Source: a virus
Virus record (IMG/VR): IMGVR_UViG_3300049933_000058
Span: 1 to 46,452 of that record
Length of the DNA: 46,452 nucleotides
Reading direction: 5' to 3' (one strand)
Made by a program: the position numbers and the translations under genes. Within the stretch, counting starts at the first letter, position 1. Every line of letters starts with the position of its first letter. This document shows positions 1 through 46,452 of the stretch, one piece after another. The notes under the pieces were generated by a model. The model searched no databases and was not told the DNA's origin. It was given only the letters and a program-made list of their open reading frames with translations.

Positions 1-127
1 GTATCAACACTATACCTGTGTCTACAAGGTTGGCTATGGTGCTGATGATAATGGTTTTACCCTCGTCTCTCATCAGGTAGCCAGACTGCTCACAAAGGCG
101 CTGTAACAGTTTATAGTCACTCAAGCC
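1..127. repeat. Terminal direct repeat (left copy), identical to 46326..46452
   Basis: Bases 1-127 match 46326-46452 exactly. This implies a circular or terminally redundant complete assembly with a unique length of 46325 bp. Confidence 0.95.
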
Positions 128-1264
128 ATGCTGGTCTATATGGTCGTAAGTTACATCAGTAGGAGCCTCCCACTTCAGAACACCCCCGTGGGACTTAGTT
201 ATCTTTTCCGCCAACTGCTTTAGAGACAACTTACCCTCTGTTTTAGTACGTTGCCTCCTAGACAGCTCAAAACCTATCCCCAGACCTGTTAACTCGGTTT
301 TACCCTCTGATAGCCCGTGTGTGCCCTGATGGTAGTACTCAAAACTCACATCATCTATTGTCACAATGAGTTTGTTACCCTTTACGACAGCTTGCGCTGT
401 AGCAGCGTTACCTGTGTCAAGCCCTGTAGACTCTGGAGTAACCTTAGGGGCTACAGCCCCACCGCCGGCTTCCGCTATAAGCGCTGCTGTAGGTGCTCCT
501 TCCCACTTGGCGAAGGCTTTCAACCACCTAGGCATCTGAGAGGGCACAATACCATTAATAACGCGCCTTGAGTTGTAGATGTCCTTTTTACCACCGCCTA
601 AATAGGCAGACATCTTCCTCCCGGTAAAGAGACCATCACGGCACCCTACAGCCATAATACGGGCAGCTATAGCAGGGTCTGCCACATAGTCTGGGTTAGC
701 AATAAGGTCTACATTAAGGCGCTTAGTCCACTTGGCAAAGTTAACCCTCCCCGTCATTTGAGCGAAACCTCTACCCCTAAACTTGTAACCGTCACCTGGC
801 TGGGTGTTACCGATGTCCCTCCTACCTTCATAACGGTTGAAATAGGAGCGACTACCCTCTTCTACCAAGATACGCCCCATGTCTGTCTCATGTTCAGCCA
901 CCGCCAACAGATAGGTGATATGTAACGGGTCTGTCAACCCTGCTGCCAACCCAGCCTTAACAATAGCTAACTGAACTGACTTCTTATCCCGCCCTACGGT
1001 GCCAGGTGGCACACTACCACCACTATCTGGTGTTACACTGCCAGGTTCCATTGGAGGGCTCTCAGGCGGCTCTATAGACTGTATACCACCACTTTTAAAG
1101 GTGTGGTTAATAACCCTTTCAGCTATAAGGTGTCCGGGGTCTGCCACCACCACTCTCACCGCCGAGCCTTGCTTACCCTGTCCAAGTGACACCACTAGCT
1201 CTGTGAGACGGTCACCAACACTCCACTCCTCTAAACCCTCTAGTTGTACTGTTGCTCTCAACAT
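1..1264 (-). CDS. Tail hub / tail-associated lysin, N-terminal part with GH19 muramidase-like domain. Same ORF as 45379..46452 across the circular junction.
   Basis: The minus-strand ORF is open from ATG 1264 to the window start and is in frame, through the 127-bp overlap, with 45379..46449. My translation contains AEHETDMG ... GDGYKFRGRGFAQMTGRVNFAKW, a GH19 chitinase-like / phage lysozyme signature. The whole protein is about 736 aa. Confidence 0.8.
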   Translation of the reverse strand, partial: MLRATVQLEGLEEWSVGDRLTELVVSLGQGKQGSAVRVVVADPGHLIAERVINHTFKSGGIQSIEPPESPPMEPGSVTPDSGGSVPPGTVGRDKKSVQLAIVKAGLAAGLTDPLHITYLLAVAEHETDMGRILVEEGSRSYFNRYEGRRDIGNTQPGDGYKFRGRGFAQMTGRVNFAKWTKRLNVDLIANPDYVADPAIAARIMAVGCRDGLFTGRKMSAYLGGGKKDIYNSRRVINGIVPSQMPRWLKAFAKWEGAPTAALIAEAGGGAVAPKVTPESTGLDTGNAATAQAVVKGNKLIVTIDDVSFEYYHQGTHGLSEGKTELTGLGIGFELSRRQRTKTEGKLSLKQLAEKITKSHGGVLKWEAPTDVTYDHIDQHGLSDYKLLQRLCEQSGYLMRDEGKTIIISTIANLVDTGIVLI

Positions 1265-1268
1265 GTTA

Positions 1269-1493
1269 TCACAAAGTGTATGTGTCCACTAACTGACTAA
1301 GGAAAGGATGTGTTCTCATCTTTTGTAGGAGTGCATCTAGAGTTGGTGCTTGGCAATGCACTTCTGACCCTATGAGCAAGTTATAGGAACATCCCACCCC
1401 ACTTCTAGATATCATTTGGCATCTGTAAACTAAACATGGGTATATATGCCTAGACAGCCTACCCATAGCTTCCAACTCAGGGTCATCTCTCAT
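1269..1493 (-). CDS. Hypothetical small protein upstream of the hub/lysin gene
   Basis: The ORF track gives 1269..1568. I prefer the internal ATG at 1493, which follows AAGGAG (GATAAAGGAGTTGATATG). The stop lies 4 nt before the hub gene start. Confidence 0.5.
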   Translation of the reverse strand: MRDDPELEAMGRLSRHIYPCLVYRCQMISRSGVGCSYNLLIGSEVHCQAPTLDALLQKMRTHPFLSQLVDTYTL

Positions 1494-1528
1494 ATCAACT
1501 CCTTTATCTATACTCAGGGACGCTGCAA

Positions 1529-1610
1529 CCACACTCACACCTAGAGATATCTCCCTTGGTGTTATCACATTATCACCACCCTAAAGATATCTAGTTGTGT
1601 GAGTGTGTTT
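1529..1610. promoter_or_regulatory. Divergent control region with inverted arms flanking TGTTATCACA plus TTATCACC
   Basis: Left arm is CACACTCACAC-CTAGAGATATCT and right arm is AGATATCTAG-TTGTGTGAGTGTG. The GATATC sites are at 1546-1551 and 1586-1591, 40 bp centre to centre. The region lies between minus gene 1493 and plus gene 1650. Confidence 0.6.
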
Positions 1611-1623
1611 AATGAGTTATAAT
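1595..1623 (+). promoter_or_regulatory. Sigma70-type promoter for the 1650 gene
   Basis: TTGTGT (1595-1600), a 17-nt spacer, then TATAAT (1618-1623), 27 nt upstream of ATG 1650. Confidence 0.6.
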
Positions 1624-1649
1624 AGGGAGAGACGAGATGGGTTAAAGGT

Positions 1650-2432
1650 ATGAGCATTAAAACGATACCATTCAGAGACGATGCCAGCTTTTTGGAAGAG
1701 GCCATGGCTAAGGCTAAAGAGTTAGGAACCAACTTAACCCAAGTCATGAGGACTCAACTAAGACAGTGGCTAGGTATGCCTGAGGATACCAGAACTCTAG
1801 ATACTGTAACGGGTGCTGCTGCCGAGGTTATGATAGCAGATGGTACTTGCTATAACTGGTCTGGTAAAAAGCGTATAAACAGTATGCTACCTGTACACGT
1901 TGTAACCCACGGTAAGTTATGGCTGGTAGACCGTACTAAGAACTACTCACACAAGATACTCAGAAGTGTGTGTGTGCTACCTCAGTGCATTATCAGCACT
2001 GTTGGAGAGGCTAGGGGTGACCTTGTACCAAAACTCCTCGACCTTACCTCAGATGACCTTGTAGACCGTGTTGCTAACCTATTACAAGTTGAAGCAATGA
2101 CCTGGTTTCAGGAGATGCACCATCGTCAGCAGAGCTATGTTATTGATGCTGCTCTCAATGGTGACACCCTAGAACAACTCATAGACTACTATGCCCCTAA
2201 ACCTGTTATCACAGAGGTCATAGAACCACAACCAGAGGAGCCACAGGAGACTGTTATCACAACAGACACTAAGAAGCCTGAAGCCAGAGACAAGCAACTA
2301 CGGAAGCGCTACAGCATCAGTGCCGATGAGTGGCACGCTAACCTATCCACCTGGAAGAGAGAGGGTTTAAAGACGGTTGACGGGTTGGTGTGGCGCTTTA
2401 TCCGCTACTCTAATATGTGGTTAGCCAGTTGA
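1650..2432 (+). CDS. Putative ribbon-helix-helix (Arc/CopG-like) DNA-binding regulator with a long C-terminal extension
   Basis: The N-terminus IKTIPFRDDASFLEEAMAKAKELGTNLTQVMRTQLRQWL fits a beta-strand plus two-helix RHH pattern. It is the first gene after the divergent control region. Confidence 0.6.
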   Translation: MSIKTIPFRDDASFLEEAMAKAKELGTNLTQVMRTQLRQWLGMPEDTRTLDTVTGAAAEVMIADGTCYNWSGKKRINSMLPVHVVTHGKLWLVDRTKNYSHKILRSVCVLPQCIISTVGEARGDLVPKLLDLTSDDLVDRVANLLQVEAMTWFQEMHHRQQSYVIDAALNGDTLEQLIDYYAPKPVITEVIEPQPEEPQETVITTDTKKPEARDKQLRKRYSISADEWHANLSTWKREGLKTVDGLVWRFIRYSNMWLAS

Positions 2433-2482
2433 CAATGCCCACCTAACAGTGTTAGCGTCAAGTTAACGTTGTAGGAAAGAGT

Positions 2483-2863
2483 ATGTCAAACCTTGCTAGA
2501 GAAGCCGCGATACGGGATAAAATAGCCTCACAGCTTAGCAATGCTGAGTACTGTAAAACTGAGTATAGGATACCCTTAAACAGCACAGGGGGTGGGAGAC
2601 GCCGTAACCGTTCTATGGATGTCTTTGTGCAACATGAGTCTATAAAATATATTATAGAAGTTAAACACGCACCTAAGTACACTCAGGCTATAGGGCAGTT
2701 GATAGCCTATAGGGCATTACACTGTCAAGACTGTAGACTGGTAATAGTTTTATATGGTACACCCGCAGAGATAGCGGAATATAAACCTGAGTGCCAAAAA
2801 GTATTGACATCACTAGAGGTATCGAATAACCTTAAAATGGTACTGATGAGCGAGTTAGGATAA
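2483..2863 (+). CDS. PD-(D/E)XK nuclease-fold protein (putative)
   Basis: MDVFVQHESIKYIIEVKH gives a D...E-x-K arrangement after an N-terminal helix (EAAIRDKIASQL). Confidence 0.5.
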   Translation: MSNLAREAAIRDKIASQLSNAEYCKTEYRIPLNSTGGGRRRNRSMDVFVQHESIKYIIEVKHAPKYTQAIGQLIAYRALHCQDCRLVIVLYGTPAEIAEYKPECQKVLTSLEVSNNLKMVLMSELG

Positions 2864-3018
2864 TGACACAGACAGAGCAATATTACATCAAAGGCAACAT
2901 CAACGCTAGACAGACGTTACAGCGCTTCATCAAAGCGGGTGCCGAAGCTAGCCTAGCCTATTCACAGCCCAAACAACAGTTTGTTATCACAGTGACCTAT
3001 AGTATCAGGGAGCGTTAA
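2863..3018 (+). CDS. Small hypothetical protein (51 aa, below the ORF-track cutoff)
   Basis: Its ATG overlaps the previous stop (TAATG). My translation is MTQTEQYYIKGNINARQTLQRFIKAGAEASLAYSQPKQQFVITVTYSIRER. Confidence 0.4.
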   Translation: MTQTEQYYIKGNINARQTLQRFIKAGAEASLAYSQPKQQFVITVTYSIRER

Positions 3019-3021
3019 ACA

Positions 3022-3240
3022 ATGTTACCATCAACTATAGAAGAGTATTTAACCACACTGGATGAGGTAGCCCTAAGCGCCCTCTCCAATGAGTGTGAAC
3101 AATACTACACATCCAGCACCGCCCCGCTTAATAGTACTGTTAGAGTGTTATCACAACGTTACTTAGGGTCAAACACCCACATAGGTTTTGTTGCAACATG
3201 TTTGGCAGTATGGCGTCATATAGCCCGTAAAGGAGTCTAG
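3022..3240 (+). CDS. Hypothetical protein
   Basis: 72-aa ORF packed tightly after the previous gene. Confidence 0.5.
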   Translation: MLPSTIEEYLTTLDEVALSALSNECEQYYTSSTAPLNSTVRVLSQRYLGSNTHIGFVATCLAVWRHIARKGV

Positions 3241-3566
3241 AGAAGCCACTCTAGCTTCTTTATTATTTCCTTAGGTTCCAAGCCCTCCAAGCCTTTAATA
3301 GCGCTGTCGAGGGCTTCTAACTGTTTGAGGATAGGCGCTCTAACCTTGCCAAATAGCTTATCTATCTCTTTATTAGCCAGTCCTGTTAAGTCTTCAGCAG
3401 TGGGCACCTTTACACCAAACTGACCAGCAATGTCAATACCTTTCTGGACTATGGGCGGAAAAGTGAAGCCAGATATTTGAGGCTGGATATCAAGAACTTT
3501 ACGGAAGTCAGACACCTTACCAGTAGCCATCTTGGCAGCGCGCTCTATAGTATTAACGAAGCTCAT
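3237..3566 (-). CDS. Hypothetical protein
   Basis: The ORF track gives 3237..3674. The internal ATG at 3566 (MSFVNTIERAAK...) avoids overlap with the divergent plus gene at 3652. Confidence 0.5.
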   Translation of the reverse strand: MSFVNTIERAAKMATGKVSDFRKVLDIQPQISGFTFPPIVQKGIDIAGQFGVKVPTAEDLTGLANKEIDKLFGKVRAPILKQLEALDSAIKGLEGLEPKEIIKKLEWLL

Positions 3567-3651
3567 TATAAAGACTGTGTAAAGAAGTGGGCATTTGAAA
3601 GGAGACGATGTTAGAATAGGTGAAGACAAGAGAAACAAGGAATAAACCCTC

Positions 3652-3891
3652 ATGACATCCCAAAGCTCACTCAACCTAGTCGTAGAAGTCAGACAGTTCT
3701 CAGGTGCAAACTGCTATGTGGTTTCCCCCGTAACCGCTCCGGACTTCTTCACAGGCGGTACTGACATCATGGTACATTCTGACACTCGAATGATGACCGG
3801 GCGCTTCTACTCTATGACAGTTCCTTTACAACCGGACTACCAAGGTGTCTATGATGCCACAGATGTTATAATGATGCCACAGAACCGATAG
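3652..3891 (+). CDS. Hypothetical protein
   Basis: 79-aa ORF followed by an intrinsic terminator. Confidence 0.5.
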   Translation: MTSQSSLNLVVEVRQFSGANCYVVSPVTAPDFFTGGTDIMVHSDTRMMTGRFYSMTVPLQPDYQGVYDATDVIMMPQNR

Positions 3892-3913
3892 ACATTGTTA
3901 TAACAAGGCTCCC

Positions 3914-3943
3914 AACCCCACCTAACCAGTGGGGTTACTTTTG
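3914..3943 (+). terminator. Intrinsic terminator
   Basis: 8-bp stem AACCCCAC / GTGGGGTT with a 7-nt loop, followed by ACTTTTG. Confidence 0.7.
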
Positions 3944-3952
3944 TGCTATAAT
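3944..3952 (+). promoter_or_regulatory. Extended -10 promoter TGcTATAAT
   Basis: TGCTATAAT lies 30 nt upstream of ATG 3983. Confidence 0.55.
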
Positions 3953-3982
3953 ATCGTTATACAGTTATAGAAGGTTGGAGTT

Positions 3983-4528
3983 ATGGACTATAGGAAGCCG
4001 GCAATGTTATCACAAGAGGAGTGGAGAAGAGGCTATGACCTCTGGTTAAGAAGTGGTTACACCCTAGAACAGGTAGGTAGGCACCTGGGGTTACGTCCTA
4101 ACAGTGGTCGGAGTGTGTCAACATATCTCAATAAATATTTTGGCAGGGGTGCGACAGACCCTATAGCCAACAGCTTTGTGAGGTCGATGGCTGAGGACTA
4201 TCCAGGTGAGCCGTGGGTGGCAGGGTTGGAACCGGAGGATAACCGGGGGTCTGGGAGGTTTATGACGATATCCGTAGAGCGTGGTTTAGCCACTAAGGGG
4301 ACGGCTAAACTGGTGGGGAACCGTTCTAATGAGATGAAGTACCGGATAGCTTACCAACAGTCTCTAAGACAGTCCTACGACCCGTGGGAGCAGTTTGAGC
4401 CTAAACCTTATAGCCTGCTGATGTTCACACTGGTTTTTAACGCTATTATCCCATTGTTAGAGTTGTTACTGAGAGGTCAGAATAGTGGCGGTATTCAACT
4501 ACAAAGCAATGTTATCACGAGTGACTGA
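3983..4528 (+). CDS. HTH-containing protein, possibly the DNA-recognition component of the small terminase
   Basis: HTH-like segment GYTLEQVGRHLGLRPNSGRSVSTYL. It sits directly upstream of the terminase genes. Confidence 0.5.
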   Translation: MDYRKPAMLSQEEWRRGYDLWLRSGYTLEQVGRHLGLRPNSGRSVSTYLNKYFGRGATDPIANSFVRSMAEDYPGEPWVAGLEPEDNRGSGRFMTISVERGLATKGTAKLVGNRSNEMKYRIAYQQSLRQSYDPWEQFEPKPYSLLMFTLVFNAIIPLLELLLRGQNSGGIQLQSNVITSD

Positions 4529-4811
4529 GTTTGGGGGTGACCCTCTACAACTCATGGAACAGGCAGAGGAGATAAGGTTGGCATCACTAAGTGAGGGTGT
4601 ACTCACCGAAAAGATATCGGTAAAGGATGGGGTGTTAGAGGTCAATGAGCGTAACCCCCAGACCGCCTTAGCAGCAGTCCGTTTAAAGTTTGACCTAACC
4701 AAGTGGTTGACAGTTCAAACCGAAGCTAACCAGGAGGAAAACACCGAGTGTAGGCTTGTTATAACAGGGTTGGATATGACGCCGCCGAAGGAGATACAAC
4801 GTTATGGGTGA
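4485..4811 (+). CDS. Terminase small subunit-like protein
   Basis: Its stop overlaps the large terminase start (ATGGGTGA). Size and position are typical. ATG 4509 is an alternative start. Confidence 0.5.
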   Translation: MAVFNYKAMLSRVTEFGGDPLQLMEQAEEIRLASLSEGVLTEKISVKDGVLEVNERNPQTALAAVRLKFDLTKWLTVQTEANQEENTECRLVITGLDMTPPKEIQRYG

Positions 4812-6132
4812 CTTGGTACTGACACCCCACCCTAAGCAGTGTGAAGTAATGAACAGCCGTGCCAAGGTGACGATGATAAGGGCGGGGCGACGGTGGGGTA
4901 AGACTAAGTTAGGTCAGTACCTCAGCATCCTTTGGTGTCTCAACTGGCGAGAGATGCTCCTTAGGAAGGGCTGGGATATGGAGGGGACATGGGCTGATGG
5001 GCATAAACCTGTGAACCTTGTGACAATGCCTACAGCAGTTATGGCTCGTCAAATATGGTTTGAGTCTCTCTATAGTATGTTATCACAACACCCTTTGGTA
5101 GCAAGTATCAATAAGCAGTCAATGACTTTTAAGTTTAAGGGTGACCGGCCTGACTTGTTGATAAGGGGGGCTAACGATGCCAATGGTGACCGCTTACGCG
5201 GGTTAAAAGTCATGGCACTGTGGGTAGACGAGGTACAGAACGTTAGACAACCTGTGATAGACCGTGTGTTGATGCCAGCAATGTCCGACTTACCCTTTAG
5301 TCAAGCCTATATGACGGGGACACCTCTTGGTAAGAGTAATGTCTTCTATAGACTGTGGCAACGTGATAACGGGGATAGCACCCGTCAACTAAACTACCAC
5401 TTTCCTACTGAAACTAACCCCTACTTCCCTAAGGATGAGTTAAGAGAGTATAAACTGATACTACCCCCGTCTGTTTACAGGGAGGAATATGAGGCGACCT
5501 GGGAAGACACCCCCGGTGCATGGTTCACCAGTCTGGATGAGGACAACCTCACAGACGAGTTACCGCCTGACTGGGAAGAGTGTATTCTAGGGGTTGACCA
5601 CGGCGACATCAACCCAGCCCATATTGTGATAGTTCGTTACAAAGACACCTGGATATATGTTGATGGGTGGCAACCCAATAACACAGCCGTTTCGGATGGT
5701 GAGGGGCATCAGTTTAAAGCATTGCCGATACCTGAGTATGAACAAAACGACTCCTTAGTGCAACTGGCTAAAAACTGGGACGTTACAGAGACCCGGTGTG
5801 ACCCTGCAAGACCAGCCAGAGTATTAGATATTCGTATACTGGGCAAAGAACAGCGTCTAACGGGGCTACAGAGGTCGGTAGCGGGTTATAACAAACAACT
5901 GGATGGCATCTCCCAGATGCATAACTTAATGGCTCAGAAGCGCTTGTTGTTTTACCGAGGGCAGAAGGCAGGCGGTAACACTCTAGACGGGCAAACCTTA
6001 TATGACCTGTGTAAAAGTTATCACAAGAAACTTGACCCTGATGGTAACCCGTTACCTATAGAGGCACCCGGTCAAAATAGCCATGCCATAGATGCTCTAA
6101 GGTATGCCATAGCGCGTCAAACTACCCGATAG
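4804..6132 (+). CDS. Terminase large subunit
   Basis: Walker A-like RAGRRWGKTKLG and Walker B LWVDEVQ. The C-terminal nuclease region carries acidic motifs (GVDHGD, HAIDALRYA). Confidence 0.85.
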   Translation: MGDLVLTPHPKQCEVMNSRAKVTMIRAGRRWGKTKLGQYLSILWCLNWREMLLRKGWDMEGTWADGHKPVNLVTMPTAVMARQIWFESLYSMLSQHPLVASINKQSMTFKFKGDRPDLLIRGANDANGDRLRGLKVMALWVDEVQNVRQPVIDRVLMPAMSDLPFSQAYMTGTPLGKSNVFYRLWQRDNGDSTRQLNYHFPTETNPYFPKDELREYKLILPPSVYREEYEATWEDTPGAWFTSLDEDNLTDELPPDWEECILGVDHGDINPAHIVIVRYKDTWIYVDGWQPNNTAVSDGEGHQFKALPIPEYEQNDSLVQLAKNWDVTETRCDPARPARVLDIRILGKEQRLTGLQRSVAGYNKQLDGISQMHNLMAQKRLLFYRGQKAGGNTLDGQTLYDLCKSYHKKLDPDGNPLPIEAPGQNSHAIDALRYAIARQTTR

Positions 6133-6379
6133 AATGCCAGTCCCCAGGGTCATTGATACATGAGGTTATATATGCTAATAGTACCTTTCTAGTACACTGA
6201 TATAGTGGCTCATGATACTGTTCTATACCCATTGCTATCTGGTCTAAAACATACAACAACTTAAAAGCCTCTTCATAGCAGCCTGCATCAGCCAGGAAGG
6301 CTACTGTTTTGAAAGCACCTAGTAACTTTATCATGTCCCCTCTATATACCCTTAAAAACTGTCTTATGCTTACCTCCAT
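6122..6379 (-). CDS. Possible small antisense-oriented gene between terminase and portal
   Basis: The 85-aa ORF fills the roughly 200-nt gap. Its ATG at 6379 sits 5 nt after a TGTGATAACA copy. No other support. Confidence 0.3.
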   Translation of the reverse strand: MEVSIRQFLRVYRGDMIKLLGAFKTVAFLADAGCYEEAFKLLYVLDQIAMGIEQYHEPLYQCTRKVLLAYITSCINDPGDWHSIG

Positions 6380-7910
6380 AACTTTGTTATCACAACTCCA
6401 CAGTCACTACAGTTACTATAGGGGTGCTTGGCAGACTATCAAAGACCTTAGGGAAGGGTTTGTCACCATAAGTGCTAAAAAGGAACGCTATGCACCCCAG
6501 CGGATAGGAGAGGAGCCCGAAGTCTATGCTAACCGCCTATCCTCCCTCAGTTACACTAATATCCTAAATGAGAACATCCACCGTCTAGCCTCTATCCTAA
6601 CCTCTACCCCAGTCAACCTAGAGTACACCGATACCCCTTTTTGGGATGAAGTCCTCAAACGCTTAGATGGTGCTAATATGAGCCATAATGACTTTATATA
6701 CTCCATCTACACCGACTTACTCTACTATGGTAGAGTCTGTATTGCTGTCGATAACCCTGTTATAACAAGTGCTGCAAGGTCACGACTAGAGTTTATAGAA
6801 GGTAGACAGTACCCTAGGGTGACTCTGTTTAACCCACTGGAAGTCATCAACTGGGGGGATGACTGGGTGATGACCCTACAGATAAATGAGGTTAACCAGC
6901 CGCTACAACCTAAGGCTATTTATGCTACCTGGAAACTGTGGACTCAGGACACTATCACAACTTGGTCTACTGAGGTCACAATAAACATTGACAATGTGAT
7001 AACAATGGTTAAAGTGGGTTCAAAGTGGTACTCACCTGAGGATAAAAGAGCAGTGTTACAAGGTGAGACACTAGAGCATGGTTGGGGCGGGTTGCCAGTC
7101 ATCAGACGTACTTTAAATGATGAGAAATGGGTTGGTGGTGCCGTCTATCCTAAGGCGTTGCAACACTTCAACATAGAGTCATCATGGACATGGGCAGGGC
7201 GTTATGCTGGCATTATACAGCGTGTCTTTATACCCTTAGCTCCTACTGCTAATGATAACCCTGCCTTACTTCTAGACCCACCCGACTATTCAGAGATGGT
7301 TAGCGACAATGCCCATGTTCTGATAGGGCAAGGCTTCCAGTTCGTAGAAACTACCGGAACAGCTATCACCACTTTAGGGGGACAGTTAGAAGCTATTAAG
7401 AACGATGTCAAAGACACTGTGAACATTACTTTTGCTTCGGGTGCCCCTGTTGAGCAGTCAGGAGTGGCTAAAAAGGTGGATATGCTACTCCTACAAAACG
7501 CCTTAACCTCCTATGGCTACCTGGGTACTGAAATAGATGAAGAAGTGTTAAGCACCATAGCCATGGTAGCAGGGACAGATGAGCCTACAGTTAAAAGCAA
7601 CCTGAGCTACTCTCTAGAAGACGCTACGACTGCCTTAGACACTGTGGATAGGGTTCTACCTCACGCTGAAAACGTTGCTCCCGTAACCCTCAGAGAGCTA
7701 TATAAGAAGTTACAACACCTATTACTACCTGATGTTCCTGACGAGATAAAAGAGGAGATAGACGCTGAAACACCCACCTTTGAAGACGAACCAGAGGCGG
7801 GTGAGGAGGAAGAAACCGAAGAAGACCCAAGAGGGCTGAAAGAACGCCTTATGGAGTACTTCAACCTAACTGAGGAGGAAGCTGAAGAAGTGCTACAGGA
7901 GAGCGAGTAG
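6309..7910 (+). CDS. Portal protein (putative)
   Basis: About 520-530 aa, follows the large terminase, and has a strongly acidic C-terminus. The start is uncertain (TTG 6309, ATG 6333 or ATG 6366). Confidence 0.6.
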   Translation: MKAPSNFIMSPLYTLKNCLMLTSITLLSQLHSHYSYYRGAWQTIKDLREGFVTISAKKERYAPQRIGEEPEVYANRLSSLSYTNILNENIHRLASILTSTPVNLEYTDTPFWDEVLKRLDGANMSHNDFIYSIYTDLLYYGRVCIAVDNPVITSAARSRLEFIEGRQYPRVTLFNPLEVINWGDDWVMTLQINEVNQPLQPKAIYATWKLWTQDTITTWSTEVTINIDNVITMVKVGSKWYSPEDKRAVLQGETLEHGWGGLPVIRRTLNDEKWVGGAVYPKALQHFNIESSWTWAGRYAGIIQRVFIPLAPTANDNPALLLDPPDYSEMVSDNAHVLIGQGFQFVETTGTAITTLGGQLEAIKNDVKDTVNITFASGAPVEQSGVAKKVDMLLLQNALTSYGYLGTEIDEEVLSTIAMVAGTDEPTVKSNLSYSLEDATTALDTVDRVLPHAENVAPVTLRELYKKLQHLLLPDVPDEIKEEIDAETPTFEDEPEAGEEEETEEDPRGLKERLMEYFNLTEEEAEEVLQESE

Positions 7911-8246
7911 GTAACCCACAGCAATGAGTCCACAGCGCATATACCACGGCGCTGTCAGTCTCCTCTCTAATACCACTGCTACCATACCCCCTATAGTGTA
8001 TGTTATAACAAACAGTGTTGAGGCAATGAGTAGGTAACCACCCATACTGACAGTAAAGGCGATGGTAGCGGTGTAGAGGATACCCTCTAAGAGCAACGCC
8101 TCAACTCCGCCACGGGGCGTCAACACACCTTCCCATACTTCCACATAGGATGTGAGAGGCCGTTGTTTATTGCCCTCTAAAGCTAGGTTGCGGGTCTCCT
8201 GTGTGAATGGAGTTGTGTTGGTAACCTGTATCACTGGTTTGCTCAT
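7893..8246 (-). CDS. Membrane protein with about 3 hydrophobic helices (holin candidate)
   Basis: Hydrophobic stretches LLLEGILYTATIAFTV, GGYLLIASTLFVITYTIGGMVAVV and GLIAVGYLLALL. Confidence 0.5.
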   Translation of the reverse strand: MSKPVIQVTNTTPFTQETRNLALEGNKQRPLTSYVEVWEGVLTPRGGVEALLLEGILYTATIAFTVSMGGYLLIASTLFVITYTIGGMVAVVLERRLTAPWYMRCGLIAVGYLLALL

Positions 8247-8373
8247 CTGTCAATACCTCTATAAACCACTGTATCTGACGGGTTGCCCCTATTAACTGCC
8301 CTATGATAATGATACTCATTCCTAAGGCTATGATAGTGTCCTGTCTCATGAGAAAGGGTGAGACACCTTTCAC
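8167..8373 (-). CDS. Small membrane protein (one TM), overlapping the next gene
   Basis: TM-like IIALGMSIIIIGQLIGA. It overlaps 7893..8246 by 80 nt, so one of the two starts may be wrong. Confidence 0.35.
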   Translation of the reverse strand: MKGVSPFLMRQDTIIALGMSIIIIGQLIGATRQIQWFIEVLTDEQTSDTGYQHNSIHTGDPQPSFRGQ

Positions 8374-8403
8374 AGCGCCCCACCCTCTATTCTAACACTT
8401 TTA

Positions 8404-8955
8404 TTAAGTGTTTAACCAACGGCTTAGTTTACCTTGATAAAGCTCATGAACACTTTTAAAAAGTGATAACATAGTATGGTCGTTATCCAACATTTGCTTC
8501 TTATCACACGACTTCCATATGTCCCATTGTAGGCGGTCGGATGATAGTTCTGTACCGCGACGACTTGAAACCCATAGCCCATATATTTCATGACATGCCA
8601 AGAGGTCAGCCTCACGTGCATTCCTACAGTCGTCAAACACCGGTACTAAACCGTAAGCTTGGCATTGTGATAACAGTCTCTTAGTTTCCTCTGGCACTTC
8701 CGAGTCACCCTTACGTTCGTGATAGCGCTTCACCATCAAGTCTAAAAAGGTCTCAGAACCACGTTGGAAGGTGGGCATAGACTTCATACAACGATGCTCT
8801 AACAGCCTTTCAGACAAAGCAAAGCTCTCCTCCAACTCTCTCTTCATCGGTCTGGCAAACTTTGAATGATGGAGACGGTCATCCAACATTGTTAGCATTG
8901 TTGCAACAGTTCCTTTACCAGCCCCGGACGCCCCAAACACTGATATTATCTTCAT
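8404..8955 (-). CDS. P-loop nucleotide kinase-like protein (dNMP kinase candidate)
   Basis: MKIISVFGASGAGKGT carries a Walker A motif at the N-terminus. The start ATG 8955 overlaps the upstream stop (ATGA). Confidence 0.5.
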   Translation of the reverse strand: MKIISVFGASGAGKGTVATMLTMLDDRLHHSKFARPMKRELEESFALSERLLEHRCMKSMPTFQRGSETFLDLMVKRYHERKGDSEVPEETKRLLSQCQAYGLVPVFDDCRNAREADLLACHEIYGLWVSSRRGTELSSDRLQWDIWKSCDKKQMLDNDHTMLSLFKSVHELYQGKLSRWLNT

Positions 8956-9143
8956 TCTTCCACCTCTGTTTGGAAGTCTATCCAGTGTGCTGACGAGTCT
9001 GTACCACCGCCCCACAACGTTATGTAGGTGCCATCACTAAAGTAAAGAGTAAACCCCTCCGAGTCATTCTCACATACTGTTTTAACATCCACTATAGTTT
9101 TACCTTGCACCGACTCCTTCAGGAACTCAGCTTCAAATATCAT
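8952..9143 (-). CDS. Hypothetical protein
   Basis: The internal ATG at 9143 follows AAGGAG. A TGTGATAACA copy sits just upstream. Confidence 0.5.
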   Translation of the reverse strand: MIFEAEFLKESVQGKTIVDVKTVCENDSEGFTLYFSDGTYITLWGGGTDSSAHWIDFQTEVEE

Positions 9144-9203
9144 TGTCACAACTCCTTTGTGATAACAAGTAGGGTAGAGCCTTGTGACCATACCCGGTGA
9201 GCT

Positions 9204-9512
9204 TTACTGATGCAGTCGAGCGTAGCTAGGGAAGGAGTTAAACAGCGAGGTAGCGAATAAGTTACCTAAACGGTACTCTCCTTCGGTTTGGACGTGGGTC
9301 ACTACAGCCGCTTGTAGGGTCAAGAACAACGCCTCAGGAACGCCCACATAAAGGTAGGTAGCCCCGCCATGGAACTCTACTAACACTGCGTTGATAACAG
9401 GGAAGGAAGGGAGTTGAATAGAGCCAAACTCGACACGAGTAAAGGCTGATGACCGGACAACATAGTAGTTAGAAGCATTGTAGTTGTTGTTGATGTCTTG
9501 TGCGTTAGCCAT
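9204..9512 (-). CDS. KTSC-domain-like protein
   Basis: LVEFHGGATYLYVGVPEALFLTLQAA resembles the KTSC pattern (F..G..Y.Y..VP......L). ATG 9512 is preferred over the TTG at 9536. Confidence 0.45.
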   Translation of the reverse strand: MANAQDINNNYNASNYYVVRSSAFTRVEFGSIQLPSFPVINAVLVEFHGGATYLYVGVPEALFLTLQAAVVTHVQTEGEYRLGNLFATSLFNSFPSYARLHQ

Positions 9513-9657
9513 TTGTCTGTGTTCCTTTTCTTTCAATACATCTATTATTCACCCTTTCTCAAACTATTGCATGAGTATTTATACCTAGTTAACCAACAAA
9601 GTGTCACAGTGACAGTTATACTACTCAGTCCCTGTATAACTATATGAGTAACAAGTG

Positions 9658-10338
9658 ATGGATATTCTGGATACCCTGTTACAGGCTAAAGAAGCATACC
9701 GCAACACTAGAGACCTCGTGGGGAAGGTCACTGGCATCAGTATTGCCCCGGTTTATCAGGTGTTCCCTGACGATACGGTGACAGTATTGCTGCCTGAGTC
9801 AGGAGGTCGTAGCGCTTCACCTAAGCTCTATAGAGCGCTACCCGGTAGAGGGTTAACTTACCCTGCGATGTCTCCAGGTGACACTGTGGCTTATGGCTTT
9901 ATTGAGGGTAATGCCAACAAGGGTATTTACTGGGGTATCCTCCACAACGCCCTCAACCCCTCTGCCGACCTCGCTAACTACTCCTACCAACTCGGTAACA
10001 CCAACTCGGTTATCACAAATACCTCAGTATCACACTATGTGGCAGATATTGAAGACCCGTCCAAACCTAGTGGTATTGTTATAACAGAAGAGGGTGTGAA
10101 GGTTGAAAAGAAAGGTACCGTTGGGGCGTCCCTAACGGTGCTAGATGGTGTTATAACAATACAATGTGGCACTACAACCTTTGTGTTTAGTCAAGGGGGT
10201 CTGTCAGTAACAACATCAGGTAGCGGTGGTAGCTTTGCCCTCAGTGGTGTTGAGTCTGCTAGTATTAACGGCTCTCAAATAGCTACCCTGGGGGCTATCG
10301 ATACCGATGGAGACAACCTAGTCGATAAAGGTTGGTAA
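9658..10338 (+). CDS. Baseplate central spike, gpV-like
   Basis: PGDTVAYGFIEGNANKGIYWGIL fits the gpV OB-fold motif. It is followed by gpW- and gpJ-like genes. Confidence 0.65.
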   Translation: MDILDTLLQAKEAYRNTRDLVGKVTGISIAPVYQVFPDDTVTVLLPESGGRSASPKLYRALPGRGLTYPAMSPGDTVAYGFIEGNANKGIYWGILHNALNPSADLANYSYQLGNTNSVITNTSVSHYVADIEDPSKPSGIVITEEGVKVEKKGTVGASLTVLDGVITIQCGTTTFVFSQGGLSVTTSGSGGSFALSGVESASINGSQIATLGAIDTDGDNLVDKGW

Positions 10339-10501
10339 CCTGCAAGCTAATGCCCAGACCACTGTTATACCATGGTGTTCACTGTGTATTTCCAATGGGT
10401 ATTTATCCCCCACCGGCGCAAAACATAGAGGGTAGATACACCAACACCCTAGCCAACCCTTCTCATCATACGAGTTACACACAACTATTATCTCTTCCAT
10501 T

Positions 10502-10840
10502 ATGGCTACCCCACTATATCCTTTATCAATAAGAAATGGTGATATTGTTATCACAGAAGACCCTGTGAGCATTGCCAAGGATGCTATTGAGTCTTGTATC
10601 AGGACTAAGGTCGATGAGCGAGTGATGAACCCGGACTATGGTAGAACAATAGAGCCATTCACTGCTATAGGTGACTATGGCTCTATCGCCCGGTCTTTAA
10701 GACGCTCGGTTGAATATGGCACAAATGGTTACAGCATGGCTTCCCTCTCCTTCCTAGTCTACCCTAGAGACAACATAACCGCGGCTGACATTGGCTTTAC
10801 TGTGGAAGATACACCCCAAACGCTCACAACTGAGGTCTAA
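10502..10840 (+). CDS. Baseplate wedge protein, gpW/gp25-like
   Basis: IAKDAIESCIRTKVDERVMNPDYGRTIEPF fits the GPW/gp25 family pattern. Confidence 0.7.
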   Translation: MATPLYPLSIRNGDIVITEDPVSIAKDAIESCIRTKVDERVMNPDYGRTIEPFTAIGDYGSIARSLRRSVEYGTNGYSMASLSFLVYPRDNITAADIGFTVEDTPQTLTTEV

Positions 10841-11079
10841 ATGTATTGGTCAGAAGGGGCACCCTCGGCTAAGTCGCAGGACGCTTTCCTAACCATTGTA
10901 TCAGCATCAGGCGTACCATAACCGGGGTAGCTAGGGGAACGATAGTAAGCGATGTTTTTCACCGCCATATTGTGTTTATCCCGTTCTGCTTGGGTGAAAG
11001 TACGCTTAGGTCTTACATCCTCCGGTTCTGGGACACTGCTACCCAACGGCGCACCGTTTCTACCTAGACCTCTTGTCAT
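10837..11079 (-). CDS. Hypothetical protein inserted in reverse orientation between gpW and gpJ
   Basis: The internal ATG at 11079 (MTRGLGRNG...) follows AAGGAG. The ORF track gives 10837..11181. Confidence 0.5.
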   Translation of the reverse strand: MTRGLGRNGAPLGSSVPEPEDVRPKRTFTQAERDKHNMAVKNIAYYRSPSYPGYGTPDADTMVRKASCDLAEGAPSDQYI

Positions 11080-11202
11080 AATATCACACTCCTTATAAAC
11101 AACACGGAGAGGCGTTAACCTGCATCCTAAAACTATTATAACACCCTTCTCTAATAGTTGCCATATCCCCATATAACACACTCACACTTTTTGTTAACAC
11201 TT

Positions 11203-12375
11203 ATGTCCCAGATACCCAGAGTTACCCTTGACCCTGCCAATGATGAAGAGCTACTACAAGAGTGTTACCTTAGATGTTACAACGCCTCTGATGGTCGCAT
11301 CAACGACTTCAGAGACAGTAGTGTAGTCACGGCGCTCTATGAAGGGTTTGTCCATGCTCAAGCTAACCTCTTATGGTACCTAAACCAACTACCAGAAGCG
11401 GTCGCCTTCGAGGTGATGCGGTACTCTACCCAGGTGGAGCGCTCTGATGGCACCCCTGCCAAGGGTGTCCTATTCTTCCAACTGGAGTCCCCACAGGCTA
11501 CAACCTTCCTCATAGACACTTCCTACACCATACCCTACCAGGATACATACTTTACCCTGGATGCGCCCCTGGTTATCCCAGCCGGAGCCTATGAGGCTAG
11601 CGGTGCTGTTACCTGTGCTAGAGTCGGTACCAAATATAACTCAGCACCCTTTGGTATTGTGATAACACAAACGGGTATAACCAACCTAGCCACTATCTAC
11701 AACCTAGAGCCGATATCCGGTGGCAGTGACCTGGAACCTCTGGAAACCACCCTAGGACGGATGCAGAGGGTCATTAGACAACGTTCTACCTTAGTATCTG
11801 CCAAACAGTATGAGGATAGGGCTGTGGAGCTTTTGGGAGGGGGTAGAGCGCTAGCAGTGCCACTCCTAAGCTCTAACAGGCTAGATACTGCTACCGGGCA
11901 GGTTCACATGTTCTTATTGGGTAACGATGGTAAAGCCCCTAACACTGCTACCCTGTCTGATATCAGCTCTACCCTTACTTCTGAAGGCTTCGTTGCGGCC
12001 TATTGCTGGGCTTCCCCAGTAGAGTTTACTGACCTTAACACTGAGTTTGTTATAACAGTGTCAGCAGTGTCACAAGAGTTAGCAACCTTGTTGTATCAAG
12101 CTTTACAAGAGCTTTACAGTCCTTTACTGTATCCGTTTGGTAAGGGGGTGTCAGTACAGGACGCCATATACAAGTTAAGGTTGGCTGATGATAGAGTCAC
12201 CCAAGTATTTAGTGCCCTTATCAATGGTAACTCCCTCGACATTGCCCTGCCATACCGTTGGTCGCTACCCTTCCTCCGTAGTGTTGTGATAACACTGGTA
12301 GATGGTGTTAACTCAGTGTCTTATACCTTTGGTAGTAATGAGGGCTTAGTAGAAGGAACGGGCTTAGATGAGTAA
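11203..12375 (+). CDS. Baseplate protein, gpJ-like
   Basis: About 390 aa downstream of gpW. ATG 11203 (MSQIPRVTLDP...) is preferred. Called from size and synteny. Confidence 0.6.
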   Translation: MSQIPRVTLDPANDEELLQECYLRCYNASDGRINDFRDSSVVTALYEGFVHAQANLLWYLNQLPEAVAFEVMRYSTQVERSDGTPAKGVLFFQLESPQATTFLIDTSYTIPYQDTYFTLDAPLVIPAGAYEASGAVTCARVGTKYNSAPFGIVITQTGITNLATIYNLEPISGGSDLEPLETTLGRMQRVIRQRSTLVSAKQYEDRAVELLGGGRALAVPLLSSNRLDTATGQVHMFLLGNDGKAPNTATLSDISSTLTSEGFVAAYCWASPVEFTDLNTEFVITVSAVSQELATLLYQALQELYSPLLYPFGKGVSVQDAIYKLRLADDRVTQVFSALINGNSLDIALPYRWSLPFLRSVVITLVDGVNSVSYTFGSNEGLVEGTGLDE

Positions 12376-12385
12376 ACAACTCGTG

Positions 12386-13129
12386 TTAGAACTCTCTATC
12401 CTCATCATCGTATTCCTGGGACTCGTCTTCTTCACTGGCTGGGTGAGTCATGCGATACTCTATCAACTCCCACTTACCTAGCGGAGATAAACCTAGGATA
12501 TCCGCCTCAGCCTCACCACAAGGCTCATATTGGATATAGGGTCTAAACGCGTTCATTAGCTCTTGTAGCGTTGCTTTAAGCTGTCCATCAAAAGCTTTCA
12601 GATATGTCCTAGACTTCCGTAGGTACTTAACCCACACCGTGTCAGCTTCCGCCGAAGCTCTTTCCACATCCTGCCCCAAACCGTCTATACCTATCGCCAT
12701 GAACTTATGGAAGACGTTATCCGCCCTCTGTATGGTCGCCTTAAGGGTGTTAGGGTGTTCACGGGTGTATATAACCTCGTTAATGTTACCACCCGCCATA
12801 CGGCAAGGCAGCACCCCCTCAGAGTCTCTTACTGTGGCAGCTTTCCCCCAATGCACAAGGGTGTTAGTGAACCGTTTAGCAGCACCCAACCACAGCCTGT
12901 GAAGGTGTCTAAATATGGTATACTCCCGCTTTGACAGCGCTGCTAGGTCACAACCAACCTCCCCTAGGAAGTCCTCTAACTCACTACACAGTGTGTCATA
13001 GTCCTTATGCCTCAACGCCTTCAACCCATCCCGCACAGCCTTTGACAGCCGACTGAATGGCACTAAGGAACGCTCCGGGAACTGTTGCGGCAAGTCTGGG
13101 TATATTTTATGAAGTAGTGTATTAACCAT
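12386..13129 (-). CDS. Hypothetical protein with acidic C-terminus
   Basis: 247-aa ORF. It lies directly downstream of the tRNA-like end of candidate ncRNA C. Confidence 0.6.
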   Translation of the reverse strand: MVNTLLHKIYPDLPQQFPERSLVPFSRLSKAVRDGLKALRHKDYDTLCSELEDFLGEVGCDLAALSKREYTIFRHLHRLWLGAAKRFTNTLVHWGKAATVRDSEGVLPCRMAGGNINEVIYTREHPNTLKATIQRADNVFHKFMAIGIDGLGQDVERASAEADTVWVKYLRKSRTYLKAFDGQLKATLQELMNAFRPYIQYEPCGEAEADILGLSPLGKWELIEYRMTHPASEEDESQEYDDEDREF

Positions 13130-13152
13130 CGTTGTAGTATTGTGATAACAAG

Positions 13153-13394
13153 AGCTAAACCAGGACTCGAACCCAGTAACCTCATTATAGCTTGGATAGG
13201 GCTATGGCAGAAGTTAGTCACCTGACTATAGCAAAGTTGACACTCCACTCTAAAGTTAGCCACACCACCCTGTAGCTTTCTCTGGAGTATGAGTTGCTTA
13301 GTTCACTCTCAACCGGTTAGGGTGGTACCTAGTATCCTGTGCTTTCAGCGTGTCTTGCCTGTCTTTCCAAGCTGTCAGTGCCATTCCTGAACAC
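13153..13394 (-). ncRNA. Candidate structured RNA C, ending in an acceptor/T-arm minihelix
   Basis: The minus-strand promoter AAGGTGTTATAAT (-10 at 13401-13406) matches loci A and B. The RNA 5' end AGAGTGTTCAGGAATG resembles B (GGAGTGGTCAGGAAAG). The 3' end is AGCTATA-ATGAGGTTA-CTGGG-TTCGAGT-CCTGG-TTTAGCT. Only one spurious-looking ORF overlaps. Confidence 0.45.
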
Positions 13395-13539
13395 TCTTTT
13401 ATTATAACACCTTTTAAAGGTGTTATGGTGACCTTTGGGTAGTTGCTTCAGACGTTCTCCATCCGGTCTCCTTTATTATAGCACTCCTTACAGTCTAGTG
13501 TGTTATAACAATATCACGAAACATAGTTTTAGAAAGGTA

Positions 13540-13568
13540 TTGACGAGTGTAGGGATGGTTGTTATAGT
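13540..13568 (+). promoter_or_regulatory. Sigma70-type promoter
   Basis: TTGACG, a 17-nt spacer, then TGtTATAGT, upstream of ATG 13603. Confidence 0.65.
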
Positions 13569-13602
13569 AGGTATAACGAGAGAAAGAAAAGGACTAAACC
13601 AG

Positions 13603-13782
13603 ATGGATAACAACTACGAGAACGAGTATAACCAAGGTTATGAGTTAGGTTATGAGGAGGGCTACCAAGCGGAGGACTTATCTACTGAGGTTCCTGACCA
13701 GTCTGGATGGTCTGTAGGACAGTGTCAAGCGTTCAACCAAGGGCGTGAGGACGGTGAAGCTCAAGGTGCTTCCGACTGTTAA
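13603..13782 (+). CDS. Small acidic Y/E/N-rich protein (59 aa)
   Basis: The internal ATG at 13603 lies downstream of the promoter, and a strong terminator follows the gene. Confidence 0.5.
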   Translation: MDNNYENEYNQGYELGYEEGYQAEDLSTEVPDQSGWSVGQCQAFNQGREDGEAQGASDC

Positions 13783-13804
13783 AGGAGTGTCATAACAAAG
13801 TATT

Positions 13805-13831
13805 AAGCCCTCTGTAACAAGAGGGCTTTTT
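13805..13831 (+). terminator. Intrinsic terminator
   Basis: AAGCCCTCT-GTAACA-AGAGGGCTT followed by TTTTT. Confidence 0.8.
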
Positions 13832-13864
13832 AGTGCCGTGACACGGTGTAGCATTGTTATAACA

Positions 13865-13996
13865 CTAGTGCCAGACACAGACACCGTTTTTATGAGGGGC
13901 GACCCTTTTACAAACAGGACAGTGTTGGCGAGTCATCTCTGGTTCTTGGGGTTTGGTGACGTTGTCTACAAACCCTTGGTTCTTAGGTCTAGGCAT
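13865..13996 (-). CDS. Possible 43-aa Cys-rich (zinc-ribbon-like) peptide
   Basis: MPRPKNQGFVDNVTKPQEPEMTRQHCPVCKRVAPHKNGVCVWH. The ATG at 13996 lies just downstream of a GATATC-(TG)n element. Confidence 0.35.
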   Translation of the reverse strand: MPRPKNQGFVDNVTKPQEPEMTRQHCPVCKRVAPHKNGVCVWH

Positions 13997-14013
13997 AACG
14001 TTAAGGCATAGTC

Positions 14014-14113
14014 TACACAGTGAGATAGTAGTAACCACACACACACACACAAAGATATCTCTTGTGGAGAGTAGGTAGCACTGCTCACAACTTAGATATC
14101 TAATAGTGTGTGG
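14014..14113. promoter_or_regulatory. Second divergent pair of (CA)n-GATATC / GATATC-(TG)n elements
   Basis: GATATC sites at 14054-14059 and 14095-14100, 41 bp apart. The left arm TACACAGTGAGATAGTAGTAACCACACACACACACACAAAGATATC is nearly identical to 35221-35258. Confidence 0.55.
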
Positions 14114-14131
14114 GGTGGATGAGTCCCCAAA

Positions 14132-14159
14132 GTAAAACCCCACCGTTTCCAGTGGGGTT
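14132..14159 (-). terminator. Intrinsic terminator after the PP-loop gene
   Basis: 8-bp stem AACCCCAC / GTGGGGTT. The minus strand reads through the stem into TTTTAC. Confidence 0.6.
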
Positions 14160-14186
14160 ACTCAGGTGTGGTATTGTTATAACACC

Positions 14187-15173
14187 CTACTCTAGTCTTT
14201 GGTGTTCAGAGTCTATCCAGGACAAGGGGTAAGTGGGAGGGTATGAGCCTTTGTCAAGCAGGGTATTAACTAGGTCTATTTCAGGTTGGCGGATAAAACC
14301 GTCTAAGAGCATTGCTGGGAAGTAAACACTCATTTCTTTCCAAACAGCCCTCCTAGCTTCGATATGGATAGCGCCTGGCATAGGGTCGCCGCTTTTTAAG
14401 AACCTTTTGGGTGCGTTTATTCTCACAGCCTCCCTTAGTTTCTCTATTAAACCTCGCACACCTAACGTATACTCTGGCACTATCCCCTTATCTACATTCT
14501 CCTGTATCCGTTTTGCAACTACTACCGGGCAATGGAAACACCCCATTCTTAGACTTCCTGTTTGTGACTCTGCTATCTCATACATATCCATTATGTTATC
14601 ACAACACCCTTGGTATAATATACCATCGATATACATTGTGATATAGTCCCATACATCACAGTTACCCCATTCGCTAATAGGTTCTAAGCCGTTGCTCAGG
14701 TCGGATAAGCCACACTCGCCGTCTCTACAGTCTTTAATACGCTTATCCCTTTTACTAGACTCTCCTAAGTGTACCCCCGTTAAAGCAATACCTGGTATTG
14801 CTTTCATAGGTCTTACTTTAAGGTTATTGGTACACCATCGGTTGCGGTAGGTAGGTACAGGGTAACCTAGCCCAAACTGAGTAACCCAGTAACTACGGGT
14901 GATATCCGGCTTGGTCTGTATAAACTCCACCTTACCTTTACAAGCCTCCTTAACACAGTCTATCAGGTGATATAGCTTATTCACCTCTAGCCCCGTATCT
15001 GAAAACACTACCTTTACATTTAGAGCCTCCCCCCTTAACTCACACCATTTTAGGTAAAGTGCCAATAGCACATGACTATCTTTCCCACCCGAAAAAGCCA
15101 ATAAGTATTCTTTATCCTTGGGTAGAGCATCTAACATGTTATAACTGCGCTCTATTTTTGCTTCTAAGTTCAT
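14187..15173 (-). CDS. PP-loop ATP pyrophosphatase of the PAPS reductase / DndC-like family
   Basis: LLAFSGGKDSHVLL (SGGKDS PP-loop), NRWCTNNLKVRPM (PAPS reductase/DndC-like), and Cys motifs CRDGEC and CFHC. Confidence 0.7.
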   Translation of the reverse strand: MNLEAKIERSYNMLDALPKDKEYLLAFSGGKDSHVLLALYLKWCELRGEALNVKVVFSDTGLEVNKLYHLIDCVKEACKGKVEFIQTKPDITRSYWVTQFGLGYPVPTYRNRWCTNNLKVRPMKAIPGIALTGVHLGESSKRDKRIKDCRDGECGLSDLSNGLEPISEWGNCDVWDYITMYIDGILYQGCCDNIMDMYEIAESQTGSLRMGCFHCPVVVAKRIQENVDKGIVPEYTLGVRGLIEKLREAVRINAPKRFLKSGDPMPGAIHIEARRAVWKEMSVYFPAMLLDGFIRQPEIDLVNTLLDKGSYPPTYPLSWIDSEHQRLE

Positions 15174-15207
15174 TACCACTGTCCCACTACAACATCCTTA
15201 TTATACC

Positions 15208-15768
15208 ATGAAACTATCTAGTTGGCGACCTCTTATTAAGACTTACTTTAACACACTTCTAAACCCGTCAGGGTGGTATGTGGACACCCCACCCAACTAC
15301 ATCGCCCGTTATGCTACCCTACCTCCTATGGGTAATGTCTCATTTGAGTTTAAACCTCCCTATGAGGTTGTTGCAACACTGTCACAAGAGCTTTATTACT
15401 TCGAGAGGGTGTCCACAGAGCAGTGGCATACGATACCCCTACAGTATTATGAGGGTTTGTATGGACAGGTGGCATATACACTGTTGACGGACTCCAAAGG
15501 GTTACACCCGGATATCCTCAGCCTTAGCTTCTCTGAGTTTGGTAGGCAGGAGGAGATACCAGTTGCCACAGAGATGCTAGCAGATGGTTGGTTAGTCTCC
15601 CTACGATGGTCATTCAAGGTCAAGGTGTTGTTAACCCCAGAAATAGAAGACTCGGCAGTGCCTATCACGAGCATCACTACCGAGCTTTGGACTAACCTAT
15701 TGAATGATAACAGTTTTACAGAACAGTACAGGGAGTTGGATACTGTTATCACAGAGTCCTTAGTATAA
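15208..15768 (+). CDS. Hypothetical protein, possibly tail completion or neck given its position before the sheath
   Basis: 186-aa ORF. No motif recognised. Confidence 0.55.
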   Translation: MKLSSWRPLIKTYFNTLLNPSGWYVDTPPNYIARYATLPPMGNVSFEFKPPYEVVATLSQELYYFERVSTEQWHTIPLQYYEGLYGQVAYTLLTDSKGLHPDILSLSFSEFGRQEEIPVATEMLADGWLVSLRWSFKVKVLLTPEIEDSAVPITSITTELWTNLLNDNSFTEQYRELDTVITESLV

Positions 15769-15839
15769 CTGAGTGCAAGTACCTCTACTTAGTATGGTGT
15801 GACCTTGACAATAGAGGTCAAGGGTATTGTTATCACAAG

Positions 15840-16061
15840 CTACCATACTCCTGTGACAATGTTCTCCAAGTTCGTTACAGGGTTTGTGATAACGACTTCA
15901 CTACCGCCTCTCGTTCTAGCCATGTAGTCTTTACCGTCTAAGGAATAAACATAGAAGCTTACTCCTTTATATACACCTGGATGGAGTGTATATGACTTTG
16001 TTGATATGGGTGTTAACCATTGTAACCCTGGTAGTTGACTGAGTATTTGGAGCGTATTCAT
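15840..16061 (-). CDS. Hypothetical protein (reverse-oriented insert)
   Basis: 73-aa ORF between two plus-strand structural genes. Confidence 0.4.
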   Translation of the reverse strand: MNTLQILSQLPGLQWLTPISTKSYTLHPGVYKGVSFYVYSLDGKDYMARTRGGSEVVITNPVTNLENIVTGVW

Positions 16062-16124
16062 CTGTTTGACCTCAAAGCAATAACTCTATTATACACTATC
16101 TCACTTTGTAGCGTCAATATTTAT

Positions 16125-17579
16125 ATGGTTTATTCTTTTAAGACACCCGGTGTTTACTACCGGGAGACTACCAGAGGGAACATCGCCACCGCCCTACAAG
16201 CCCACGACCGGGTTTATATGCTCGGTTACAGTGCCACGGGCGTTAAGGGTGTTCTAACAGAGGTTTTAAGCCCTCTTGACTTCTTCACCAAGTTTGGTGC
16301 CAGCAACTCTACCAATAGTGTGAAACTGTTCTTCGCACAACGTTGCAACAAGCCTTTATACTTTCTTAACACCCCTATCAGGTCTAGCTACACGGTGGAT
16401 ATCCCTACCGTAACAGCTACTAACACTTATAGTGTAACAGTGGGTGGGTTAGCACTAAGCTATGTTGCAACAGCCCAAGACACTGAAACCACAGTGTTAA
16501 CAGCGTTAGCAGACAAGGTTAACACATCATTGGCTACAGCGGCAGACATGGTGGTAGCAGGTGTGAGTGCAGTGCTGAGGGTTAACCAAGGTACTGCGGT
16601 CACTTCAGGGAGTGGTGTCACTTTGGGTGTGGTGTCTACACCCACCTATCCTACGGCTATGGATGTCATTCGGTCATTGGATGTCATGCCTAAGCGGTTA
16701 GATACAGGCTTCTTGTTAGCGCCTGAGTACTTCCAGACATTCACCAGTCAAACCGACCGGACAAACCTAGCCAATGAAATGATAGCCTTCTGCTCTGACC
16801 CACGTAGACTCTGGGTAGCACTTATTGACCCAGGTGCAGCAGTGGCTGAAGGTACTGTGGGTGATGTTATCACAGAGAAGGGTTTACTCCAAGACCCCCG
16901 AGGACATGGTGCCCTGTACTATCCTTATTGGGTGGATATTGCAGGTAATAAGGTACCCCAAAGCGCAGCGGTGGCGGGTGTTGCACTCCGGAGACAGAAC
17001 CAAGAGGGCTTTATCCAACCCCCGGCTGGTGTTGAATACCCTGTATATGGTGTTAACACCCTCACTGTCGATGTTAATGACCTGATGCAAGACATTTTAA
17101 ACCCTCAGGACATTAACTGTGCCAGAGTGTTTTTAGGTGACTTTGGACGTGTCATTTATGGTGCTAGGACACTGTCACCCAACCCCTATGTTCAGTATGT
17201 CAGCCAGAGGGTTGTATGTAACGTTCTGGGTAGAACGCTATCCGATGCGCTCAGAACCCTTGTATTGAGTACTGTGGATGGTAACGGCCTGCTCTTTAAC
17301 CGGGTCTACCTGACTGCTGTAGGGGTGTGTGAACGGCTGAGACTAGCCGGAGGGTTATATGGTGCCACAGCGGCTGATGCTTACCTTGTTGTTTGTGATA
17401 ACACCAATAACTTACCGGATGACCTACAGAATGGCATTGTGAGGTGTTTAGCGGCAGTTAAACTCAGCCCGGTGTTAGAGTTCCTAGATGTTAACGTTGT
17501 CACAACGTCCCTAGGAGAGGTGTTCACAGAAGTAGCCGTGAAGGACACGGAGGCTGATACTGAAGGTACAGAAGAATAA
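16125..17579 (+). CDS. Tail sheath protein
   Basis: The N-terminus MVYSFKTPGVYYRETT is typical of sheath proteins. It is about 484 aa and is followed by the tube gene. ATG 16125 is preferred over 16035. Confidence 0.8.
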   Translation: MVYSFKTPGVYYRETTRGNIATALQAHDRVYMLGYSATGVKGVLTEVLSPLDFFTKFGASNSTNSVKLFFAQRCNKPLYFLNTPIRSSYTVDIPTVTATNTYSVTVGGLALSYVATAQDTETTVLTALADKVNTSLATAADMVVAGVSAVLRVNQGTAVTSGSGVTLGVVSTPTYPTAMDVIRSLDVMPKRLDTGFLLAPEYFQTFTSQTDRTNLANEMIAFCSDPRRLWVALIDPGAAVAEGTVGDVITEKGLLQDPRGHGALYYPYWVDIAGNKVPQSAAVAGVALRRQNQEGFIQPPAGVEYPVYGVNTLTVDVNDLMQDILNPQDINCARVFLGDFGRVIYGARTLSPNPYVQYVSQRVVCNVLGRTLSDALRTLVLSTVDGNGLLFNRVYLTAVGVCERLRLAGGLYGATAADAYLVVCDNTNNLPDDLQNGIVRCLAAVKLSPVLEFLDVNVVTTSLGEVFTEVAVKDTEADTEGTEE

Positions 17580-17616
17580 TGAGTGTTATAACAATGTCAC
17601 AGGAGCGTAAAGACGT

Positions 17617-18060
17617 ATGCCAAACCTAAAACCACTGACTAAACAACGCTGGGTTATCACCGTTAACGGTGGTGCTACTAGCCTTGTGTTTGATAAACTG
17701 ACCGGAGCCGGTGCCGAGTGGAGTCAAACCGACTTCAACGACGGGGTGACAGGGCAAACCAAGGTTGCTCTAGGCTTCCTTAAGAACGCCAACGTCACGC
17801 TCTCAAAGACTGCTGACGAAGAGACCGACACTGCTCTCAGAGACTGGCTTAAGACCCAGTTAAGCAATGGTAACACCCCTTTCGATATGTCTTATCAAGC
17901 GGTGAGCGTCAATAAAGCAGGAGACCCGGTAGCTAGCTATGCACCTATTACCTGTACACAATGTACTATAGCCAGGGTGAAATACCCAGAGGTAGAGCGG
18001 ACATCCTCAGACCTCGCTATGTGGGAAGTAGAAGTCGTCGTTAACGGCGACATCATCTAA
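17617..18060 (+). CDS. Tail tube protein
   Basis: 147 aa, immediately after the sheath gene. Confidence 0.65.
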   Translation: MPNLKPLTKQRWVITVNGGATSLVFDKLTGAGAEWSQTDFNDGVTGQTKVALGFLKNANVTLSKTADEETDTALRDWLKTQLSNGNTPFDMSYQAVSVNKAGDPVASYAPITCTQCTIARVKYPEVERTSSDLAMWEVEVVVNGDII

Positions 18061-18094
18061 CCTGTTATCACAATACTATAGAAGGACTAGAGCA

Positions 18095-18379
18095 ATGTTA
18101 TCACAAGAGTATCAACCGAAAGTCAATGAGAAGAGGCAAGTTGTAGGGGTGCTACCAGGGGGTGTGGAGTATTGCCTTCGCCCTCCTACCAACCGAGACC
18201 TAATAGCCATTGAACAATGGGCTTTAGAGTCAGGCAGTAACATTGATAAACAGCTTCATATCTTCAGCCATCTAACCTCCCCCCGTATCAGTTACGAGGT
18301 ATTGCTAGACCTGGAAGGCGAGTCTATGGAGGTGATGGGAGCAGCCCTTGACCTCTTTCCAGTTTTCAGTAAGGTTTGA
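18095..18379 (+). CDS. Tail assembly chaperone (gpE/gpG-like)
   Basis: 94 aa, between the tube and tape measure genes. Confidence 0.55.
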   Translation: MLSQEYQPKVNEKRQVVGVLPGGVEYCLRPPTNRDLIAIEQWALESGSNIDKQLHIFSHLTSPRISYEVLLDLEGESMEVMGAALDLFPVFSKV

Positions 18380-18566
18380 CGGTGAGGTTTGGTTTGAGTT
18401 AGAGGGTAGGAGTTTCACCAGAGACTCCTTACAACGCGCTCTAGTCTACGCTAATAAGGGTGTTATAACAACCACCCTTTTTTCTAATATCCCCCTATGG
18501 CAACTTATAGAAGTCCTAGAGTTCAGCTCTGAGTATTACTCGGAGTGTTATAACAATGAGCTATGA
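18348..18566 (+). CDS. Overlapping downstream frame of the tail chaperone (frameshift extension or separate small gene)
   Basis: It overlaps the previous ORF by 32 nt in the +1 frame and ends at the tape measure start. Confidence 0.45.
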   Translation: MTSFQFSVRFDGEVWFELEGRSFTRDSLQRALVYANKGVITTTLFSNIPLWQLIEVLEFSSEYYSECYNNEL

Positions 18567-20352
18567 TAATACAGTTAGTTTTCTATTCACGGCGACCGAC
18601 CGCGTAACCCGTACTGTCAACAACATCAAGAGCAGTATATCAGGTCTGACTGGTAGCGCTGCCCCTGGTGGTGTTGGCGGTGTGGCGGCTTCCTTCCTGG
18701 GTAACTTAGGCAGTAGCGCTGTGTTGGGTGGCATATCCCTTGCTACTCAGGGTATACAGAGAATGACCGGTGCTATGAATGACGCCGTATCAGCTCAAAC
18801 TGCCTTCATCACTACTGCATCAGGTCTTGGTAACTCCCTAGGAGTGCCTATGAAAGAGTCTAAAGCTCTACTGGAGACCCTACAGAAGGACTTAAGCACG
18901 GTAGCAGCAGTGCTACCGGGTGAAAATAAAGACTACCTAGCCGTGTTAAATATGCTCTCTGACACTGTTGCAACAGGGTTTAAGGGGGATATAGAGGGCT
19001 TTAAGGGTGCTATCCTAGACATAACCAAGAGGACAGCAGCGCTCGGTAGCACTATACCGGGTCTGTCCGGTGAAGCCTCAGGGCAGACTATGGAGATGCT
19101 CATGAATGGTAACACCCTCACAAGCCTCAAACGTCTAGACCTATTCCAAAAGAATGCACCCCTTAAAAACGCTTTAGAGCGTGAGATGAAGGCAGCTAAC
19201 CTAGAGGATAAGAACTGGACAAGGGCGACCTTAAAACAGCGTATAGCGGTCATACAGAAGGCGTTAAAAGCCACTGCCACTGATGAACTGTTCAGCGAGT
19301 TTCAAGACACGGCTGAGTCATTGATGCAGGGCATGAAGAACGCTATCTTTGATATGCAAACCGGCGTGTTCGGGTTTATGAGGAGAGTGGGTAGCCGTGA
19401 AGACCGAACTGTGCTAGATGCCTTCACCGAAGTATTGAAGCGTATCAGAACACTGGGCAGTGCCGGCAATAGGTTGGCGAGGGCGTTAGGCTTCTCCTTT
19501 GACCCTATGGAGACGCTCATAGACGTTATGGATGGTGTTAATAACTTCCTAGGTAACATTGCCTACCAGTTGGATATAAGCCCCCCAGAACTCGCTGTGA
19601 GCAACGTTATAGGCTTTATTGGTGAATGGGTCTCAGGTATGTTTAGCAAGGCTGTGGAGGGTGTCAAAGGCTTAGATAGCAGCTTTCTAGGTAAGGGCGT
19701 AGATATGATAGGACACTTTGTAGGTAATATTAACTGGACAACTGTCGGGAGACTACTTGGCAACACTGTGTGGAAGATGCTTATCGGGCTTGTGAGAGCT
19801 ATACCAAACGTCGCTATAACCGTAGGTAAAATAGCTGTAGGGCTTGTCCAGATAGTATCTGGGTTTGTCATAGGTGTTGTGGAAGGTATAGGCCAAAGCC
19901 TTTACAACCTATTTCTTAAACCCATAGTTGACTTCTTTAACCGAATGCGCGCTTGGTGGGATAAGCTCAAGTCATCTATGCCCAACCTGGGTGGTGTCGG
20001 TAACGCTGTGCAAGCGGTTGCTAACGTTGTCACAAACCCTGTAGGAGCTGCTATAAACCTAGGTAAGAAAGTATTAGGGATAGGTGATAACAAAGACAAA
20101 CCGCTCGCCCCCGGTCAGCCCCCGGTTAACGCGGATAAGGTGAATGCTGCCAACAAGGTAGCCAGCCCTATCAAACCGGTGGAACCGGTTAAGACAGTAC
20201 AGAAGACAGCCTCTAACAACACTCAGACCAACACCATCGCTGGGTTGACCATAAACGCGGCTAACGCCGGCACCCCTCAGGAGATAGCCAGCGTCGTTAT
20301 TGAAGAGTTAAACCGCCAACTCAACTTCAAAGTAGCTCAGCAACTAGCCTAG
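18556..20352 (+). CDS. Tape measure protein
   Basis: 598 aa, Gly/Ala-rich with hydrophobic segments, after the chaperone pair. Confidence 0.75.
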   Translation: MSYDNTVSFLFTATDRVTRTVNNIKSSISGLTGSAAPGGVGGVAASFLGNLGSSAVLGGISLATQGIQRMTGAMNDAVSAQTAFITTASGLGNSLGVPMKESKALLETLQKDLSTVAAVLPGENKDYLAVLNMLSDTVATGFKGDIEGFKGAILDITKRTAALGSTIPGLSGEASGQTMEMLMNGNTLTSLKRLDLFQKNAPLKNALEREMKAANLEDKNWTRATLKQRIAVIQKALKATATDELFSEFQDTAESLMQGMKNAIFDMQTGVFGFMRRVGSREDRTVLDAFTEVLKRIRTLGSAGNRLARALGFSFDPMETLIDVMDGVNNFLGNIAYQLDISPPELAVSNVIGFIGEWVSGMFSKAVEGVKGLDSSFLGKGVDMIGHFVGNINWTTVGRLLGNTVWKMLIGLVRAIPNVAITVGKIAVGLVQIVSGFVIGVVEGIGQSLYNLFLKPIVDFFNRMRAWWDKLKSSMPNLGGVGNAVQAVANVVTNPVGAAINLGKKVLGIGDNKDKPLAPGQPPVNADKVNAANKVASPIKPVEPVKTVQKTASNNTQTNTIAGLTINAANAGTPQEIASVVIEELNRQLNFKVAQQLA

Positions 20353-20564
20353 AGTATTTGTGATAACGCCACCACGTCACATCGTTCACCACTCTTACTT
20401 CCGATGACAACCGCCGCGTAGCCTTTGCCACGTTCTACCACACCTTGGTAATGGTTATTAACAAAGTATTCAGCCCTATAAACGCTCTCAGAATACTTTA
20501 ACCACTGTCCAAAGGTCACACGGCAGGGTAACACTGCCGGTACAAACTCTGTTAAACTAGACAT
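20349..20564 (-). CDS. Hypothetical protein
   Basis: 71-aa ORF. Confidence 0.4.
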   Translation of the reverse strand: MSSLTEFVPAVLPCRVTFGQWLKYSESVYRAEYFVNNHYQGVVERGKGYAAVVIGSKSGERCDVVALSQIL

Positions 20565-20607
20565 AGACTTTAAGTCCTCTACTTTCCTTCCTCTCTATCA
20601 TAACACT

Positions 20608-20796
20608 ATGACTAGACTTCAACCATCAGACTTAACTATCGGTAACGTCTACACCATCATATTTCCTAATAAGAGGGTAGCCACGGCTGAATACAGCAGT
20701 AATGAGGGTAACGCACTATGCTTTACCCTCACTGATGGTTATGTTGCAACAATACCACTAGATGGGTGGCGATACTGGGGTGTTGAAACTTTCTAG
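20608..20796 (+). CDS. Hypothetical protein
   Basis: 62-aa ORF. Confidence 0.4.
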   Translation: MTRLQPSDLTIGNVYTIIFPNKRVATAEYSSNEGNALCFTLTDGYVATIPLDGWRYWGVETF

Positions 20797-21077
20797 GTGA
20801 GCAGTGGCATAAGTACCTTGTTGGCTTTAGGTATTGGTGTGACTTCTACCATCTCATAGCCTTCTAGGTTTAAACAGGCAGCATAGAGGTCAAGGTTAGT
20901 GGTGTTGTAAGGGTCTCCTAGAGTATGCCCATAGTAACCCTGACTCATTGATAATGCATTCAAGGTATAAACATCCAAAGGTTCATACTCAGGTTCTACC
21001 AACTTATCAGGCTCATTGTGTGGTGTTGTGATAACAATATTAAGGAGGTTATCAAGGCGTTGAATATTTATGACCAT
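20793..21077 (-). CDS. Small protein coupled to the HExxH protein (immunity/inhibitor candidate)
   Basis: 94 aa. Its start overlaps the end of 21068..22270. Confidence 0.5.
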   Translation of the reverse strand: MVINIQRLDNLLNIVITTPHNEPDKLVEPEYEPLDVYTLNALSMSQGYYGHTLGDPYNTTNLDLYAACLNLEGYEMVEVTPIPKANKVLMPLLT

Positions 21078-22270
21078 TGGTTTATTAGTGTTCCTACGGT
21101 GAAGTGGTATAAGTCAGGGTCTTGACGGTAGAGCGTTGCCATGTTTTTAGAGGTGGTAAAGTCCTGTAAACCCATAGATGTTACTTCTGTCCCTACCTCC
21201 TTGAAACCGTTGTTATAAACTTTACCTATATATGGTGAATGGTATTTGCCAGGCAATGCTAGCTCATCTTCGCTATAACCCTCCATCCGTTCGGGTTTAA
21301 GTGAGAAAGCTCTATCATTACGCCATGAGATAGCAGCATCAAGCTGCTTACGGTTGTCTTCTTCCCAAGCGTGACCCGCCTCATGATAGGTTACAGTCCT
21401 ACTATAAAAAGACTTATCACCTACATTAAAGTAACCATCGTCTGTGTTAAAGTAAGGTCTATCTTTTTTGTAGCCTATTGTTTTAATAATGCCGTTACCC
21501 GACGTTAACTCATACAAGTCGGCAATATCTTTTTTAACTTTGGCTGCATACTCATTATCGAGGTTGTCAACCTTAACCTTGCTAGCTAACACCTCAGCCT
21601 CAGAACGGCTAATACGGCTATTAGCTCTTAGGTTACTTAGCAAAGTCTCATGAGCTGCTGACTCTAGCTCAAGTTGTTTAGAATACGCCTCATCTTTCTC
21701 CTTTACCTTTTTAGCTAGTTTGTTTATTAGTTTCTGTCTCTCCTCAGGCGTCCTAGCTGTTGCTACTCTCTTCAATAAGGCGTTACCCTCTTCCTTTAAC
21801 TTATCGACCCTGGCTGATAACTCCACCACCTTTGGGTCTGTTTTTATAAACTGTTCTGTATATGCCTTCCCAGCCCTTACAAACTCCTTAGAGCTGTATG
21901 CCTTCGGCTTGTCTACCACTTTCTTATACCGAACTTGTGATAACAAGTTCTCCTTCCATGAGTCTTTACGGTTTCTATAGCTGGTAGGTTGGCTCACCCC
22001 TGCCTTATTGGTTAACTTCCTTAGGTCTGATAAGTTCATCTTATCCAGTTCCTTGGTCAGCTCTCCCAAACTCTTAGAGGTTAGACCCTTACTATTAAGC
22101 AGGCTAACTAACTTAGTAGCCTGCTTTGATGAGAGTTCCTTCTCTATTCGCTTACGTTCTTTGCCAACGTTATGTTTAACCTGTACTGCTTTCGCGCCCG
22201 GTGTCCCCTTGCTAGCAAACCTCCCTTTGGCGTCTCTATAATATGTTCTAGTTACCGTCTTCCCAGCCAT
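21068..22270 (-). CDS. Modular protein: basic/coiled-coil N-terminus shared with 22568..24010, plus a C-terminal HExxH zincin-like domain
   Basis: Carries TVTYHEAGHAWEED. Its N-terminal RDAKGRFASKG ... KERKRIEKELSSKQ parallels RKGNGQFNGS ... RERDRIKAELSQEQ in the paralogue. Confidence 0.6.
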   Translation of the reverse strand: MAGKTVTRTYYRDAKGRFASKGTPGAKAVQVKHNVGKERKRIEKELSSKQATKLVSLLNSKGLTSKSLGELTKELDKMNLSDLRKLTNKAGVSQPTSYRNRKDSWKENLLSQVRYKKVVDKPKAYSSKEFVRAGKAYTEQFIKTDPKVVELSARVDKLKEEGNALLKRVATARTPEERQKLINKLAKKVKEKDEAYSKQLELESAAHETLLSNLRANSRISRSEAEVLASKVKVDNLDNEYAAKVKKDIADLYELTSGNGIIKTIGYKKDRPYFNTDDGYFNVGDKSFYSRTVTYHEAGHAWEEDNRKQLDAAISWRNDRAFSLKPERMEGYSEDELALPGKYHSPYIGKVYNNGFKEVGTEVTSMGLQDFTTSKNMATLYRQDPDLYHFTVGTLINQWS

Positions 22271-22303
22271 GTTAAAACAAAGTGTCTATAACGGGGGACT
22301 GTG

Positions 22304-22564
22304 TTAACTAGGTTCATCTAGTTGGGCAATGTCTATCTGGGCATCGTCAGACTGGTCTGCCCAGTTAAACTCGGCTTCTGAACCATCTGAGAAAGTGATG
22401 AGAAACCTAGCGTTACCCAAGTCGTTAACAGGGTCAAAGTCTAACATCCGGTAAGAACCGTCTGAGGCCACACCGTCATTATAAAGGATAACCGGGGCAT
22501 CCTCATCCAACTTTGTAGTGTCAACTTCTACCTGGTTTCCAGACTGGTCTACTAACGTTAACAT
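22304..22564 (-). CDS. Small acidic protein following the LHH-motif protein (immunity/inhibitor candidate)
   Basis: 86 aa, D/E-rich, starting 4 nt after the stop of 22568..24010. Confidence 0.5.
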   Translation of the reverse strand: MLTLVDQSGNQVEVDTTKLDEDAPVILYNDGVASDGSYRMLDFDPVNDLGNARFLITFSDGSEAEFNWADQSDDAQIDIAQLDEPS

Positions 22565-22567
22565 ATT

Positions 22568-24010
22568 TTACTTACTCGCTCTTAGTACTTTATTATTCAT
22601 TATACTGTTAAACTCATCAGGAGTCAACTCACCTCGCCTCAGGCGTCGGTTCACCTCACCGGCTACGGCGTGAGCGTTCTGCCGGTGCCATTCACCCCAA
22701 TAACTATCCCTCACGTCGTTATGATACTCTCTACCCTCAGTTAGACCATACTCAGAACCACTCTTAGACTTGTCTGGTAACCCAAACTTCACAACCTCAC
22801 CCGTATCAGGGTGTATCCCCTTGGGGTGGTTTAAGTCATAATAGTGTGGCGAGGTTAGGTCATGCAACCCACCCGGTAACACTACATAGGCGCGCTCCTT
22901 CTGGCTAGCAGCAGCTATCTCATACTTACCGTGGGGCGTCGGTCTCAACAGTTCTCTTGACTGTGCCTTAGCCTCCTCCAGGCTTATCTCGCCAGCTTCA
23001 TACTTCTTAACAATGCTGTCCAATGGCACCTTAGCCCATTGGTTAATGTGGTGAAGCTGTGCCTGCCCGTACTGACCAGGCTTGCCCATTCTACTCTCGT
23101 CAGGCAGTCTACCCCAAGAGTTAGCGTTCCAATAGGGTGCTGGCGCTTTCAGCCCCTTGTCATGGTTTTCCACAAACCTCATAGCTGTAGCTAACTCACC
23201 TATTAGCTGCTCATTATTTAGGTTACGGCTTATTTTAACATTGTTTGGCACACCTAAAACCGTTTCACCCTTGTGTATCATAACACTCCGGTTACGGTTT
23301 AAACTTTCACCACCAACCTCATAGTTATACTCCTTCTTACCTCTAAAGGTAGTATCTTTGTATTGGCCGTAGGTCTTACCCTCCCATATCCTAAGACGCT
23401 TACCCTCTACCTTAAATGAGCCTTCTTCTATGGGTGCCCTGTCAGGTTTATTCGCTTTAAGCCTTGCCTCTGTGGCTACAAGGGGTAACAACTCAGCCTC
23501 ACCAAATGCCAACGGTTTACCAGCGTTGAACTTCTTCTGAGCCTTTCTAGCTAGGCTCATCAGTTTCTTATCTGCCTTCTGGGTCTTAAACTGCTCATTT
23601 AGTTGGATAGCAGTCTTCTGTTGCTTCTCTAGGATACGCAGGTTAAAGGCGTCTAACGGGTCAGTAGTGCCCTTCCTAGCGGCTTCCTTCATCTTCTTCT
23701 TAAGTGCTGTAACCTCTTTCTTTAGGTTCCTAGCCTGTTCACCATACTTAAGAGAGCGCGGGGCTGACGGTTTAGCCAGCACACCCCCCAACCTTTTACG
23801 TTGCTCCTGTGACAACTCAGCCTTTATCCTGTCTCTCTCCCTAGCCACTTTAACAGCACCTAACACACTGCTGGAGGCCGACTTAGCGCCATTCTTCCGG
23901 GACACCTTAGCTGTTTTCCCTGACCCTACAGAGCCATTAAACTGTCCGTTACCCTTCCTTAAGTACTTCGCAGCTTCTTTAACCTTACTCCTAGATACAT
24001 TCTTAGGCAC
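22568..24010 (-). CDS. Modular protein: shared basic N-terminus plus a C-terminal LHH-motif region (possible HNH/EndoVII-fold nuclease)
   Basis: AQLHHINQW followed by LPGGLHDLTSPHYYDLNHPKG. GTG start per the ORF track. Confidence 0.5.
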   Translation of the reverse strand: MPKNVSRSKVKEAAKYLRKGNGQFNGSVGSGKTAKVSRKNGAKSASSSVLGAVKVARERDRIKAELSQEQRKRLGGVLAKPSAPRSLKYGEQARNLKKEVTALKKKMKEAARKGTTDPLDAFNLRILEKQQKTAIQLNEQFKTQKADKKLMSLARKAQKKFNAGKPLAFGEAELLPLVATEARLKANKPDRAPIEEGSFKVEGKRLRIWEGKTYGQYKDTTFRGKKEYNYEVGGESLNRNRSVMIHKGETVLGVPNNVKISRNLNNEQLIGELATAMRFVENHDKGLKAPAPYWNANSWGRLPDESRMGKPGQYGQAQLHHINQWAKVPLDSIVKKYEAGEISLEEAKAQSRELLRPTPHGKYEIAAASQKERAYVVLPGGLHDLTSPHYYDLNHPKGIHPDTGEVVKFGLPDKSKSGSEYGLTEGREYHNDVRDSYWGEWHRQNAHAVAGEVNRRLRRGELTPDEFNSIMNNKVLRASK

Positions 24011-24030
24011 TACTGACTCACTATAAACTA

Positions 24031-24039
24031 TGTTATAAT
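24031..24039 (+). promoter_or_regulatory. Extended -10 promoter TGtTATAAT
   Basis: TGTTATAAT lies 27 nt upstream of ATG 24066. Confidence 0.5.
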
Positions 24040-24065
24040 GAGACTATGTCTAGCTTTAACCTCCT

Positions 24066-24287
24066 ATGCAAGTCTTGGTTACCTCTATCTACTCTGACCC
24101 TGCAAGCCCTCAGGGTGATATTTACGTTGTTACTCATAATAGTGACCACCACCCAAACCCCATGAGCATTAAAGCTGAGGCACCTTTACAACGTGGCGCT
24201 CGCTACGATGTTACATTGCCCCACCCAGCCATTTGTCAGCGTCTCTACGATGGTAACCACTACCCTGTTGCAACAAACATACAATGA
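24066..24287 (+). CDS. Hypothetical protein
   Basis: 73-aa ORF after the promoter. No clear RBS. Confidence 0.4.
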   Translation: MQVLVTSIYSDPASPQGDIYVVTHNSDHHPNPMSIKAEAPLQRGARYDVTLPHPAICQRLYDGNHYPVATNIQ

Positions 24288-24514
24288 TAAAACATTACCT
24301 ATTAACCCAACCTCTTGTTACAGCAGAGTTACTCGCCGCGTCCAATGCCGTAGAACTGCCATTCAGGCTTGTTACAGGTGATGACTTCCTAGGAAGTGAT
24401 AAAGTCCTATACAGTTAAAACCTGCTTAGTCACCTCTTTCAACGGAGAGACCGTTATTGTCACGTACCTCCAAACAGTCAAATAACTCTGTTATCACAAT
24501 GACACAGTAGTACT

Positions 24515-24539
24515 AACCCACCCTTGAGGGTGGGTTTTT
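24515..24539 (+). terminator. Intrinsic terminator
   Basis: AACCCACCC-TTGA-GGGTGGGTT followed by TTTTT. Confidence 0.8.
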
Positions 24540-24547
24540 AATAGGGG

Positions 24548-24576
24548 TTGCAACTTTTGGAGAAAGGTGTTATATT
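24548..24576 (+). promoter_or_regulatory. Promoter of RNA A
   Basis: TTGCAA, a 17-nt spacer, then TGtTATATT. Its AAGGTGTTATAnT context is shared with loci B and C. Confidence 0.7.
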
Positions 24577-24582
24577 AGAGAA

Positions 24583-24899
24583 GTGGTGAGAGAGCCACAG
24601 TGGTGTGATAGGTCAGAGTTTGCGAACACCCTTCGGGGTTACTAACCACTCAGGCTATGCTGCTAAGGCTCTCAAACCGTAAACCAAACCTGGCTTCTAA
24701 CTGGTGGGGACATCAGACTGAGGCCAACAACGACACTACCAAGTCTCTAACAAGGTAACAAACAGCACACAGCTTCAATGGAGACAAGTCTCCTGCCTGA
24801 TATGAAGTGTTAGTGGCACTCATAGTAGCCCTAAAGTCACCCGTCCTGATGAGTCAGGCCAAAGGGATAGGTGATAGAGGGGCACCGCTATGGGTTAAC
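24583..24899 (+). ncRNA. Candidate structured RNA A (about 320 nt), fused at its 3' end to tRNA-Ile
   Basis: No credible ORF. The first ~90 nt align with RNA B. A C(UUCG)G hairpin lies at 24628-24639. The RNA ends at the mature 5' end of the tRNA. Ends are approximate. Confidence 0.6.
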
Positions 24900-24972
24900 G
24901 GTACTATGGCTCAATGGTTAGAGCAGCTTCCTTATAAGAGGTTGGTTATGGGTTCGAGTCCCATTAGTACCA
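24900..24972 (+). tRNA. tRNA-Ile, anticodon UAU (reads AUA)
   Basis: Hand fold: GGTACTA-TG-GCTC-AATGGTTA-GAGC-A-GCTTC-CTTATAA-GAGGT-TGGTT-ATGGG-TTCGAGT-CCCAT-TAGTACC-A. Total 73 nt, with a 7-bp acceptor stem and a canonical T loop. Confidence 0.85.
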
Positions 24973-25001
24973 CTCTGTTATCACAATACTACGACCACCA
25001 T

Positions 25002-25023
25002 CCCACTATAACAAGTGGGTTTT
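25002..25023 (+). terminator. Hairpin plus T-run after the tRNA
   Basis: CCCACT-ATAACA-AGTGGG followed by TTTT. Confidence 0.5.
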
Positions 25024-25028
25024 ACTGT

Positions 25029-25478
25029 ATGAAATATGACTCTAACCTGTTCTTTATCACCGCTCTCAGAAGTCGCATCTCTGTTATAACAAATGCTGCA
25101 TTGGCACTAACCTGTGTGATAACAGGTACACTGACTGAGGCTGAGGTACCTAAAAGGGTGCTGTACGGTGTGGCAATGGCTAGTAGCTTCAATGGACTCT
25201 TAGCCTTAAAGTCTCAGGAGGCTCACCAGAAGGCTCAGGAGGACGTTGCTGATATCAGTGACCAAGTTAGGACTAACGACATCTACCAGCGGTTACAGGG
25301 TCATGGAGAGGGTACTGACTTATCAGGGCAAGTCTATAACTATCTTGTAGACCAGTCAGGGCAGGGTAAAACCAAGGATGAGATGCTCAGGTCACTTCAC
25401 ACAGACCGTGCCAAAGCCCTACAACTTTGGCTAGAGCTAGAGCAACGCTATGGCAAAATACCCACAGGAGACTTCTAA
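25029..25478 (+). CDS. Hypothetical membrane-associated protein
   Basis: The ORF track gives 24807..25478, which runs through the tRNA. I truncate it to ATG 25029 (MKYDSNLFFITAL...). The N-terminus has hydrophobic segments. Confidence 0.55.
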   Translation: MKYDSNLFFITALRSRISVITNAALALTCVITGTLTEAEVPKRVLYGVAMASSFNGLLALKSQEAHQKAQEDVADISDQVRTNDIYQRLQGHGEGTDLSGQVYNYLVDQSGQGKTKDEMLRSLHTDRAKALQLWLELEQRYGKIPTGDF

Positions 25479-25500
25479 CTCTGTTATAACAAAGTAATGT

Positions 25501-25536
25501 AACCCTCCCTAGCTAGTATAAGGAGGGTTATTTATT
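25501..25536 (+). terminator. Intrinsic terminator
   Basis: AACCCTCC ... GGAGGGTT followed by ATTTATT. Confidence 0.6.
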
Positions 25537-25598
25537 GGCGTAGGTCTCTGTTTACACTCACCCACTTTATGGTGTCAGCACTATAGTACTGTTAACAC

Positions 25599-25793
25599 TT
25601 AGTGAGGTGGTAGTGTTGGCAGGTCTTTGAGCATTAGTTTACCAACCAACTCAGTGTATAGGGTGACCGTGATGAGGTGTTGCTCAAACAGTTCTATTAA
25701 CACTGCTTTAGTCTGGTCTGGTGACATATCCCTGACCATCAGTTTAAAAGACTCTAGAGTTAGTTGCTTCTCTAGCGGTAACTCGGTAGTCAT
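25599..25793 (-). CDS. nblA: NblA-like phycobilisome degradation protein
   Basis: ELPLEKQLTLESFKLMVRDMSPDQTKAVLIELFEQHLITVTLYTELV aligns with the NblA pattern (Anabaena NblA as I recall it: ELSLEQQFSIRSFATQVQNMSHDQAKDFLVKLYEQMVVREATYQELL). Length 64 aa. Confidence 0.75.
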   Translation of the reverse strand: MTTELPLEKQLTLESFKLMVRDMSPDQTKAVLIELFEQHLITVTLYTELVGKLMLKDLPTLPPH

Positions 25794-25894
25794 TGGTTAA
25801 CTCCACTCACTAAGTGTTAACACGAGATGGTGTCACCCTCTAAAGCATTACCACCAACACTTCCACCAAAGTGGTGTCACTTTGTGTGAGTGTG

Positions 25895-26104
25895 TTAGAT
25901 AATGGTGTTGCCAGGTTTGAACCTGTAGAACTCATCCTCAGGAACGTTGGTGGTAAGCTCTCCTCGAAACCAACACCCAAACGGCAAGGTGTTATCACAA
26001 TGTACCCAGTGTTTAATGGGTGGGGTACCGTCCTCTCTATCTTGCTCTAAGAGGTATTTAGCTTCAGGGCATCCAGGGTCTATGGTCAATACTCTATATT
26101 TCAT
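25895..26104 (-). CDS. Hypothetical protein
   Basis: 69-aa ORF. Its ATG directly abuts a TGTTATAACA copy. Confidence 0.5.
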   Translation of the reverse strand: MKYRVLTIDPGCPEAKYLLEQDREDGTPPIKHWVHCDNTLPFGCWFRGELTTNVPEDEFYRFKPGNTII

Positions 26105-26111
26105 TGTTATA

Positions 26112-26138
26112 ACAAAGCCCTCTGCTCTAGAGAGGGCT
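26112..26138 (-). terminator. Hairpin between the capsid gene and the next gene
   Basis: 8-bp stem AGCCCTCT / AGAGGGCT, flanked on both sides by motif copies (26105, 26156). The T-run is weak. Confidence 0.45.
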
Positions 26139-26170
26139 GAGAGTGCTTATTAACTTGTTATCACAAGGTA

Positions 26171-27208
26171 TTAGGGTGTCCCTAAGTCTGTAATAATACC
26201 TAGTTGTTTGCGGTTGTGGTACTGCAACTGTGGCATAACATACATTTCAAAGTTGTATACCGCTGAGTTGTTGCTCGGTAACTGTGCCATATAGAGGACA
26301 AACCCTCCTAGACGGGTTGCAGCAACTATCTTAGCCTGTGGGGTCATTGCTGACATCTGCCCCTGACCTTGGAAAAGGAAGCTGTAGAGCTTCATATAAC
26401 CCGTGTTCAGAAACAACATAGTGTCACTAGGACACTGAGGGTCAACCACCATCTCTCTACCCATGTAGGAGAACTCACCACGACCTAGGTCTACGTTGGC
26501 GTCTTTCATCTCGCCACCGGAGTAGCCCACTAGCTTATCAAACTCAGCACCGTATAGGCGTTTGATAGCAGGGCTGATGATAACTAGGTCAAAGGATACT
26601 TCGTTTAAGTAGAGTGACTCCTCAAACTCATCCAGGATGGCTCTTGTCAAGGGTCGGTTAGTACCGGCGTTACCCAGGATAACCCCCGGTTTCCACACAG
26701 GGTACGTTGCTGGGTTAATAGTGGCATAGGTAGCGGCTGGGTCACATATGAGGTTCAGCCCTGCAATGCCTGACTCCGCACTGCCACCAGACTGGATACC
26801 ATTACCCGTGTATAGACGGTTGTTGAGCTTACGGCGTATCTCCCTGATGGAGTTGTCTATCTCTACGTTGAGAATGCGCGCTAAGTCTTCCGGCGCTCGG
26901 TTGTAGGCTTCACTGATGCTTACCGCATCAACTTGGAAGCGTCTATAGATACGACGTTTACCGATACGTAACTCGGCATTGATAGCATCATCGGAAGCTG
27001 TGATAGTGGTGTCTTCAACCACAGCACCTTCACCCACTGCGGTACCGTCTATTTCCACGTCCCACCCGATAAAAGTATCACTTTTATCGATAACTTCAAT
27101 ACGGTCTGTGAGGGCATCAAAGGTAGGTGCCATCTCTTTCTGAGTCTTGGCTACCCTATCGTCTAACACCTTGTTTAGCACCGGGTCGCCGAGGTTAAGA
27201 ATAGTCAT
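26171..27208 (-). CDS. Major capsid protein (putative)
   Basis: 345 aa, directly downstream of a scaffold-like gene. Called from size and position only. Confidence 0.6.
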   Translation of the reverse strand: MTILNLGDPVLNKVLDDRVAKTQKEMAPTFDALTDRIEVIDKSDTFIGWDVEIDGTAVGEGAVVEDTTITASDDAINAELRIGKRRIYRRFQVDAVSISEAYNRAPEDLARILNVEIDNSIREIRRKLNNRLYTGNGIQSGGSAESGIAGLNLICDPAATYATINPATYPVWKPGVILGNAGTNRPLTRAILDEFEESLYLNEVSFDLVIISPAIKRLYGAEFDKLVGYSGGEMKDANVDLGRGEFSYMGREMVVDPQCPSDTMLFLNTGYMKLYSFLFQGQGQMSAMTPQAKIVAATRLGGFVLYMAQLPSNNSAVYNFEMYVMPQLQYHNRKQLGIITDLGTP

Positions 27209-27283
27209 TATTTCTCCGAAATAATAATAGGTTTATAAAGTCTCTACACATTGAGACCGTGCTGTAATAGGGTGCAAGCCCTA

Positions 27284-27838
27284 TTAACCCAAACCAAATA
27301 AGCGCTTCACCGCGTCCTGTGTGTTGCCCGTGTTTTGTTGGCGGGGTTGTTGACTGGGTTGTGTACCTGTCCCAAACTGCCCTGTAGGTGCCTTTAACAG
27401 GTGTTGACCGAAAGGTGTGGCAAAGAAAGCATCTACCCGTTCCTGTAGGGTCTTACCATCTTTAGAGAGCCATTTACCTTCTACCAAGTCCATGTCAGAA
27501 GCCATCAGTCCCTTCACAATGTTTTCGGTCTCAACAGGGAAGGCTAGTTGATAACGAGTTAACTCTGCTTTAAACGAGTTATCATAGTTTTGTTGACGCG
27601 CTGTTTTAGCCTCTAACTCCGCCTTTTCGGCCAGTTGTTTCTCTAGCTGGGCAATACGCTGTGTTAGGGTGCTGGCCGGTGTTTCAGGTTCCGTAGTGGT
27701 TGGTTGGGTTGTAGCTTTTAACCGTGCTTCCACCTGTTCCATAACAGCGTCTGAGAAGCCTTTAAACATTGCTTGGAGGTCTCCAGCATCCGGTTGTTCT
27801 GGCTGTTCAGGTTGTTGTTGTTGTTGGTCTTCAGACAT
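27284..27838 (-). CDS. Scaffolding protein (putative)
   Basis: 184 aa with a Q/E/P-rich N-terminus and a coiled-coil-like centre (LAEKAELEAKTARQQ), upstream of the capsid gene. Confidence 0.5.
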   Translation of the reverse strand: MSEDQQQQQPEQPEQPDAGDLQAMFKGFSDAVMEQVEARLKATTQPTTTEPETPASTLTQRIAQLEKQLAEKAELEAKTARQQNYDNSFKAELTRYQLAFPVETENIVKGLMASDMDLVEGKWLSKDGKTLQERVDAFFATPFGQHLLKAPTGQFGTGTQPSQQPRQQNTGNTQDAVKRLFGLG

Positions 27839-27841
27839 TAG

Positions 27842-27850
27842 TGTTATAAT
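27842..27850 (+). promoter_or_regulatory. Extended -10 promoter TGtTATAAT
   Basis: Diverges from the scaffold gene, 29 nt upstream of ATG 27879. Confidence 0.5.
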
Positions 27851-27878
27851 GTTAGTGTATTCAATAAGGGACGCTGTT

Positions 27879-28064
27879 ATGGTTATCTATACCTACACAA
27901 TACCTAACCAGTGGAAGACTAAAGTACAGTCTTTGAAACCAGGCTTAACTCGTTATATCCGCTATGGTGACACCTACCAAGCCACTAACGAAGCAGGTTT
28001 GAGAGAGTTAGTGGCTCTCTACAGACAATGTGGTAAAGAGGTTGAAACGGGTTACCTAGAGTGA
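27879..28064 (+). CDS. Hypothetical protein (61 aa)
   Basis: Internal ATG of ORF 27669..28064. The upstream part of that ORF is antisense to the scaffold gene. Confidence 0.45.
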   Translation: MVIYTYTIPNQWKTKVQSLKPGLTRYIRYGDTYQATNEAGLRELVALYRQCGKEVETGYLE

Positions 28065-28096
28065 CACCATCCCTAGTTAAACACTAGGGAGACTAG

Positions 28097-28813
28097 ATGG
28101 AAGCTACACTAACCAACATTAAGAAGCCTGAGGAGGTCATTACTTTTAAGGTGCCACCCCAGAAGATAAACCGAAGCTTCCAGTCCGAATATACGAAGCT
28201 GTCGGTATTAGCCACAGCACAGCCTTTACTCTGGTATCAGAACAGTGTTACAACACTGTCTTTACCAGGGTTATTGCTGTTTGGTGAGGGTACTGGAAAG
28301 GACATAGCACTACTTGAGCAGTGGACTAAACCCATTGAAGGCGAACTCGAACCGCCTACGCTTAAGTTTAACTTTGCCCATATTGACTTACCGCGAGTCA
28401 AACTAGAGTCAGCAGAAGTTGTAGAAGATATGTGGGTAGGCGGTGCCAGCCCTACCCGCGCTGAGGTGTCCCTCTCTCTCCTACTCTACCCTGAACCTCC
28501 CGTTGTTAAGACCGCTCCAATACCTAAACCCGAAGGGACTAACGTTAAGCTCTCGCCACCGGAGCGGTTGAAATATATACAGGAGGTGTTGAAGAAGGTT
28601 AAGGCAGACCCTAAATATAAATACAAACAGGGTGACGTGGTGGCTATAACGGATGTCAATAGGGTGACTCTTAATGATAAGGATATAGGGGCGTTAACGG
28701 ACTTTGTTACTCTAGATAAGAAGCATACACCCCCTACGGCAAAGGAGGCACCTAAAACGGCACCCCCTACTAAGCCTGACGTTCAAACTGGTAAGTCATC
28801 ATCCAAGGTCTGA
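28097..28813 (+). CDS. Tube-fold baseplate/hub protein (tube initiator-like, contractile injection system family), tentative
   Basis: ITFKVPPQKINRSFQSEY ... LSLPGLLLFGEG ... PPTLKFNF ... SPTRAEVSLSL resembles the conserved N-terminal tube-like domain. Confidence 0.4.
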   Translation: MEATLTNIKKPEEVITFKVPPQKINRSFQSEYTKLSVLATAQPLLWYQNSVTTLSLPGLLLFGEGTGKDIALLEQWTKPIEGELEPPTLKFNFAHIDLPRVKLESAEVVEDMWVGGASPTRAEVSLSLLLYPEPPVVKTAPIPKPEGTNVKLSPPERLKYIQEVLKKVKADPKYKYKQGDVVAITDVNRVTLNDKDIGALTDFVTLDKKHTPPTAKEAPKTAPPTKPDVQTGKSSSKV

Positions 28814-29245
28814 TGAGTCATCCTCTTCTAAGACTTCAAATAGTGGTAACCTATTCTGGGGTATACCCGTTTGGTAAGACCTAACCTCAATGAGTAGGCC
28901 ACGGATGAGTTTAAGTTTAGAGTCCATCCTGCCAAGGGTTTGGGCTGTCTTTACATCTTCTTCGCCTATATGTTTTATCGTGTCGTTGAGCTTCTCTTGA
29001 ACAACACTATTAGCCCTTGTACTTTGTGATAACGTATCCAAGAGGTCATTGTGACGTTTAATAAAGCCAGCTATAGACTTACGGGAGAACCACCAAACCA
29101 AGATAATGGCAAAGATGACCGCCGTAGAGCCTTGGGCTACCTTATCCAACATAGACCAAGCTAGACTGTTTAAGTCACGGGGGACAGGTTGAGTTTCAAT
29201 GACAGTAACAGTGTTAGGGGTGTTTATTTGTGGCATTGTTGGCAA
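28799..29245 (-). CDS. Single-pass membrane protein with a coiled-coil tail
   Basis: TM segment STAVIFAIILVWWF. Confidence 0.5.
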   Translation of the reverse strand: MPTMPQINTPNTVTVIETQPVPRDLNSLAWSMLDKVAQGSTAVIFAIILVWWFSRKSIAGFIKRHNDLLDTLSQSTRANSVVQEKLNDTIKHIGEEDVKTAQTLGRMDSKLKLIRGLLIEVRSYQTGIPQNRLPLFEVLEEDDSSDLG

Positions 29246-29549
29246 TATCCTTTATACTGCTTATAAGCTTGTTGCAACGGGTTATGTCTCCTTGAGTAAA
29301 ATGGTATGTTAACTCAAGCATGTTGGCTAGTAGCTCGTTACCTATAAGCCCCCGGAGTTTCTGGATATCCCCTTCCTCAAACTTACTTAAAGTAGGGGCT
29401 GTAACAACAGGTATCTCAGGGTTGTCTGGGGGTTTAATAGGGTCTACCGGGCTATCAGGGGGTGTCTCAGACATTGTATAGCCCTGTGGCAGCTCTACCC
29501 ATATCTCCGACGTTCCTACAAAAGAGCCTTCATAGTAGATATAAAACAT
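29214..29549 (-). CDS. Hypothetical protein downstream of the fiber gene (fiber chaperone candidate)
   Basis: 111-aa ORF starting 5 nt after the fiber gene stop. Confidence 0.5.
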   Translation of the reverse strand: MFYIYYEGSFVGTSEIWVELPQGYTMSETPPDSPVDPIKPPDNPEIPVVTAPTLSKFEEGDIQKLRGLIGNELLANMLELTYHFTQGDITRCNKLISSIKDIANNATNKHP

Positions 29550-29553
29550 ATTC

Positions 29554-31023
29554 TTAACCTAAAGGTACAAAGTTACGAAGTGTTAAGGTGCCTGCTACTG
29601 CTGCCAGAGGTGTTGCTATGACGTTGGTGTTAACAATGCTTTGAGCCCAACGTCCGCCTAAGGTACTAAAGGAAGCACCTTGACCGGAAGGTGACCGTAT
29701 GGTGGCAGCACCTGCCAAGGGTATAGTCCAAACACCACTACCATCTACCGTGGCACCTTGGTTAACCTGTATACTCGAACCGAACAGTCCTGCATCCAGC
29801 CTTAGAGTAGCCCCGGTTAAGTTATAGTTAGGTGATGTAATAGCTATAACACCCCCTGAACCAGGGTAACCCCCACCTGCCCATGACTTATCAACGTTGG
29901 ATACAGTGTTACCACCGTTACCGCCCCTGACATCAACGGTGCCTGTGAAGTTAACACCGGCTAGTGAGGATAACCCTACAAACCCCCCACTGCCACCGGA
30001 AGACCCATAGATAACACAGGAAGTACCTACCGCTAAGAACCCTGGTGTGGTGTTTGTAGGGCTTCCTGTATAGGAGTAACCCGCGCTACCATCTGAACCC
30101 TTACAGCTTATGGTACCACTACCAGAGATAATACCCGCAGCTTCGATACTAACACCGCCACCACCTTTACCACCCGCGGCAGTCCTTACAAAGGTTGAAG
30201 TATTATACGTCAGTGTTTCACCTGACAGTCCACCACTACCATAGGGTTGTATACCCCATCCATACACGTCACCTCCACTACCCAGACCTCCTCCTCTCTG
30301 ACTACCTTGTGATAACAGGGCAATGTGAGCAAAGGCTAAGGATGAACCACCACTGCTGAGTGGGTTGACTAATAGTGTGCCATCTATAACGACGTTTCTA
30401 GAGGCGTGAAGGCGTAACCACCCCGGAACAGTAACTTGAACCCCGGAGGGTATAATGAAGTCTCTACAGTGTATCAGGCCGCTTGTGAGGTCTGTATTGA
30501 TGTCACAGATAATGTCTGTGTTATTCACACCCCCGAAAGACCTAATAGAGGCAGCACGGGGTACAATAGACCTTATACCTATGTTCCTCAGGTCTGATAC
30601 GCTACTTATAGAGCCACCGCTAGTGACAACCCTGGCTATAGGGTAGCAAACCACAGGCAAGGATGTGCTATGAGTTATGACACCAGATAGGTCTATATGA
30701 ACAAAACTAGTGGTGTTGTTAGGTAATGTTAGGTTAACAGAGGTCTTACTAACCAGTGAACCATCTGTTAATGCTACGACACCAGAACCTACATTTACTG
30801 TTAAACCTGATACTATTGTTGTAACAAAGGCATTTAGTACCGATGCCACTCGTGCTTTAATGGCGGAGGTGTCGTCACTCAACTGTGTGTCTGTGATACC
30901 CGGATGGTTACCGAGCAACGACTGGTCTAAACTGTCACCAAACTGCTGATGATAAGCGAGATAAGCTACCTCTGGTGTGAATATCTGACCGTCTACGAAA
31001 GGGACATCGGGGAAAGTAGTCAT
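29554..31023 (-). CDS. Tail fiber / receptor-binding protein (Gly-rich)
   Basis: 489 aa with Gly/Ser-rich repeats (GGGLGSGGDVYG, GGKGGGG). Adjacent to the collar-domain fiber gene. Confidence 0.55.
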   Translation of the reverse strand: MTTFPDVPFVDGQIFTPEVAYLAYHQQFGDSLDQSLLGNHPGITDTQLSDDTSAIKARVASVLNAFVTTIVSGLTVNVGSGVVALTDGSLVSKTSVNLTLPNNTTSFVHIDLSGVITHSTSLPVVCYPIARVVTSGGSISSVSDLRNIGIRSIVPRAASIRSFGGVNNTDIICDINTDLTSGLIHCRDFIIPSGVQVTVPGWLRLHASRNVVIDGTLLVNPLSSGGSSLAFAHIALLSQGSQRGGGLGSGGDVYGWGIQPYGSGGLSGETLTYNTSTFVRTAAGGKGGGGVSIEAAGIISGSGTISCKGSDGSAGYSYTGSPTNTTPGFLAVGTSCVIYGSSGGSGGFVGLSSLAGVNFTGTVDVRGGNGGNTVSNVDKSWAGGGYPGSGGVIAITSPNYNLTGATLRLDAGLFGSSIQVNQGATVDGSGVWTIPLAGAATIRSPSGQGASFSTLGGRWAQSIVNTNVIATPLAAVAGTLTLRNFVPLG

Positions 31024-31027
31024 GTTA

Positions 31028-32446
31028 TCACACTCCTGTGTATATTATAGAGTTAAGACCTAAATAAGGCGGTAGGTTAGGGTGTGGCAGACCACCACCT
31101 GTATTAGCTATAGCTCCCAAACCATCAGCGGAAGCTGTTCTATTACCAGCAATATTAGTCAGACCACCAGTTGGTGCTATGTTGGTATGAGCTATAGCAC
31201 CATACCCACTCCCAAAAGACTCACCTATACCCGTTACGTTGAAACCGTGCACTGAGATGTTATGGCGGTGAGAGGGTATTTGAGTGCTATCCAACGTCAC
31301 TGTAGCAGCCCCGCCACCACTGGCCAACAACACCCCCGGCGCTCTATTAGCATTAACACCACCCATACCATCAGGTGTTAACATGAACCGACCCCTAAGG
31401 TCAGGTATCCTAAAAGTCCCTGCTGCCTCACCACCGGTGTTATAAGTTGTGCCTAACGCTGCAAACAGAGTGGCATAAGTAGTTTGTGATAACACTCTAC
31501 CATCACAGAAGACCCAACCCGTGGGCGCTGATAATAAAGCTGTTGTGACAATAGTACCAACAGGTATTAATGCTTTAGATACAGTAGTGATAAGGTTTTG
31601 AACCCATGCCGTAGTAGGTATCTGAGAACTGCTATCACTTTGTGTGGGACTTGTAGCTCTTGTAGGAGTACCTAAAAAGTTAGGACTAGTTAGTGGCGCT
31701 AACCCCGCTACTGTAGAAGCTAAGGCATATTGCTGTAAAGCATCATATACTGCGTTACGGGAGGGCGCATCTAGTTGCCCATCCCAGCCAGCATCTAACG
31801 GGCTATTATTACCAGTTGTCCCCGCCCCGATATCACCCTTTGACGCTATTTGTTGCCAGTGGGTTGTAATGTTTGGCAGAGTGCCCTGAGACCTATCAGG
31901 ATAATAGTAGAGATAACTCCCCCCACCCCAGTTTACAACGTCCCCTCTGCTATACCATGCCAATGGGTCATAAGCACCCCTAGAGACGAATAAGTTTTGT
32001 TGCAACCTTGCCCAAAATGTATCTTCATTATAAAGGCGTCTGACTAACGCCGAGATGGCGGTGTCTAAGTTGTCTCTGTTAATACCCGACTGCTTAGCTA
32101 GTTGGTTAAAGGATATAGGCGTCAGACTTGCAGGTACCCTGGCATAAAACTTTGGTATCAGCGGAAAGTCTGACGTTGTTATAACAGGTTCACCTGTATC
32201 AGGGTCTGATGTGGTAACCGCGTCATAGTAGTAAACCTCAAAGGAATAGGTTACATAGTCCGCGTCAGAGGTCTCTAGAAGGAGGTTACAAGCACCATTA
32301 ACAAACTCCACACGCCCCGTCAGGTTGGTGATGCTCTGGGCTTCTGTGTCTTTCATTAGCCATGAGTCTACCCCTACCAGGATATAACCTGACAACGGGG
32401 CACCTATGCTGTTTCTGAAGTCACAAGCTATTGTGGTCTTTGGCAT
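31028..32446 (-). CDS. Tail fiber protein with phage tail collar domain
   Basis: PTGWVFCDGRVLSQTTYATLFAALGTTYNTGGEAAGTFRIPDLRGRF matches the tail collar domain pattern. Confidence 0.7.
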   Translation of the reverse strand: MPKTTIACDFRNSIGAPLSGYILVGVDSWLMKDTEAQSITNLTGRVEFVNGACNLLLETSDADYVTYSFEVYYYDAVTTSDPDTGEPVITTSDFPLIPKFYARVPASLTPISFNQLAKQSGINRDNLDTAISALVRRLYNEDTFWARLQQNLFVSRGAYDPLAWYSRGDVVNWGGGSYLYYYPDRSQGTLPNITTHWQQIASKGDIGAGTTGNNSPLDAGWDGQLDAPSRNAVYDALQQYALASTVAGLAPLTSPNFLGTPTRATSPTQSDSSSQIPTTAWVQNLITTVSKALIPVGTIVTTALLSAPTGWVFCDGRVLSQTTYATLFAALGTTYNTGGEAAGTFRIPDLRGRFMLTPDGMGGVNANRAPGVLLASGGGAATVTLDSTQIPSHRHNISVHGFNVTGIGESFGSGYGAIAHTNIAPTGGLTNIAGNRTASADGLGAIANTGGGLPHPNLPPYLGLNSIIYTGV

Positions 32447-32465
32447 TGTTAACTAAAGCGGTATA

Positions 32466-32474
32466 TGCTATAAT
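32466..32474 (+). promoter_or_regulatory. Extended -10 promoter TGcTATAAT
   Basis: 27 nt upstream of ATG 32501. Confidence 0.5.
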
Positions 32475-32500
32475 GGGACTATGTTATTAGGGTATATAGT

Positions 32501-32707
32501 ATGGATGATGTATCAGCACAACTTATACAAGAGTTTGAGCAGCGCTTAGCCACTGCCACGGAATATTCACAACGTCACGCCAGAAAGTTTGCTCAGCAGT
32601 CTGTAGCTAAAGCTGTAGAGTATCTTAAGTTATGTGAAGCTGGCCAGAGACACCGAACGTCGGTTCTGGTAGACCCTCACTACAGCTTCCAACCGCCTAT
32701 CGGTTGA
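32501..32707 (+). CDS. Hypothetical protein
   Basis: 68-aa ORF. Confidence 0.45.
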   Translation: MDDVSAQLIQEFEQRLATATEYSQRHARKFAQQSVAKAVEYLKLCEAGQRHRTSVLVDPHYSFQPPIG

Positions 32708-33089
32708 TATGCCCACTGACGATGACTGTGAAGTATAAGGCGTCACGGTCATCTAGGTAACGGAACTCAGCCGCTCTACCTGAATATTTACCATCTGAGC
32801 CCTTAACAGCATTAATAAGGTAACGACCACGCGTTAACAGAGTGTCTGGGTATTTAAACCTAGGCACTTCTTTTATTTGGTAGTCTGTCGCCAACACCTT
32901 AATAGACGCTGTGTTGAACTGCTCTAGCTGCTGTGGTGTCACCCTCACCAACTCCGGTGTAGGCACTATCAACACCTGTTCCCCCGTTGGTGATAACAAT
33001 ACTACATCTAACCTACGGGGGTCTCCAAACTTGGTGTGAAGTGCCCCTAGCTTATAAGTCTTATTGGCTATTTTGGGTATAAGTTTCAT
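32697..33089 (-). CDS. Hypothetical protein, likely a head-tail joining or tail completion component
   Basis: 130 aa, directly downstream of the gp10-like gene. Confidence 0.5.
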   Translation of the reverse strand: MKLIPKIANKTYKLGALHTKFGDPRRLDVVLLSPTGEQVLIVPTPELVRVTPQQLEQFNTASIKVLATDYQIKEVPRFKYPDTLLTRGRYLINAVKGSDGKYSGRAAEFRYLDDRDALYFTVIVSGHINR

Positions 33090-33101
33090 AGAGCCTTGTT
33101 A

Positions 33102-33449
33102 TCACGTCTTGATAGCATTGTAACCAACCCGCCTTAGATAGTAGTCCTTAACCCTTGGTGCAACCGCTGTCGCCATAGGTCTTGCCCTCATGAACCGGGT
33201 GCCATACTCTACAAACCCGGCGTAGGGCGTCTTGTTGGATAGGGTGAGTGAGTTCAAGTTATCCGTCACCACCCAGTTAGAAGCCAGTCTACCAGTCCTC
33301 ACCGGTGTTGCTGCTCTTAGTTGCTCCTCAGCGTAAGCCTTAGCCTCTAGCGCTGCTCTCCTCATCACAGGTCTAAGGCCGTCTAACACATTACTGTTGA
33401 GCTTTATCTTTACATCTACGGTAAGACCAACACTTCGCTTCTTAGCCAC
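33102..33449 (-). CDS. HK97 gp10-like head-tail connector protein
   Basis: TPVRTGRLASNW ... YAGFVEYGTRFMRARP fits the HK97 gp10 family pattern. Confidence 0.55.
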   Translation of the reverse strand: MAKKRSVGLTVDVKIKLNSNVLDGLRPVMRRAALEAKAYAEEQLRAATPVRTGRLASNWVVTDNLNSLTLSNKTPYAGFVEYGTRFMRARPMATAVAPRVKDYYLRRVGYNAIKT

Positions 33450-33527
33450 TCACACACCTCCTGTTAACTACCTTGAGACTGTGTAGGCGTTATCACAATA
33501 CCACGCTAAAGTTGGTTTACCAACAGG

Positions 33528-33557
33528 GTTGTCACTTCTGGGAAAGGGTGTTATACT
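33528..33557 (+). promoter_or_regulatory. Promoter of RNA B
   Basis: TTGTCA, an 18-nt spacer, then TGtTATACT, in the same AAGGGTGTTATAnT context as loci A and C. Confidence 0.65.
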
Positions 33558-33563
33558 AAAGGA

Positions 33564-34068
33564 GTGGTCAGGAAAGAGCGGTGTGAAAGGTCAAGGTTTC
33601 TGAACCCTCCTCGGAGTTACTAAGCACCTAGGCAATGCTACTCAGACCGGGCTACAACAACATAAAGTAGGAAGGTGACCCGAACGTTTCACCAGTGTAG
33701 CGTCACTTAAACCGCCAAAGGAAGCTAGTTGGTAGGCTAGCAACGTTACTACACTGTGCAGTAGCTATTGAGAACCATTCGGCGGCAGTGTTCCGGTAAC
33801 ATAGTCAGAAGGAGTTGTGAGCGGTACTCACATCTGCACCCTCAGGTTAACGGGCAACAAGTCAGTGTGGTAGCTGACAGGGCTAACGCCCTATACACTG
33901 GGAAAGACTAGGCTATCGTCTACAAACCTGAACACTCGGTTACAGCCTACGGGCTAGACACTATGGACTGAGTTATTAAGGGCTGTAGCACTCTATAACC
34001 GCCTTATCCGACCGTGGTAGTGTCCGGAACGATAGGGAGGGTTAGGAGGGCTATGGCTGTAGGCTAAT
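33564..34068 (+). ncRNA. Candidate large structured RNA B (about 500 nt)
   Basis: No ORF of 60 aa or more lies anywhere in 33450-34146. It has its own promoter, its 5' ~90 nt align with RNA A, and it ends at a tRNA-like element. Ends are approximate. Confidence 0.6.
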
Positions 34069-34125
34069 GGCAGTTCTGGCGACAGGACGTTGTAAGACCT
34101 GGTAGGTTCGACTCCTACAACTGCC
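34069..34125 (+). ncRNA. Truncated tRNA-like element lacking a D arm
   Basis: GGCAGTT ... GTAGG-TTCGACT-CCTAC-AACTGCC gives a perfect 7-bp acceptor stem and T arm. The 26 nt between them can form only one imperfect arm (AGGAC-GTTGTAA-GACCT). Confidence 0.6.
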
Positions 34126-34146
34126 TTTGTCAATAAGGAGTCACTC

Positions 34147-34356
34147 ATGCCCATTTATAAGGACGGTTATAGCACCTACTCAATAGAGGGTTTGGAAGTA
34201 AAAACTAGTCCGCGTAGTCAAACCATAACTATAGAAGGTGTAACGAGGGAGGTAGCGCGGTATGGTGAGTTATGCCAATACCTTTACCTTGTTGAGAACA
34301 CTGCCGAATATAAGTCTAAAGACTGGAGGAATGATATTGAGAGGTTTTTAAACTAA
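34147..34356 (+). CDS. Hypothetical protein
   Basis: 69 aa. AAGGAG lies 6 nt before the ATG, and a terminator follows the gene. Confidence 0.65.
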   Translation: MPIYKDGYSTYSIEGLEVKTSPRSQTITIEGVTREVARYGELCQYLYLVENTAEYKSKDWRNDIERFLN

Positions 34357-34382
34357 AGCCTAAAACCTAAACATTACATCTC

Positions 34383-34408
34383 ACCACCGTTCATACCGGT
34401 GGTTTTCT
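34383..34408 (+). terminator. Intrinsic terminator
   Basis: ACCACCG-TTCATAC-CGGTGGT followed by TTTT. Confidence 0.7.
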
Positions 34409-34449
34409 GTTGTTATCACAAAGTCACAACACAGTGGGTAGCATTGTTA

Positions 34450-35043
34450 TCACACGCTGAAGAGAGGTTCACCGAGGGCTGAGAAACCTAGGTAGAAGTA
34501 CTCATAGGTTACTTTGGAGGATATGACACACGGTACAAAGTTGGTGCGTGTTCTTTCAGCTTCCTTAAATAGTCTACCGTTGCGTAGGTACTTCAAAGGG
34601 ACTCGGATAAACAGTTTACCCTTAGGGGTGTCCATGGTGCCAGGGAGTGTAAAGGGTAGCTGTAGACTCTTGGCTGTCCAGATACGATGCTCCACACCTT
34701 GTGTAGACAGTACTAACCCTAGTATCTGTTGTTGTCCTAAACCACCCCACACACTATTAGATATCACTATCAGCGCGCGTTTAACCTCAGGTGTCCATAG
34801 AGTATCCCAATACTCCGCTGACCAACCATTCAGCCATCCAAGGTAGTCTAGCCACTCCACAGGACATACAAGGGGGTCGAGGCGTTGATAAAGAGTCTCC
34901 AGTAGTGTCTTTGTACGGGTTAGGAACTCATCAGGCTGGGTTAACAATGCCTCTACATCTGGGTTGTTTTGGTAACCGTCACGGGGTAACCGGAGGAACA
35001 CCGGGCGGCCTTTATCCCACGGCGTAGAATAGGCGTTAGACAT
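34450..35043 (-). CDS. Phage tail protein I (P2 gpI-like baseplate protein)
   Basis: WLDYLGWLNGWSAEYWDTLWTPEVKRALI ... GLGQQQILGLVL fits the tail protein I pattern. Confidence 0.6.
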   Translation of the reverse strand: MSNAYSTPWDKGRPVFLRLPRDGYQNNPDVEALLTQPDEFLTRTKTLLETLYQRLDPLVCPVEWLDYLGWLNGWSAEYWDTLWTPEVKRALIVISNSVWGGLGQQQILGLVLSTQGVEHRIWTAKSLQLPFTLPGTMDTPKGKLFIRVPLKYLRNGRLFKEAERTRTNFVPCVISSKVTYEYFYLGFSALGEPLFSV

Positions 35044-35047
35044 AACT

Positions 35048-35069
35048 TACACACACACTATTTGATATC
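35048..35069 (-). promoter_or_regulatory. GATATC-(TG)n element just upstream of the gpI start
   Basis: The minus strand reads GAGATATCAAATAGTGTGTGTGTAAGTT-ATG. Confidence 0.45.
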
Positions 35070-35085
35070 TCTTCTTATAGGGGAC

Positions 35086-35115
35086 AATAAAAACCACCCT
35101 AGCTTCTAACCAGGG
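35086..35115 (-). terminator. Minus-strand intrinsic terminator
   Basis: CCCTGG-TTAGAAG-CTAGGG followed by TGGTTTTTATT. The G-U pair makes the hairpin strand-specific. Confidence 0.6.
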
Positions 35116-35220
35116 CGGGTATCGAGTTAAACCTATATCGCTATAACTTAGCGTTAATGGTTGTAGTAAGCCATATTAACTCGTTCTGAGAGGGTTATCC
35201 TTGAGTGCTAGAGCTAGGTT

Positions 35221-35258
35221 TACACAGTGGGATAGTTACACACACACACACAAGATAT
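35221..35258 (-). promoter_or_regulatory. GATATC-(TG)n element, near-duplicate of 14014-14059
   Basis: TACACAGTGGGATAGTTACACACACACACACAAGATATC. Confidence 0.5.
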
Positions 35259-35283
35259 CAGCCGTGGTTGTCCCTGAAAGCCA

Positions 35284-35421
35284 TTAAGACCTAAACAGGA
35301 CACGTAATACCTTTAGGGTTGTGTCAATGTCCTCAACAGTTAACCCCTCGGCCTCAAGGTCTGAGGGGTATTGTTTTAGGGGTTCAATAAGGGTAATGAG
35401 CAATGTCCCCAACTTAGTCAT
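35284..35421 (-). CDS. Possible 45-aa ORF (below the track cutoff)
   Basis: My translation is MTKLGTLLITLIEPLKQYPSDLEAEGLTVEDIDTTLKVLRVLFRS. No RBS seen. Confidence 0.25.
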   Translation of the reverse strand: MTKLGTLLITLIEPLKQYPSDLEAEGLTVEDIDTTLKVLRVLFRS

Positions 35422-35449
35422 ATAACTATATAACCATAAAGTGATACAC

Positions 35450-35812
35450 TTAGAGACGGTGTTCTAGCATATCCATGAGCATGGTGTAGCCTAGCTCTAA
35501 CCGGACAAGACGCTCTGCGTTGAGCCAGAGCGTTGCTCTAGTGGCTATGGTATCTAGCCCATATAGGTTAACAGACAGCGTTATAGAGTCGTCTACAGCA
35601 TCTATATAGCCAAGGTGTAGGGAGGTTGACCCGGTTTGGATAACGTTTAGTCGGTTGATATACTCAAGGTAACCCTGTGGGTCAATATCATTGTTATAAC
35701 ACTCGTACCAAAGGAACTTAGCGGAGTTAACAGGGCGATGGGTGTAGACAGCAAAGGGTACTTGCCTGGGTTGTTGTAACAAAACTGCATGGGTCATGGT
35801 TAAAATGTACAT
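35450..35812 (-). CDS. Hypothetical protein
   Basis: 120-aa ORF. ATG 35797 is an alternative start. Confidence 0.55.
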   Translation of the reverse strand: MYILTMTHAVLLQQPRQVPFAVYTHRPVNSAKFLWYECYNNDIDPQGYLEYINRLNVIQTGSTSLHLGYIDAVDDSITLSVNLYGLDTIATRATLWLNAERLVRLELGYTMLMDMLEHRL

Positions 35813-35816
35813 TAAG

Positions 35817-35825
35817 TGCTATACT
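35817..35825 (+). promoter_or_regulatory. Extended -10 promoter TGcTATACT for the replication module
   Basis: 30 nt upstream of ATG 35855. Confidence 0.5.
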
Positions 35826-35854
35826 TGTATTATAGCATTAATGGAAGTAGTCTA

Positions 35855-36847
35855 ATGGAACGTAAAAGCGCTGTAGTGATAGATGTATCAACCACTACAT
35901 ATTGCTTAGTGTCTGTAATGAATGAGTTATGGAACAGGTTGGAAGAGCGCCAAGACGAGTTTGAAGGGTTTAAGGAGTGGGAGCGAGCTCGGCGGCAAGT
36001 GTGGGAGAACGTGCTCAGGGCAGAGTTAATGGAGTTACTAACCCTTGACTGGTTGCGGCCTTATGTTGAGCTTAACGACCCTGTGGTGTTCCTGGCCTAT
36101 GACTGGAAAGACGAGGTTAATGAGTATTGGCGTCACCAATGGTTACGTAACCTCACACCACTACTGCCTACAAGGGCATTGAAGCGTCGTAAGAGGGTGT
36201 TTAGTAGCCCTGATGACAAAGTGGGTAAACTAGTTTCAGAACTGCCACCGGAGGCCATAGCATATAAGGGTGGTAGAGACTACACCCAGAACGATATGAA
36301 CCGTTTAAAAAGAGCAGTTTTAGAGGTGTTGAGACCTTTAGGCGTGACCCACCTTAGGCAGCGTGGGTATGAAGCTGATGACTTCATGGCTACTGTTGTT
36401 AAGGTAAATGAAAGCCTACCGGATGAACAACAGCGCGATGTGGTGTTGTGTTGTAACGACTCAGATATACTGGGACTCGTCTCAGACAGGGTAACATGGT
36501 TTGACTTACCAAGGCAGCACAGACCCTTAGTGAGGGCTAACCGGGAGGATATAAACAAGTGGCGTACTGAGGTTAAGCATCAAACACCGTTGGAACGTCC
36601 TTCTGATATCTGGGTTGAGAAAGCCATCTACGGTGACACTGCTGATAACCTACCTCCAACAGGAGACTTAAAACTAACGTTACCTGCTATTGACTTGTTA
36701 AACCCACCTGAGGAGCATCGTTTATGGGAGTCATACGAGCATAAGAACACTATCAGCCAGGCTCTATTAGGCTCACAACGTTGTTATAACAATATCACAG
36801 GAAGGATGTTGATGAGTAAAGTTAACGTTATCAACGTCTTTAAATAA
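35855..36847 (+). CDS. 5'-3' exonuclease / flap endonuclease (FEN, PIN-like)
   Basis: VVIDVS, GYEADDFMATVV, CCNDSDILGLV and IYGDTADNLP are the typical acidic FEN motifs. ATG 35855 is preferred over GTG 35816. Confidence 0.75.
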   Translation: MERKSAVVIDVSTTTYCLVSVMNELWNRLEERQDEFEGFKEWERARRQVWENVLRAELMELLTLDWLRPYVELNDPVVFLAYDWKDEVNEYWRHQWLRNLTPLLPTRALKRRKRVFSSPDDKVGKLVSELPPEAIAYKGGRDYTQNDMNRLKRAVLEVLRPLGVTHLRQRGYEADDFMATVVKVNESLPDEQQRDVVLCCNDSDILGLVSDRVTWFDLPRQHRPLVRANREDINKWRTEVKHQTPLERPSDIWVEKAIYGDTADNLPPTGDLKLTLPAIDLLNPPEEHRLWESYEHKNTISQALLGSQRCYNNITGRMLMSKVNVINVFK

Positions 36848-36869
36848 GTGGTTAACTCTGGTTAAAGGG

Positions 36870-36878
36870 TGCTATAAT
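36870..36878 (+). promoter_or_regulatory. Extended -10 promoter TGcTATAAT
   Basis: Followed by the leader GAAAGGGTGAGAAGGAAACAAAC. Confidence 0.5.
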
Positions 36879-36921
36879 GAAAGGGTGAGAAGGAAACAAA
36901 CTAACCACAAAGGCCAAACTA

Positions 36922-37896
36922 ATGTTTAACAGCGATATTATCGAGACTAAGGTTCGTAACACTAAAGGGTTGTTCGCTAAACTTTCCAACTACCCAGGTG
37001 GCTATGAGGTACAGCACTCCTCACCCTTTGGCGTTAAGTTGATGGGTGAAGAGCATATCGAGCAGTTACGAATGTTGGCTGAGGCTTATAGTCTCAACTT
37101 TGATGAACTCGGTTTTACCTACACTATCAAGTGTTATGTGAAGGCTGGTAAAGACGTTATTAAGGTGTACCAACCTCGTCTTATTCTGAAGAAAAACACC
37201 TGTCAGTTGCAGTGGGGAAACGTAGCTAAGCCGTTGGCTGAGTTGGCTAAACTGGCTGTGGGTGAGGATGCAGACTTATTCATCACACCACAGGTGGTGA
37301 AGGGTGACAAGTACACCAAGTATTCTATCATTATAGGTACTACTTACGGAGACGTGCCATATCCTCTGTACCCTCGTGAGGGTTGTGAGCCTAACTCTGC
37401 TCAGTTAAGTAAGTCGGTTAAGTCTGGGGAAGGCTGGTCAGCCATTATGGAACGTCCGTATCCTACAGACCTGAAGACACTCGTAAGTCAGGCTAGTCAG
37501 ACGTTTGAGTTTGACTTGGTAGGATACAGCGTCTCTACCAAGACTGGACAGAAGAAGGATGGGGGGTCATTCACGGTTGATGAGCTTATTCTAGAGTCGG
37601 CTGAAGGCGACTTCTACTCAACAAAGAATAACAACTCCATTAACTCCAAAAACATTCGTTACTGGGGGGAGCAAGTTTCAGAAAACAACCCGGTTCATGT
37701 TGTTATCAGCTATTCAGGGCAAGGGGACTATCAGGGCAAGAGTTACACCCAATGGGATGCAGTGTTTACGCCGTTAAACCAAGCTGAAGATACGTCGTTG
37801 TCTGACTTGTTGGACTTGGGTGACCCGATGGCTGATGCTTATGGAGAGGTTGACGATAGTAATACTTTGGAGGATGAGCTGTCTGAGTTGGTTTAA
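36922..37896 (+). CDS. Possible ssDNA-binding protein
   Basis: Acidic C-terminal tail (DDSNTLEDELSELV), located between the exonuclease and helicase genes. Inference from context only. Confidence 0.35.
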   Translation: MFNSDIIETKVRNTKGLFAKLSNYPGGYEVQHSSPFGVKLMGEEHIEQLRMLAEAYSLNFDELGFTYTIKCYVKAGKDVIKVYQPRLILKKNTCQLQWGNVAKPLAELAKLAVGEDADLFITPQVVKGDKYTKYSIIIGTTYGDVPYPLYPREGCEPNSAQLSKSVKSGEGWSAIMERPYPTDLKTLVSQASQTFEFDLVGYSVSTKTGQKKDGGSFTVDELILESAEGDFYSTKNNNSINSKNIRYWGEQVSENNPVHVVISYSGQGDYQGKSYTQWDAVFTPLNQAEDTSLSDLLDLGDPMADAYGEVDDSNTLEDELSELV

Positions 37897-37922
37897 GTCA
37901 AAGTGAGATAAATAAAGAGGGT

Positions 37923-37941
37923 GGGTGAGAACTCACCCTTT
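37923..37941 (+). terminator. Hairpin plus short T-run
   Basis: GGGTGA-GAAC-TCACCC followed by TTT. Confidence 0.45.
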
Positions 37942-37942
37942 G

Positions 37943-37951
37943 TGCTATGAT
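37943..37951 (+). promoter_or_regulatory. Extended -10 promoter TGcTATGAT
   Basis: 28 nt upstream of ATG 37979. Confidence 0.45.
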
Positions 37952-37978
37952 GGATGTAATATTTAGGAGACTGGACTA

Positions 37979-39856
37979 ATGGGAACACTAGGGTATAAGA
38001 GAGTAACTGGAGGTGGCGACCTTGGGAAACAGTTGGAAGGGACTAAACCTAATAGTGTCCGTGCTGACAACGATGAGCAGAGAGAGCGTGCGCCCTATGT
38101 GAGTATGAGGGAGTTGTTACAACAACTCCAAAGGCAGTTGATAGCTAAGGGTTGGAAACTGCAACCCACGTTAGGAGGTGACTTTGCTGGGTTTAATGTC
38201 TATGTTAGTCAGTCTCCAAACAGCGCTCTTATGTTGAATGCACCGGGTTTTAAACATTGGGTGAGAGTTAAGCCTGACGATGCCCGTATTGAGGGCTTTC
38301 TAGAGCGTGTGCTGGCTATAGCTAACTCAGCCCGTATGGAGTCAGATGATAAGACGCTAGCAGCGCAATGGACAGCTATTGCTAAGAGCTTCATAGACCG
38401 TCCTAAGGATGGGCGTAGCGAAGTAGCTATGGCGGCTATGGGTTTGAGTGACGGGCAACTACAGCGCTCATTAAAAGGTGCCAAGGACTGTTATAAGTTT
38501 GTACCCCCTGTCGAGTGGTTCCCTGAGAACGTACAGCAAATAGATGTGCCTAAACTATTTGAGACGTTAATGCCAGAGGCGGAGGCGGAAGCCTTGATGC
38601 TGATGTTGGGTAAGACCCTTCTAGGTAACCCTGGAAACCCTACGAGTGAAGGTGTGGTACCTGATACTAAGTTTGCTGCTTTAAGTGTCCTTATAGGGTT
38701 TGAGGGTGGCGAGGGTAAGAGTTCGCTGATGTCGGGTTACCTAGGTACAGCGATGGAGTTACTAGGGTACGATGTGGCTACTATTGACCCTGAGAGCAAC
38801 CGTTTCAGTAACTTATGGGTTGTGTCAGACTATGCGTATTGCGACGAGCTAGATGATGCAGCTCATCAGCGACTACTGACTCAGTGGGCATTGCTCAAGT
38901 CTGTGGTGTCAGGTCAGAAACGGGTGTTAGTGGAAGCGAAGGGTGTTCAGTCATGGGAGGTTAACCCTACAGCACAGCCTTTCTTTAGTTCTAACAACTA
39001 TAGCGACACCTGGTTACAAAAGAGTAACGGGGGTATGAGGCGGCGTTATTTCCCCCTACAGTGTTATGGGGCAGAGGAGTCATCGGTAATATTTGGAGAT
39101 AACTGGAAGAGGGGTCGTATTGCCGAGTTATGGCAACGTGAGGCGGCTAAGCTAGGTGTAACGGTTCAATGCTTATCTGCAAGGGTGTTACGCTACTGCT
39201 TAGACCTCTACCTAGACGTTTGTGGCATTGTTATCACAGACAGTCAGATAATGTTTAACTGGGAGACATCCAGGTTGGAGAACCGGATGCAGGAGTTGAG
39301 AGCTAAGTTCCGTATTAACGTAGATATGGAACATGGTAAGAGGTTGGTTGATGCGATAGAAGCCGTGTCTATGGCAGCTATAAAGACCATAGAAAGCCGT
39401 TATCAACCTATGGTGATGGAGAGGCTACACAAACTAACACTAATGCCTAAAGCCTTACACACTGTCATTGACATATGGCGTATGGAGGAAGCCTTGCCTG
39501 AGAGTTTAAAAGCAATGTATCTAGAGGACATCAGCCCTAACGTAAGGCAAACTTGGGATAGTCAAACAGATAGGTTACACCAGGATATTCTCTCTTCCGT
39601 CAACCCGTCCAAGGTATGGGAAAGACTTATCGAGTGTCTGACTGTAAAAGGTAAGGAATGGCACTTTCAGAAGAGCATAGCTTCCTACTCAGTTCGTTGG
39701 AACACTAAGTTAATGACCCTAAGACACAAGTTAGAAGCGTTGCCACAGTGTGATGTAGACACACTGCCAGAAACCACTTATGGTTATCTAAAGGAGTTAG
39801 GCCAACAGATACTAGTAGTGTTAAATATTGTTAACCCTCCTAGAAGAGGTCGTTAA
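37979..39856 (+). CDS. SF3 (D5/P4-type) helicase, possibly a primase-helicase
   Basis: Walker A GFEGGEGKSS, Walker B YAYCDELDD and motif C FFSSNN. The N-terminal ~230 aa are unassigned. Confidence 0.7.
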   Translation: MGTLGYKRVTGGGDLGKQLEGTKPNSVRADNDEQRERAPYVSMRELLQQLQRQLIAKGWKLQPTLGGDFAGFNVYVSQSPNSALMLNAPGFKHWVRVKPDDARIEGFLERVLAIANSARMESDDKTLAAQWTAIAKSFIDRPKDGRSEVAMAAMGLSDGQLQRSLKGAKDCYKFVPPVEWFPENVQQIDVPKLFETLMPEAEAEALMLMLGKTLLGNPGNPTSEGVVPDTKFAALSVLIGFEGGEGKSSLMSGYLGTAMELLGYDVATIDPESNRFSNLWVVSDYAYCDELDDAAHQRLLTQWALLKSVVSGQKRVLVEAKGVQSWEVNPTAQPFFSSNNYSDTWLQKSNGGMRRRYFPLQCYGAEESSVIFGDNWKRGRIAELWQREAAKLGVTVQCLSARVLRYCLDLYLDVCGIVITDSQIMFNWETSRLENRMQELRAKFRINVDMEHGKRLVDAIEAVSMAAIKTIESRYQPMVMERLHKLTLMPKALHTVIDIWRMEEALPESLKAMYLEDISPNVRQTWDSQTDRLHQDILSSVNPSKVWERLIECLTVKGKEWHFQKSIASYSVRWNTKLMTLRHKLEALPQCDVDTLPETTYGYLKELGQQILVVLNIVNPPRRGR

Positions 39857-39857
39857 G

Positions 39858-39866
39858 TGTTATAAT
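39858..39866 (+). promoter_or_regulatory. Extended -10 promoter TGtTATAAT
   Basis: Followed by the leader GAAGGGAAACAAG-ATG. Confidence 0.45.
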
Positions 39867-39891
39867 AGTCGTAATGTAGAAGGGAAACAAG

Positions 39892-40446
39892 ATGAAGTCA
39901 CATTACGACCAAGAGGGTTTTAGGGCTGAGGAGATGATAACTAGGTGGTTGGCTATGACTGGCTACCTAGTAAAAACCTCAACATGGCAGGAGGATGTCA
40001 AGGAGGACATTGACATCTGGGTGAAGGGAAGACAGTTTACTCATTGGACATCAGTCAGCATCAAGAGCCAAGCCGTAGGCATTGTCTATGGCACTCTGGG
40101 GTTTGAGTTGGGTGGCACTCGTGGGATGGGATGGTTCAATACGGGCAAAGCTGAGCAATATCTTATCATTCGAGACCCACAGTTTATACCCAAATGGCGG
40201 TTAGATATCCTAGGCCAAGTGCCTATGACGTATCAGCCAAAGTTTATCTGGTTGCCTAAGCAAAGGGTTCAATACCATCTAGAGAGTGTGGGTTGGGCTT
40301 ATAAGAGAGGGTTGAGCCCCGCTGTTCTAGCGAGACAAAATGGCAGGGACGCTGTGAGTGGCTACCTCTATTGTAAAGATATATTAAAGAGGTCAGACAT
40401 AGAGGTGTTACCGAGAGGTTGGTGTGCTATGGTAGAGGGAGAGTAA
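39892..40446 (+). CDS. PD-(D/E)XK nuclease-fold protein (putative)
   Basis: GFRAEEMITRWLAMTGYLV ... EDIDIWV ... VSIKSQ. Confidence 0.45.
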   Translation: MKSHYDQEGFRAEEMITRWLAMTGYLVKTSTWQEDVKEDIDIWVKGRQFTHWTSVSIKSQAVGIVYGTLGFELGGTRGMGWFNTGKAEQYLIIRDPQFIPKWRLDILGQVPMTYQPKFIWLPKQRVQYHLESVGWAYKRGLSPAVLARQNGRDAVSGYLYCKDILKRSDIEVLPRGWCAMVEGE

Positions 40447-40457
40447 GAAAGTAAACA

Positions 40458-43151
40458 ATGTACATCAAACCCCTGTCAGAAGCTTTACACCAACGTCTTT
40501 TAGGGCGTCCACCCCAGCCTGTGGCACCTCAAGACGTTAGACGGATAGCTCAGTACATCGCCCGTTTCTTTCCCGACGGTGTAGAGGATAACTCTAAAGT
40601 GGTAGAGTTACCACTACCGAAGTGGGCACCCAGTCAACAACAGTTAGACAAGGATATAGAGGCATTGGCAATGCCTTGTATTAGTCAGGTGTTAGCCTGG
40701 ATGGATGTTGACAGACTGGTAACTCCTCATAACTGGCAATGTCCTGTAGGTTGGTCTCAATGGGCAGGTGAACAATGGGTTAGTATTGAACAGCCCCCTC
40801 CCGGCTGTTATATGCTTGACATTGAGACTGTACCCGTAGAGTGGAGACATTTTAGTGCAGGCGGTGACCCTGAGCCGACATTGTGGGCACCTGTTTGTAG
40901 CATAGCTGTAAGCCTAACTGATGTTTATGTTTGGAGAGCAGACCACCGTGGCGGGTTAGAGGACTTAGACCTGCTTTACCCAGGCGTGGACGGGGTAAGC
41001 ATAGGTCATAACATCGGTTATGACCAGAGTTACTCACTGCGGGAGCATGTCTCCCACTTTGACGACTGGTCACAGCGCCCGATGGCTGTAGACACAATGG
41101 GTCTCTGGATGGTCACTAGAGGTCATTGCAACCAGCAGAGGGCGTTAGTTAACTTAGAGGACGGATGGCAACCAGCGTGGACAGACGAAACCACAGGGGC
41201 AAGCCTAGTTAATGTCTATGAGTTCTATTTCAATGAACCTCTGGATAAAGGGGTGCGTGATAACATTGTCAAACAGGGTTGGGAGTTCGTTAGGAACAAC
41301 TACCCCACAGTACTGGAGTATTGTTATAACGATATTGTAGCGTGCGCTCAGGTGTTTCAAGCGTTGATGAGGGAGTGGATAGAGGCCAACACATACCAGG
41401 GTCAAACCCAATGGCTCACACTGTGGTCGATGATGCTCCTTAGTCAGTCTTGGTGCCCATTAGACGAAGACCTGGCACCGGACTACTTCAATAACGCTGA
41501 GGAGCATTACCAAAGCATTAAAGCAACATTATCACAAGACCTATTAAAGTCTGCTGACGATGTTATAACACACTTTGAACAGTTGTTGTCGTACCATTGG
41601 GATAGTGAACCGGATGCTATCAACTATGCTCTAACAGTAACCCAGTCTGGGAAGAAGTACTGTTACGTCCTATGGGAGGGCGAGGAAGACCCCACAGAGA
41701 GAGAGTTACAGCTTATTCACTCCTTAGACTGGACGCCTGCCTTAACCGGTAAAAATAAAGGTGTTGCTGCATGGTATCGCGGGCTTCTTAAGAACTGCTC
41801 CATAGGGTCTAAACTGGCACCTATTATCATGGGTTTCACCTGGAAAGGTTCACTCTTATACTACAACGACTCTGTAGGATACCATACTTGTGATAACAAG
41901 GGTAATGTGACAAAGGTATCTAACCCTGACAAGCGTGGTAAGCCAGTGCACTCGATGTTGATGAAAGGTTTTAAGGATGACGCCCGGTTATCGGCTATAA
42001 CACCAATATCAGAGGGTATCCTTAAAAAGGTTCATTCTACGTTAAACTGGGTTAGCCTAAGGAAGCGTGTTGCAGGGTTGCACGCCTACGACCTAGAGGG
42101 CTACCCCGTATTTAAAGACCAGTTAAGACCTTGGGGTACGGTCACCCGGCGTTCCACTAGTAGTATCACCCAAGTTCTACCTAAGATGGACAAGTATGGG
42201 TGTGTGGGCGCTAACGTTAGGGCATTGTTTAAGCCACCTAGGGGGATGAGGTTCATCACGGCTGACTTTGACTCACAAGAGCTACTGTTGGCAGCAGAGT
42301 TAGGAGACGCTATCCTAGAAGCCTACAAAAGAGTGGGTTACCGAGGTTCAACACCTTTCAGTATCAGTTGCCATATTGGGGAGAAAGAGAATAAGACAAC
42401 CCCCCACTGGCTGTTATCACTGAGCGCTCAAATAGACTACACTCTAGCCAAAAACATTGGCTACGCTGTTATCTACGGTCAGTCTGTAAACGGTTCGGTT
42501 GACTACTTCCTGATGGCTAACAAGGATATGAGTCAGTCGGAAGCCTTAGAAAGAGCTACTACCACACACAACAAACAGAAGGGTGTCAGAGACCGTGCTA
42601 GCGGGTTATATTACAACGGCGCTGCCAGTCCCACTTATAACAACTTAAACCGCCTTGTGGCCTCTCCCGACCCCCGGTCACTACTCTCTCATCAACAGAT
42701 GAGCAAGGCTTTATCACAAGCTAAGGGGGACTTTGTGACAACAAAGCAGAACTGGTTTATCCAGGAAGCCGGGTCTTCGATGCGTGACCGTCTCGTGGTG
42801 TACTCGTGGTACTTTATGCAACGTTATAACATCAGTGGTAGGTTGGTTATGACGGTTCACGACGAAGCATTGCACTGTGTGGTAGAGCATCAGGCTGAGT
42901 TGATGGCATACATATTGCAACTGTCACATCTGTATATAACAGCCTGGAAAACAGACCGGCTAAACCTAGATATCCTACCCGCAGGACAGTCCTACTTTTC
43001 ATCCGTAGAGGTTGATACCAGGTGGCGTAAGTCGGTAACTGCTAACCCTCCCAGCACCCCTGATATGCCCGATACGGTGTGGGAGCCTGGTTATAGCCTG
43101 AACCCATCAAGGCTTACAGCCTTGATAGAGTCTGGAGCTTTGGTCATCTAA
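40458..43151 (+). CDS. Family A DNA polymerase with 3'-5' exonuclease domain
   Basis: Exo motifs YMLDIET, GHNIGYDQSY and YCYNDIVA. Pol motif A ITADFDSQELLLAAEL, motif B LAKNIGYAVIYGQS and motif C MTVHDEALH. Confidence 0.9.
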   Translation: MYIKPLSEALHQRLLGRPPQPVAPQDVRRIAQYIARFFPDGVEDNSKVVELPLPKWAPSQQQLDKDIEALAMPCISQVLAWMDVDRLVTPHNWQCPVGWSQWAGEQWVSIEQPPPGCYMLDIETVPVEWRHFSAGGDPEPTLWAPVCSIAVSLTDVYVWRADHRGGLEDLDLLYPGVDGVSIGHNIGYDQSYSLREHVSHFDDWSQRPMAVDTMGLWMVTRGHCNQQRALVNLEDGWQPAWTDETTGASLVNVYEFYFNEPLDKGVRDNIVKQGWEFVRNNYPTVLEYCYNDIVACAQVFQALMREWIEANTYQGQTQWLTLWSMMLLSQSWCPLDEDLAPDYFNNAEEHYQSIKATLSQDLLKSADDVITHFEQLLSYHWDSEPDAINYALTVTQSGKKYCYVLWEGEEDPTERELQLIHSLDWTPALTGKNKGVAAWYRGLLKNCSIGSKLAPIIMGFTWKGSLLYYNDSVGYHTCDNKGNVTKVSNPDKRGKPVHSMLMKGFKDDARLSAITPISEGILKKVHSTLNWVSLRKRVAGLHAYDLEGYPVFKDQLRPWGTVTRRSTSSITQVLPKMDKYGCVGANVRALFKPPRGMRFITADFDSQELLLAAELGDAILEAYKRVGYRGSTPFSISCHIGEKENKTTPHWLLSLSAQIDYTLAKNIGYAVIYGQSVNGSVDYFLMANKDMSQSEALERATTTHNKQKGVRDRASGLYYNGAASPTYNNLNRLVASPDPRSLLSHQQMSKALSQAKGDFVTTKQNWFIQEAGSSMRDRLVVYSWYFMQRYNISGRLVMTVHDEALHCVVEHQAELMAYILQLSHLYITAWKTDRLNLDILPAGQSYFSSVEVDTRWRKSVTANPPSTPDMPDTVWEPGYSLNPSRLTALIESGALVI

Positions 43152-43243
43152 TATAAAGACTCTGTAAAGCTTTGTAAACCCCCTTGCCAACAGGTGAGGG
43201 GTTTAGCTATAGTAGGTGTAATGAAAGAAAAGGAAACAAACCG

Positions 43244-43936
43244 ATGCCCCGCTACACGATAAAGTCAGCCACCGCTAAGTTTTCAGCATATGGCACAGTC
43301 AACATTTATAAGAATACAACGGTCACTGCCACCAACACCAATAATATGCTTATTGGATGGTACTACCTCAGATATTCTGATGAGTTTGGCTCTGTTAACC
43401 TTTGTTCACAAACCCTCGTCGGGGTAGTTGAGCATGACACAGCAGAGTTTGAGGCGTTGTCAGAGGGTTACGGCTTCTGTAACCTCATTCAGCGTCTTGA
43501 GTCCGGTGTTACCCTCCCTTATTTATCACAGGGGTACAGCTTCCAATACGCCGAGAACGGAGCTGTCACTGTATTTTGCCCAGATGGGTCTACCTTCACC
43601 CTACCTTACCTACTCGTAGCCTTAGAAGCCATAGACCTAGGCTTCTACAACTTGGGTCAGTCATGCCCTGTCGAGTACCATTACAGCCCGGTTGACGAGT
43701 TTGGCTACCAAGAGGTTGTCTGTATCCCCCAGACTGGTCTATCAGAAGCTTTAGAACGTGACGACCAACTCTTGTTATCACAAGGCTACAACCCTGAGAT
43801 ACACTGGTTAGCTGGTGATAAAGTGCTAACACTAGACGGTGACCGCTTTGTGGGTAACATCGGTGAACCATATTACCAACCCGCCTACCTGTCCGAGTCT
43901 GAGTTCTATAAAGACGCCCATCTGATGGAGTTCTAA
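43244..43936 (+). CDS. Hypothetical protein
   Basis: The internal ATG at 43244 follows AAAAGGAAACAAACCG. Confidence 0.55.
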   Translation: MPRYTIKSATAKFSAYGTVNIYKNTTVTATNTNNMLIGWYYLRYSDEFGSVNLCSQTLVGVVEHDTAEFEALSEGYGFCNLIQRLESGVTLPYLSQGYSFQYAENGAVTVFCPDGSTFTLPYLLVALEAIDLGFYNLGQSCPVEYHYSPVDEFGYQEVVCIPQTGLSEALERDDQLLLSQGYNPEIHWLAGDKVLTLDGDRFVGNIGEPYYQPAYLSESEFYKDAHLMEF

Positions 43937-44003
43937 CCTCACGGGGTGGCCTTCCACCCCTCTACAATGCCCCGTAACCAACCTTAGACCGGAGTTAAGA
44001 CAA

Positions 44004-44381
44004 ATGATAGTCTCAGCCATTAACAACAGCTACAGCGCCTTACAGACAGCTTCTAGATGGTATTGGTCAGCACAGACTCAGCAGACTCTTTCCAACACTG
44101 TTCAAACCATTGCCGAGGTCTTCACCACACTCCTACTAGTGTTATCACAAGTCTACACAGACTATGTAACCCTTCTAGACATCTGGTTAACCCCCGGTTG
44201 CGACACTGAGACCTTTGTTATAACAAAGTTGATAGAACCACAACAACTAGACTGGCGAGACGTTGGTGGGATGTTACAAGCCGACTGTAGCTTTGTGATA
44301 ACATGGTTAGGGTTTACTTTAGGCGACCTGAGCCACGGTGTGACAGAGCTGTACTATCGAGTAAAGACGGTGTTAACATGA
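44004..44381 (+). CDS. Hypothetical protein
   Basis: 125-aa ORF containing three motif copies. Confidence 0.5.
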   Translation: MIVSAINNSYSALQTASRWYWSAQTQQTLSNTVQTIAEVFTTLLLVLSQVYTDYVTLLDIWLTPGCDTETFVITKLIEPQQLDWRDVGGMLQADCSFVITWLGFTLGDLSHGVTELYYRVKTVLT

Positions 44382-44623
44382 GTGAGCCAGATGCTACAGG
44401 GTGTTATCATGAGCCTATACACAAAGAAGTAGGCAAGTCTAAGTTAGTCAAAGTCAAGAGGGTTAGAAAAGCAATGAACTTCCAAACTGATGCTGAAACA
44501 CTGATGGCACTTGGGTTTAGAGTTGAAAGAGAAGACAGTTATGTTTATGTAGACAACAAAGGCTATATCATGACTAAAGGCTATACGCTAGGGCATCTAT
44601 ATTATCTACCGGACTGGGTGTAA
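44378..44623 (+). CDS. Hypothetical protein
   Basis: ATG 44378 overlaps the previous stop (ATGA). The ORF track starts earlier, at 44303. Confidence 0.5.
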   Translation: MSEPDATGCYHEPIHKEVGKSKLVKVKRVRKAMNFQTDAETLMALGFRVEREDSYVYVDNKGYIMTKGYTLGHLYYLPDWV

Positions 44624-44702
44624 CATGGTTTATTGGATGCTTGTTATAACACTTTGGTACTGCACACTGAGCATTGTGATAACACTGATAGGAGTTTAAC
44701 TT

Positions 44703-44858
44703 ATGTCTTACACTGATGGTTGGTATAAGTCACATGAGCTTTACCAGAACAATAAGATAATAGGTGCTGCTTTTTATGCTAAGTTGTTACTATGGGGCGG
44801 TGAGTACAGCGAATATGACCAAGGTTTTAAAGACGGTTGGGAACACCTAACGATATGA
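44703..44858 (+). CDS. Small hypothetical protein (51 aa, below the track cutoff)
   Basis: AGGAG lies 8 nt upstream. My translation is MSYTDGWYKSHELYQNNKIIGAAFYAKLLLWGGEYSEYDQGFKDGWEHLTI. Confidence 0.45.
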   Translation: MSYTDGWYKSHELYQNNKIIGAAFYAKLLLWGGEYSEYDQGFKDGWEHLTI

Positions 44859-44871
44859 TGTCAGTCTTTTA

Positions 44872-45309
44872 CTAGATGAGAGAGACAGCCTGAAAGGGTT
44901 GTCTCCTTTGTTTGGGGTAGTACTTATCCTTTAGAATAGGAGTGTCGATGAGGGTGGCTAGTTCATGGAGTGTCCTAGAGGCTTCTATCTTGACCATAGC
45001 CGAGCCACGTCCGAAGTCCAGGGTAAGTTGTCCCACCTGGTTAGCCATCGCCGTAGAGGTCATATCGCGCAGTTGTAGCTCCCAATACTGTAGCCAAGCA
45101 ACCAAGCGGTGTACCTGAACAATACGGGCGTCTGAAGCCTCAACCCGCGTGTCTCCCGAACCGGTGTGGCGGTTCTTGTACCGGAAGCTGTAGCCGAGCC
45201 AGGGGTATACATCTATGGTAGTGGGTAACCAACTGTTGGGGGGTATCTCTAGGGGCGTCCCCTCGGTAGGGTCAATAGGGTAGTCTGTACGGGTAATATC
45301 GGTGGTCAT
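44872..45309 (-). CDS. Hypothetical protein downstream of the hub/lysin gene (tail/baseplate candidate)
   Basis: Internal ATG at 45309 (MTTDITRTDY...). Confidence 0.5.
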   Translation of the reverse strand: MTTDITRTDYPIDPTEGTPLEIPPNSWLPTTIDVYPWLGYSFRYKNRHTGSGDTRVEASDARIVQVHRLVAWLQYWELQLRDMTSTAMANQVGQLTLDFGRGSAMVKIEASRTLHELATLIDTPILKDKYYPKQRRQPFQAVSLI

Positions 45310-45378
45310 AAGGGTTATAATAGGTGTTATAGAGAGATGGAGTAGCGCTGATGAAGACTTGCACAAAATGTCTGGAAA

Positions 45379-46452
45379 CTAAGGACTCGATAACGCCTTA
45401 ATGGTTTCACCCTTTTTAGGTATCCTCAGACCGAGCGCGCTAGTGTAGTTATAGGTTCCTCCACCAGATGACCGATAGGTGTTGCCTTGTAACCCAGTAA
45501 TATCAATGTGAAGATGCACCCCTGTAACCTTACCTGTAGCGCCTTGCTTACCTATTAACTCACCTCTCTTAACCTGTTGACCCATCCTAACTAAGCGCGC
45601 TGATAGGTGCATGTATCTGATAATGCTACCATCAGCGTGTTTTATATTGATACAGGTACCACTGCCAGCAAACCCACAGACCACACCGTCTTGCATAGAA
45701 TAGACAGGTGTCCCCTCACTTGCCGCGATGTCTAGACCGATGTGGGGGGAAGTACCAACGCTTCTTATTTGGTTCTGAGTAGAGGTGACCGTGCCATTAG
45801 TAGGCCAAACGTAACCCTGTCCTGTTGGTGGCTGTGGTGGTGTTTCCCCATTGGATACCCCTCCGGGTACCGAGTTATCCAAAACCTCTACAGGGCTGTA
45901 TACATTGAGTGTGGTGGTACCCTCTCTCAGGTTATGCTCTACCTTATCAATAGCCCATATCCGTGATAACACCCCTGGTAAACCCTCTGTGATAACAGTA
46001 AACAATGGTGCTAGGGTTAGGGAGGTCTTAGACAACGGGATAACAAAGGTAGAGGGTAACCCCTTGAGGCGCTTAGTACGGGCAACCTGTGTTGCAACAG
46101 TAGCTTGTGACTCCGGTGCGACCGTGGCTTGTTTGTTGTCTGACTTTGCCCCCGTAGCTGCTTTGTCCTTAGCCTTGTCAATATCAGGTGACTTAGCCTT
46201 AAAGGTGCCAGTAGCCGGTTCTAACTCTGTCTTCTGCTCTGTTTGGACAACACTCCTACCCTCATCCTCAGCATCGTCACCCAACGCCTCATCCTTGATA
46301 TCCCACTTCAACAGGTTTAGACCCGGTATCAACACTATACCTGTGTCTACAAGGTTGGCTATGGTGCTGATGATAATGGTTTTACCCTCGTCTCTCATCA
46401 GGTAGCCAGACTGCTCACAAAGGCGCTGTAACAGTTTATAGTCACTCAAGCC
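45379..46452 (-). CDS. Tail hub / tail-associated lysin, C-terminal part with M23 peptidase domain. Continues into 1..1264.
   Basis: M23 metallopeptidase motifs HIGLDIAA ... GVHLHIDI at the C-terminus. LSDYKLLQRLCEQSGY is weakly gpD-like. The ORF is open to the window end and continues at base 1264 via the overlap. Confidence 0.8.
   Translation of the reverse strand, partial: GLSDYKLLQRLCEQSGYLMRDEGKTIIISTIANLVDTGIVLIPGLNLLKWDIKDEALGDDAEDEGRSVVQTEQKTELEPATGTFKAKSPDIDKAKDKAATGAKSDNKQATVAPESQATVATQVARTKRLKGLPSTFVIPLSKTSLTLAPLFTVITEGLPGVLSRIWAIDKVEHNLREGTTTLNVYSPVEVLDNSVPGGVSNGETPPQPPTGQGYVWPTNGTVTSTQNQIRSVGTSPHIGLDIAASEGTPVYSMQDGVVCGFAGSGTCINIKHADGSIIRYMHLSARLVRMGQQVKRGELIGKQGATGKVTGVHLHIDITGLQGNTYRSSGGGTYNYTSALGLRIPKKGETIKALSSP
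46326..46452. repeat. Terminal direct repeat (right copy)
   Basis: Identical to bases 1-127. Confidence 0.95.

Follow-up and report, generated by a model that had tools for sequence, protein, structure and literature searches.

Complete avoidance of RATY tetranucleotides in a cyanophage genome and its piecewise sharing among relatives

Results

RATY is absent from both strands of a complete cyanophage genome

An exact count of the window, by which we mean the whole 46,452-bp stretch of viral DNA analyzed here, gave zero copies of AATT, AATC, GATT and GATC on both strands. The RATY set is missing from coding, intergenic and tRNA sequence alike, as the original prediction had claimed, and genes on either strand are all RATY-free, indicating that the absence is independent of gene orientation. 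Base composition predicts 234 AATT, 206 AATC, 204 GATT and 180 GATC (sum ~825); under a second-order Markov model, ~300 RATY sites are expected. Dinucleotide-preserving shuffles (n = 100) contained 486 ± 19 sites, with a maximum of 531. A comparison with codon-preserving shuffles had been proposed along with the original prediction, and these (n = 200) contained 433 ± 15 sites and never fewer than 396. The 5.1 kb of intergenic DNA contained none of the ~104 sites expected there.

The other 12 NATN tetramers are present in 90–296 copies each. YATR (791 copies), RATR (881) and YATY (863) are all common, as had been predicted, and there is therefore no general AT depletion. The rarest tetramer after the RATY set is CGCA, with 23 copies. 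When the strands are merged, exactly 3 of the 136 tetramer classes have zero copies: AATT, GATC and AATC/GATT. This set is closed under recombination of RA|TY half-sites: joining one half-site from each palindrome gives AATC/GATT. For unrelated agents, this would be a coincidence of ~1 in 134 by combinatorics from the counts. Together with the codon choices described below, these data support the view, also part of the original prediction, that the absence of RATY is held by purifying selection at the DNA level, acting on both strands through context-dependent synonymous codons.

The genome in the window is that of a contractile-tailed cyanophage and is complete. Direct repeats of 127 bp at its two ends (positions 1–127 on the + strand and 46326–46452) are an assembly overlap that marks a circularly assembled complete genome, circular or terminally redundant, of ~46,325 unique bp; the Logan contig of this phage is 46,355 bp. 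The phycobilisome degradation protein NblA (25599–25793, − strand; Pfam PF04485, E = 8.4e-9), also found in the relative L185, indicates that the host is a phycobilisome-bearing cyanobacterium. The large terminase gene (TerL; 4804–6132, + strand) and the SU10-type major capsid protein gene (MCP; 26171–27208, − strand) served as markers for finding relatives, and TerL also for the tree. Their best matches are Leptolyngbya, Microcystis and Nostoc phages, and a gamma-like PolA is common to the window and cyanophages. A scan for prophage relatives matched cyanobacterial genomes (Calothrix, Leptolyngbya and Nodosilinea) only at ~32% identity, and RATY content was normal in every one of these genomes.

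Synonymous rewriting, a dedicated tRNA and a proteome cost

In the 68 ORFs (41.6 kb) used for codon analysis, where Ile follows a codon ending in A or G, it is encoded by ATA in 154/154 cases, and Asp or Asn preceding a C- or T-starting codon is GAC or AAC in 453/453 cases. The codon rules first read from the sequence, that Ile is ATA after a purine and that GAT and AAT stand only before purines, hence hold without exception. In addition, A-ending Lys, Glu, Gln, Gly and Arg codons before a TY-starting codon occur in 0/447 cases. ATA makes up 47% of Ile codons in the window versus 6% in the Leptolyngbya phage Lbo402-yong5. Sites are removed by changing ATY to ATA or the preceding wobble base from R to Y, by changing GAT or AAT to GAC or AAC ahead of a pyrimidine, and by swapping out the A-ending Lys, Glu, Gln, Gly and Arg codons before TY-starting codons.

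The window encodes a tRNA-Ile with anticodon UAU (24900–24973, + strand; ARAGORN; Rfam tRNA, 68.5 bits), which decodes AUA. As AUA is the sole Ile codon permitted after a purine-ending codon, we read this tRNA as compensation. L185, the 90% relative, carries a homologous tRNA-Ile(UAU), and an unrelated, non-homologous one is encoded by L023, a distant lineage free of AATY; none was found in the MCP-adjacent interval of either of the two relatives that tolerate GATT/AATC. From these sequence comparisons, the AUA decoder appears to have arisen convergently in the distant lineage under the same taboo.

The proteome is affected as well. The observed/expected ratio of [KEQMW]-Ile dipeptides is 0.58 in the window and 0.52 in the 90% relative, compared to 0.69 in relaxed relatives, 0.84 in GATC-allowing phages and 0.93–1.06 in unconstrained cyanophages. 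The cost of the taboo is met partly by the phage tRNA-Ile(UAU) and partly by shunning Ile after Lys, Glu, Gln, Met and Trp.

These features bear on whether the absence is real. The original prediction had offered, as an alternative, that virion DNA is modified at RATY and miscalled by sequencers or assemblers; removal of sites by a pipeline filter would have the same outcome. Nothing beyond the oddity of the pattern speaks for an artefact, although the phage does encode a DndC/PAPS-reductase-like ORF of unassigned role. JGI and Logan assemblies from at least four runs gave an identical window sequence, and relatives in Logan, ENA, NCBI and IMG/VR data share the full or partial pattern, some with a few residual RATY sites. 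Of 14 sites that are GATT or AATC in relatives, 11 have the same amino acid in the window, with at least four different synonymous solutions rather than one uniform substitution. With the tRNA-Ile(UAU) and the dipeptide depletion as evolved responses, we reject this alternative and regard an artefact as next to impossible.

The RATY set divides into three parts among relatives

A count in related phages, likewise proposed at the outset, gave a divided answer. The 90% TerL relative differs from the window at 6,936 positions of 31.7 kb of aligned bases (78% DNA identity), yet has 0 RATY in 40 kb, although 5.7% of all possible substitutions would make a RATY site. Two further RATY-free lineages, of 77% TerL and 80% MCP identity, were recovered from ENA and NCBI data. 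Other relatives keep GATC, the hybrid or some AATT. L020 and L189 lack AATT and GATC and keep AATC/GATT. L021, L023, L187, L274 and L275 lack AATT and AATC/GATT and keep GATC, with 0 GATT and 0 AATC on the sense strand of L021. L273 lacks GATC and AATC/GATT, and AATT is only partly depleted. Mapped on the TerL tree, the relatives show four distinct avoidance states. RATY is a set of three parts, AATT, GATC and AATC/GATT, that have been lost and regained semi-independently.

This division raises the explanation that unrelated agents, in the form of three independent host systems, happen to sum to RATY in this host: one enzyme for AATT, another enzyme or Dam/DpnI-type conflict for GATC, and a distinct system that reads the asymmetric GATT/AATC. 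Every pairwise combination occurs among the relatives, as such a composite would allow. Depletion of GATC only is common, being found in 49/183 related loci and in Lbo402-yong5 and Mic1, and GATC in the AATY-free lineages is at the level of constrained shuffles, that is, neutral there. On the other hand, the class missing besides the two palindromes is precisely their half-site hybrid, and in no case was the hybrid avoided unless at least one palindrome was strongly depleted as well. We also know of no enzyme that reads the asymmetric 4-mer GATT. Overall, we consider a composite of unrelated agents unlikely.

Host restriction is the probable cause

The window lacks many other sites. Relative to RATY-free synonymous shuffles, GGNCC occurs 0 times versus 77 expected, CYCGRG 1 versus 29, GWGCWC 5 versus 34, GRGCYC 6 versus 28, CAGCTG 0 versus 13 and CTGCAG 0 versus 9; TGCGCA and TTCGAA are among the other palindromes that are absent. 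As GGNCC and many of these palindromes are cut by classical cyanobacterial restriction enzymes, restriction avoidance is the best reading. Family searches of the window ORFs found no methyltransferase and no recognizable restriction enzyme.

We think that long-lasting, near-absolute purifying selection against double-stranded DNA composed of two 5'-RA half-sites is probably the explanation, with one or more host type II-like nucleases as the likeliest agent; we infer both the agent and the number of enzymes. The target of selection would be any double-stranded site of two 5'-RA half-sites, whether AATT, GATC or the hybrid GATT/AATC, and the nucleases would be of the ^AATT/^GATC kind. In the host of the window phage, the agent may be a RATY cutter of relaxed specificity, or else strict enzymes related to one another together with an activity on the hybrid site. 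Even one remaining site would leave the DNA open to cleavage on injection, and every site has accordingly been removed.

The original prediction had named a single nuclease with RATY specificity. Selection against cleavage by sequence-specific nucleases remains the best explanation. The closure of the set under half-sites, in that both palindromes and their hybrid are missing, suggests a logic of RA|TY half-sites and makes a RATY-type enzyme a good candidate. One such nuclease could plausibly act in the host of the window phage. It does not extend to all relatives, as the four tetramers are not always avoided together, and one RATY enzyme cannot explain L020 and L189, which lack both palindromes while the hybrid is present. 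We know of no characterized enzyme in REBASE with RATY or AATY specificity, and literature searches found none.

Avoidance of AATT and the hybrid spans lineages with just 35–40% TerL identity. Restriction-modification systems normally turn over fast, and this avoidance is unusually stable for them; it would also fit a cause intrinsic to the phage. A phage-encoded frequent cutter could shred host DNA for nucleotide recycling, with the phage genome protected by the absence of sites rather than by methylation. The phage encodes a weakly matching dNMP-kinase-like P-loop ORF and a 5'-3' exonuclease, and a 126-aa ORF (2483–2863, + strand) is a candidate nuclease of PD-(D/E)xK-like type, with a D46...E59-x-K61 motif in the alignment and an α-β-β-β-α-β order of secondary structure. 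This ORF has weak HMM matches to TnsA_N (E = 0.14) and Cas4 (E = 0.007), and its AlphaFold2 model (pLDDT 50.8) is too poor to judge by fold search. A 184-aa ORF (39892–40446, + strand), flanked by the primase/helicase and DNA polymerase genes, shows by eye what may be a nuclease-like motif; it has no match in Pfam, PDB, NCBIfam or PADLOC, only three homologues found and a low-confidence AlphaFold2 model (pLDDT 39.8). The phage nuclease candidates are at the level of PD-(D/E)xK motifs and low-confidence models, and the contigs of the relatives are incomplete. Against a phage enzyme, no window ORF matched a restriction enzyme family, and L020 tolerates GATT/AATC even though it keeps the 126-aa ORF at 66% identity. 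Phage enzymes cannot account for all the further sites that the window avoids, such as GGNCC and CYCGRG, and these sites speak for restriction by the host. A phage-encoded cutter consequently seems improbable to us.

Methylation-dependent restriction, whereby host adenine methyltransferases, such as Dam at GATC and AATT-type enzymes, would mark phage DNA for cleavage by m6A-dependent nucleases of the next host until methylatable motifs were removed, appears more improbable still. In every RATY member the A could plausibly be methylated to m6A, methylation at GATC is common throughout cyanobacteria, AATT methylation motifs are reported from environmental methylomes, and differing sets of methyltransferases could yield the mosaic of states among relatives. 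However, this scheme calls for three methyltransferase specificities as well as an m6A-dependent nuclease that is promiscuous, none of which was observed here, and it predicts the half-site hybrid no better. Moreover, lineages with neutral GATC would need Dam-free or DpnI-free hosts.

Within host restriction, a more specific proposal is one that we advance tentatively and view as somewhat doubtful. Some filamentous or mat-forming cyanobacteria might carry an uncharacterized, very frequently cutting defence nuclease, or a pair of related enzymes acting as mixed dimers, that reads two RA half-sites (^RATY, ~1 site/64 bp) and is blocked by GATC adenine methylation. Its long persistence would explain how several cyanophage lineages, deeply diverged from one another, came to lose AATT and GATT/AATC, how tRNA-Ile(UAU) was acquired convergently and how phage proteomes were reshaped.

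Discussion

Type II enzymes that cut ^GATC (MboI, DpnII and Sau3AI) or ^AATT (Tsp509I, MluCI and TspEI) are known; for MluCI, the AATT specificity is documented (PMC8919816). Jointly, enzymes of these two kinds would account for both palindromic members of the RATY set and for the pattern in L020 and L189, but they do not cut GATT/AATC. A closer likeness in form is provided by enzymes with R..Y degeneracy, including CviJI (RGCY), which is encoded by an algal virus, ApoI (RAATTY) and BstYI (RGATCY), while FaiI (YATR) shows the mirror degeneracy, Y..R, about a central AT. CviJI combines a palindromic core with outer purine/pyrimidine degeneracy, and a RATY cutter would be its AT-core analogue, a comparison of the form of specificity and not of homology.

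Phage tRNAs are known to offset differences in codon usage, and the tRNA-Ile(UAU) likewise fits a codon that the window phage overuses. Here, the overuse of ATA is forced by a taboo at the DNA level, not by a mismatch in GC content.

Restriction-site avoidance itself is already known in phages. Staphylococcus phage K is GATC-free, Anabaena and Nostoc cyanophages are depleted in AvaI/AvaII/AvaIII-type sites, and Lbo402-yong5 has 0 GATC and 0 GGCC in 49 kb, with AATT, AATC and GATT at normal levels in it, Mic1 and N1. As in these cases, short sites have been purged from both strands of the window synonymously, extending to GGNCC and, but for one copy, CYCGRG. Unlike in these cases, the taboo is a degenerate 4-mer that spans 1/64 of sequence space and extends to a non-palindromic pair, AATC/GATT, and its removal is absolute, with the high ATA share forced and served by a dedicated tRNA and certain dipeptides depleted. 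It is this degenerate and absolute RATY taboo, with its hybrid site, that sets the window phage apart from known examples of restriction-site avoidance.

Exact counts show a complete absence of RATY sites

No copy of any of the four RATY tetranucleotides, AATT, AATC, GATT and GATC, was found by exact count in the 46,452-bp window, whereas base composition predicts 234, 206, 204 and 180 copies, respectively. A second-order Markov model predicts ~300 RATY sites in total, and a pattern scan of dinucleotide-preserving shuffles gave 486 ± 19. The remaining twelve NATN tetramers are each present in 90–296 copies, and the rarest tetramer after the RATY set occurs 23 times. Because the other NATN classes are frequent (791 YATR, 881 RATR and 863 YATY sites), the loss of RATY does not reflect AT depletion.

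The absence is evident in codon choice across 68 ORFs (41.6 kb, our own longest-ORF calls). Isoleucine after a purine-ending codon is encoded by ATA in all 154 cases, Asp and Asn ahead of a pyrimidine are GAC or AAC in 453 of 453, and A-ending Lys, Glu, Gln, Gly and Arg codons occur in 0 of 447 cases before a TY-starting codon. Synonymous-codon shuffles contained 433 ± 15 RATY sites (minimum, 396) compared to the observed zero, and the 5.1 kb of intergenic DNA is also devoid of them (~104 expected). Thus, these counts and codon-context tallies confirm all the descriptive claims of the original prediction, namely that RATY is missing and that its absence constrains codon context.

The absence is not a sequencing artefact

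The original prediction also raised the alternative that the virion DNA is modified and was systematically miscalled. Logan contigs assembled from four other runs carry an identical TerL (large terminase), with readable stretches of 21.3, 4.4 and 2.4 kb showing 0, 1 and 0 base differences from the window, respectively. Another run yielded a relative whose TerL is 90% identical to that of the window but whose DNA identity is just 78% (6,936 mismatches over 31.7 kb); its available 40 kb contain no RATY site. Of all possible point substitutions in the window, 5.7% would give rise to a RATY site, so that hundreds of sites should have arisen among the observed differences if they were tolerated. 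Relatives with 77% TerL identity (ENA) and 80% major capsid protein (MCP) identity (NCBI metagenome) are likewise RATY-free.

At 14 places in TerL or MCP where relatives carry GATT or AATC, the window encodes the same amino acid at 11, and its fixes are varied (ATT to ATA, a preceding wobble R to Y, GAT to GAC and CAA to CAG). A base-calling error would instead give one uniform substitution. Moreover, relatives hold one to three stray RATY sites, which fits biology rather than a filter. Identical assemblies across runs, RATY-free diverged relatives and heterogeneous fixes thus argue against miscalling of modified DNA.

The window encodes a contractile-tailed cyanophage

The end of the window is a copy of its start (a 127-bp direct repeat), indicating a circularly assembled, complete genome of ~46.3 kb. 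The encoded virus is a contractile-tailed cyanophage, with Pfam/PHROGs matches to sheath, tube, baseplate J, tail collar, portal, TerL and SU10-type capsid proteins, as well as an M23 peptidase, a primase, a 5'-3' exonuclease, a gamma-like family A DNA polymerase and NblA. A nucleotide search against GenBank phages returned no match; relatives were found at the protein level only, the nearest (25–33% identity) infecting Leptolyngbya, Microcystis and Nostoc/Anabaena. The DNA polymerase (40458–43151, + strand) contains a mitochondrial-type (gamma-like) exonuclease domain (PF18136) and shares ~23% identity with those of cyanophages S-TIM5, A-HIS1/2, Mic1 and S-CBWM1. The NblA homologue, a phycobilisome degradation protein (25599–25793, − strand), is located ~380 bp downstream of the capsid gene and is also found in L185, a contig of the 90% relative. 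Two large proteins rich in Lys (400 and 480 residues; 21068–22270 and 22568–24010, both − strand) match no family and are possibly located inside the virion or ejected from it. By eye, the former contains an HEAGH and the latter an HH..N motif, and the 480-residue protein is conserved in L185 and in the related contigs L020, L187 and L189. The 68 ORFs change strand unusually often, in short alternating blocks, and structural and replication genes are intermixed in an order unlike that of L020.

Searches of all 68 ORFs with Pfam, PHROGs, PADLOC and NCBIfam revealed no recognisable methyltransferase or restriction enzyme. A PADLOC "MTase_II" match proved to be the PP-loop domain of a DndC/PAPS-reductase-like ORF of 330 residues (14187–15179, − strand; Pfam PF01507, E = 3.6e-13; PADLOC DndC, E = 1.4e-20). 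This protein resembles DndC, BrxP, SspD and PAPS reductase with scores far below equivalog cutoffs and, on these sequence matches, may be a DNA or nucleotide sulfur/modification enzyme. Its TilS match (E = 3e-5, far below cutoff) reflects the shared PP-loop only and does not indicate lysidine synthesis. The ORF is present in the 90% relative and apparently missing at the matching position in L189.

Components of the taboo are separable among relatives

Most relatives are represented by partial contigs of 3–21 kb; data sets carrying these phages include SRR35943572 and its sibling runs, SRR26329254, ERZ27254203 and IMG 3300034134. In the genus-level clade that contains the window, AATT/AATC/GATT/GATC counts are 0/0/0/0 for the window, L019/L185 (the 90% relative), L186 and L272. 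By comparison, the counts are 0/19/22/2 in L020 (82% TerL identity), 0/55/41/1 in L189 (82% MCP) and 3/0/0/0 in the 2.9-kb L273 (69% TerL). More distant relatives show 0/1/2/191 (L187, 40% MCP), 0/2/6/39 (L274, 39% TerL), 0/0/0/129 (L021, 38% TerL), 0/0/0/78 (L275 from IMG/VR, 89% TerL identity to L021) and 0/0/0/44 (L023, 35% TerL). A simple neighbour-joining tree of one protein, TerL, places the window's clade as (L273,(L272,(L020,(L019,window)))), a topology suggesting that the RATY-free state is probably ancestral in this clade. In L020, GATT/AATC have returned to an observed/expected ratio (O/E) of 0.38 while ATA usage is still 47%, which looks like a secondary relaxation.

In L021, L275 and L023, GATC counts match those of synonymous shuffles lacking AATT and AATC/GATT (92 vs 97, 61 vs 60 and 41 vs 52, respectively). 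GATC is neutral in these lineages, where the taboo itself makes it look enriched. The 19.4-kb L187 contains 179 GATC sites compared to 129 ± 7 in such shuffles, which suggests either positive selection for GATC or codon bias.

A first IMG/VR TerL scan recovered only distant phages of normal RATY content, which were used as controls, and TerL-profile scans of metagenomes, IMG/VR and GTDB genomes added 240 loci. Among ~250 TerL-related loci outside the family, none lacked AATT or AATC/GATT save two high-GC loci in which few sites are expected; no prophage or host was found in the TerL-profile scans. Depletion of GATC only is common outside the family (49 of 183 loci). The Leptolyngbya phage Lbo402-yong5 has 0 GATC and 0 GGCC sites but AATT/AATC/GATT counts of 233/350/320, and the latter three tetramers are normal in the parts of cyanophages Mic1 and N1 analysed.

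L019 carries an Endonuclease_7 (PF02945) gene (3999–4463) between conserved neighbours, with no copy in the window, which may be a mobile nuclease insertion. L021 encodes a 217-residue ORF (19478–20131, − strand) whose similarity to C5 cytosine methyltransferases is confined to their N-terminal half; this lineage has 0 GGCC sites and normal GATC.

The taboo extends to translation and protein composition

ATA accounts for 47% of the Ile codons in the window, and the sole tRNA gene is a tRNA-Ile(UAU) (24900–24973; Rfam, 68.5 bits). A homologue is found at the same position in the 90% relative; the corresponding MCP-adjacent interval contains no tRNA in two close GATT/AATC-tolerant relatives. In the distant L023 lineage, which is free of AATT, AATC and GATT, an unrelated tRNA-Ile(UAU) is located next to TerL and adjoins a tRNA-Arg(CCU) (2526–2744 for the pair). 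This 90-nt tRNA-Ile has a long extra arm containing GATC. AGG, the codon matching the adjoining tRNA-Arg(CCU), takes the place of AGA ahead of TY-starting codons under the taboo. ARAGORN also called a tRNA-Pyl(cta) in L019 (18137–18232) and a tRNA-Ile(gat) in L185 (2709–2781). The Rfam scan, which covered L185, did not return the tRNA-Ile(gat) at the gathering threshold, and this call is probably spurious; the tRNA-Pyl of L019 is a putative ARAGORN call.

Because Lys, Glu, Gln, Met and Trp codons must end in a purine, a following Ile can be written only as ATA under the taboo. The O/E of these five residues followed by Ile is 0.58 in the window, 0.52 in the 90% relative, 0.69 in GATT/AATC-tolerant relatives, 0.84 in GATC-allowing lineages and 0.93–1.06 in unconstrained cyanophages and cyanobacterial prophage-like loci. 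Overall Ile content is 4.9% in the window compared to 6.1–7.3% in unconstrained controls. Thus, the taboo reaches both translation, through an AUA-decoding tRNA acquired twice, and proteins, in which Ile is avoided after five amino acids.

RATY avoidance is probably part of a broad restriction-avoidance fingerprint

The window is also devoid of all four GGNCC pentamers (0 vs 138 expected) and of 15 of the 56 RATY-free 6-bp palindromes: AGGCCT, CAGCTG, CCCGGG, CGGCCG, CGTACG, CTCGAG, CTGCAG, GACGTC, GCATGC, GGCGCC, GGGCCC, GTCGAC, TCGCGA, TGCGCA and TTCGAA. CYCGRG is found once (34.5 expected). These depletions persist relative to synonymous shuffles that already obey the RATY taboo, with observed and expected counts of 0 and 77 for GGNCC, 1 and 29 for CYCGRG, 5 and 34 for GWGCWC, 6 and 28 for GRGCYC, 0 and 13 for CAGCTG, 0 and 9 for CTGCAG, 27 and 97 for GGCC, and 40 and 98 for TCGA. 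Many of these sites are cut by the classical cyanobacterial enzymes AsuI/NspIV, AvaI, AvaII, FspI/MstI, AsuII/NspV and SplI, and a broad avoidance fingerprint of this sort is typical of phages of filamentous cyanobacteria. A genome so strongly shaped by restriction is a natural setting for the RATY taboo.

Other motifs deviate as well. GTTAAC is enriched ~4-fold (52 vs 12.8 by base composition; 41 vs 18.5 ± 3.1 in coding sequence relative to RATY-free synonymous shuffles), with copies in all frames and in intergenic DNA, and TTATAA (50 vs 16.6) and CCTNAGG (30 vs 9.8) are also high. The non-palindromic CGCA/TGCG is depleted to an O/E of ~0.2 in the window (59/317), L019 (31/141) and L021 (33/150), which TGCGCA avoidance alone does not account for.

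A family of host nucleases may underlie the taboo

Of the 136 strand-merged tetramer classes, exactly three are missing: the palindromes AATT and GATC, and their half-site hybrid AATC/GATT. By our combinatorics, the chance of the hybrid being the third class if the agents were unrelated is ~1 in 134. Such a set is expected of a dimeric enzyme in which each subunit accepts 5'-RA, which supports, for this host, the RATY nuclease of the original prediction. That proposal does not extend to L020 and L189: these keep the hybrid despite avoiding AATT and GATC, so that two strict enzymes are needed there. Lineages without AATT and the hybrid but retaining GATC, such as L021, L187 and L275, could arise where Dam methylation blocks a RATY enzyme at GATC. 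We favour a family of host nucleases of the ^AATT/^GATC type, whose outer-base stringency would differ between hosts; one or several enzymes may be involved. We give less weight to three unrelated systems that add up to RATY.

The deep conservation of the AATT and hybrid taboo would also be consistent with a phage-encoded nuclease that shreds host DNA and whose sites the phage itself avoids, and the ORF at 2483–2863 contains a candidate PD-(D/E)xK motif (D46...E59-x-K61) with weak TnsA_N and Cas4 matches; at the motif level, that at 39892–40446 is possibly a second. Yet L020 keeps a copy of the former, a 126-residue ORF, while tolerating hybrid sites. PDB sequence searches gave no match, and predicted structures of the two ORFs were unusable (pLDDT of 50.8 and 39.8, respectively), with an uninformative PDB fold search. 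Restriction that depends on methylation is possible, though at the cost of more unseen components. A cause acting on mRNA, for example an endoribonuclease toxin, is rejected since sense-strand GATT and AATC are both missing whatever the gene orientation. Nor would CRISPR PAM or TnpB TAM avoidance, xenogeneic silencing or mutational bias be expected to predict an absolute, strand-symmetric and half-site-closed taboo.

Comparison with known restriction avoidance

Restriction avoidance is textbook biology, and phage genomes entirely free of GATC or GGCC have precedent, including among our control phages. We found no description of a RATY taboo, or of an AATY taboo (AATT and the hybrid avoided, GATC kept), in open-access papers. 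The present case is restriction avoidance of unusual breadth, with a non-palindromic member, tRNA and proteome compensation, and an agent that is inferred. It is also extreme, as a taboo on 1/64 of tetramer positions is held at exactly zero across genomes >20% diverged in DNA. The mosaic of states among relatives provides a natural experiment on taboo decay after selection relaxes, as in L020, and restriction fingerprints offer a possible route for matching uncultured cyanophages to hosts. The taboo points to a defence specificity, RATY or AATY, for which we know of no characterised enzyme. If it exists, a nuclease cutting at RATY would add a frequent cutter to the available reagents, as the AT-core analogue of CviJI.

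Follow-up and report, generated by a model that had tools for sequence, protein, structure and literature searches.

The window analyzed here, a stretch of 46,452 nucleotides that comprises the complete circular genome (46.3-kb) of a cyanomyovirus, contains 64 exact copies of the 10-bp sequence TGTKATMACA, the first at position 1264 and the last at 45988-45997. The properties of these sites point to a two-fold symmetric protein that recognizes them as duplex DNA, and not to a signature at the peptide, RNA or host level. It is quite possible, if somewhat short of probable, that TGTKATMACA is a clade-conserved recognition site on double-stranded DNA for a putative dimeric protein, with the sites being operator-like genome-wide; a dimeric binding protein was also among the roles suggested in the original prediction. 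Among its genes are nblA and those for a gamma-like DNA polymerase and tRNA-Ile(UAU), and the clade to which it belongs is that of small freshwater cyanomyoviruses. Its tail-lysin gene runs across the assembly junction.

An exact recount agreed with the variant numbers given earlier (22 TGTTATAACA, 26 TGTTATCACA, 16 TGTGATAACA and no TGTGATCACA), while one-mismatch variants numbered 32 instead of the estimated 20 or so. Since these variants are few and scattered thinly among many sequences, the motif is very sharp. Dinucleotide shuffles of the window yielded a mean of 0.29 copies (maximum 3), as compared to the 64 observed. For the 41 copies lying wholly within predicted CDSs, the expectation was 0.25 after shuffling of codon order and 4.5 (maximum 10 in 500 runs) after shuffling of synonymous codons, which leaves all protein sequences unchanged. 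The sites use both orientations and all three reading frames, as had been noted. These codon shuffles, along with conservation at orthologous positions that includes synonymous switching between variants, bear out the proposal that selection acts on the nucleic acid and not on a peptide. The proposed extension of the symmetry into the flanks (tTG...CAa) held in part: of 42 cases, 30 have an A after the CACA end, and only 15 have a T ahead of the TGTTA end.

A symmetric K/M pair (K at position 4, M at position 7) was found in 64 of the 65 occurrences of TGTNATNACA, out of 12 combinations at these two positions that are RATY-compatible. Such complementary degeneracy is characteristic of a dyad that is recognized in duplex form. 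The tetramers GATC, AATT, AATC and GATT are each absent from the genome, with about 180-235 of each expected, and TGTGATCACA is missing because all RATY tetramers are, as the original prediction had supposed. The preferred site is probably this perfect palindrome, TGTGATCACA; since the genome tolerates no RATY, every site would carry a T·A "escape" at position 4 and/or 7, and mixed sites, which combine a TGTGA half with a TGTTA half, would consequently dominate. Mixed sites outnumber double-TGTTA sites by 22:2 and 22:0 in two related metagenomic sequences (L231 and L232, respectively) and by 42:5 in a lineage whose portal is only 32% identical, and the rare TGTGGTCACA and TGTGGCCACA both keep the outer TGTG/CACA arms.

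Five related metagenomic sequences, one of them from the 32% portal identity lineage, carry the motif at 1.1-1.65 copies per kb (1.65 in L230, 1.37 in L231 and 1.50 in L232). In L230, with 77% nucleotide identity, 21 of 26 sites were kept at the orthologous position, whereas neutral expectation is 7% (0.77^10); the counts for L231 and L232 were 8 of 11 and 7 of 11, at 72% identity. These results show positional purifying selection on the motif sites. Orthologous sites flip freely between genomes (2204, 10077, 10546 and 45988), and the intergenic cores upstream of plus-strand genes in another relative, L234, comprise 6 forward, 5 reverse and 4 symmetric copies, so orientation is indifferent. 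An earlier suggestion of −10-like decoy sites leaves both the complementary K/M symmetry and the orientation flips unexplained, and was not supported.

The 32% portal identity lineage has 24 sites over 21.6 kb plus 23 over another 21 kb, and the motif was also found in L294 and L321. L090 has 2 copies in 9 kb, and in two more distant relatives the motif is absent. It is uncommon in genomes that are unrelated but similar in composition: the 49-kb Leptolyngbya phage Lbo402-yong5 (47% GC) has 1 copy, and the only contig in IMG/VR with dispersed copies is itself a distant relative. The original prediction had likened the motif to HIP1 or uptake sequences. A pair-pattern scan of 185,579 species genomes argues against such a host-genome signature, as it gave 100 scattered matches, none of them cyanobacterial, and no genome bearing dispersed copies; none of 100 fetched 8-kb stretches of matched species genomes had the phage-like dispersed density. 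Two separate stretches among these 100 came from one species.

Non-coding DNA, 13% of the genome, holds 24 of the 64 sites (21 fully and 3 across gene edges), which amounts to 3.9 per kb versus 1.0 per kb in coding DNA. Eleven of the 24 overlap a stop codon or lie within 5 nt of one, and by inspection, among the 11 or so strongest terminator hairpins, about 7 lie no more than about 30 nt from a site. The site contexts thus agree with the described enrichment just past stops and near terminators, the tRNA and start codons, with non-coding sites found directly past stop codons, adjoining terminators or ribosome-binding sites (see table). Coding sites, about 60% of all, mostly encode Val-Ile-Thr. 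Pairs of motifs 33-34 bp apart recur. A third half-site, (T)CAC, is added 8 bp beyond the core at intergenic sites; it accompanies 14 of the 64 sites, as compared to 2.3 expected, and 16 of 24 in L234. By reading of the site lists, it is always transcription-downstream at intergenic sites (5/5 and 10/10).

Table. Motif sites and associated features in the window
Feature	Position	Strand	Context
TGTTATCACA	1264..1273		holds stop of 1269-1493(-) and first ATG base of tail-lysin gene; minus-strand gene junction; still a motif in L230
TGTTATCACA core + downstream third half-site (TTATCACC)	1560..1577	+	centre of ~75-bp palindrome, 80 nt upstream of 1650-2432
RHH-like protein, 260-aa	1650..2432	+	candidate local regulator; link to motif doubtful
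TGTTATCACA	2204..2213		CDS 1650-2432, V-I-T frame; L230 ortholog flipped to TGTGATAACA
TGTTATCACA	2252..2261		CDS 1650-2432; kept in L230
TGTTATCACA	2982..2991		small CDS 2863-3018
TGTTATCACA	3146..3155		small CDS 3022-3240
TGTTATAACA	3896..3905		intergenic, 4 nt past stop of 3652-3891, upstream of terminator 3914-3936; kept in L230
TGTTATCACA	4005..4014		CDS 3983-4528 (positional small terminase)
TGTTATAACA	4757..4766		CDS 4485-4811; kept in L230, L232
TGTTATCACA	5078..5087		large terminase gene; kept in L230, L231, L232
TGTTATCACA	6385..6394		portal gene
TGTTATAACA	6758..6767		portal gene; motif in 3/3 relatives, variant switched in L232
TGTGATAACA	6995..7004		portal gene; kept in L230, L231
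TGTTATAACA	8001..8010		CDS 7893-8246(-)
TGTGATAACA	8666..8675		CDS 8404-8955(-)
TGTGATAACA	9158..9167		intergenic, between minus-strand genes; adjoins ribosome-binding site of 8952-9143(-)
TGTTATAACA	10077..10086		CDS 9658-10338; orthologs TGTGATAACA in L230, TGTTATCACA in L231 and L232 (flip)
TGTTATAACA	10149..10158		CDS 9658-10338
TGTTATCACA	10546..10555		CDS 10502-10840; flipped in L231
TGTGATAACA	11658..11667		baseplate wedge gene 11203-12375
TGTTATAACA	12048..12057		baseplate wedge gene; motif in 3/3 relatives
TGTGATAACA	12285..12294		baseplate wedge gene; motif in 3/3 relatives
TGTGATAACA	13141..13150		non-coding, immediately past tRNA-like 3' end, minus strand
TGTTATAACA	13501..13510		non-coding; ATATCAC extension downstream
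TGTTATAACA	13855..13864		non-coding, adjoins hairpin 13805-13828
TGTTATAACA	14175..14184		2 nt past DndC-like gene stop (minus strand), ahead of terminator 14136-14159
TGTTATCACA	14594..14603		DndC-like gene 14187-15173(-)
TGTTATCACA	15744..15753		CDS 15208-15768
TGTTATCACA	15828..15837		intergenic, past hairpin 15803-15823
TGTTATCACA	16865..16874		tail sheath gene; kept in metagenome relative L294
TGTGATAACA	17394..17403		tail sheath gene
TGTTATAACA	17584..17593		intergenic, 4 nt past sheath stop, ahead of tube gene ribosome-binding site
TGTTATCACA x2, 33 bp apart	18063..18105		2 nt past tube stop; second overlaps ATG of 18095-18379; pair kept in L294
TGTTATAACA	18461..18470		CDS 18348-18566
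TGTTATAACA	18546..18555		end of CDS 18348-18566, directly ahead of 18556-20352 start
TGTGATAACA	21027..21036		CDS 20793-21077(-)
TGTGATAACA	21936..21945		CDS 21068-22270(-)
TGTTATCACA	24489..24498		non-coding, ~20 nt ahead of terminator hairpin
tRNA-Ile(UAU)	24900-24973		
TGTTATCACA	24976..24985		2 nt past tRNA-Ile(UAU)
TGTTATAACA / TGTGATAACA pair	25082..25124		33 bp apart
TGTTATAACA	25482..25491		directly ahead of hairpin 25500-25530
TGTTATCACA	25990..25999		non-coding or doubtful small ORF
TGTTATAACA + TGTTATCACA	26105..26165		either side of terminator 26116-26138, just past major capsid gene stop (minus strand)
TGTGATAACA	30308..30317		tail gene 29554-31023(-)
TGTTATCACA	31023..31032		across stop of 31028-32446(-) and start of 29554-31023(-)
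TGTGATAACA	31485..31494		tail fibre/collar gene 31028-32446(-)
TGTTATAACA	32177..32186		tail fibre/collar gene 31028-32446(-)
TGTTATCACA x2, 34 bp apart	34411..34454		between terminator 34383-34403 and 34450-35043(-) stop; second holds that stop
TGTTATAACA	35692..35701		CDS 35450-35812(-)
TGTTATAACA	36782..36791		close to end of 5'-3' exonuclease gene; ATATCAC extension
TGTTATCACA	39229..39238		primase/helicase gene
TGTTATAACA	41561..41570		DNA polymerase gene
TGTGATAACA	41889..41898		DNA polymerase gene
TGTTATCACA	43773..43782		CDS 43244-43936
TGTTATCACA	44140..44149		conserved CDS 44004-44381
TGTTATAACA	44216..44225		CDS 44004-44381
TGTGATAACA	44294..44303		CDS 44004-44381
TGTTATAACA / TGTGATAACA pair, 33 bp apart	44642..44684		non-coding spacer (or doubtful ORF 44303-44623 tail), upstream of 44703-44858 ribosome-binding site
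TGTGATAACA	45988..45997		junction-spanning tail-lysin gene; flipped in L231
Terminator hairpins	3914-3936; 14136-14159; 26116-26138; 34383-34403		
Hairpins	13805-13828; 15803-15823; 25500-25530		

As to the reader of these sites, the original prediction had pointed to an RHH regulator gene next to one of them. The product of this gene (1650-2432) is indeed RHH-like at its N-terminus (hhalign probability 66%; the fold was not confirmed by Pfam or structure prediction), a motif lies 80 nt upstream, and the same 18-mer as at 1560..1577 precedes an RHH-like gene in L234. The link is weakened, however, in that the gene varies and the motif is constant: close relatives with an identical motif have strongly divergent versions of the putative DNA-reading strand, and the N-terminus has 27% identity in L321, where neighbouring genes have 80-89%. 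The palindromes of the promoter region that do vary between genomes are other sequences (AGATATCT, GTGTTAACAC and GTGATATCAC). Searches with Pfam, PHROGs and NCBIfam detected no HTH, RHH, methylase or recombinase in any ORF, and the 1650-2432 product is the sole candidate that resembles a DNA-binding protein. The centres of the half-sites are only 5 bp apart, a spacing atypical for HTH dimers and compatible with beta-ribbon or enzyme-like readers. The dimeric protein, which would be conserved throughout the clade, may be phage-encoded. It is unusual for a phage regulator-operator pair to retain an exact 10-mer between lineages whose proteins share about 32% identity; this retention better fits a very conserved reader, possibly a host protein or a core enzyme of replication or packaging.

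Since most sites are within genes and far from promoters, regulation of initiation in the classical manner is excluded. Under recognition by a two-fold symmetric protein, the sites, at about 1-1.6 per kb and in fixed positions, would be genome-wide operator-like elements rather than local operators. Those outside coding sequence lie at transcription-unit boundaries, where the order is stop codon, motif, and then terminator or ribosome-binding site. The downstream third half-site suggests a second dimer that binds cooperatively, and a role tied to transcription direction. The sites might act as polar roadblocks or insulators that separate the numerous gene blocks of opposite orientation, or they might serve global temporal silencing.

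The closest analogues are stoperators and the dyad repeats of Cluster O mycobacteriophages. Neither an integrase nor a repressor was found in the genome, and the temperate "stoperator" logic is therefore not directly transferable to this cyanomyovirus. In Cluster O mycobacteriophages there are more than 30 invariant dyad repeats, of which one third are intragenic and without preferred orientation, and a dimeric protein is predicted to bind the repeats (PMC4351075).

A pattern search of the window recovered 64 exact copies of TGTKATMACA, spanning positions 1264-45997, and reproduced exactly the variant counts of the original prediction: 22 copies of TGTTATAACA, 26 of TGTTATCACA, 16 of TGTGATAACA and none of the fourth symmetric variant, TGTGATCACA. 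Dinucleotide-preserving shuffles of the window contained on average only 0.29 copies (maximum 3). Forty-one copies lay wholly within predicted coding sequence, compared with 0.25 after shuffling of the codon order and 4.5 (maximum 10) after 500 rounds of synonymous-codon shuffling, in which every protein sequence is kept. The predicted enrichment thus survives the Markov and codon-shuffled models alike, and chance, base composition or a codon artefact is ruled out as its source by the dinucleotide, Markov, codon-order and synonymous-codon shuffles, and the same shuffles exclude an origin purely in codon or avoidance constraints. Since the coding excess survives both codon nulls, peptides and codon choices are both bent towards the motif.

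The motif is also sharply bounded. Only 32 one-mismatch variants occur in the window, scattered across many sequences, and 64 of the 65 occurrences of TGTNATNACA carry K at position 4 together with M at position 7. A minor family has a changed centre (TGTTGCAACA, 8 copies; TGTTGTAACA/TGTTACAACA, 4 copies), and with its inclusion the wider pattern TGTKRYMACA reaches 77 copies in the window. As a separate observation, GTTAAC (52 copies, about 4-fold) and the tetramers GTTA/TAAC (about 2-fold) are over-represented in the window beyond the motif's own contribution.

The first and last 127 nt of the window (1-127 and 46326-46452) are identical, which is an assembler k-mer overlap, and a tail-lysin (M23 peptidase-like) gene crosses the junction; the window is therefore a circular assembly and a complete genome, with a true length of 46,325 bp. 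It encodes a large terminase, portal, major capsid protein, sheath, tube, baseplate and tail-collar proteins, along with a 5'-3' exonuclease, a D5-like primase/helicase and a gamma-like family A DNA polymerase whose nearest relatives are found in cyanophages. Strand changes between genes are frequent, and the independent gene calls of the relatives give the same layout. An NblA homologue (see table) confirms a cyanobacterial host. About 60 ORFs scanned with PHROGs, Pfam or NCBIfam gave no match to an integrase or repressor family, and among the scanned phage ORFs we found no recognisable HTH protein. Megablast against 50,697 phage records returned no nucleotide match for the window; judged by its portal, the nearest isolate is Leptolyngbya phage Lbo402-yong5 (30% identity). 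A single-protein locus search with the polymerase found no relatives, and the tRNA was the sole match to Rfam in the window.

Features of the genome discussed here, with their positions in the window
Feature	Position	Strand	Details
NblA homologue (phycobilisome degradation), 64 aa	25599-25793	-	PF04485, E = 8e-9
PP-loop/PAPS-reductase-like protein	14187-15173	-	PF01507, 3.6e-13; best named NCBIfam match TIGR03183 (DndC), 8e-17, far below family cutoff
Candidate PD-(D/E)XK protein, 126 aa	2483-2863	+	D...EVK motif read from the sequence; weak TnsA_N match, E = 0.14
tRNA-Ile(UAU), sole tRNA	24900-24973		anticodon UAU reads ATA
Stop codon, then motif, then terminator hairpin	3896; 14175; 26156/26105; 34445/34411		
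Motif ahead of hairpin	25482		
Stop codon, then motif, then Shine-Dalgarno and start	9158; 17584; 18063/18096		
Motif pair ahead of Shine-Dalgarno and start codon	44642/44675		
Paralogous non-coding locus	24545-24975	+	extended -10 promoter GGTGTTATAnT
Paralogous non-coding locus	33526-34130	+	extended -10 promoter GGTGTTATAnT
Paralogous non-coding locus	about 13150-13420	-	extended -10 promoter GGTGTTATAnT

A search with the portal protein identified three close metagenomic relatives (L230, L231 and L232, at 88, 73 and 72% identity), in which the motif occurs at 1.65, 1.37 and 1.50 copies per kb, respectively. We also scanned IMG/VR, GTDB genomes and JGI metagenomes for two motif copies 15-45 nt apart. 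In IMG/VR, a single contig with dispersed copies emerged, the 52-kb IMGVR_UViG_3300018917_000004, which has no nucleotide similarity to the window and whose proteins are 25-44% identical; its lineage was re-found by the portal search at 32%. The motif density in this distant lineage is about 1.1 per kb. The clade relatives thus carry dispersed copies, at 1.1-1.65 per kb across L230, L231, L232, L234 (a member of the distant lineage), L083 and L042, and the motif is present in two short metagenome fragments as well (L294 and L321). The 10-mer is identical in lineages that share only ~32% portal and 31% polymerase identity. Two other distant relatives are poor in it, with one copy in the 49 kb of Lbo402-yong5 and two in the 9 kb of L090.

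The scan of cellular genomes, in which 185,579 bacterial and archaeal species were each represented by a single genome, gave 100 scattered hits; none came from a cyanobacterium, and none of the stretches fetched had copies dispersed as in the phage. The pair scan is insensitive to a host density as low as ~1 per 5 kb, and the phage's host may lie outside the collection. Other dense matches, in metagenomes and AT-rich viral contigs, were local tandem arrays or iteron-like clusters unrelated to the phage. Taken together, the relatives and the genome scans tie the motif to a single phage clade, and neither to base composition nor to any sequenced cellular genome. The suggested analogy with HIP1 or uptake sequences, as a signature of the host genome, fails accordingly: in the pair scans of IMG/VR, GTDB and JGI metagenomes, dispersed copies were confined to the clade relatives. 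In practical terms, the motif can serve as a diagnostic signature for spotting members of this cyanophage clade in metagenomes.

Several sequences that recall the motif were set apart from it. Tight tandem arrays of TGTTATCACA (for example, 27 copies within 759 bp) occur in the contigs L295, L317, L330, L337 and others, which are unrelated, contain GATC and have a GC content of 35-40%; these are local arrays and not the dispersed phenomenon. Lbo402-yong5 (OR994056) was considered as a carrier of the same repeat and rejected, its element being different and longer: 42 copies of AAGTGGAC, mostly as inverted pairs 45 bp apart at gene boundaries, with conserved flanks and an enclosed promoter-like spacer. 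This phage has zero GATC and zero GGCC. A literature search for the three 10-mers returned nothing relevant, the papers on Zur boxes having only GTTATAAC in common with them.

Since the sequence of the motif is invariant across very divergent phages, it might be read by a conserved host component, the phage sites acting as decoys or sponges or as a Chi- or uptake-like signal. The motif core resembles CRP-type TGTGA/TCACA half-sites and the extended -10 element (TGTTATAAc); promoters of the phage itself resemble TGnTATAAT, and phages without nuclease inhibitors accumulate host Chi sites. We nevertheless consider a host reader unlikely, given the outcome of the species scan (through which a host density of ~1 per 5 kb would slip), the existence of two other cyanophage relatives that are also GATC-free and have no motif, and a half-site spacing unlike that of CRP (N6) or NtcA (N8). 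The symmetry of the motif further disfavours strand-specific signals, whether Chi or a sigma factor on the non-template strand. Indeed, a signal of the uptake or Chi type would be strand-dependent and over-represented in the host, whereas the motif is symmetric and flips freely, and no over-representation was seen in the genomes scanned.

The missing fourth variant points to a second constraint on this genome. Each of the four RATY tetramers (AATT, AATC, GATT and GATC) is entirely absent from the window (46.3 kb) and from L230, with roughly 180-235 occurrences expected for each, and the absence was also noted for the fragments L294 and L321. L231 and L232 are devoid of AATT only and poor in GATC; of the motif-poor relatives, L090 is without AATC, GATC and GATT, and Lbo402-yong5 without GATC. 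So total a ban on a degenerate 4-bp sequence recalls frequent cutters, for example CviJI (RGCY). Because of this ban, all isoleucine codons that follow a purine are ATA (154/154 in all CDS), and ATA is the commonest isoleucine codon overall (314/670), a plausible reason for the phage to carry its own tRNA-Ile(UAU).

The same ban forbids TGTGATCACA, because GATC lies within it, and the originally proposed tie between the missing variant and RATY avoidance is thereby upheld. Sites that mix a TGTGA half with a TGTTA half outnumber double-TGTTA sites by 22:2 in L231, 22:0 in L232 and 42:5 in the distant lineage, and rare variants such as TGTGGTCACA and TGTGGCCACA have an altered centre with both outer TGTG/CACA arms kept. 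We infer that the reader's best site would be the perfect palindrome TGTGATCACA, the observed sites being its closest permitted approximations. One could also imagine the two constraints as a two-signal code of self and non-self, with the absence of RATY as the negative mark and the dense, conserved motif as the positive mark read by a conserved phage machine (e.g., a coating or nucleation protein, or a packaging or replication loader), while a RATY-type frequent-cutting nuclease would destroy host DNA and phage DNA would be spared and selectively processed; we regard such a code as improbable.

To follow individual sites across genomes, orthologous positions were mapped via BLAST alignments between the window and its relatives. 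In L230, with an overall identity of 77%, 21 of 26 window sites are still motif members at the aligned position, where 7% (0.77^10) would be expected; at 72% identity, the retention is 8/11 in L231 and 7/11 in L232. These alignments indicate that purifying selection demonstrably acts on the position of the sites across genomes at 70-77% identity. The variant found at a given aligned position switches among the three forms between genomes. Separately, TGTTAACA stands in place of the motif at two orthologous positions in L230.

The switching includes complete flips of orientation, at the orthologous sites 2204, 10546 and 45988, and the site at 10077 is symmetric in the window, reverse in L230 and forward in both L231 and L232. 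Among the intergenic cores of the distant lineage that lie ahead of co-directional genes, 6 are forward, 5 reverse and 4 symmetric. Orientation therefore does not matter. Such indifference, together with the exactly complementary bases allowed at positions 4 and 7, is the signature of a dyad on double-stranded DNA with a two-fold symmetric reader; a complementary degeneracy would not be imposed by an RNA-binding factor or by a sigma factor reading the non-template strand.

According to a corrected gene model, 40 sites are coding, 21 are non-coding and 3 straddle gene edges, corresponding to 1.0 per kb in coding versus 3.9 per kb in non-coding sequence. Eleven of the 24 non-coding or edge sites lie at most 5 nt from a stop codon or contain one, and the TGA/TAA within TGTGATAACA is the actual stop codon at 1264, 31023 and 34445. 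Several intergenic layouts recur (see table), and ~7 of roughly 11 of the strongest hairpins have a site within ~30 nt, as judged by inspection of the sequence and of terminator scans and not by computation. Some sites have a third half-site (N3-4 and then (T)CAC, ~8 bp past the second), which accompanies 14 of the 64 window sites (2.3 expected) and 16 of 24 in L234. From a reading of the site lists, the third half-site of intergenic copies is on the transcription-downstream side in 5/5 cases in the window and in 10/10 in L234; the core's own K/M orientation is random, and only the optional third half-site is co-oriented with transcription.

Three paralogous non-coding loci (see table) share a ~120-nt 5' block, with 74% identity between the first two, and end in the tRNA-Ile or in a tRNA-like T-arm; TGTTATCACAATACTAC directly follows two of them. 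Rfam matched only the tRNA in these loci. The motif was also considered as a promoter and rejected: its core is orientation-free and mostly intragenic, and the composite of core and third half-site would put the start site inside the Shine-Dalgarno sequence. A scan for sigma-70-like promoters remained at the level of shuffled sequence.

Intergenic copies separate stop codons from terminators or Shine-Dalgarno sequences, and the tRNA and a tRNA-like 3' end each have a copy immediately behind them. Such placement would also be compatible with a role as an RNA element of intercistronic regions or 3' UTRs that governs processing, stability or translation, the DNA palindrome then being incidental. 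The co-orientation of the downstream extension with transcription fits such a role, as does a 2:1 sense-strand excess of TGTTATCACA in the commonest frame (nnT-GTK-ATM-ACA, which reads Val-Ile-Thr for all variants). This excess is plausibly explicable with no RNA role, however, as TGTGATAACA and TGTTATAACA hold stop codons (TGA/TAA) in one frame and the usage of ATC and ATA differs. An RNA signal would hardly survive the flips at orthologous sites or the random orientation of cores before co-directional genes, and RNA recognition would not require exact complements at positions 4 and 7. Most sites, having T as K, cannot form the potential hairpin TGTGA-N8-TCACA; a hairpin or terminator component, which fits only a few sites of L234, was rejected for this reason. 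We therefore hold action in RNA to be very improbable.

The sites are unevenly distributed along the genome: 36 lie within the first 18.5 kb, others form clusters at 24.5-26.2 kb and at 44-46 kb, one gap measures 4.1 kb, and the tape-measure, capsid and replication blocks have few. A spacing of 33-34 bp recurs, in four site pairs of the window and one of L231; apart from these the spacing is Poisson-like (CV 1.08), and a regular spacing was rejected. This distribution bears on the possibility that the copies are distributed loading sites for a core phage machine, either the small terminase ("distributed pac") or primase/helicase initiation, at roughly Okazaki-fragment or headful-independent spacing and palindromic so as to work on either strand. 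An interval of ~0.7 kb is of the order of lagging-strand priming, the Poisson-like spacing and a circular assembly consistent with headful packaging would be in accord with it, and replication and packaging proteins are the conserved non-structural genes common to all motif-bearing lineages. On the other hand, site density is lowest in the replication module itself, the two lineages do not share a conserved small terminase, and the transcription-oriented third half-site and post-stop placement are left unaccounted for. We know of no precedent for 10-bp primase sites or distributed pac sites, and overall we give this possibility little credence.

The original prediction had pointed to an RHH regulator gene next to the copy at 1560 as a possible source of the reader. 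The N-terminus of its 260-aa product (gp1650-2432) follows a strand-helix-turn-helix pattern; comparison with a manually typed RHH alignment gave an hhalign probability of 66% (E = 5.8e-5, in register), and a PDB profile search gave weak matches to the RHH proteins AvtR (E = 0.12) and VapB26 (E = 0.62). Pfam returned no match for this protein. AlphaFold gave a pLDDT of 50 and folded the isolated N-terminal domain into a single long helix, so that no usable model was obtained, and a Foldseek search with the full-length and N-terminal domain models found nothing significant. The RHH-like fold is thus no more than suggestive. An 18-mer, TGTTATCACATTATCACC, precedes both this gene in the window and a 76-aa RHH-like gene in the distant lineage. 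As the reader of the motif, the protein was rejected, since its N-terminus varies while the motif is identical: the putative DNA-reading strand is SIKTIPFR, NTKATQYR, MKTTVLR and PSIRVSEE in four genomes with the identical motif, and in L321 the RHH-like gene is 27% identical, compared with 80-89% for its neighbours.

The promoter of the RHH-like gene offers other candidate operators. AGATATCT, for which chance predicts 0.75 copies, is present four times in the window and forms two pairs whose members lie 40-41 bp apart (1545-1592 and 14053-14101), both pairs flanked by CA-rich/TG-rich inverted repeats, with a true (CA)n tract at the second pair; the first pair brackets the motif copy at 1560 upstream of the RHH-like gene. 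The equivalent promoter place is occupied by GTGTTAACAC in L230 and by GTGATATCAC in L231, which suggests that the three sequences may be operators that co-vary with the variable RHH N-terminus. Half-matches related to AGATATCT are also seen near 35060 and 35255. Given the variable N-terminus, constant motif and genome-specific promoter palindromes, we think that the iterated motif is read by some other protein, and that the RHH-like protein acts on local operators of its own.

The candidate PD-(D/E)XK gene, whose product is 80% identical in L321, immediately follows the RHH-like gene in the window, L230 and L232 (two small ORFs intervene in L231). With its D...EVK motif and weak TnsA_N match, and with a DndC/PAPS-reductase-like gene elsewhere in the genome, it is conceivable that a phage-encoded DNA-processing enzyme acts on the motif and would either modify it (with sulfur or another backbone or base mark, by the DndC-like protein) or nick it (by the PD-(D/E)XK-like protein), and that marks or nicks every ~0.7 kb would serve protection, replication/recombination or late transcription. 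The motif does have an enzyme-like sharpness, with exact 10-mers, few near-misses and a compact palindrome whose half-site centres are 5 bp apart, and the genome is under extreme restriction-type pressure, 23 of the 64 palindromic hexamers being absent from the window. Yet recognition sites of the restriction type are normally avoided, whereas the motif is enriched 200-fold, and the ORFs scanned contained neither other Dnd components beside the DndC-like gene nor a methyltransferase. The DndC-like gene was not demonstrated in the distant motif-bearing lineage, and an enzyme target would leave the directional third half-site, the post-stop placement and the recurrent 33-bp pairs unaccounted for. 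This explanation is in our view unlikely.

The reading towards which we tentatively lean, with confidence a little short of even, is that the copies are genome-wide operator-like sites for a dimeric DNA-binding protein, with a cooperative extension at gene boundaries and a transcription-coupled role. The predicted dimer would bind the copies throughout the genome, and at gene boundaries the third half-site would allow binding to extend cooperatively; the role tied to transcription could be that of a polar roadblock or insulator separating the many gene blocks of opposite orientation, or that of a global temporal silencer. Both the binding and its consequence we infer. The conservation of the exact motif at ~32% protein identity suggests that the reader would be a very constrained protein, which could be phage-encoded; a host protein is less likely. 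Of the original interpretation, the dimeric DNA-binding sites and the tie to RATY are thus retained, and the host analogy and the RHH protein as reader are given up.

Among known systems, dispersed operators are found in the C1 operators of P1, the KorB OB palindromes of RK2, the omega heptads of pSM19035 (WATCACW) and the tandem 8-bp boxes of MetJ. In each of these systems a single regulator reads many sites across a replicon. KorB acts at a distance from its 13-bp palindromes, and RHH proteins read compact sites, binding cooperatively to neighbouring ones at 7-8 bp. Our third half-site, with its 8-bp offset, resembles such RHH operators, and TATCACA within the motif fits the omega heptad. 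These systems, however, have 10-20 sites, essentially all at promoters or centromeres; to our knowledge, none has dozens of sites within genes. We detect no homologue of ParB, KorB or omega in this phage, and the RHH-like protein does not co-vary with the motif.

HIP1 (GCGATCGC) and the DUS/USS elements are signatures of cellular chromosomes that are passively shared by phages. They have in common with the motif a very sharp short sequence at ~1 per kb, in all frames, enriched at terminators and maintained at the DNA level. In contrast to them, the motif is iterated in one phage clade only and in none of the 185,579 species genomes scanned, and HIP1 contains GATC, which is totally excluded from this phage.

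Stoperators of Cluster A phages, the sites of the L5 gp71 repressor, are present in ~25-35 dispersed copies at gene boundaries and exert a polar block on elongation (PMC6550527). The boundary placement is shared by the present motif, and its intergenic composite of core and downstream half-site is likewise co-oriented with transcription. Yet stoperators are asymmetric 13-mers, nearly all intergenic, that bind the monomeric repressor of a temperate phage (PMC6550527), whereas the core described here is symmetric, insensitive to orientation and mostly intragenic, with only the optional third half-site co-oriented, and no repressor or integrase was found in the roughly 60 ORFs scanned.

Dispersed invariant dyad repeats in lytic phages are known yet unexplained, the repeats of Cluster O mycobacteriophages being an example and, among described systems, the nearest to our motif; the cyanophage clade provides a much clearer instance. 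These are 17-bp dyads (5'-TGTTCGGNNNCCGAACA), of which phage Corndog has 34 invariant copies, one third intragenic and without orientation; they are conserved in every cluster member, lie mostly away from promoters and are of unknown function, a dimeric DNA-binding protein having been predicted to bind them (PMC4351075). The likeness to our motif is extensive: dozens of invariant inverted-repeat copies genome-wide (64 here, i.e., >30), conserved across related genomes, both intergenic and intragenic, not tied to promoters and with an unoriented core, in a phage that is not obviously temperate. The two differ in sequence (TGTKATMACA versus TGTTCGGNNNCCGAACA), in host phylum and in phage type, a cyanomyovirus here and a mycobacterial siphovirus there. 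The present site is also shorter (10 bp, with no spacer) and ~3-fold denser (1.4 versus 0.5 per kb), and ~60% of its copies are intragenic, in three frames, as opposed to about one third. Further differences are the positional purifying selection demonstrated across genomes at 70-77% identity, the directional third half-site at intergenic copies, and a dyad systematically "broken" by RATY avoidance. The motif is still identical in a lineage at about 32% protein identity, and its ideal palindrome is visibly deformed by a second, absolute constraint. The motif also shows how strongly non-coding signals can shape viral coding sequence and the codon and tRNA content of a genome, and its study may lead to the identification of a new class of genome-wide phage DNA reader.

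Follow-up and report, generated by a model that had tools for sequence, protein, structure and literature searches.

The Alt protein and the internal proteins IPI-III of phage T4 are directed into the prohead by a short N-terminal peptide and injected with the DNA; the gp21 protease cleaves off the T4 capsid-targeting sequence. Alt is cited in the account of polyvalent proteins (PMC5512222), in which fusion to a MuF or portal domain is an accepted sign of a packaged, injected effector. Nucleases and metallopeptidases are the commonest cargo of MuF toxins, and a MuF toxin carrying such cargo is expected to require a protective immunity protein (PMC5576092). The two phage proteins described here, A480 and B400, carry neither a portal nor a MuF domain. 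We consider them probable stand-alone effectors that would be packaged in the capsid and injected, with an inhibitor or immunity protein (a86 and b94, respectively) as the partner of each.

The window, the whole 46,452-nt stretch of DNA that was analysed, is the complete 46-kb genome of a myovirus-like cyanophage with a 127-bp terminal repeat, and genes for TerL, portal, MCP, sheath, tube and TMP were all found in it. The four ORFs of the original prediction were recovered, all on the minus strand and with unchanged coordinates (Table 1). The A480/B400 block is embedded in the structural genes, with the MCP side on one flank and a convergent tail operon on the other, and the portal gene is ~13 kb away. 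Among the window ORFs scanned, no MuF homologue, prohead protease or integrase was recognised, and for want of an integrase the phage looks like a lytic-type cyanomyovirus. A count of only two copies of an iterated motif in the 4-kb block had to be corrected: TGTKRYMACA occurs 77 times in the window, with 3 copies at 20300-22000 and 0 at 22000-24000.

Table 1 Features of the A480/B400 block, with positions in the window
Feature	Position	Strand	Description
A480, 480 aa	22568..24010	-	Junction motif, basic helix, coiled coil, four-histidine enzyme-like domain
A480 N-terminal module, aa 15-81	23768..23968	-	KYLRKGNGQF (aa 15-24, 23939-23968) and helix ARERDRIKAELSQEQRKRL
A-type C-terminal domain, aa 190-480	22571..23443	-	Exhaustive HMMER search, invariant columns, weak LHH matches
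Sigma-70-like TTGACT-17-TATAAT	22599..22627	-	Within A480 3' end, 35 nt upstream of a86 ATG
a86, 86 aa, pI 4.05	22304..22564	-	Candidate inhibitor or immunity protein
B400, 400 aa	21068..22270	-	Junction motif, helix, HeH-like segment, coiled coil, HExxH domain
B400 N-terminal module, aa 9-61	22088..22246	-	TYYRDAKGRF (22217-22246) and helix GKERKRIEKELSSKQATKL
HeH/Rho-N-like segment, aa 70-105 of B400	21956..22063	-	MNLSDLRKLTNKAGVSQPTSYRNRK; putative DNA-binding element
B-type C-terminal domain, aa 217-400	21071..21622	-	HExxHxxE, PYxGxxY, T-E362-V-x-S-x-G
b94, 94 aa, pI 4.30	20793..21077	-	Acidic partner ORF of B400
71-aa ORF	20349..20564	-	Downstream edge of block; 37% identity, E 4e-15, to 76-aa ORF of L001

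Both A480 and B400 were confirmed as real, conserved genes. A480 starts with GTG, its homologues open with the same MPKNVSR, and nine homologues were found (six of them full-length, 61-83% identity); dN/dS against P0002 was 0.08. When the N-termini of the A and B families were compared by hhalign, they matched with a probability of 96.5% (E 7e-10, 53 columns), and the matching columns coincide exactly with the two stretches quoted in the original prediction. Bridging sequences were also found, with KHPRGNKGRFAETPDAPKAA in the A-type protein P0009 and KHPRGAGGKFIHTPDAPKAAK in the B-type protein P0018. On these profile and sequence comparisons the N-terminal modules of the two proteins are homologous, as proposed. 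Their description as tandem paralogues applies to the first 60-80 residues and not to the rest: the C-terminal domains, which had been said to differ, are unrelated, and neither is in Pfam.

The consensus of the module is [WF]-D-x-x-K-H-P-R-G-x-x-G-R-F followed by an ERxRIxxEL helix. The copies in A480 and B400 are degenerate; A-family members of Nostocales and metagenomes carry the canonical form. Searching all six reading frames of the window for a loose form of the motif gives just two occurrences, at the N-termini of A480 and B400. The B400-type module is nearly invariant across seven proteins with differing C-termini, and the expected swapping of C-terminal domains in relatives was found, the N-terminal module carrying the A domain, the B domain, a non-enzymatic repeat module or PBECR3. 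The motif might act in loading, mark a site of cleavage or contact DNA.

Direct BLASTP of the two N-termini was weak (E ~0.002 without composition correction), and phage genomes often contain free-standing HNH genes. Both points would suit a reading of A480 as a selfish homing-type HNH endonuclease and of B400 as an unrelated accessory, the N-terminal likeness being compositional and the small ORFs unrelated neighbours. This is very improbable. It is contradicted by the profile-profile homology with its bridging sequences, by the neighbours of A480, which are kept in related phages (an a86-type ORF follows the gene and 148-150-aa ORFs homologous to one another precede it; dN/dS 0.08), and by the linkage of partner ORFs in 16/16 contexts; nor did Pfam return an HNH match.

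In the AF2 model of A480 (pLDDT 72), residues 1-87 are disordered, 89-186 form long helices and 190-480 form a folded domain. An exhaustive HMMER search placed the A-type domain in 61 representative clusters, and it is C-terminal in every full-length match but one (P0037, with ~180 residues beyond it). All 51 A-domain proteins compared keep H320 and H321 (23048-23053), H383 and H395, and R427 and W438 are likewise invariant. The L-H-H at a strand end and the later V-V-x-P-x-x-H are presumably similar to ColE7/E9, a resemblance that was used as a lead only. For A480 itself, Pfam (including LHH and HNH), NCBIfam, PHROGs, PDB sequence and profile searches, and Foldseek against PDB and BFVD were all empty. 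Pfam LHH matches elsewhere in the A family (E 0.0016-0.024) fall on the HH motif and are sub-threshold, the best scoring 15 bits against a gathering cut-off of 23.3. The prediction of an LHH/HNH-type nuclease is therefore upheld in its histidines and not in its family assignment, which stays below threshold and has no structural match. The A domain is predicted to be a metal-dependent enzyme, possibly an LHH-like His-Me-finger nuclease.

The HExxH zincin motif predicted in B400 (21371-21385) is conserved: H296, E297, H300, E303 and T-E362-V-x-S-x-G (E362 at 21185-21187) are invariant in six B-domain proteins, which share ~28-38% identity with B400 where measured. A B-type domain also ends a 738-aa Vibrio Ackermannviridae protein. 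The sole PHROGs match, PHROG 20397 (unknown function), covers residues 217-395 of B400 (E 8e-17); Pfam, NCBIfam, PDB sequence searches and Foldseek were all empty, and the AF2 model is poor over the B domain (pLDDT <50). As Pfam gave no match, B400 could be placed in none of the described peptidase families, including those built from polyvalent proteins. From its conserved residues, the B domain looks like a gluzincin-like zinc metallopeptidase. Residues 70-105 of B400 matched the Pfam-validated Rho_N/HeH repeats of IMG/VR L031 with a pairwise E of 4e-4 in a tiny search space. Profile searches assigned neither A480 nor B400 to an ordinary structural family, and the putative catalytic residues of both are invariant.

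Elsewhere, both C-terminal domains and the N-terminal motif are found with virion proteins. P0029 is a polyvalent protein made up of Phage_portal_3, InPase and the A domain. P0019 joins a Phage_Mu_F/SPP1 gp7 minor capsid protein to the B domain, and its gene lies directly after an SPP1 portal gene; P0018, with the motif, two HeH segments and the B domain, is likewise encoded directly after a portal gene. A scan of IMG/VR gave 49 exact matches to KHPRGxxGRF, among which the flanks outside the search pattern are also conserved. The motif connects a portal or MuF domain to ART or PBECR toxin domains in many IMG/VR proteins, with architectures such as portal-motif-PBECR1, MuF-motif-? and ?-motif-ART. 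One protein has four copies, of which the first precedes a Pfam ART domain and the remaining three precede unassigned sequence. Portal or MuF genes were located inside the motif-bearing ORFs or shortly before them. Stand-alone genes that begin with the motif directly follow the portal gene in Rhizobium phage RHph_N28_2 (C-terminus PBECR3, E 6e-8) and Gordonia phage Sixama (gp73). A term search of the PMC5512222 text found no mention of the KHPRGxxGRF motif.

As had been predicted, each enzyme-like protein is followed by a small coupled ORF, and both are conserved: a86 starts 3 nt beyond the A480 stop, and b94 overlaps the B400 stop by 10 nt. Homologues of a86 have 70% identity in L001 and 49% in L009 (dN/dS 0.08), and it resembles no known family detectably. 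Like A480 it is under strong purifying selection, and it is not hypervariable as many immunity proteins are. The b94 protein is 45% identical (E 1e-18) to a 91-aa ORF overlapping the end of P0014 in a third phage. A small, nearly always acidic ORF followed 12/12 A-type and 4/4 B-type genes examined in known context, its start ranging from a 20-nt overlap to 15 nt downstream in all 16; the A-type partners all have a pI of 4.05. The gap is 9 nt after P0018, and the ORF after the Vibrio phage protein overlaps it by 4 nt. These ORFs track the type of C-terminal domain, and P0015, which is without an enzyme domain, is also without a partner. Only two sigma-70-like sites in the entire window match at 11/12 or better (shuffle mean 0.9). 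The one ahead of a86 is among them, and both its hexamers are kept in L001 and L009, which is suggestive of a possible internal promoter for a86.

The polymorphic toxin/MuF logic of the original prediction is supported in that the domains are fused to MuF or portal proteins elsewhere and the partners track the tips; A480 and B400 are not MuF fusions themselves. With a common tag that joins capsid anchors to toxins elsewhere, and a small partner gene after each, the two are probably virus-delivered weapons with safety catches.

At the corresponding position the closest relative, a 48.5-kb phage contig with a B-type protein devoid of the HExxH domain, lacks the B400 and b94 genes, and relatives carry B-type genes at another locus; the pair therefore moves as a cassette. 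In a related phage the homologue of the 71-aa ORF directly follows the a86 homologue, which makes B400 and b94 a two-gene insertion. Their absence from the closest relative also means that they are dispensable for assembly, and argues against the quite unlikely alternative that A480 and B400 are morphogenetic or structural head proteins (MuF, scaffold or internal-core analogues) that do not act as effectors after injection. In that case the HExxH domain would process components of the head, with the small ORFs encoding assembly chaperones. Their position in the structural gene region, the long coiled coils of both, the lack of a recognised MuF homologue or prohead protease among the scanned ORFs, and the motif-bearing genes in the classical MuF position after portal in other phages speak for this, as does the self-processing role allowed for polyvalent-protein metallopeptidases (PMC5512222). 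It is countered further by the A domain in chromosomal islets without virion genes, and by the ART and PBECR toxin domains that hold the same C-terminal positions in homologous architectures.

These islets, nine in Nostocales chromosomes, contain an A-type gene with its acidic ORF, a tyrosine integrase, an RHH protein and a 293-aa protein, and no recognisable virion genes; two of them have two different acidic ORFs in tandem, resembling an immunity gene array. For genes in this setting, an intracellular toxin-antitoxin or defence role fits at least as well. Applied to the window, A480 and B400 with their partners would be intracellular two-gene conflict modules of the producing or lysogenic cell, never packaged, whose N-terminal module binds DNA or the partner rather than serving in loading; they could then act in toxin-antitoxin systems, abortive infection, superinfection exclusion or against competitors. 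The islet pairs and tandem acidic ORFs, the cassette-like behaviour of B400 and b94, and the possible promoter ahead of a86 all speak for such modules. We nevertheless regard them as unlikely, since the domains and the motif are covalently joined to portal or MuF virion proteins elsewhere, motif-initiated genes directly follow portal in three unrelated phages, and A480/B400-type genes lie among structural genes in the window, L001, L005 and L006. The islets themselves may be phage satellites packaged in the capsids of a helper.

Under the preferred reading, A480 and B400 would be loaded into the capsid and ejected with the DNA into the next host. The N-terminal motif and basic helix, which in other phages sit at the junction of anchor (portal or MuF) and effector, are followed by a coiled-coil spacer and, in B400, additionally by the HeH DNA-binding-like segment. 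The tip of A480 would most likely act as a His-Me-finger (LHH-like) nuclease and that of B400 as a gluzincin-like zinc peptidase, with presumably toxic effect. Each small acidic protein would most likely bind and silence (or chaperone) its enzyme in the producing cell and be left behind when the enzyme is packaged.

Compared with colicin E-type and LHH (PF14411) toxins, A480 similarly has a very acidic partner of ~85 aa immediately downstream and a possible partner promoter within the toxin gene. It differs in the ~50 residues (two helices and a hairpin in the AF2 model) between the halves of its motif, in the sub-cut-off Pfam score and in the absence of a fold or PDB sequence match; a86, unlike the Im immunity proteins, belongs to no detectable known family. 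Like T4 Alt and IPI-III, A480 and B400 are small to medium in size and presumably without a structural role, but they have no sequence similarity to these head-internal proteins. With polyvalent proteins (PMC5512222) the shared elements are portal and MuF anchors, InPase, ART, PBECR, zincin-like metallopeptidases and Rho-N/HeH; one portal-InPase protein has the A domain as its end, and the motif separates domains in such proteins. Polyvalent chains have 2-15 domains, whereas A480 and B400 are single-effector and anchor-free, as if the cargo units were encoded separately. MuF toxins (PMC5576092), like A480 and B400, combine a constant head-tied N-terminal part with a variable enzymatic C-terminal tip and a small candidate protective gene nearby, and the B-type domain is itself a MuF C-terminal extension in P0019. 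Those toxins belong to temperate phages, whereas the window phage is lytic-type by its scanned ORFs (no integrase); their constant part is a 110-residue MuF fold, whereas that of A480 and B400 is an 80-residue motif-plus-helix module, without a MuF domain, not adjoining the portal gene here, and with both tip domains outside Pfam. If the preferred reading is true, A480 and B400 would be capsid-loaded effectors carried as separate cargo genes, an anchor-free form of the MuF-toxin and polyvalent-protein theme.

The two ends of the window carry an exact 127-bp direct repeat, which indicates a complete genome of phage type, about 46.3 kb long and either circularly closed or terminally redundant. 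In addition to the genes collected in the table, it encodes baseplate J, sheath, tube and tail fibre proteins, a family A DNA polymerase and an M23 peptidase. The sheath shares about 31% identity with its counterparts in myophages of Nostoc, Anabaena and Dolichospermum (A-1(L), N-1, Elbi, YongM and Dfl-JY23), and Nostocales genomes contain homologues of the proteins analysed here, which together point to a divergent myovirus-like cyanophage of heterocystous cyanobacteria. The two large modular proteins, A480 and B400, and the small ORFs downstream of each, a86 and b94, form a block flanked by the head-gene side and a convergent tail operon. Within 20000-25000, DNA similarity to annotated phages was confined to a tRNA-Ile gene between the major head protein region and A480. 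The 10-mer TGT[GT][AG][TC][AC]ACA, the iterated motif of the original prediction, occurs 77 times in the 46 kb (for example at 21027, 21936, 24266 and 24489), with 42 copies of the variants TGTGATAACA/TGTTATCACA and 22 of the palindrome TGTTATAACA; it is absent from 22000-24000, has three copies in 20300-22000, and could be a regulator-binding or methylation-related site. A related 48.5-kb phage contig (L001) carries a homologue of NblA, a protein of phycobilisome degradation, at its positions 7886-8077, downstream of its major head gene.

Coordinates of features in the window
Feature	Position	Strand	Remarks
Direct terminal repeat	1-127 and 46326-46452		exact, 127 bp
Large terminase	4804-6132
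Portal	6309-7910
Tape-measure-like protein	18556-20352
71-aa ORF	20349-20564	minus	conserved; 37% identity, beside tape-measure gene in related phage
62-aa ORF	20608-20796	plus	fills gap after b94; no homologues detected
b94	20793-21077	minus	overlaps B400 stop codon by 10 nt; pI 4.30
B400	21068-22270	minus	400 aa
a86	22304-22564	minus	starts 3 nt past A480 stop; pI 4.05
A480	22568-24010	minus	480 aa; GTG start; homologues open with the same MPKNVSR
Sigma-70-like site TTGACT-17-TATAAT	22599-22627	minus	inside A480 3' end, 35 nt before a86
tRNA-Ile (anticodon TAT)	24900-24973	plus
Major head protein	26171-27208	minus

All four ORFs were found exactly as originally described, and homologues were identified for each. 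A480 has six full-length homologues (61-83% identity) and B400 has three (31-38%), a86 is 70% and 49% identical to ORFs in two related phage contigs, and b94 is 45% identical (E 1e-18) to an ORF that overlaps the end of one B400 homologue. The dN/dS ratio was 0.08 for both A480 and a86; divergence between b94 and its homologue is saturated, so that its ratio is not interpretable. Searches of the four proteins against Pfam, NCBIfam and PHROGs gave no match, except for that of the C-terminal HExxH domain of B400 (the B domain) to PHROG 20397, a family of unknown function, and tblastn of A480 against phages was also negative. Weak Pfam matches to GvpG, SHOCT, Seryl_tRNA_N and sCache_2 fell on short helical or coiled-coil stretches and were regarded as noise.

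Direct BLASTP comparison of A480 with B400 gave only a weak match. When the N-termini of the two families were aligned as profiles, the probability was 96.5% (E 7e-10, 53 columns), which rules out a purely compositional similarity. The alignment pairs KYLRKGNGQF...ARERDRIKAELSQEQRKRL of A480 with TYYRDAKGRF...GKERKRIEKELSSKQATKL of B400, the same pairing from which the two proteins had been predicted to be paralogous; homology extends over this N-terminal module and not over the rest of the chains, so the paralogy is partial. Distant members display the module in its canonical form, a [WF]-D-x-x-K-H-P-R-G-x-x-G-R-F motif followed by a basic helix, as in the A-type protein P0009 (NKHPRGNKGRFAETPDAPKAA) and the B-type protein P0018 (SKHPRGAGGKFIHTPDAPKAAK), and the A-type protein P0025 (RYLRDAKGRYAGSVGAG) bridges the two variants seen in the window. 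A strict pattern was present in the first 40 or so residues of at least 24 of 51 A-family proteins, and a looser one in about 33. Across homologues the module is joined to at least four different C-termini, a pattern of swappable tips. Residues 70-99 of B400 align with the Pfam-validated HeH repeats of a motif-bearing IMG/VR protein. Another arrangement was observed in P0015-P0017 (locus L005, 6001-6906), in which the B-type N-terminal module precedes a twice-repeated module, GNKGSK(K/R)RN..W..KQL..IP...PYPLGG..KAKW, that has no Pfam match; in P0012-P0014 one inserted copy of this repeat also separates the N-terminal module from the coiled coil.

The C-terminal four-histidine domain of A480 (the A domain, residues 190-480) was used as a profile in an exhaustive HMMER search of 1.84 billion proteins, giving 61 representative clusters. 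The domain is C-terminal in every full-length match but P0037, which has about 180 residues beyond it, and H320, H321, H383, H395, R427 and W438 are invariant. A480 itself did not match Pfam LHH (PF14411) at E up to 1. Three of the 51 family members matched it at E 0.01 or better (best 0.0016), and P0030 at 15.3 bits (E 0.024) across the stretch MQLHHVHQW that holds the invariant histidine pair; all of these scores fall below the 23.3-bit gathering threshold that was taken to define LHH membership. In the AlphaFold2 model of A480 (pLDDT 72) the histidine pair ends a strand (316-322), H383 follows a strand (374-379) and H395 follows a short helix (388-394), with about 50 residues inserted between these elements; as modelled, the arrangement is compatible with a His-Me finger, a beta-beta-alpha-metal fold in which the catalytic His ends the first strand and the helix supplies a metal-binding His or Asn. 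Foldseek comparison of the model with PDB and BFVD gave no match at E < 0.1 and none to a His-Me finger, profiles of the A domain and of the B family matched PDB sequences only at chance level, and nothing in PDB was matched at E up to 10 by a mini-profile of 53 positions that keeps the HH...H...H core and omits the insertion. For the LHH/HNH nuclease originally proposed, membership of the LHH family is unproven. With moderate confidence, the A domain is predicted to be a metal-dependent enzyme, most likely an LHH-like nuclease.

Six proteins, about 28-38% identical to B400 where measured, share the invariant residues of the B domain: HExxHxxE (H296, E297, H300, E303), PYxGxxY and T-E362-V-x-S-x-G. 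This bears out, at the level of sequence, the zincin motif that had been noted in B400, and the HExxH with a downstream glutamate as putative third zinc ligand follows the gluzincin pattern. No peptidase family of Pfam or NCBIfam matched the B domain, and the AlphaFold2 model of B400 has pLDDT < 50 over residues 259-370, which precludes comparison of folds. Neither the A nor the B domain belongs to a described family.

Both domains were found fused to virion proteins. P0029 (1115 aa) combines Phage_portal_3 (E 2e-40), InPase (E 6e-12) and an A domain, and P0019 (597 aa), whose gene directly follows an SPP1-type portal gene (E 4e-102), combines Phage_Mu_F/SPP1 gp7 (E 6e-20 and 6e-24) with a B domain. 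P0018, in which the motif and two HeH-like repeats precede a B domain, is encoded by a gene overlapping the end of a portal gene. The A domain occurs in a portal-InPase context (P0029) and behind the motif module, and the B domain with MuF (P0019), in a Vibrio phage protein of 738 aa and behind the motif module (B400, P0018). Packaged, injected effectors are recognised in the literature by their fusion to MuF or portal (PMC5512222), and among MuF toxin tips more than half are nucleases and 20% metallopeptidases (PMC5576092).

A degenerate DNA pattern encoding KHPRGxxGRF was used to scan IMG/VR. It recovered 49 sites in 48 loci, 47 of the sites lying in long ORFs, and positions outside the search pattern were also conserved (W or F at -4, D at -3, E or P at -2). 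At about 15 sites the motif lies no more than 60 residues from the start of its ORF; the others are internal to large proteins, seven of which were analysed with Pfam. The architectures were portal (101-439), motif (502), PBECR1 (554-642); portal (63-419), motif (489), no assigned domain; MuF (514-622), motif (640), no assigned domain; no assigned domain, motif (669), ADP-ribosyltransferase (716-885); and motif (254), two Rho_N/HeH, HExxH. A 1024-aa ORF of L051 (IMG/VR 3300021519_000049) contains four copies of W-D-E-S-K-H-P-R-x-x-x-G-R-F, at about residues 63, 333, 629 and 895; Pfam ART follows the first and no Pfam assignment follows the other three, and the protein resembles a string of beads in which a junction or processing signal recurs. 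Portal or MuF ORFs, sought with a small reference set, were detected in 17 of the 48 loci; for about a dozen of these, the portal or MuF ORF either contains the motif or lies up to 4 kb upstream of it on the same strand.

Matches from tblastn with the 37-aa motif consensus were non-significant (E 0.1-0.3) and informative only once their position was inspected. In Rhizobium phage RHph_N28_2 (L014, 3947-4468; EVB88_010), the portal gene is immediately followed by an ORF that opens with FDPSKHPRGANGRFLST and has PBECR3 (E 6e-8) at its C-terminus; its true start probably lies upstream of the annotated one (locus position 4109), which hides the motif that the longer ORF includes. In Gordonia phage Sixama (L015), gp73 likewise comes after the portal gene; its motif occupies residues 30-41, and the small ORF downstream overlaps it by 4 nt. 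Gp73 and the small gp74 precede the large gp75 (7532-10063), annotated as an ADP-ribosyltransferase, so that several putative cargo genes cluster after the portal gene; a ParB-like DGHHRF motif was seen by eye in the C-terminus of gp73. Together, these architectures and post-portal genes indicate that the motif marks an anchor-cargo junction, and A480 and B400 have the appearance of separately encoded cargo units. Full-text literature searches for a KHPRG-type motif gave unrelated papers only, and term searches of PMC5512222 and PMC5576092 found no mention of it.

The coupling of a small ORF to each large gene, as originally noted, was retained in 16 of 16 contexts. Every A-type gene with readable context (the window, L001, L009, two Nostocales loci and seven more from a pattern-based genome scan, all in Nostocales) is followed 0-13 nt downstream by an ORF of 73-86 aa with a pI of 4.05, these partners forming at least three sequence families. 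The context of B-type genes is known in the window, L006, L010 and a Vibrio Ackermannviridae phage; in all four a small ORF comes next, either overlapping the gene or starting at most 9 nt from it. Downstream of P0015, which joins the B-type N-terminus to its non-enzymatic repeat module, the next 490 nt contain no ORF; partner type tracks the tip, a86-type after A tips, b94-type after B tips and none after the non-enzymatic tip. A homing HNH nuclease lying beside unrelated neighbours is contradicted by this linkage in all contexts and by the profile-profile homology of the N-termini.

In the closest relative, the a86 homologue is directly followed by the homologue of the 71-aa ORF, indicating that B400 and b94 are a two-gene insertion in the window; B-type genes of relatives adjoin a Tail_P2_I gene instead. 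The absence of B400 from this relative rules it out as an essential prohead protease. That the A480 and B400 proteins are purely morphogenetic head proteins, as their place near the head genes might suggest, is disfavoured, since B400 and b94 are dispensable in a close relative. The near-consensus sigma-70-like site before a86 is one of two in the genome, and both of its hexamers are conserved in two relatives. It recalls the promoters of immunity genes but is no more than a hint: these bases also encode conserved residues, ELT and SIM, and coding constraint alone may account for their conservation.

A conserved gene set was found on Dolichospermum, Nostoc and Amazonocrinis chromosomes, in nine Nostocales genomes (L002, L007 and L064-L070). 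It consists of a 293-aa protein and a 74-aa RHH_3 protein, both on the minus strand, then an A-type protein with the canonical KHPRG N-terminus and one or two acidic ORFs of 73-81 aa; two islets carry two different acidic partners in tandem. A tyrosine integrase lies within about 5 kb in six of the nine, and no virion genes were seen in any. The islets could be satellites or defence islets, and their integrases and freedom from virion genes favour a reading of the enzyme-partner pairs as intracellular toxin-antitoxin or defence-like modules; the fusions to portal and MuF proteins favour head-delivered effectors.

From the observed architecture, homologies, fusions and gene linkage, we infer each functional step of the following scheme for head-delivered effectors. 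Late in infection A480 and B400 would be made along with their acidic partners, which would hold the enzymes inactive or chaperone them, and the N-terminal module would steer them into the prohead, or onto packaged DNA or the portal. At the next infection they would be ejected with the DNA, A480 attacking host nucleic acid and B400 host proteins, possibly defence components. A more tentative proposal is that the motif and its basic helix constitute a portable, widely conserved signal for capsid loading, processing or ejection that starts every cargo unit of head-delivered effectors. On the same rather doubtful footing, the signal would separate each effector domain of a polyvalent protein from the portal or MuF anchor, and in the anchor-free A480 and B400 it would be N-terminal. 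If so, anchor-free effectors would be packaged via the motif alone, and the satellite-like Nostocales islets could load their own motif-tagged A-type weapon into the capsid of a helper phage.

Without a fusion to MuF or portal, phage proteins carried in the capsid and active during the first minutes of infection are difficult to recognise. Were the scheme correct, two unannotated enzyme families, each with a cognate family of small partners, would join them, head cargo could be encoded by free-standing genes, and a short sequence tag could serve to detect injected proteins in phage genomes generally and, in principle, to load chosen proteins into phage particles. The findings also bear on how phages of the bloom-forming Nostocales Dolichospermum and Nostoc overcome host defences, and link phage cargo genes to small integrase-bearing chromosomal islets of their hosts.

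The overall interpretation first offered, of a shared delivery domain with toxin-like tips and small partners, is supported, with two reservations: membership of the LHH family is unproven and the paralogy partial. The locus has the general architecture of polymorphic toxin-immunity systems, a constant N-terminus, swappable tips and a tip-specific small gene directly downstream. As in MuF polymorphic toxins, the variable C-terminal tips are common to several delivery contexts; however, the defining MuF/SPP1-gp7 domain (PF04233, TIGR01641) is absent from A480 and B400 even at E up to 1, whereas their relative P0019 carries it. Polyvalent proteins have 2-15 effector or binding domains per chain, in a virion or transfer gene context (Iyer 2017), and P0029 and the L051 protein are clearly of this kind; B400 has a HeH-like segment and a peptidase-like domain, A480 has a single enzyme-like domain, and both lie in the structural gene region. 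In its logic the locus resembles MuF polymorphic toxins and polyvalent proteins but lacks the MuF domain that defines the former. Both tip domains and their partner families are undescribed, and the constant part is a short motif module of which no mention was found in the papers searched.

Follow-up and report, generated by a model that had tools for sequence, protein, structure and literature searches.

Locus A raises the question why a phage should place several hundred nucleotides of DNA without a credible open reading frame between a promoter and a tRNA gene, and whether this stretch is a spacer, a regulatory leader or an RNA gene in its own right. The window, i.e., the whole stretch of DNA that was analyzed, is a 46.5-kb contig (46,452 nt) of a contractile-tailed phage with genes for a terminase, portal, sheath, tape measure, SU10-type capsid protein and family A DNA polymerase. 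Its TerL is about 26-33% identical to the TerL of Leptolyngbya, Microcystis, Nostoc and Anabaena phages, and an NblA gene adjoins locus A; for these two reasons the phage is a cyanophage, with filamentous cyanobacteria of soil or freshwater as candidate hosts. In JGI the contig is listed as 3300053761 Ga0500145_0000071. Our preferred reading, to which we assign a probability of roughly 60%, is that locus A forms one cyanophage unit of a host-type promoter, a structured leader and tRNA-Ile(UAU), from which a tRNA-capped ncRNA is released by RNase P.

The sequence features given for locus A in the preliminary description were all confirmed. Locus A is composed of a sigma-70-type promoter, an ORF-free leader of 317 nt, tRNA-Ile(UAU), a TGTTATCACAA box and a terminator, in this order. 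Just before the promoter a hairpin with a T-run (ACCCACCC-TTGA-GGGTGGGT-TTTTT; 24518..24545, +) closes the upstream unit; it was read directly from the sequence, is not listed by the consensus terminator scan and gave weak terminator-like RNAI matches on both strands in the Rfam search. The promoter TTGCAA-17-TGtTATATT of the preliminary description is present at 24548..24576 (+), with the -35 element TTGCAA at 24548-24553, a 17-nt spacer and the extended -10 element TGtTATATT, of which the -10 hexamer is at 24571-24576. It scores 9/12 in the consensus scan and carries the extended TG. We infer that transcription starts near 24583. The promoter box TTG-N15-GGTGTTATA is found again at locus B, which together with a locus C will be described below, and with one mismatch at 11163-11137 on the minus strand.

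The leader (24583-24899, +) contains ORFs of 20-36 aa only, in agreement with the roughly 320 nt without a credible ORF that had been described. It runs into a genuine tRNA-Ile at 24900..24973 (+), which starts at the position claimed before and is called by ARAGORN as well as by Rfam (RF00005, 68.5 bits vs a cut-off of 29). This tRNA has the anticodon UAU, reads AUA, has no encoded CCA and is the sole tRNA in the window. As ATA makes up 46% of the Ile codons in this AUA-rich phage, tRNA-Ile(UAU) is needed. The TGTTATCACAA box lies directly 3' of the tRNA (24976..24986, +) and also comes after the tRNA or tRNA-like end of locus C and of the relatives L010 and L017. The A unit ends with an intrinsic-terminator-like hairpin, CCCACT-ATAACA-AGTGGG followed by TTTT, detected by the terminator scan at 25002..25027 (+). 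Leader and tRNA are quite probably co-transcribed.

Relatives of the phage were recovered by protein look-ups of genes neighboring the loci and not by DNA pattern scans; no DNA near-identical to the window was found among the GenBank phages (megablast, 16 kb). L001, a Logan contig of 48.5 kb whose capsid protein is 87% identical to that of the window, has orthologues of both A and B. B is also present in the JGI metagenome contigs L019, L020 and L021, whose samples we take to be soil or rhizosphere, and in a divergent form with a different 5' end in L016. In L018 a B-like RNA, a tRNA-like element and a genuine tRNA-Ile(UAU) (68.2 bits in Rfam) follow each other in tandem. L017 has an A/B-type 5' module joined to a C-type core, located at the position of B, and also the 247-aa gene that in the window comes after C. 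L013 and the close relatives L002 and L009 are without locus A, and its absence from the latter two indicates that locus A is dispensable. A GGTTCGAGTCC match in L013 was rejected since it lies in apparently coding DNA.

The first part of the leader is shared with locus B. The strings quoted for A and B in the preliminary description were located at 24583-24661 and 33564-33640, respectively, and their similarity is significant against shuffled controls, with a local alignment score of 91 compared to 19.8 +/- 2.3 (maximum 29) in 300 shuffles. In blastn, 24545-24667 and 33526-33645 are 74% identical (E = 1e-16), and therefore the similarity spans the promoter and about 85-95 transcribed nt. The proposed shared 5' domain is confirmed, but the similarity begins in the promoter and not at the 5' end of the RNA.

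The transcribed part of the shared region forms a portable 5' module of about 97 nt, a three-helix stem-loop at 24583..24679 (+) in A and at 33561..33660 (+) in B. It has conserved internal loops, GUUUnnGAA and GUUACUAA, which are its most conserved positions, and is capped by the hairpin ACCC-UUCG-GGGU. This hairpin in A and the compensatory change from C-G to U-A in B are exactly as first reported. A covariance model (CM R1) was built from four A/B sequences. It matched seven distinct sequences on five phage contigs with E values of 1e-9 to 1e-34: A (103.6 bits), B (107.8 bits), both L001 copies, L017 (53 bits), L019-21 (43 bits) and L018 (36.5 bits). No further credible match was found in the 172 kb searched. 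Across the seven sequences 9/19 pairs are compensatory and 95.5% of the cells are paired, compared to 34-46% in controls in which the partners were slid by 1-3 columns, in an alignment that was fitted to the CM itself. The module of A has an MFE z of -3.0 and is 72% identical between the window and L001.

Behind the 5' module, the A leader consists of a variable middle segment (24680-24759, 53% identity to L001) and an A-specific 3' domain (24760..24899, +), which has two hairpins, the first at about 24795-24817 and the second, long and irregular, at 24818-24895, and reaches up to the 5' end of the tRNA. The middle segment contains the hairpin GGCUUC..CUGGUG-GGGA-CAUCAG..GAGGCC (24692..24725, +), in which two compensatory changes, C-G/U-A and G-C/A-U, distinguish the window from L001. 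The 3' domain is 86.5% identical to that of L001, contains substitution-free blocks of about 35-65 nt and is more conserved than the tRNA (77%; the L001 orthologue scores 62.3 bits in Rfam) or ORF149, the 149-aa gene after locus A (78%). The promoter is 86.5% identical and the upstream intergenic DNA 46%. All substitutions at paired positions of the 3' domain keep the pairing, and its MFE z is -3.1.

When the leaders of the window and L001 were folded together with RNAalifold, 80 pairs were predicted, of which 100% are paired in both sequences, 9/80 are compensatory and none is broken. Slid controls gave 0-1 compensatory pairs and about 40% pairing. Each of the two leaders also folds independently to the same middle and 3' hairpins; the MFE z of the L001 A leader is -1.3, which is not significantly better than shuffles. 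This evidence comes from two sequences, which are few, and from a program that favors structures with covariation; the covariation is therefore suggestive, and not proof, that the A-specific part of the leader is under selection and structured. A pairing of the 5' end of A with the 3' end of the tRNA was considered and rejected because it is not conserved in L001. Decayed tRNA arrays inside the leaders were rejected as well, as no further tRNA-like matches appeared at E values up to 10.

Locus B starts with the promoter TTGTCA-17-TGtTATACT (33529..33557, +; 10/12 in the consensus scan), which is paralogous to the A promoter, and its RNA is about 565 nt long. Alignments of five sequences divide the B-specific core (33661..34068, +) into a variable middle and a conserved 3' core with the motifs CAAACCUGAA, GGGCUGUAGC and GCUAUGGCUG. 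The strings CAAACCUGAA and GGGCUGUAGC are invariant in five divergent B copies, and 21/60 predicted pairs of the 3' core are compensatory (RNAalifold, five sequences). The core is followed by a tRNA-like element (34069..34125, +) whose acceptor GGCAGUU/AACUGCC has 7 bp, whose central hairpin has a loop of 7 nt and whose T arm GUAGG-UUCGACU-CCUAC has a stem of 5 bp; a D arm is lacking. The element is not recognized as a tRNA, since ARAGORN made no call and Rfam returned just the tRNA-Sec model with 19 bits (E = 0.74). The B-type end of L001 is a near-cloverleaf with G3:U70, called tRNA-Ile(GAU) by ARAGORN and not called by Rfam; the remaining copies have not kept the G3:U70 pair. In L019 and L020 the B unit comprises promoter, RNA, tRNA-like element and terminator without any ORF. 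As just a terminator lies downstream, B is a stand-alone RNA gene in these phages. In the window, a 69-aa ORF is inserted after B.

At locus C (13150..13415, -) a promoter box and a C-type core are found, and TGTTATCACAA comes after a 3' end that looks like a decayed tRNA-Ile. The locus corresponds to the C-type RNA of L017 minus about 240 nt, including the 5' module, which were removed directly after the promoter. The module is thus portable and optional, being absent from C in the window and present in the C-type RNA of L017. The tail of C aligns to the 3' part of tRNA-Ile with a score of 31 compared to 13.1 +/- 2.2 in shuffles, and neither Rfam nor ARAGORN detects a tRNA there. Of a tRNA, B and C retain just the acceptor and the T arm at their ends. 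The window contains exactly three GGTTCRANTCC T-arm motifs (0.07 expected), one at the 3' end of each of the three loci. Of the tRNA-type 3' ends suggested to be shared, that of A is the only true tRNA. The geometry of an RNase P substrate, i.e., a 7-bp acceptor and a 5-bp T stem with T loop, is predicted for the A tRNA and for the ends of B, L019 and L001; it is not cleanly predicted for the tRNA-like ends of C, L016 and L018. An origin of the tRNA-like ends as attP (integration-site) fragments was rejected, as B has both acceptor strands and no integrase was found among the window ORFs of at least 180 aa or the ten proteins scanned with Pfam.

A B profile (nhmmer) matched A over the 5' module only, and the cores of A and B are therefore not detectably related. 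Hints of homology past the module (GCACUC..AUA, GCUAUGG) were rejected since A is not matched by the B profile in that region. The paralogy of A and B that had been proposed accordingly applies to the 5' module, with no detectable homology beyond it. The MFE z values of B (-0.5) and C (+0.2) are not significantly better than shuffles, so that thermodynamics alone does not identify these two RNAs. The arrangements in the different contigs show that modules are swapped between phages. Taken as a whole, the view that these loci belong to a paralogous RNA family and are not junk spacers is borne out by the significant A/B similarity, the CM matches in seven sequences, the 9/19 compensatory pairs, the conserved and covarying cores of A and B and the location of the three T-arm motifs, and we are nearly certain that this is a real, selected and structured RNA family.

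The main rival explanation is that the leader acts purely in cis, its 5' module or perhaps its whole length serving just to control the downstream tRNA or gene, and is degraded after RNase P cleavage, without any function in trans. It could then be a put/nut-like antitermination element that modifies RNAP, a 5' stabilizer or a chaperone for folding or processing of the pre-tRNA. The put sites of HK022 and the nut sites of lambda are paralogous structured RNA elements directly downstream of several promoters of one phage. The 5' module is likewise promoter-proximal: the A/B similarity starts in the promoter, and the module occupies the extreme 5' end of several units, like putL/putR and nutL/nutR. 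Its portable and optional nature and the terminators located after both A and B also fit this explanation. However, put consists of two hairpins on long operons, whereas here one three-helix stem-loop heads short, terminator-ended transcription units, which leave little for antitermination to act on. Neither a terminator nor an ORF start lies directly behind the module, which argues against the expression platform of an attenuator or riboswitch. In the terminator scan no plus-strand terminator was found within 24583-24899 or 33561-34068, no ORF or RBS follows the 5' module, and Rfam gave no riboswitch match. Moreover, the 3' domain of A is more conserved than the tRNA that it would serve, in L019 there is nothing after B that it could regulate, and the cores of B and C persist where the tRNA has decayed. 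Both the stand-alone B gene and the strong conservation of the A core relative to its tRNA weaken the case for a purely cis-acting leader, which we consider unlikely.

Alternatively, the conserved entity could be an element at the DNA level (operators, replication or packaging signals), or the similarity could result from a recent duplication in which the leader is junk carried along with the promoter. The promoter and the flanking TGTTATCACAA boxes are clearly DNA motifs, and the similarity between A and B includes the promoter. However, the compensatory changes in the 5' module, the A core and the B core are signatures at the RNA level. The intergenic region upstream is down to 46% identity while the 3' domain of the leader is still at 86.5%, and the module is present in phages whose neighboring gp10-like protein is just 70-86% identical. 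We therefore regard a DNA-level explanation as very improbable.

A and B could also be divergent members of GOLLD or ROOL or another known RNA that had been missed, such as tmRNA, RNase P RNA, Y RNA or a group I intron. GOLLD and ROOL are large, elaborately folded phage RNAs near or linked to tRNAs, and in GOLLD one half is conserved and the other half variable (PMC12286853, PMC5737381). The context is similar, since the present RNAs are encoded by a phage and linked to tRNAs, A being fused to tRNA-Ile and B being a 565-nt RNA whose 3' core has 21 covarying pairs; this is a likeness of context to GOLLD and ROOL (RF01998, RF03087) and does not establish membership. However, a cmscan with all 4227 families of Rfam 15, using permissive filters and E values up to 5-10, returned tRNA only for A, B, C and the homologues in L016-L019, with no GOLLD or ROOL match at E values up to 10 or 5. 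By sequence and structure these RNAs are thus not GOLLD, ROOL, tmRNA, RNase P RNA, Y RNA, a ribozyme or a riboswitch. In addition, A is far shorter (317 nt), and the present family is modular with a common 5' module and swappable cores, always carries a tRNA or tRNA-like unit at the 3' end and occurs in cyanophages from soil and freshwater metagenomes. A further mark of GOLLD and ROOL is a homo-oligomeric RNA-only nanocage.

The other known classes fare no better. Like tmRNA, the present RNAs join a tRNA-like domain to a large structured RNA, and the G3:U70 at the B-type end of L001 is the alanine identity pair. The acceptor is however formed locally and not by the 5' and 3' ends of the RNA, there is no tag reading frame, and neither ARAGORN nor Rfam found a tmRNA. 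Bacterial and phage Y RNAs of the YrlA type are also ncRNAs with a tRNA-like module, and one such module with a 7-bp acceptor is a substrate of RNase P and receives CCA (PMC4201824). In YrlA this unit is internal, whereas it is terminal in the present family; Rfam gave no YrlA match, and Pfam scans of ten neighboring proteins revealed nothing RNA-related and no TROVE (Ro60) domain. A hammerhead was rejected, as the CUGAUGA at 24847 belongs to a hairpin and Rfam gave no match, and RNase P RNA, an idea that came from GGAAAG/GUGAAAGG strings, was rejected for the same lack of an Rfam match. Membership of a known class is therefore considered highly improbable.

Finally, a small protein encoded by the leader can practically be dismissed: an ATG at GGCTATGCT opens an ORF of 33 aa in the window and of 48 aa in L001, but an indel shifts the frame in which each phage reads the conserved block, no ORF is conserved between them, no RBS is present, the same ATG opens 11 codons in B, and there is no codon periodicity relative to L001, the leader mismatches being flat over the codon positions (28/19/19) without the third-position bias of ORF149 (19/14/62).

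The RNA family is very narrow and was observed in a handful of metagenomic contigs. Among the GenBank phages, blastn of A and B gave tRNA matches only. Pattern scans of IMG/VR with the 5' module, the A-core block and the B core gave no match, and two matches in the scan of the JGI metagenomes (L004, L005) were rejected as chance because their flanks are without similarity. In the GTDB genomes the 5' module was not found. The B-core pattern had 18 matches there, none of which was confirmed by the B profile, and about the same number is expected by chance according to our own estimate. Neither a tRNA nor a credible 5' module was found in L006-L008, which are distant capsid relatives from IMG/VR, in L014 or in the Leptolyngbya phage Lbo402-yong5.

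Members of this family are built from a promoter, an optional and portable 5' stem-loop, a structured core (about 220 nt in A, 400-500 nt in B and 200 nt in C), of which there are three or more unrelated types, and a tRNA or tRNA-like 3' module. According to our preferred reading, in locus A the strong host-type promoter would drive a single precursor of folded leader, tRNA-Ile(UAU) and terminator. Host RNase P would cut this precursor at 24899/24900, giving rise to an AUA-decoding tRNA and a structured RNA with a precise 3' end; we regard such a release of the leader as probable. The 5' module may serve as an autonomous cap-like structure at the 5' end, either for stability or as a binding element for a protein or RNAP.

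In B and C the tRNA-shaped remnant would have been retained for processing or stability after decoding was lost. In MALAT1 and MEN-beta with mascRNA, as well as in mitochondrial tRNA punctuation, a 3' tRNA or tRNA-like fold is the RNase P signal that defines the 3' end of the upstream RNA. The tRNA-like ends of B and C may play a comparable role, a likeness that draws on the predicted 7-bp acceptor and 5-bp T stem. These systems differ from the present one in being eukaryotic or organellar, and in A the tRNA itself is the needed product.

The released cores could act in trans, as proposed for GOLLD, ROOL and the RNAC and RNAD of T4. That the RNA, once released, has its own function in trans is conceivable, and we hold this tentatively, at somewhat less than even odds. 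RNAC and RNAD (species 1 and 2 RNAs) are small stable RNAs from the tRNA region of phage T4 (PMC3014915). Compared to the present RNAs they are unrelated in sequence, much smaller and without a shared 5' module. They may resemble the present RNAs in their processing.

A more far-reaching version of our reading is that A, B and C form a new class among the ornate phage RNAs, modular in build and tRNA-capped, in which the 5' stem-loop and the tRNA-shaped 3' handle recruit the tRNA machinery of the host and the cores have an RNA-only function. This machinery may comprise RNase P and the CCA-adding enzyme and, in view of the G3:U70 in the B copy of L001, perhaps also an aminoacyl-tRNA synthetase. 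The cores may assemble like the GOLLD/ROOL cages, or may manipulate translation or RNA decay of the host during infection. We regard this version as rather speculative and doubtful.

The RNA family described here is previously undescribed and narrowly distributed in one cyanophage clade, and it adds to the known tRNA-linked phage ncRNAs an independent, non-homologous cyanophage example of large structured RNAs. Annotation pipelines would list just 'tRNA-Ile' at this place and would miss about 1.2 kb of conserved RNA genes. To our knowledge, no function is known for GOLLD, ROOL or T4 RNAC/D, which is a long-standing puzzle. The modular build of the present family, with a shared 5' module, three interchangeable cores and an intact or decayed 3' tRNA, allows the roles of its parts to be tested one by one. 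Nature already offers something like a deletion series: the 5' module is present or missing in C, a downstream gene is present or missing after B, and the tRNA occurs in intact, decayed or duplicated form. The retention of tRNA-shaped ends after decoding was lost points to processing or stability as the reason why phage ncRNAs cluster with tRNAs.

Locus C (13150-13415, minus strand) has a third type of core, the locus-specific part of these RNAs, and a decayed tRNA-Ile-like end. In the window it lacks the 5' module, the portable stem-loop common to the RNAs of loci A and B, whereas its orthologue in the related metagenomic phage contig L017 (2005-2520, minus strand) carries one. This C-type RNA of L017 occupies the position that is held by B in the window, and therefore entire RNA cassettes have been swapped between positions.

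The locus B region (33529-34403) encodes a structured RNA of about 565 nt, whose 3' end is a tRNA-like element without a D-arm. In the window the RNA is followed by an RBS and a 69-aa ORF (34147-34356) and then by a terminator (34383-34403). This ORF is missing in the relatives L019 and L020, where the B RNA gene runs straight into the terminator. In another relative, L018, a single unit (1232-1850, minus strand) contains a B-like RNA, followed by its tRNA-like element and then by a genuine tRNA-Ile(UAU); because these stand there in tandem, the tRNA-like element is not merely a decayed copy of the adjoining tRNA. The B-type 3' element of L001 (2709-2781, minus strand), a contig with orthologues of both A and B and the nearest relative, is a near-cloverleaf with the acceptor stem GGGUGAG/CUCAUCC. 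This stem contains G3:U70, the alanine identity pair that is also used by tmRNA. The element was called as tRNA-Ile(GAU) by ARAGORN, and no tRNA call was obtained for it from Rfam.

The promoter type of loci A, B and C was found a fourth time at 11137-11163 (minus strand, GGGTGTTATAAT), upstream of an ordinary protein-coding gene with its start near 11078. Since this copy serves a protein-coding gene, the promoter type is not restricted to the RNA loci. The -10 region of the A, B and C promoters, GGTGTTATA, is similar to a half-site of the near-palindromic 11-mer TGTTAT[C/A]ACAA, the 10-nt core of which (GTTAT[C/A]ACAA) occurs in 63 exact copies in the whole window. Allowing up to one mismatch to GTTATCACAA, 82 copies were counted over the same length, compared to about 4 expected. 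The 11-mer lies on both strands, within and between genes (e.g., at 24490, 24977, 33489, 34412 and, on the minus strand, 13149), and is frequently placed directly behind terminators and tRNA or tRNA-like ends, likewise in the relatives L010, L017 and L019. The motif may be bound by a regulator of the phage, act as a phage-specific promoter or mark sites for modification.

The JGI record and the window both comprise 46452 bp, but the numbering of the record places the 149-aa gene downstream of locus A about 3.2 kb later than that of the window. It thus seems that the window is the JGI contig in rotated form, as would be consistent with a complete genome assembled as a circle. Precomputed Pfam annotation of this identical contig assigns a 64-aa protein (25599-25793, minus strand) to PF04485 as a homologue of NblA, the phycobilisome degradation protein. 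Its gene, which is separated from locus A by 0.6 kb, identifies the phage as a cyanophage.

Among 19 long ORFs of the window, ATA accounts for 46% of the isoleucine codons (22.6 per 1000), and this high usage is the reason for the presence of tRNA-Ile(UAU) in the phage, a tRNA that needs no lysidine modification to read AUA. A 330-aa PAPS-reductase/PP-loop ATPase-like protein is encoded at 14187-15179 (minus strand; PF01507 at 50 bits, with a weak match to PF01171, the TilS-type PP-loop). Such phage proteins are frequently part of DNA or tRNA modification pathways, and one may speculate that this one is connected with the abundant palindromic motif or with AUA decoding.

Follow-up and report, generated by a model that had tools for sequence, protein, structure and literature searches.

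The tRNA-Ile(UAU) gene and the RNA that precedes it

The window analysed in this work, a complete virus record of 46,452 bp with direct terminal repeats, carries a tRNA-Ile(UAU) gene of the class I elongator type directly behind a long non-coding RNA (Table 1). In the whole window, ARAGORN called a single gene, tRNA-Ile(TAT) at 24900-24973 (+), and the Rfam family RF00005 matched 24900-24972 with 68.5 bits (gathering score 29; E 5.8e-13). The anticodon TAT (24933-24935) sits in a canonical C-U-UAU-A-A loop of 7 nt (U33, A37, A38); the discriminator base is A73, and the gene does not include CCA. The initial annotation had named UAU as the anticodon of the only canonical tRNA; both programs agree with it, and the anticodon is unchanged by formal calling. 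Position 34 is a T in this tRNA and in its counterpart in the related phage L002, not the C34 of a lysidine tRNA-Ile2 that serves as TilS substrate. Between the two phages, 21 of 21 stem pairs are kept with three two-sided and three one-sided changes, and the anticodon loops are identical. Because of these compensatory changes, we consider that the fold has been under long-term selection.

The body of the tRNA is nearest to other phage tRNAs (score 52-54) and reaches a score of 28-35 of 73 against cyanobacterial Ile2-type CAU tRNAs, a dissimilarity that led us to reject its derivation from the host Ile2 by a C34U change. E. coli IleRS reportedly recognizes the body determinants C4-G69, U12-A23 and C29-G41, in work attributed to Nureki (1994). 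The window tRNA has U12-A23, an A-U pair at 4-69 and a U-G pair at 29-41 (C-G in L002); cyanobacterial Ile2-type tRNAs likewise depart from the E. coli identity pairs. A function as initiator tRNA for ATA starts was discarded, as G1-C72 is paired and the three G-C pairs closing the anticodon stem are missing. No set of genes needing an ATA start was found in the window, nearly all candidates with a Shine-Dalgarno sequence plus ATA having an ATG or GTG nearby or upstream. An ORF spanning the tRNA (24807-25478) was also dismissed, since it is not conserved in L002. On the antisense strand, 24900-24973 (-) matches the Rfam family 'Plastid-ycf2 5UTR' (RF04354) with 36.8 bits, under its cut-off; the consensus of that family resembles the reverse complement of a CAU tRNA.

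Table 1. Features of the window and their positions
Feature	Position	Strand	Basis or remark
Absence of AATT, GATC, AATC, GATT	1..46452	.	Word counts; Ile after a purine has to be ATA
Minihelix (acceptor and T arm) at the end of paralogous RNA C	13153..13192	-	Internal control
Putative sigma70-type promoter, extended -10 (TTGCAA-17-TG.TATATT)	24548..24576	+	Consensus match only; conserved in L002
~320-nt RNA, no conserved reading frame	24583..24899	+	Abuts tRNA 5' end; own 5' end placed from the promoter
tRNA-Ile(UAU), class I elongator type	24900..24972	+	ARAGORN, Rfam; stem pairs kept in L002
TGTKATMACA motif copy	24976..24985	+	Immediately 3' of tRNA
Hairpin resembling an intrinsic terminator, with T run, at the end of the transcript	25002..25027	+	Similar number expected by chance
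nblA gene	25599..25793	-	Pfam PF04485, E 8e-9; points to a cyanobacterial host
tRNA-like end of paralogous RNA B	34069..34126	+	Acceptor and T arm, no canonical anticodon loop; internal control

The predicted promoter probably starts a transcript that holds both the RNA and the tRNA. The RNA locus is 77% identical between the window and L002 over 425 nt, and in both phages the tRNA adjoins the conserved RNA without a spacer. In the window, L002, L023 and G438, paralogous RNAs terminate with tRNA-like elements that lack a canonical anticodon loop, and ARAGORN and Rfam made no call at the end of RNA B. RNA processing would be the role common to these ends. The intact D arm and anticodon of the tRNA are taken to reflect an additional role, because RNAs B and C keep just the acceptor and T arm. 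Further long non-coding stretches with degenerate tRNA-like ends occur in L164:1500-1900 (-) (G438, distant), in L023:10250-10620 (-) and in L179 near 18159 (-). A second call in L002, 'tRNA-Ile(GAT)', has a non-canonical loop and was reclassified as a tRNA-like end. Upstream of the tRNA, an AUA-sensing leader peptide M-S-Q-A-K-G-I(ATA) was discounted, having no Shine-Dalgarno sequence and, by eye, a frame that shifts between the window and L002. A CTGATGAG block (24846-24864), kept in L002, resembles half a hammerhead core and is followed by CAAA, not GAAA; Rfam gave no ribozyme match there.

The window encodes terminase, portal, major capsid, tail sheath and baseplate proteins. Its polymerase is of the Pol-gamma-like type, as in the cyanophages A-HIS1/2, Mic1 and S-TIM5, and the terminases nearest to its own belong to Leptolyngbya, Microcystis and Nostoc phages. 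On account of the structural genes, the polymerase, NblA and the nearest terminases, the virus is assigned by its gene content to the cyanomyoviruses. For the host species, a 20-kb DNA search against 401 cyanobacterial genomes matched tRNAs only, and sensitivity for spacers was poor.

Missing RATY words and isoleucine codon usage

The four words covered by RATY (AATT, GATC, AATC and GATT) each occur zero times in the window, against ~300 expected under a Markov model and 825 from base composition, and in its genes AAT and GAT never precede a pyrimidine. This loss presumably reflects restriction avoidance, or defence evasion more broadly. A literature search on RATY, on AATT/GATC avoidance by cyanophages and on phage Ile(UAU) tRNAs combined with site avoidance, which covered few subscription journals, returned nothing direct. 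GGWCC, CCCGGG, CAGCTG, AGGCCT and GACGTC are likewise at zero in the window, GWGCWC and GCAGCC/GGCTGC are low, and GGCC and TGCG/CGCA stand at 21% and 39% of expectation, respectively. The window also encodes a DndC-like PP-loop protein (14187-15179, -) with conserved RWCT and GCxxCP motifs, which is found at varying positions in close relatives; none was found in the Pol-gamma relatives G001, G006, G423, G436 and G438. We considered this protein as a phage U34 modifier and rejected it (E 8e-17 for DndC versus 3e-5 for TilS; homologues annotated as DndC/PAPS reductase). Its closer resemblance to DndC than to TilS makes a DNA-related role likelier, and a part in DNA modification is possible.

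Isoleucine codons were tabulated mainly from 43 hand-picked genes of the window. After a codon ending in A or G, all 134 of them are ATA, with neither ATT nor ATC, whereas after C or T the counts are 137 ATA, 149 ATT and 162 ATC, that is 31% ATA among 448 (Fisher p 2e-55). An automatic ORF set agrees (ATA in 128 of 128 cases after a purine and in 131 of 421 after a pyrimidine), and ATA makes up 47% of all isoleucine codons of the window. The initial statements that ATT and ATC do not follow a codon-final A or G and that ATA is visibly frequent are thus borne out. The stronger wording that isoleucine there must be ATA describes the 134 of 134 cases correctly, but only after Met, Trp, Lys, Glu or Gln (64 of 271 ATA codons) is there strictly no alternative to it; elsewhere, the preceding codon can switch to a pyrimidine ending. 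A purine precedes 23% of isoleucine codons versus 48% of all codons. Simply removing the forbidden states, with ATA cost-free, would give 22%, nearly the observed share. The phage therefore also dodges the ban through a pyrimidine-ending previous codon or another residue. With 23 ATA per 1000 codons against ~15 if all isoleucines used the free-context pattern, about one-third of the ATA load is due to the RATY ban. GTG-ATA-ACA, one of the examples first given for frequent ATA, belongs mostly to an iterated TGTKATMACA motif (16 of 21 plus-strand copies). This motif has 64 copies genome-wide with 13 in-frame ATA codons, and it was rejected as the cause of the excess, as dropping these 13 codons alters nothing.

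Codon usage was compared with samples of 20-40 kb from each of 15 cyanobacterial genomes, which serve as proxies for the real host. In these samples, ATA accounts for 3-19% of isoleucine codons (pooled 12%), and the window over-uses it 1.7- to 13-fold relative to these proxy hosts. ATA is within the top five over-used codons in 13 of the 15 comparisons and ranks second (2.9x) after AGG (4.6x) in the pooled data. The window lies above all 15 samples, so that an ATA usage no higher than in the host, which had been named as the outcome speaking against the initial proposal, does not hold for these proxies. A codon-compensating tRNA should read a codon that is over-used relative to the host, which is what we find for ATA against the same proxy hosts. 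No Arg(CCU) tRNA was found in the window despite AGG being the top over-used codon, and CGA is rare (5% of arginine codons). The sheath, tube, capsid and scaffold genes (16128-18060 and 26171-27838) contain only 2 ATA among 41 free-context isoleucine codons (p 5e-5), versus ~33% in other genes. As these four abundant virion genes shun free ATA, AUA still looks costly in highly expressed genes.

Relatives and candidate hosts

Members of the phage family have lost different words. The window, L002 and an Antarctic-type clade ban all RATY words and G001 nearly does so, whereas the others ban AATT only (G423, G436, G438), GATC only (G006, Lbo402-yong5), AATT and GATC (L003), AATT and AATC/GATT (L004, G003, L027, L072) or GATC and AATC/GATT (L076, G421). 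Altogether, the three components of RATY are avoided in at least six combinations (window; L003, L004, L020, L027, L072, L076, L178, L166-L177, L021). Such mixed losses of AATT, GATC and AATC/GATT point to several separate host specificities rather than to one RATY enzyme. ATA is forced only if one of the palindromes has disappeared in addition to AATC/GATT. Within the family, Ile(UAU) tRNAs were seen only in three forced genomes, namely the window, L002 and L027. The L002/L179 phage (87% capsid identity to the window, 40 kb seen, RATY 0) has its tRNA-Ile(TAT) at the matching place, where none was found in L003 or L025; L003, a close relative, keeps AATC/GATT and uses 29% ATA. The distant L027, without AATT and AATC/GATT, carries adjoining tRNA-Ile(UAU) and Arg(CCU) genes (2526-2615 and 2672-2743), which read exactly ATA and AGG, the two codons most over-used in the pooled comparison of the window with cyanobacteria. 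Its tRNA-Ile(UAU) has a long variable-arm hairpin with a UA-GAU-AG loop, an arm that the window tRNA lacks. Because the bodies of the two tRNAs differ, the L027 gene is best read as an independent gain, making two acquisitions in the family.

The association of the tRNA with forced ATA is weak. It was present in 3 of 4 forced genomes versus 0 of 5 near-complete relatives that are not forced to use ATA (p 0.048; counting the two close relatives once raises this to 0.11), a contrast inflated by the fact that a fragment suffices for a positive and a full genome is needed for a negative. No tRNA was seen in five further fragments of the forced type. After a pyrimidine, the odds ratios of ATA versus GTA are 1.06, 1.00 and 0.98 in the three tRNA-bearing genomes, compared with 0.14-0.83 in six near-complete tRNA-less relatives and 0.07-0.49 in cyanobacteria. 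This lost penalty on ATA is however not diagnostic of the tRNA, because fragments ~88% like G001 show odds ratios of 1.0-1.25, with RATY almost absent and 46-53% ATA; no tRNA was seen in these fragments, which cover 33 of the 40 kb of G001. G001 itself (complete, 40 kb; AATT 0, AATC/GATT 2, GATC 23) uses 21 ATA per 1000 codons and no tRNA was found in it, and G438 reaches 44% ATA with neither forcing nor tRNA. Hence, neither the ATA load nor the lost penalty requires the gene. In the Leptolyngbya phage Lbo402-yong5 (L021), GATC is at 0 versus 262 expected, ATA makes up 5% of isoleucine codons and no tRNA was found. Outside the family, a UAU-tRNA pattern run on IMG/VR yielded an Ile(TAT) gene in 77 of 80 loci fetched among the matches listed, i.e. 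at least 77 unrelated viral loci, and none of these 77 showed a forcing word ban. Ile(UAU) tRNAs are thus common in phages without such a ban, and the type is ordinary.

E. coli IleRS (Trp905) prefers LAU to UAU 360-fold (PMC3575796, Table 1), and organisms relying on a UAU tRNA have Arg or Lys in place of W905 (PMC3575796; B. subtilis, PMC3919564). The five cyanobacterial IleRS inspected end in KCDRCW, the Trp version is present in 52 of 53 genomes matching the motif (confirmed as ileS in five only), and the five IleRS do not carry the Arg or Lys. By analogy, the host IleRS is likely of the type that charges UAU poorly. A second motif, KCDRC-Arg-NY, was noticed at G108:C1:1383139 and G090:C29:9866, in genomes that also have the Trp version. 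No aminoacyl synthetase was found encoded in the phage. TilS is present in 5 of 5 cyanobacterial genomes tested, and a strict pattern retrieved Ile(UAU) genes in 4 of 401 sampled cyanobacterial genomes, one of them on a contig of 67% GC that may be contamination. Strong transcription or a modified U34 could offset slow charging, and in B. subtilis a tRNA-Ile whose U34 is unmodified is able to read AUA and seldom misreads AUG (PMC3919564).

Role of the tRNA and comparison with known systems

Our evaluation tips, by a little, towards an elongator tRNA-Ile(UAU) that reads AUA without lysidine and thereby supplements phage decoding of an over-used codon. Expression, processing, charging and decoding are here predicted from sequence, along the following lines. 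The tRNA would form the 3' end of a longer phage transcript, from which host RNase P and a 3' nuclease would release it, and the host would add CCA. The host IleRS would then charge it, probably inefficiently, and the charged tRNA would read AUA without TilS or lysidine, adding to the host's single lysidine-type AUA reader. Carrying the gene would pay off since AUA is far commoner in the phage than in cyanobacteria, with about two-thirds of the AUA load ascribed to base composition without selection against AUA and about one-third to the RATY ban. The initial annotation had proposed that the tRNA pays the translational cost of RATY avoidance. This view survives in part, as UAU tRNAs appear within the family only where ATA is forced, but the ban explains only about a third of the load and the G001 clade does without a tRNA. 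The tRNA would be a helpful supplement and an optional one, not a required fix, because the nearly RATY-free G001 and its clade carry similar ATA loads without it. A longer chain, in which defence evasion forced AUA and at least two lineages then gained UAU tRNAs that are charged despite a Trp-type IleRS, appears tentative and on balance doubtful; the charging route may involve U34 modification, body determinants or, in L027, the second GAU hairpin.

The arrangement of the locus also fits a tRNA that is mainly a processing tag, where an RNase P cut makes the 3' end of the ~320-nt RNA and the match between anticodon and ATA is incidental. That the tRNA directly abuts a conserved RNA in both phages speaks for it, as do the tRNA-like ends of the paralogous RNAs of the window, L002, L023 and G438, the Trp-type IleRS of the likely host and the RATY-free relatives that manage without any tRNA. 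We nevertheless hold it unlikely as the main role, since the D arm, the anticodon stem and the exact C-U-UAU-A-A loop were kept at ~28% divergence while the other ends lost the canonical loop, although a loop match of 7/7 at such divergence is by itself merely suggestive, and L027 gained an unrelated UAU tRNA. The two functions are moreover compatible and do not exclude each other. Most likely, the tRNA both supplements AUA decoding and marks the end of the upstream RNA, a reading to which we give about half of our confidence.

Distinctly less probable, in our opinion, is a counter-defence function in which the tRNA replaces the host lysidine tRNA-Ile2 when the latter is cut or inactivated, or when TilS activity drops. 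An AUA-dependent phage would be very exposed to losing that one host tRNA, and the foreign body of the U34 tRNA, nearest to other phage tRNAs and unlike the cyanobacterial Ile2-type CAU tRNAs, could let it evade the host enzyme. Compensation for anticodon nucleases is one proposed role of phage tRNAs (PMC10264068), a Synechococcus reportedly becomes phage-resistant when tRNA expression is lost (PMC11726456), and the patchy distribution among relatives fits a host-specific pressure. However, none of the candidate hosts yielded an Ile2-specific nuclease or toxin, and the codon data need no such function to be explained. Very unlikely, finally, is a mostly uncharged tRNA acting as decoy or regulator by binding IleRS, a nuclease or a sensor, or else a passenger recently captured from the phage tRNA pool. 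It would accord with the Trp-type IleRS (PMC3575796), the unencoded CCA, the lack of the extra GAU-bearing hairpin of L027 and the abundant virion genes that still shun ATA. Yet the compensatory changes indicate that the fold has long been selected, slow charging could be made up for by a strong phage promoter, and E. coli kinetics may not transfer to hosts whose Ile2-type tRNAs deviate from the identity pairs known from E. coli.

The purpose of phage tRNAs is debated between codon compensation and counter-defence, and this family offers an unusually clean test, with one tRNA, one codon whose use is set in part by a sequence rule that is known, and relatives that differ in their banned words and exist with and without the tRNA. 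It also poses a concrete biochemical question, namely how a UAU tRNA is charged where the host IleRS has the U34-disfavouring Trp. If the tRNA proves uncharged, many 'Ile(UAU)' annotations in phages would need another explanation; if the proposed chain is true, it runs directly from defence evasion to codon forcing and tRNA acquisition.

TilS-independent tRNA-Ile and phage codon supplementation are both already known in kind; for a link between a phage Ile(UAU) tRNA and motif avoidance, no paper was found in a search covering few subscription journals. The TilS-independent tRNA-Ile(UAU) of Mycoplasma mobile and the U34 suppressor of B. subtilis (PMC3575796, PMC3919564) share UAU, A37-A38, A73 and the class I cloverleaf with the window tRNA, which is predicted to read AUA without lysidine as they do. 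Unlike them, it is phage-borne, and its likely host has TilS and an IleRS that carries Trp at the site where those organisms have Arg. Closer to the phage setting are Cyanothece PCC 7424 and Ferrimonas, which hold a redundant tRNA-Ile(TAT) beside tilS and a Trp-type IleRS; the Cyanothece tRNA was suspected by the authors to be a poor substrate (PMC3575796). In contrast to these, the carrier studied here has a strong, measurable AUA demand. With respect to restriction-site avoidance shaping phage codon usage, the portion of a review used here (PMC8410138) likewise presents short words fully lost in a lytic dsDNA phage, with codon-pair effects. That portion describes no tRNA gained in response, and our phage family differs from the case presented there in avoiding the RATY components in different combinations. 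Finally, Latilactobacillus curvatus prophages (PMC10688831) bear Ile(CAU/UAU) tRNAs with ~16% ATA in the phage versus 4% in the host, compared with 47% versus ~12% (proxy hosts) here. The present system is distinguished from these prophages by an excess that is partly forced by a tetranucleotide ban, not by base composition, and by a tRNA that is fused to a long non-coding RNA.
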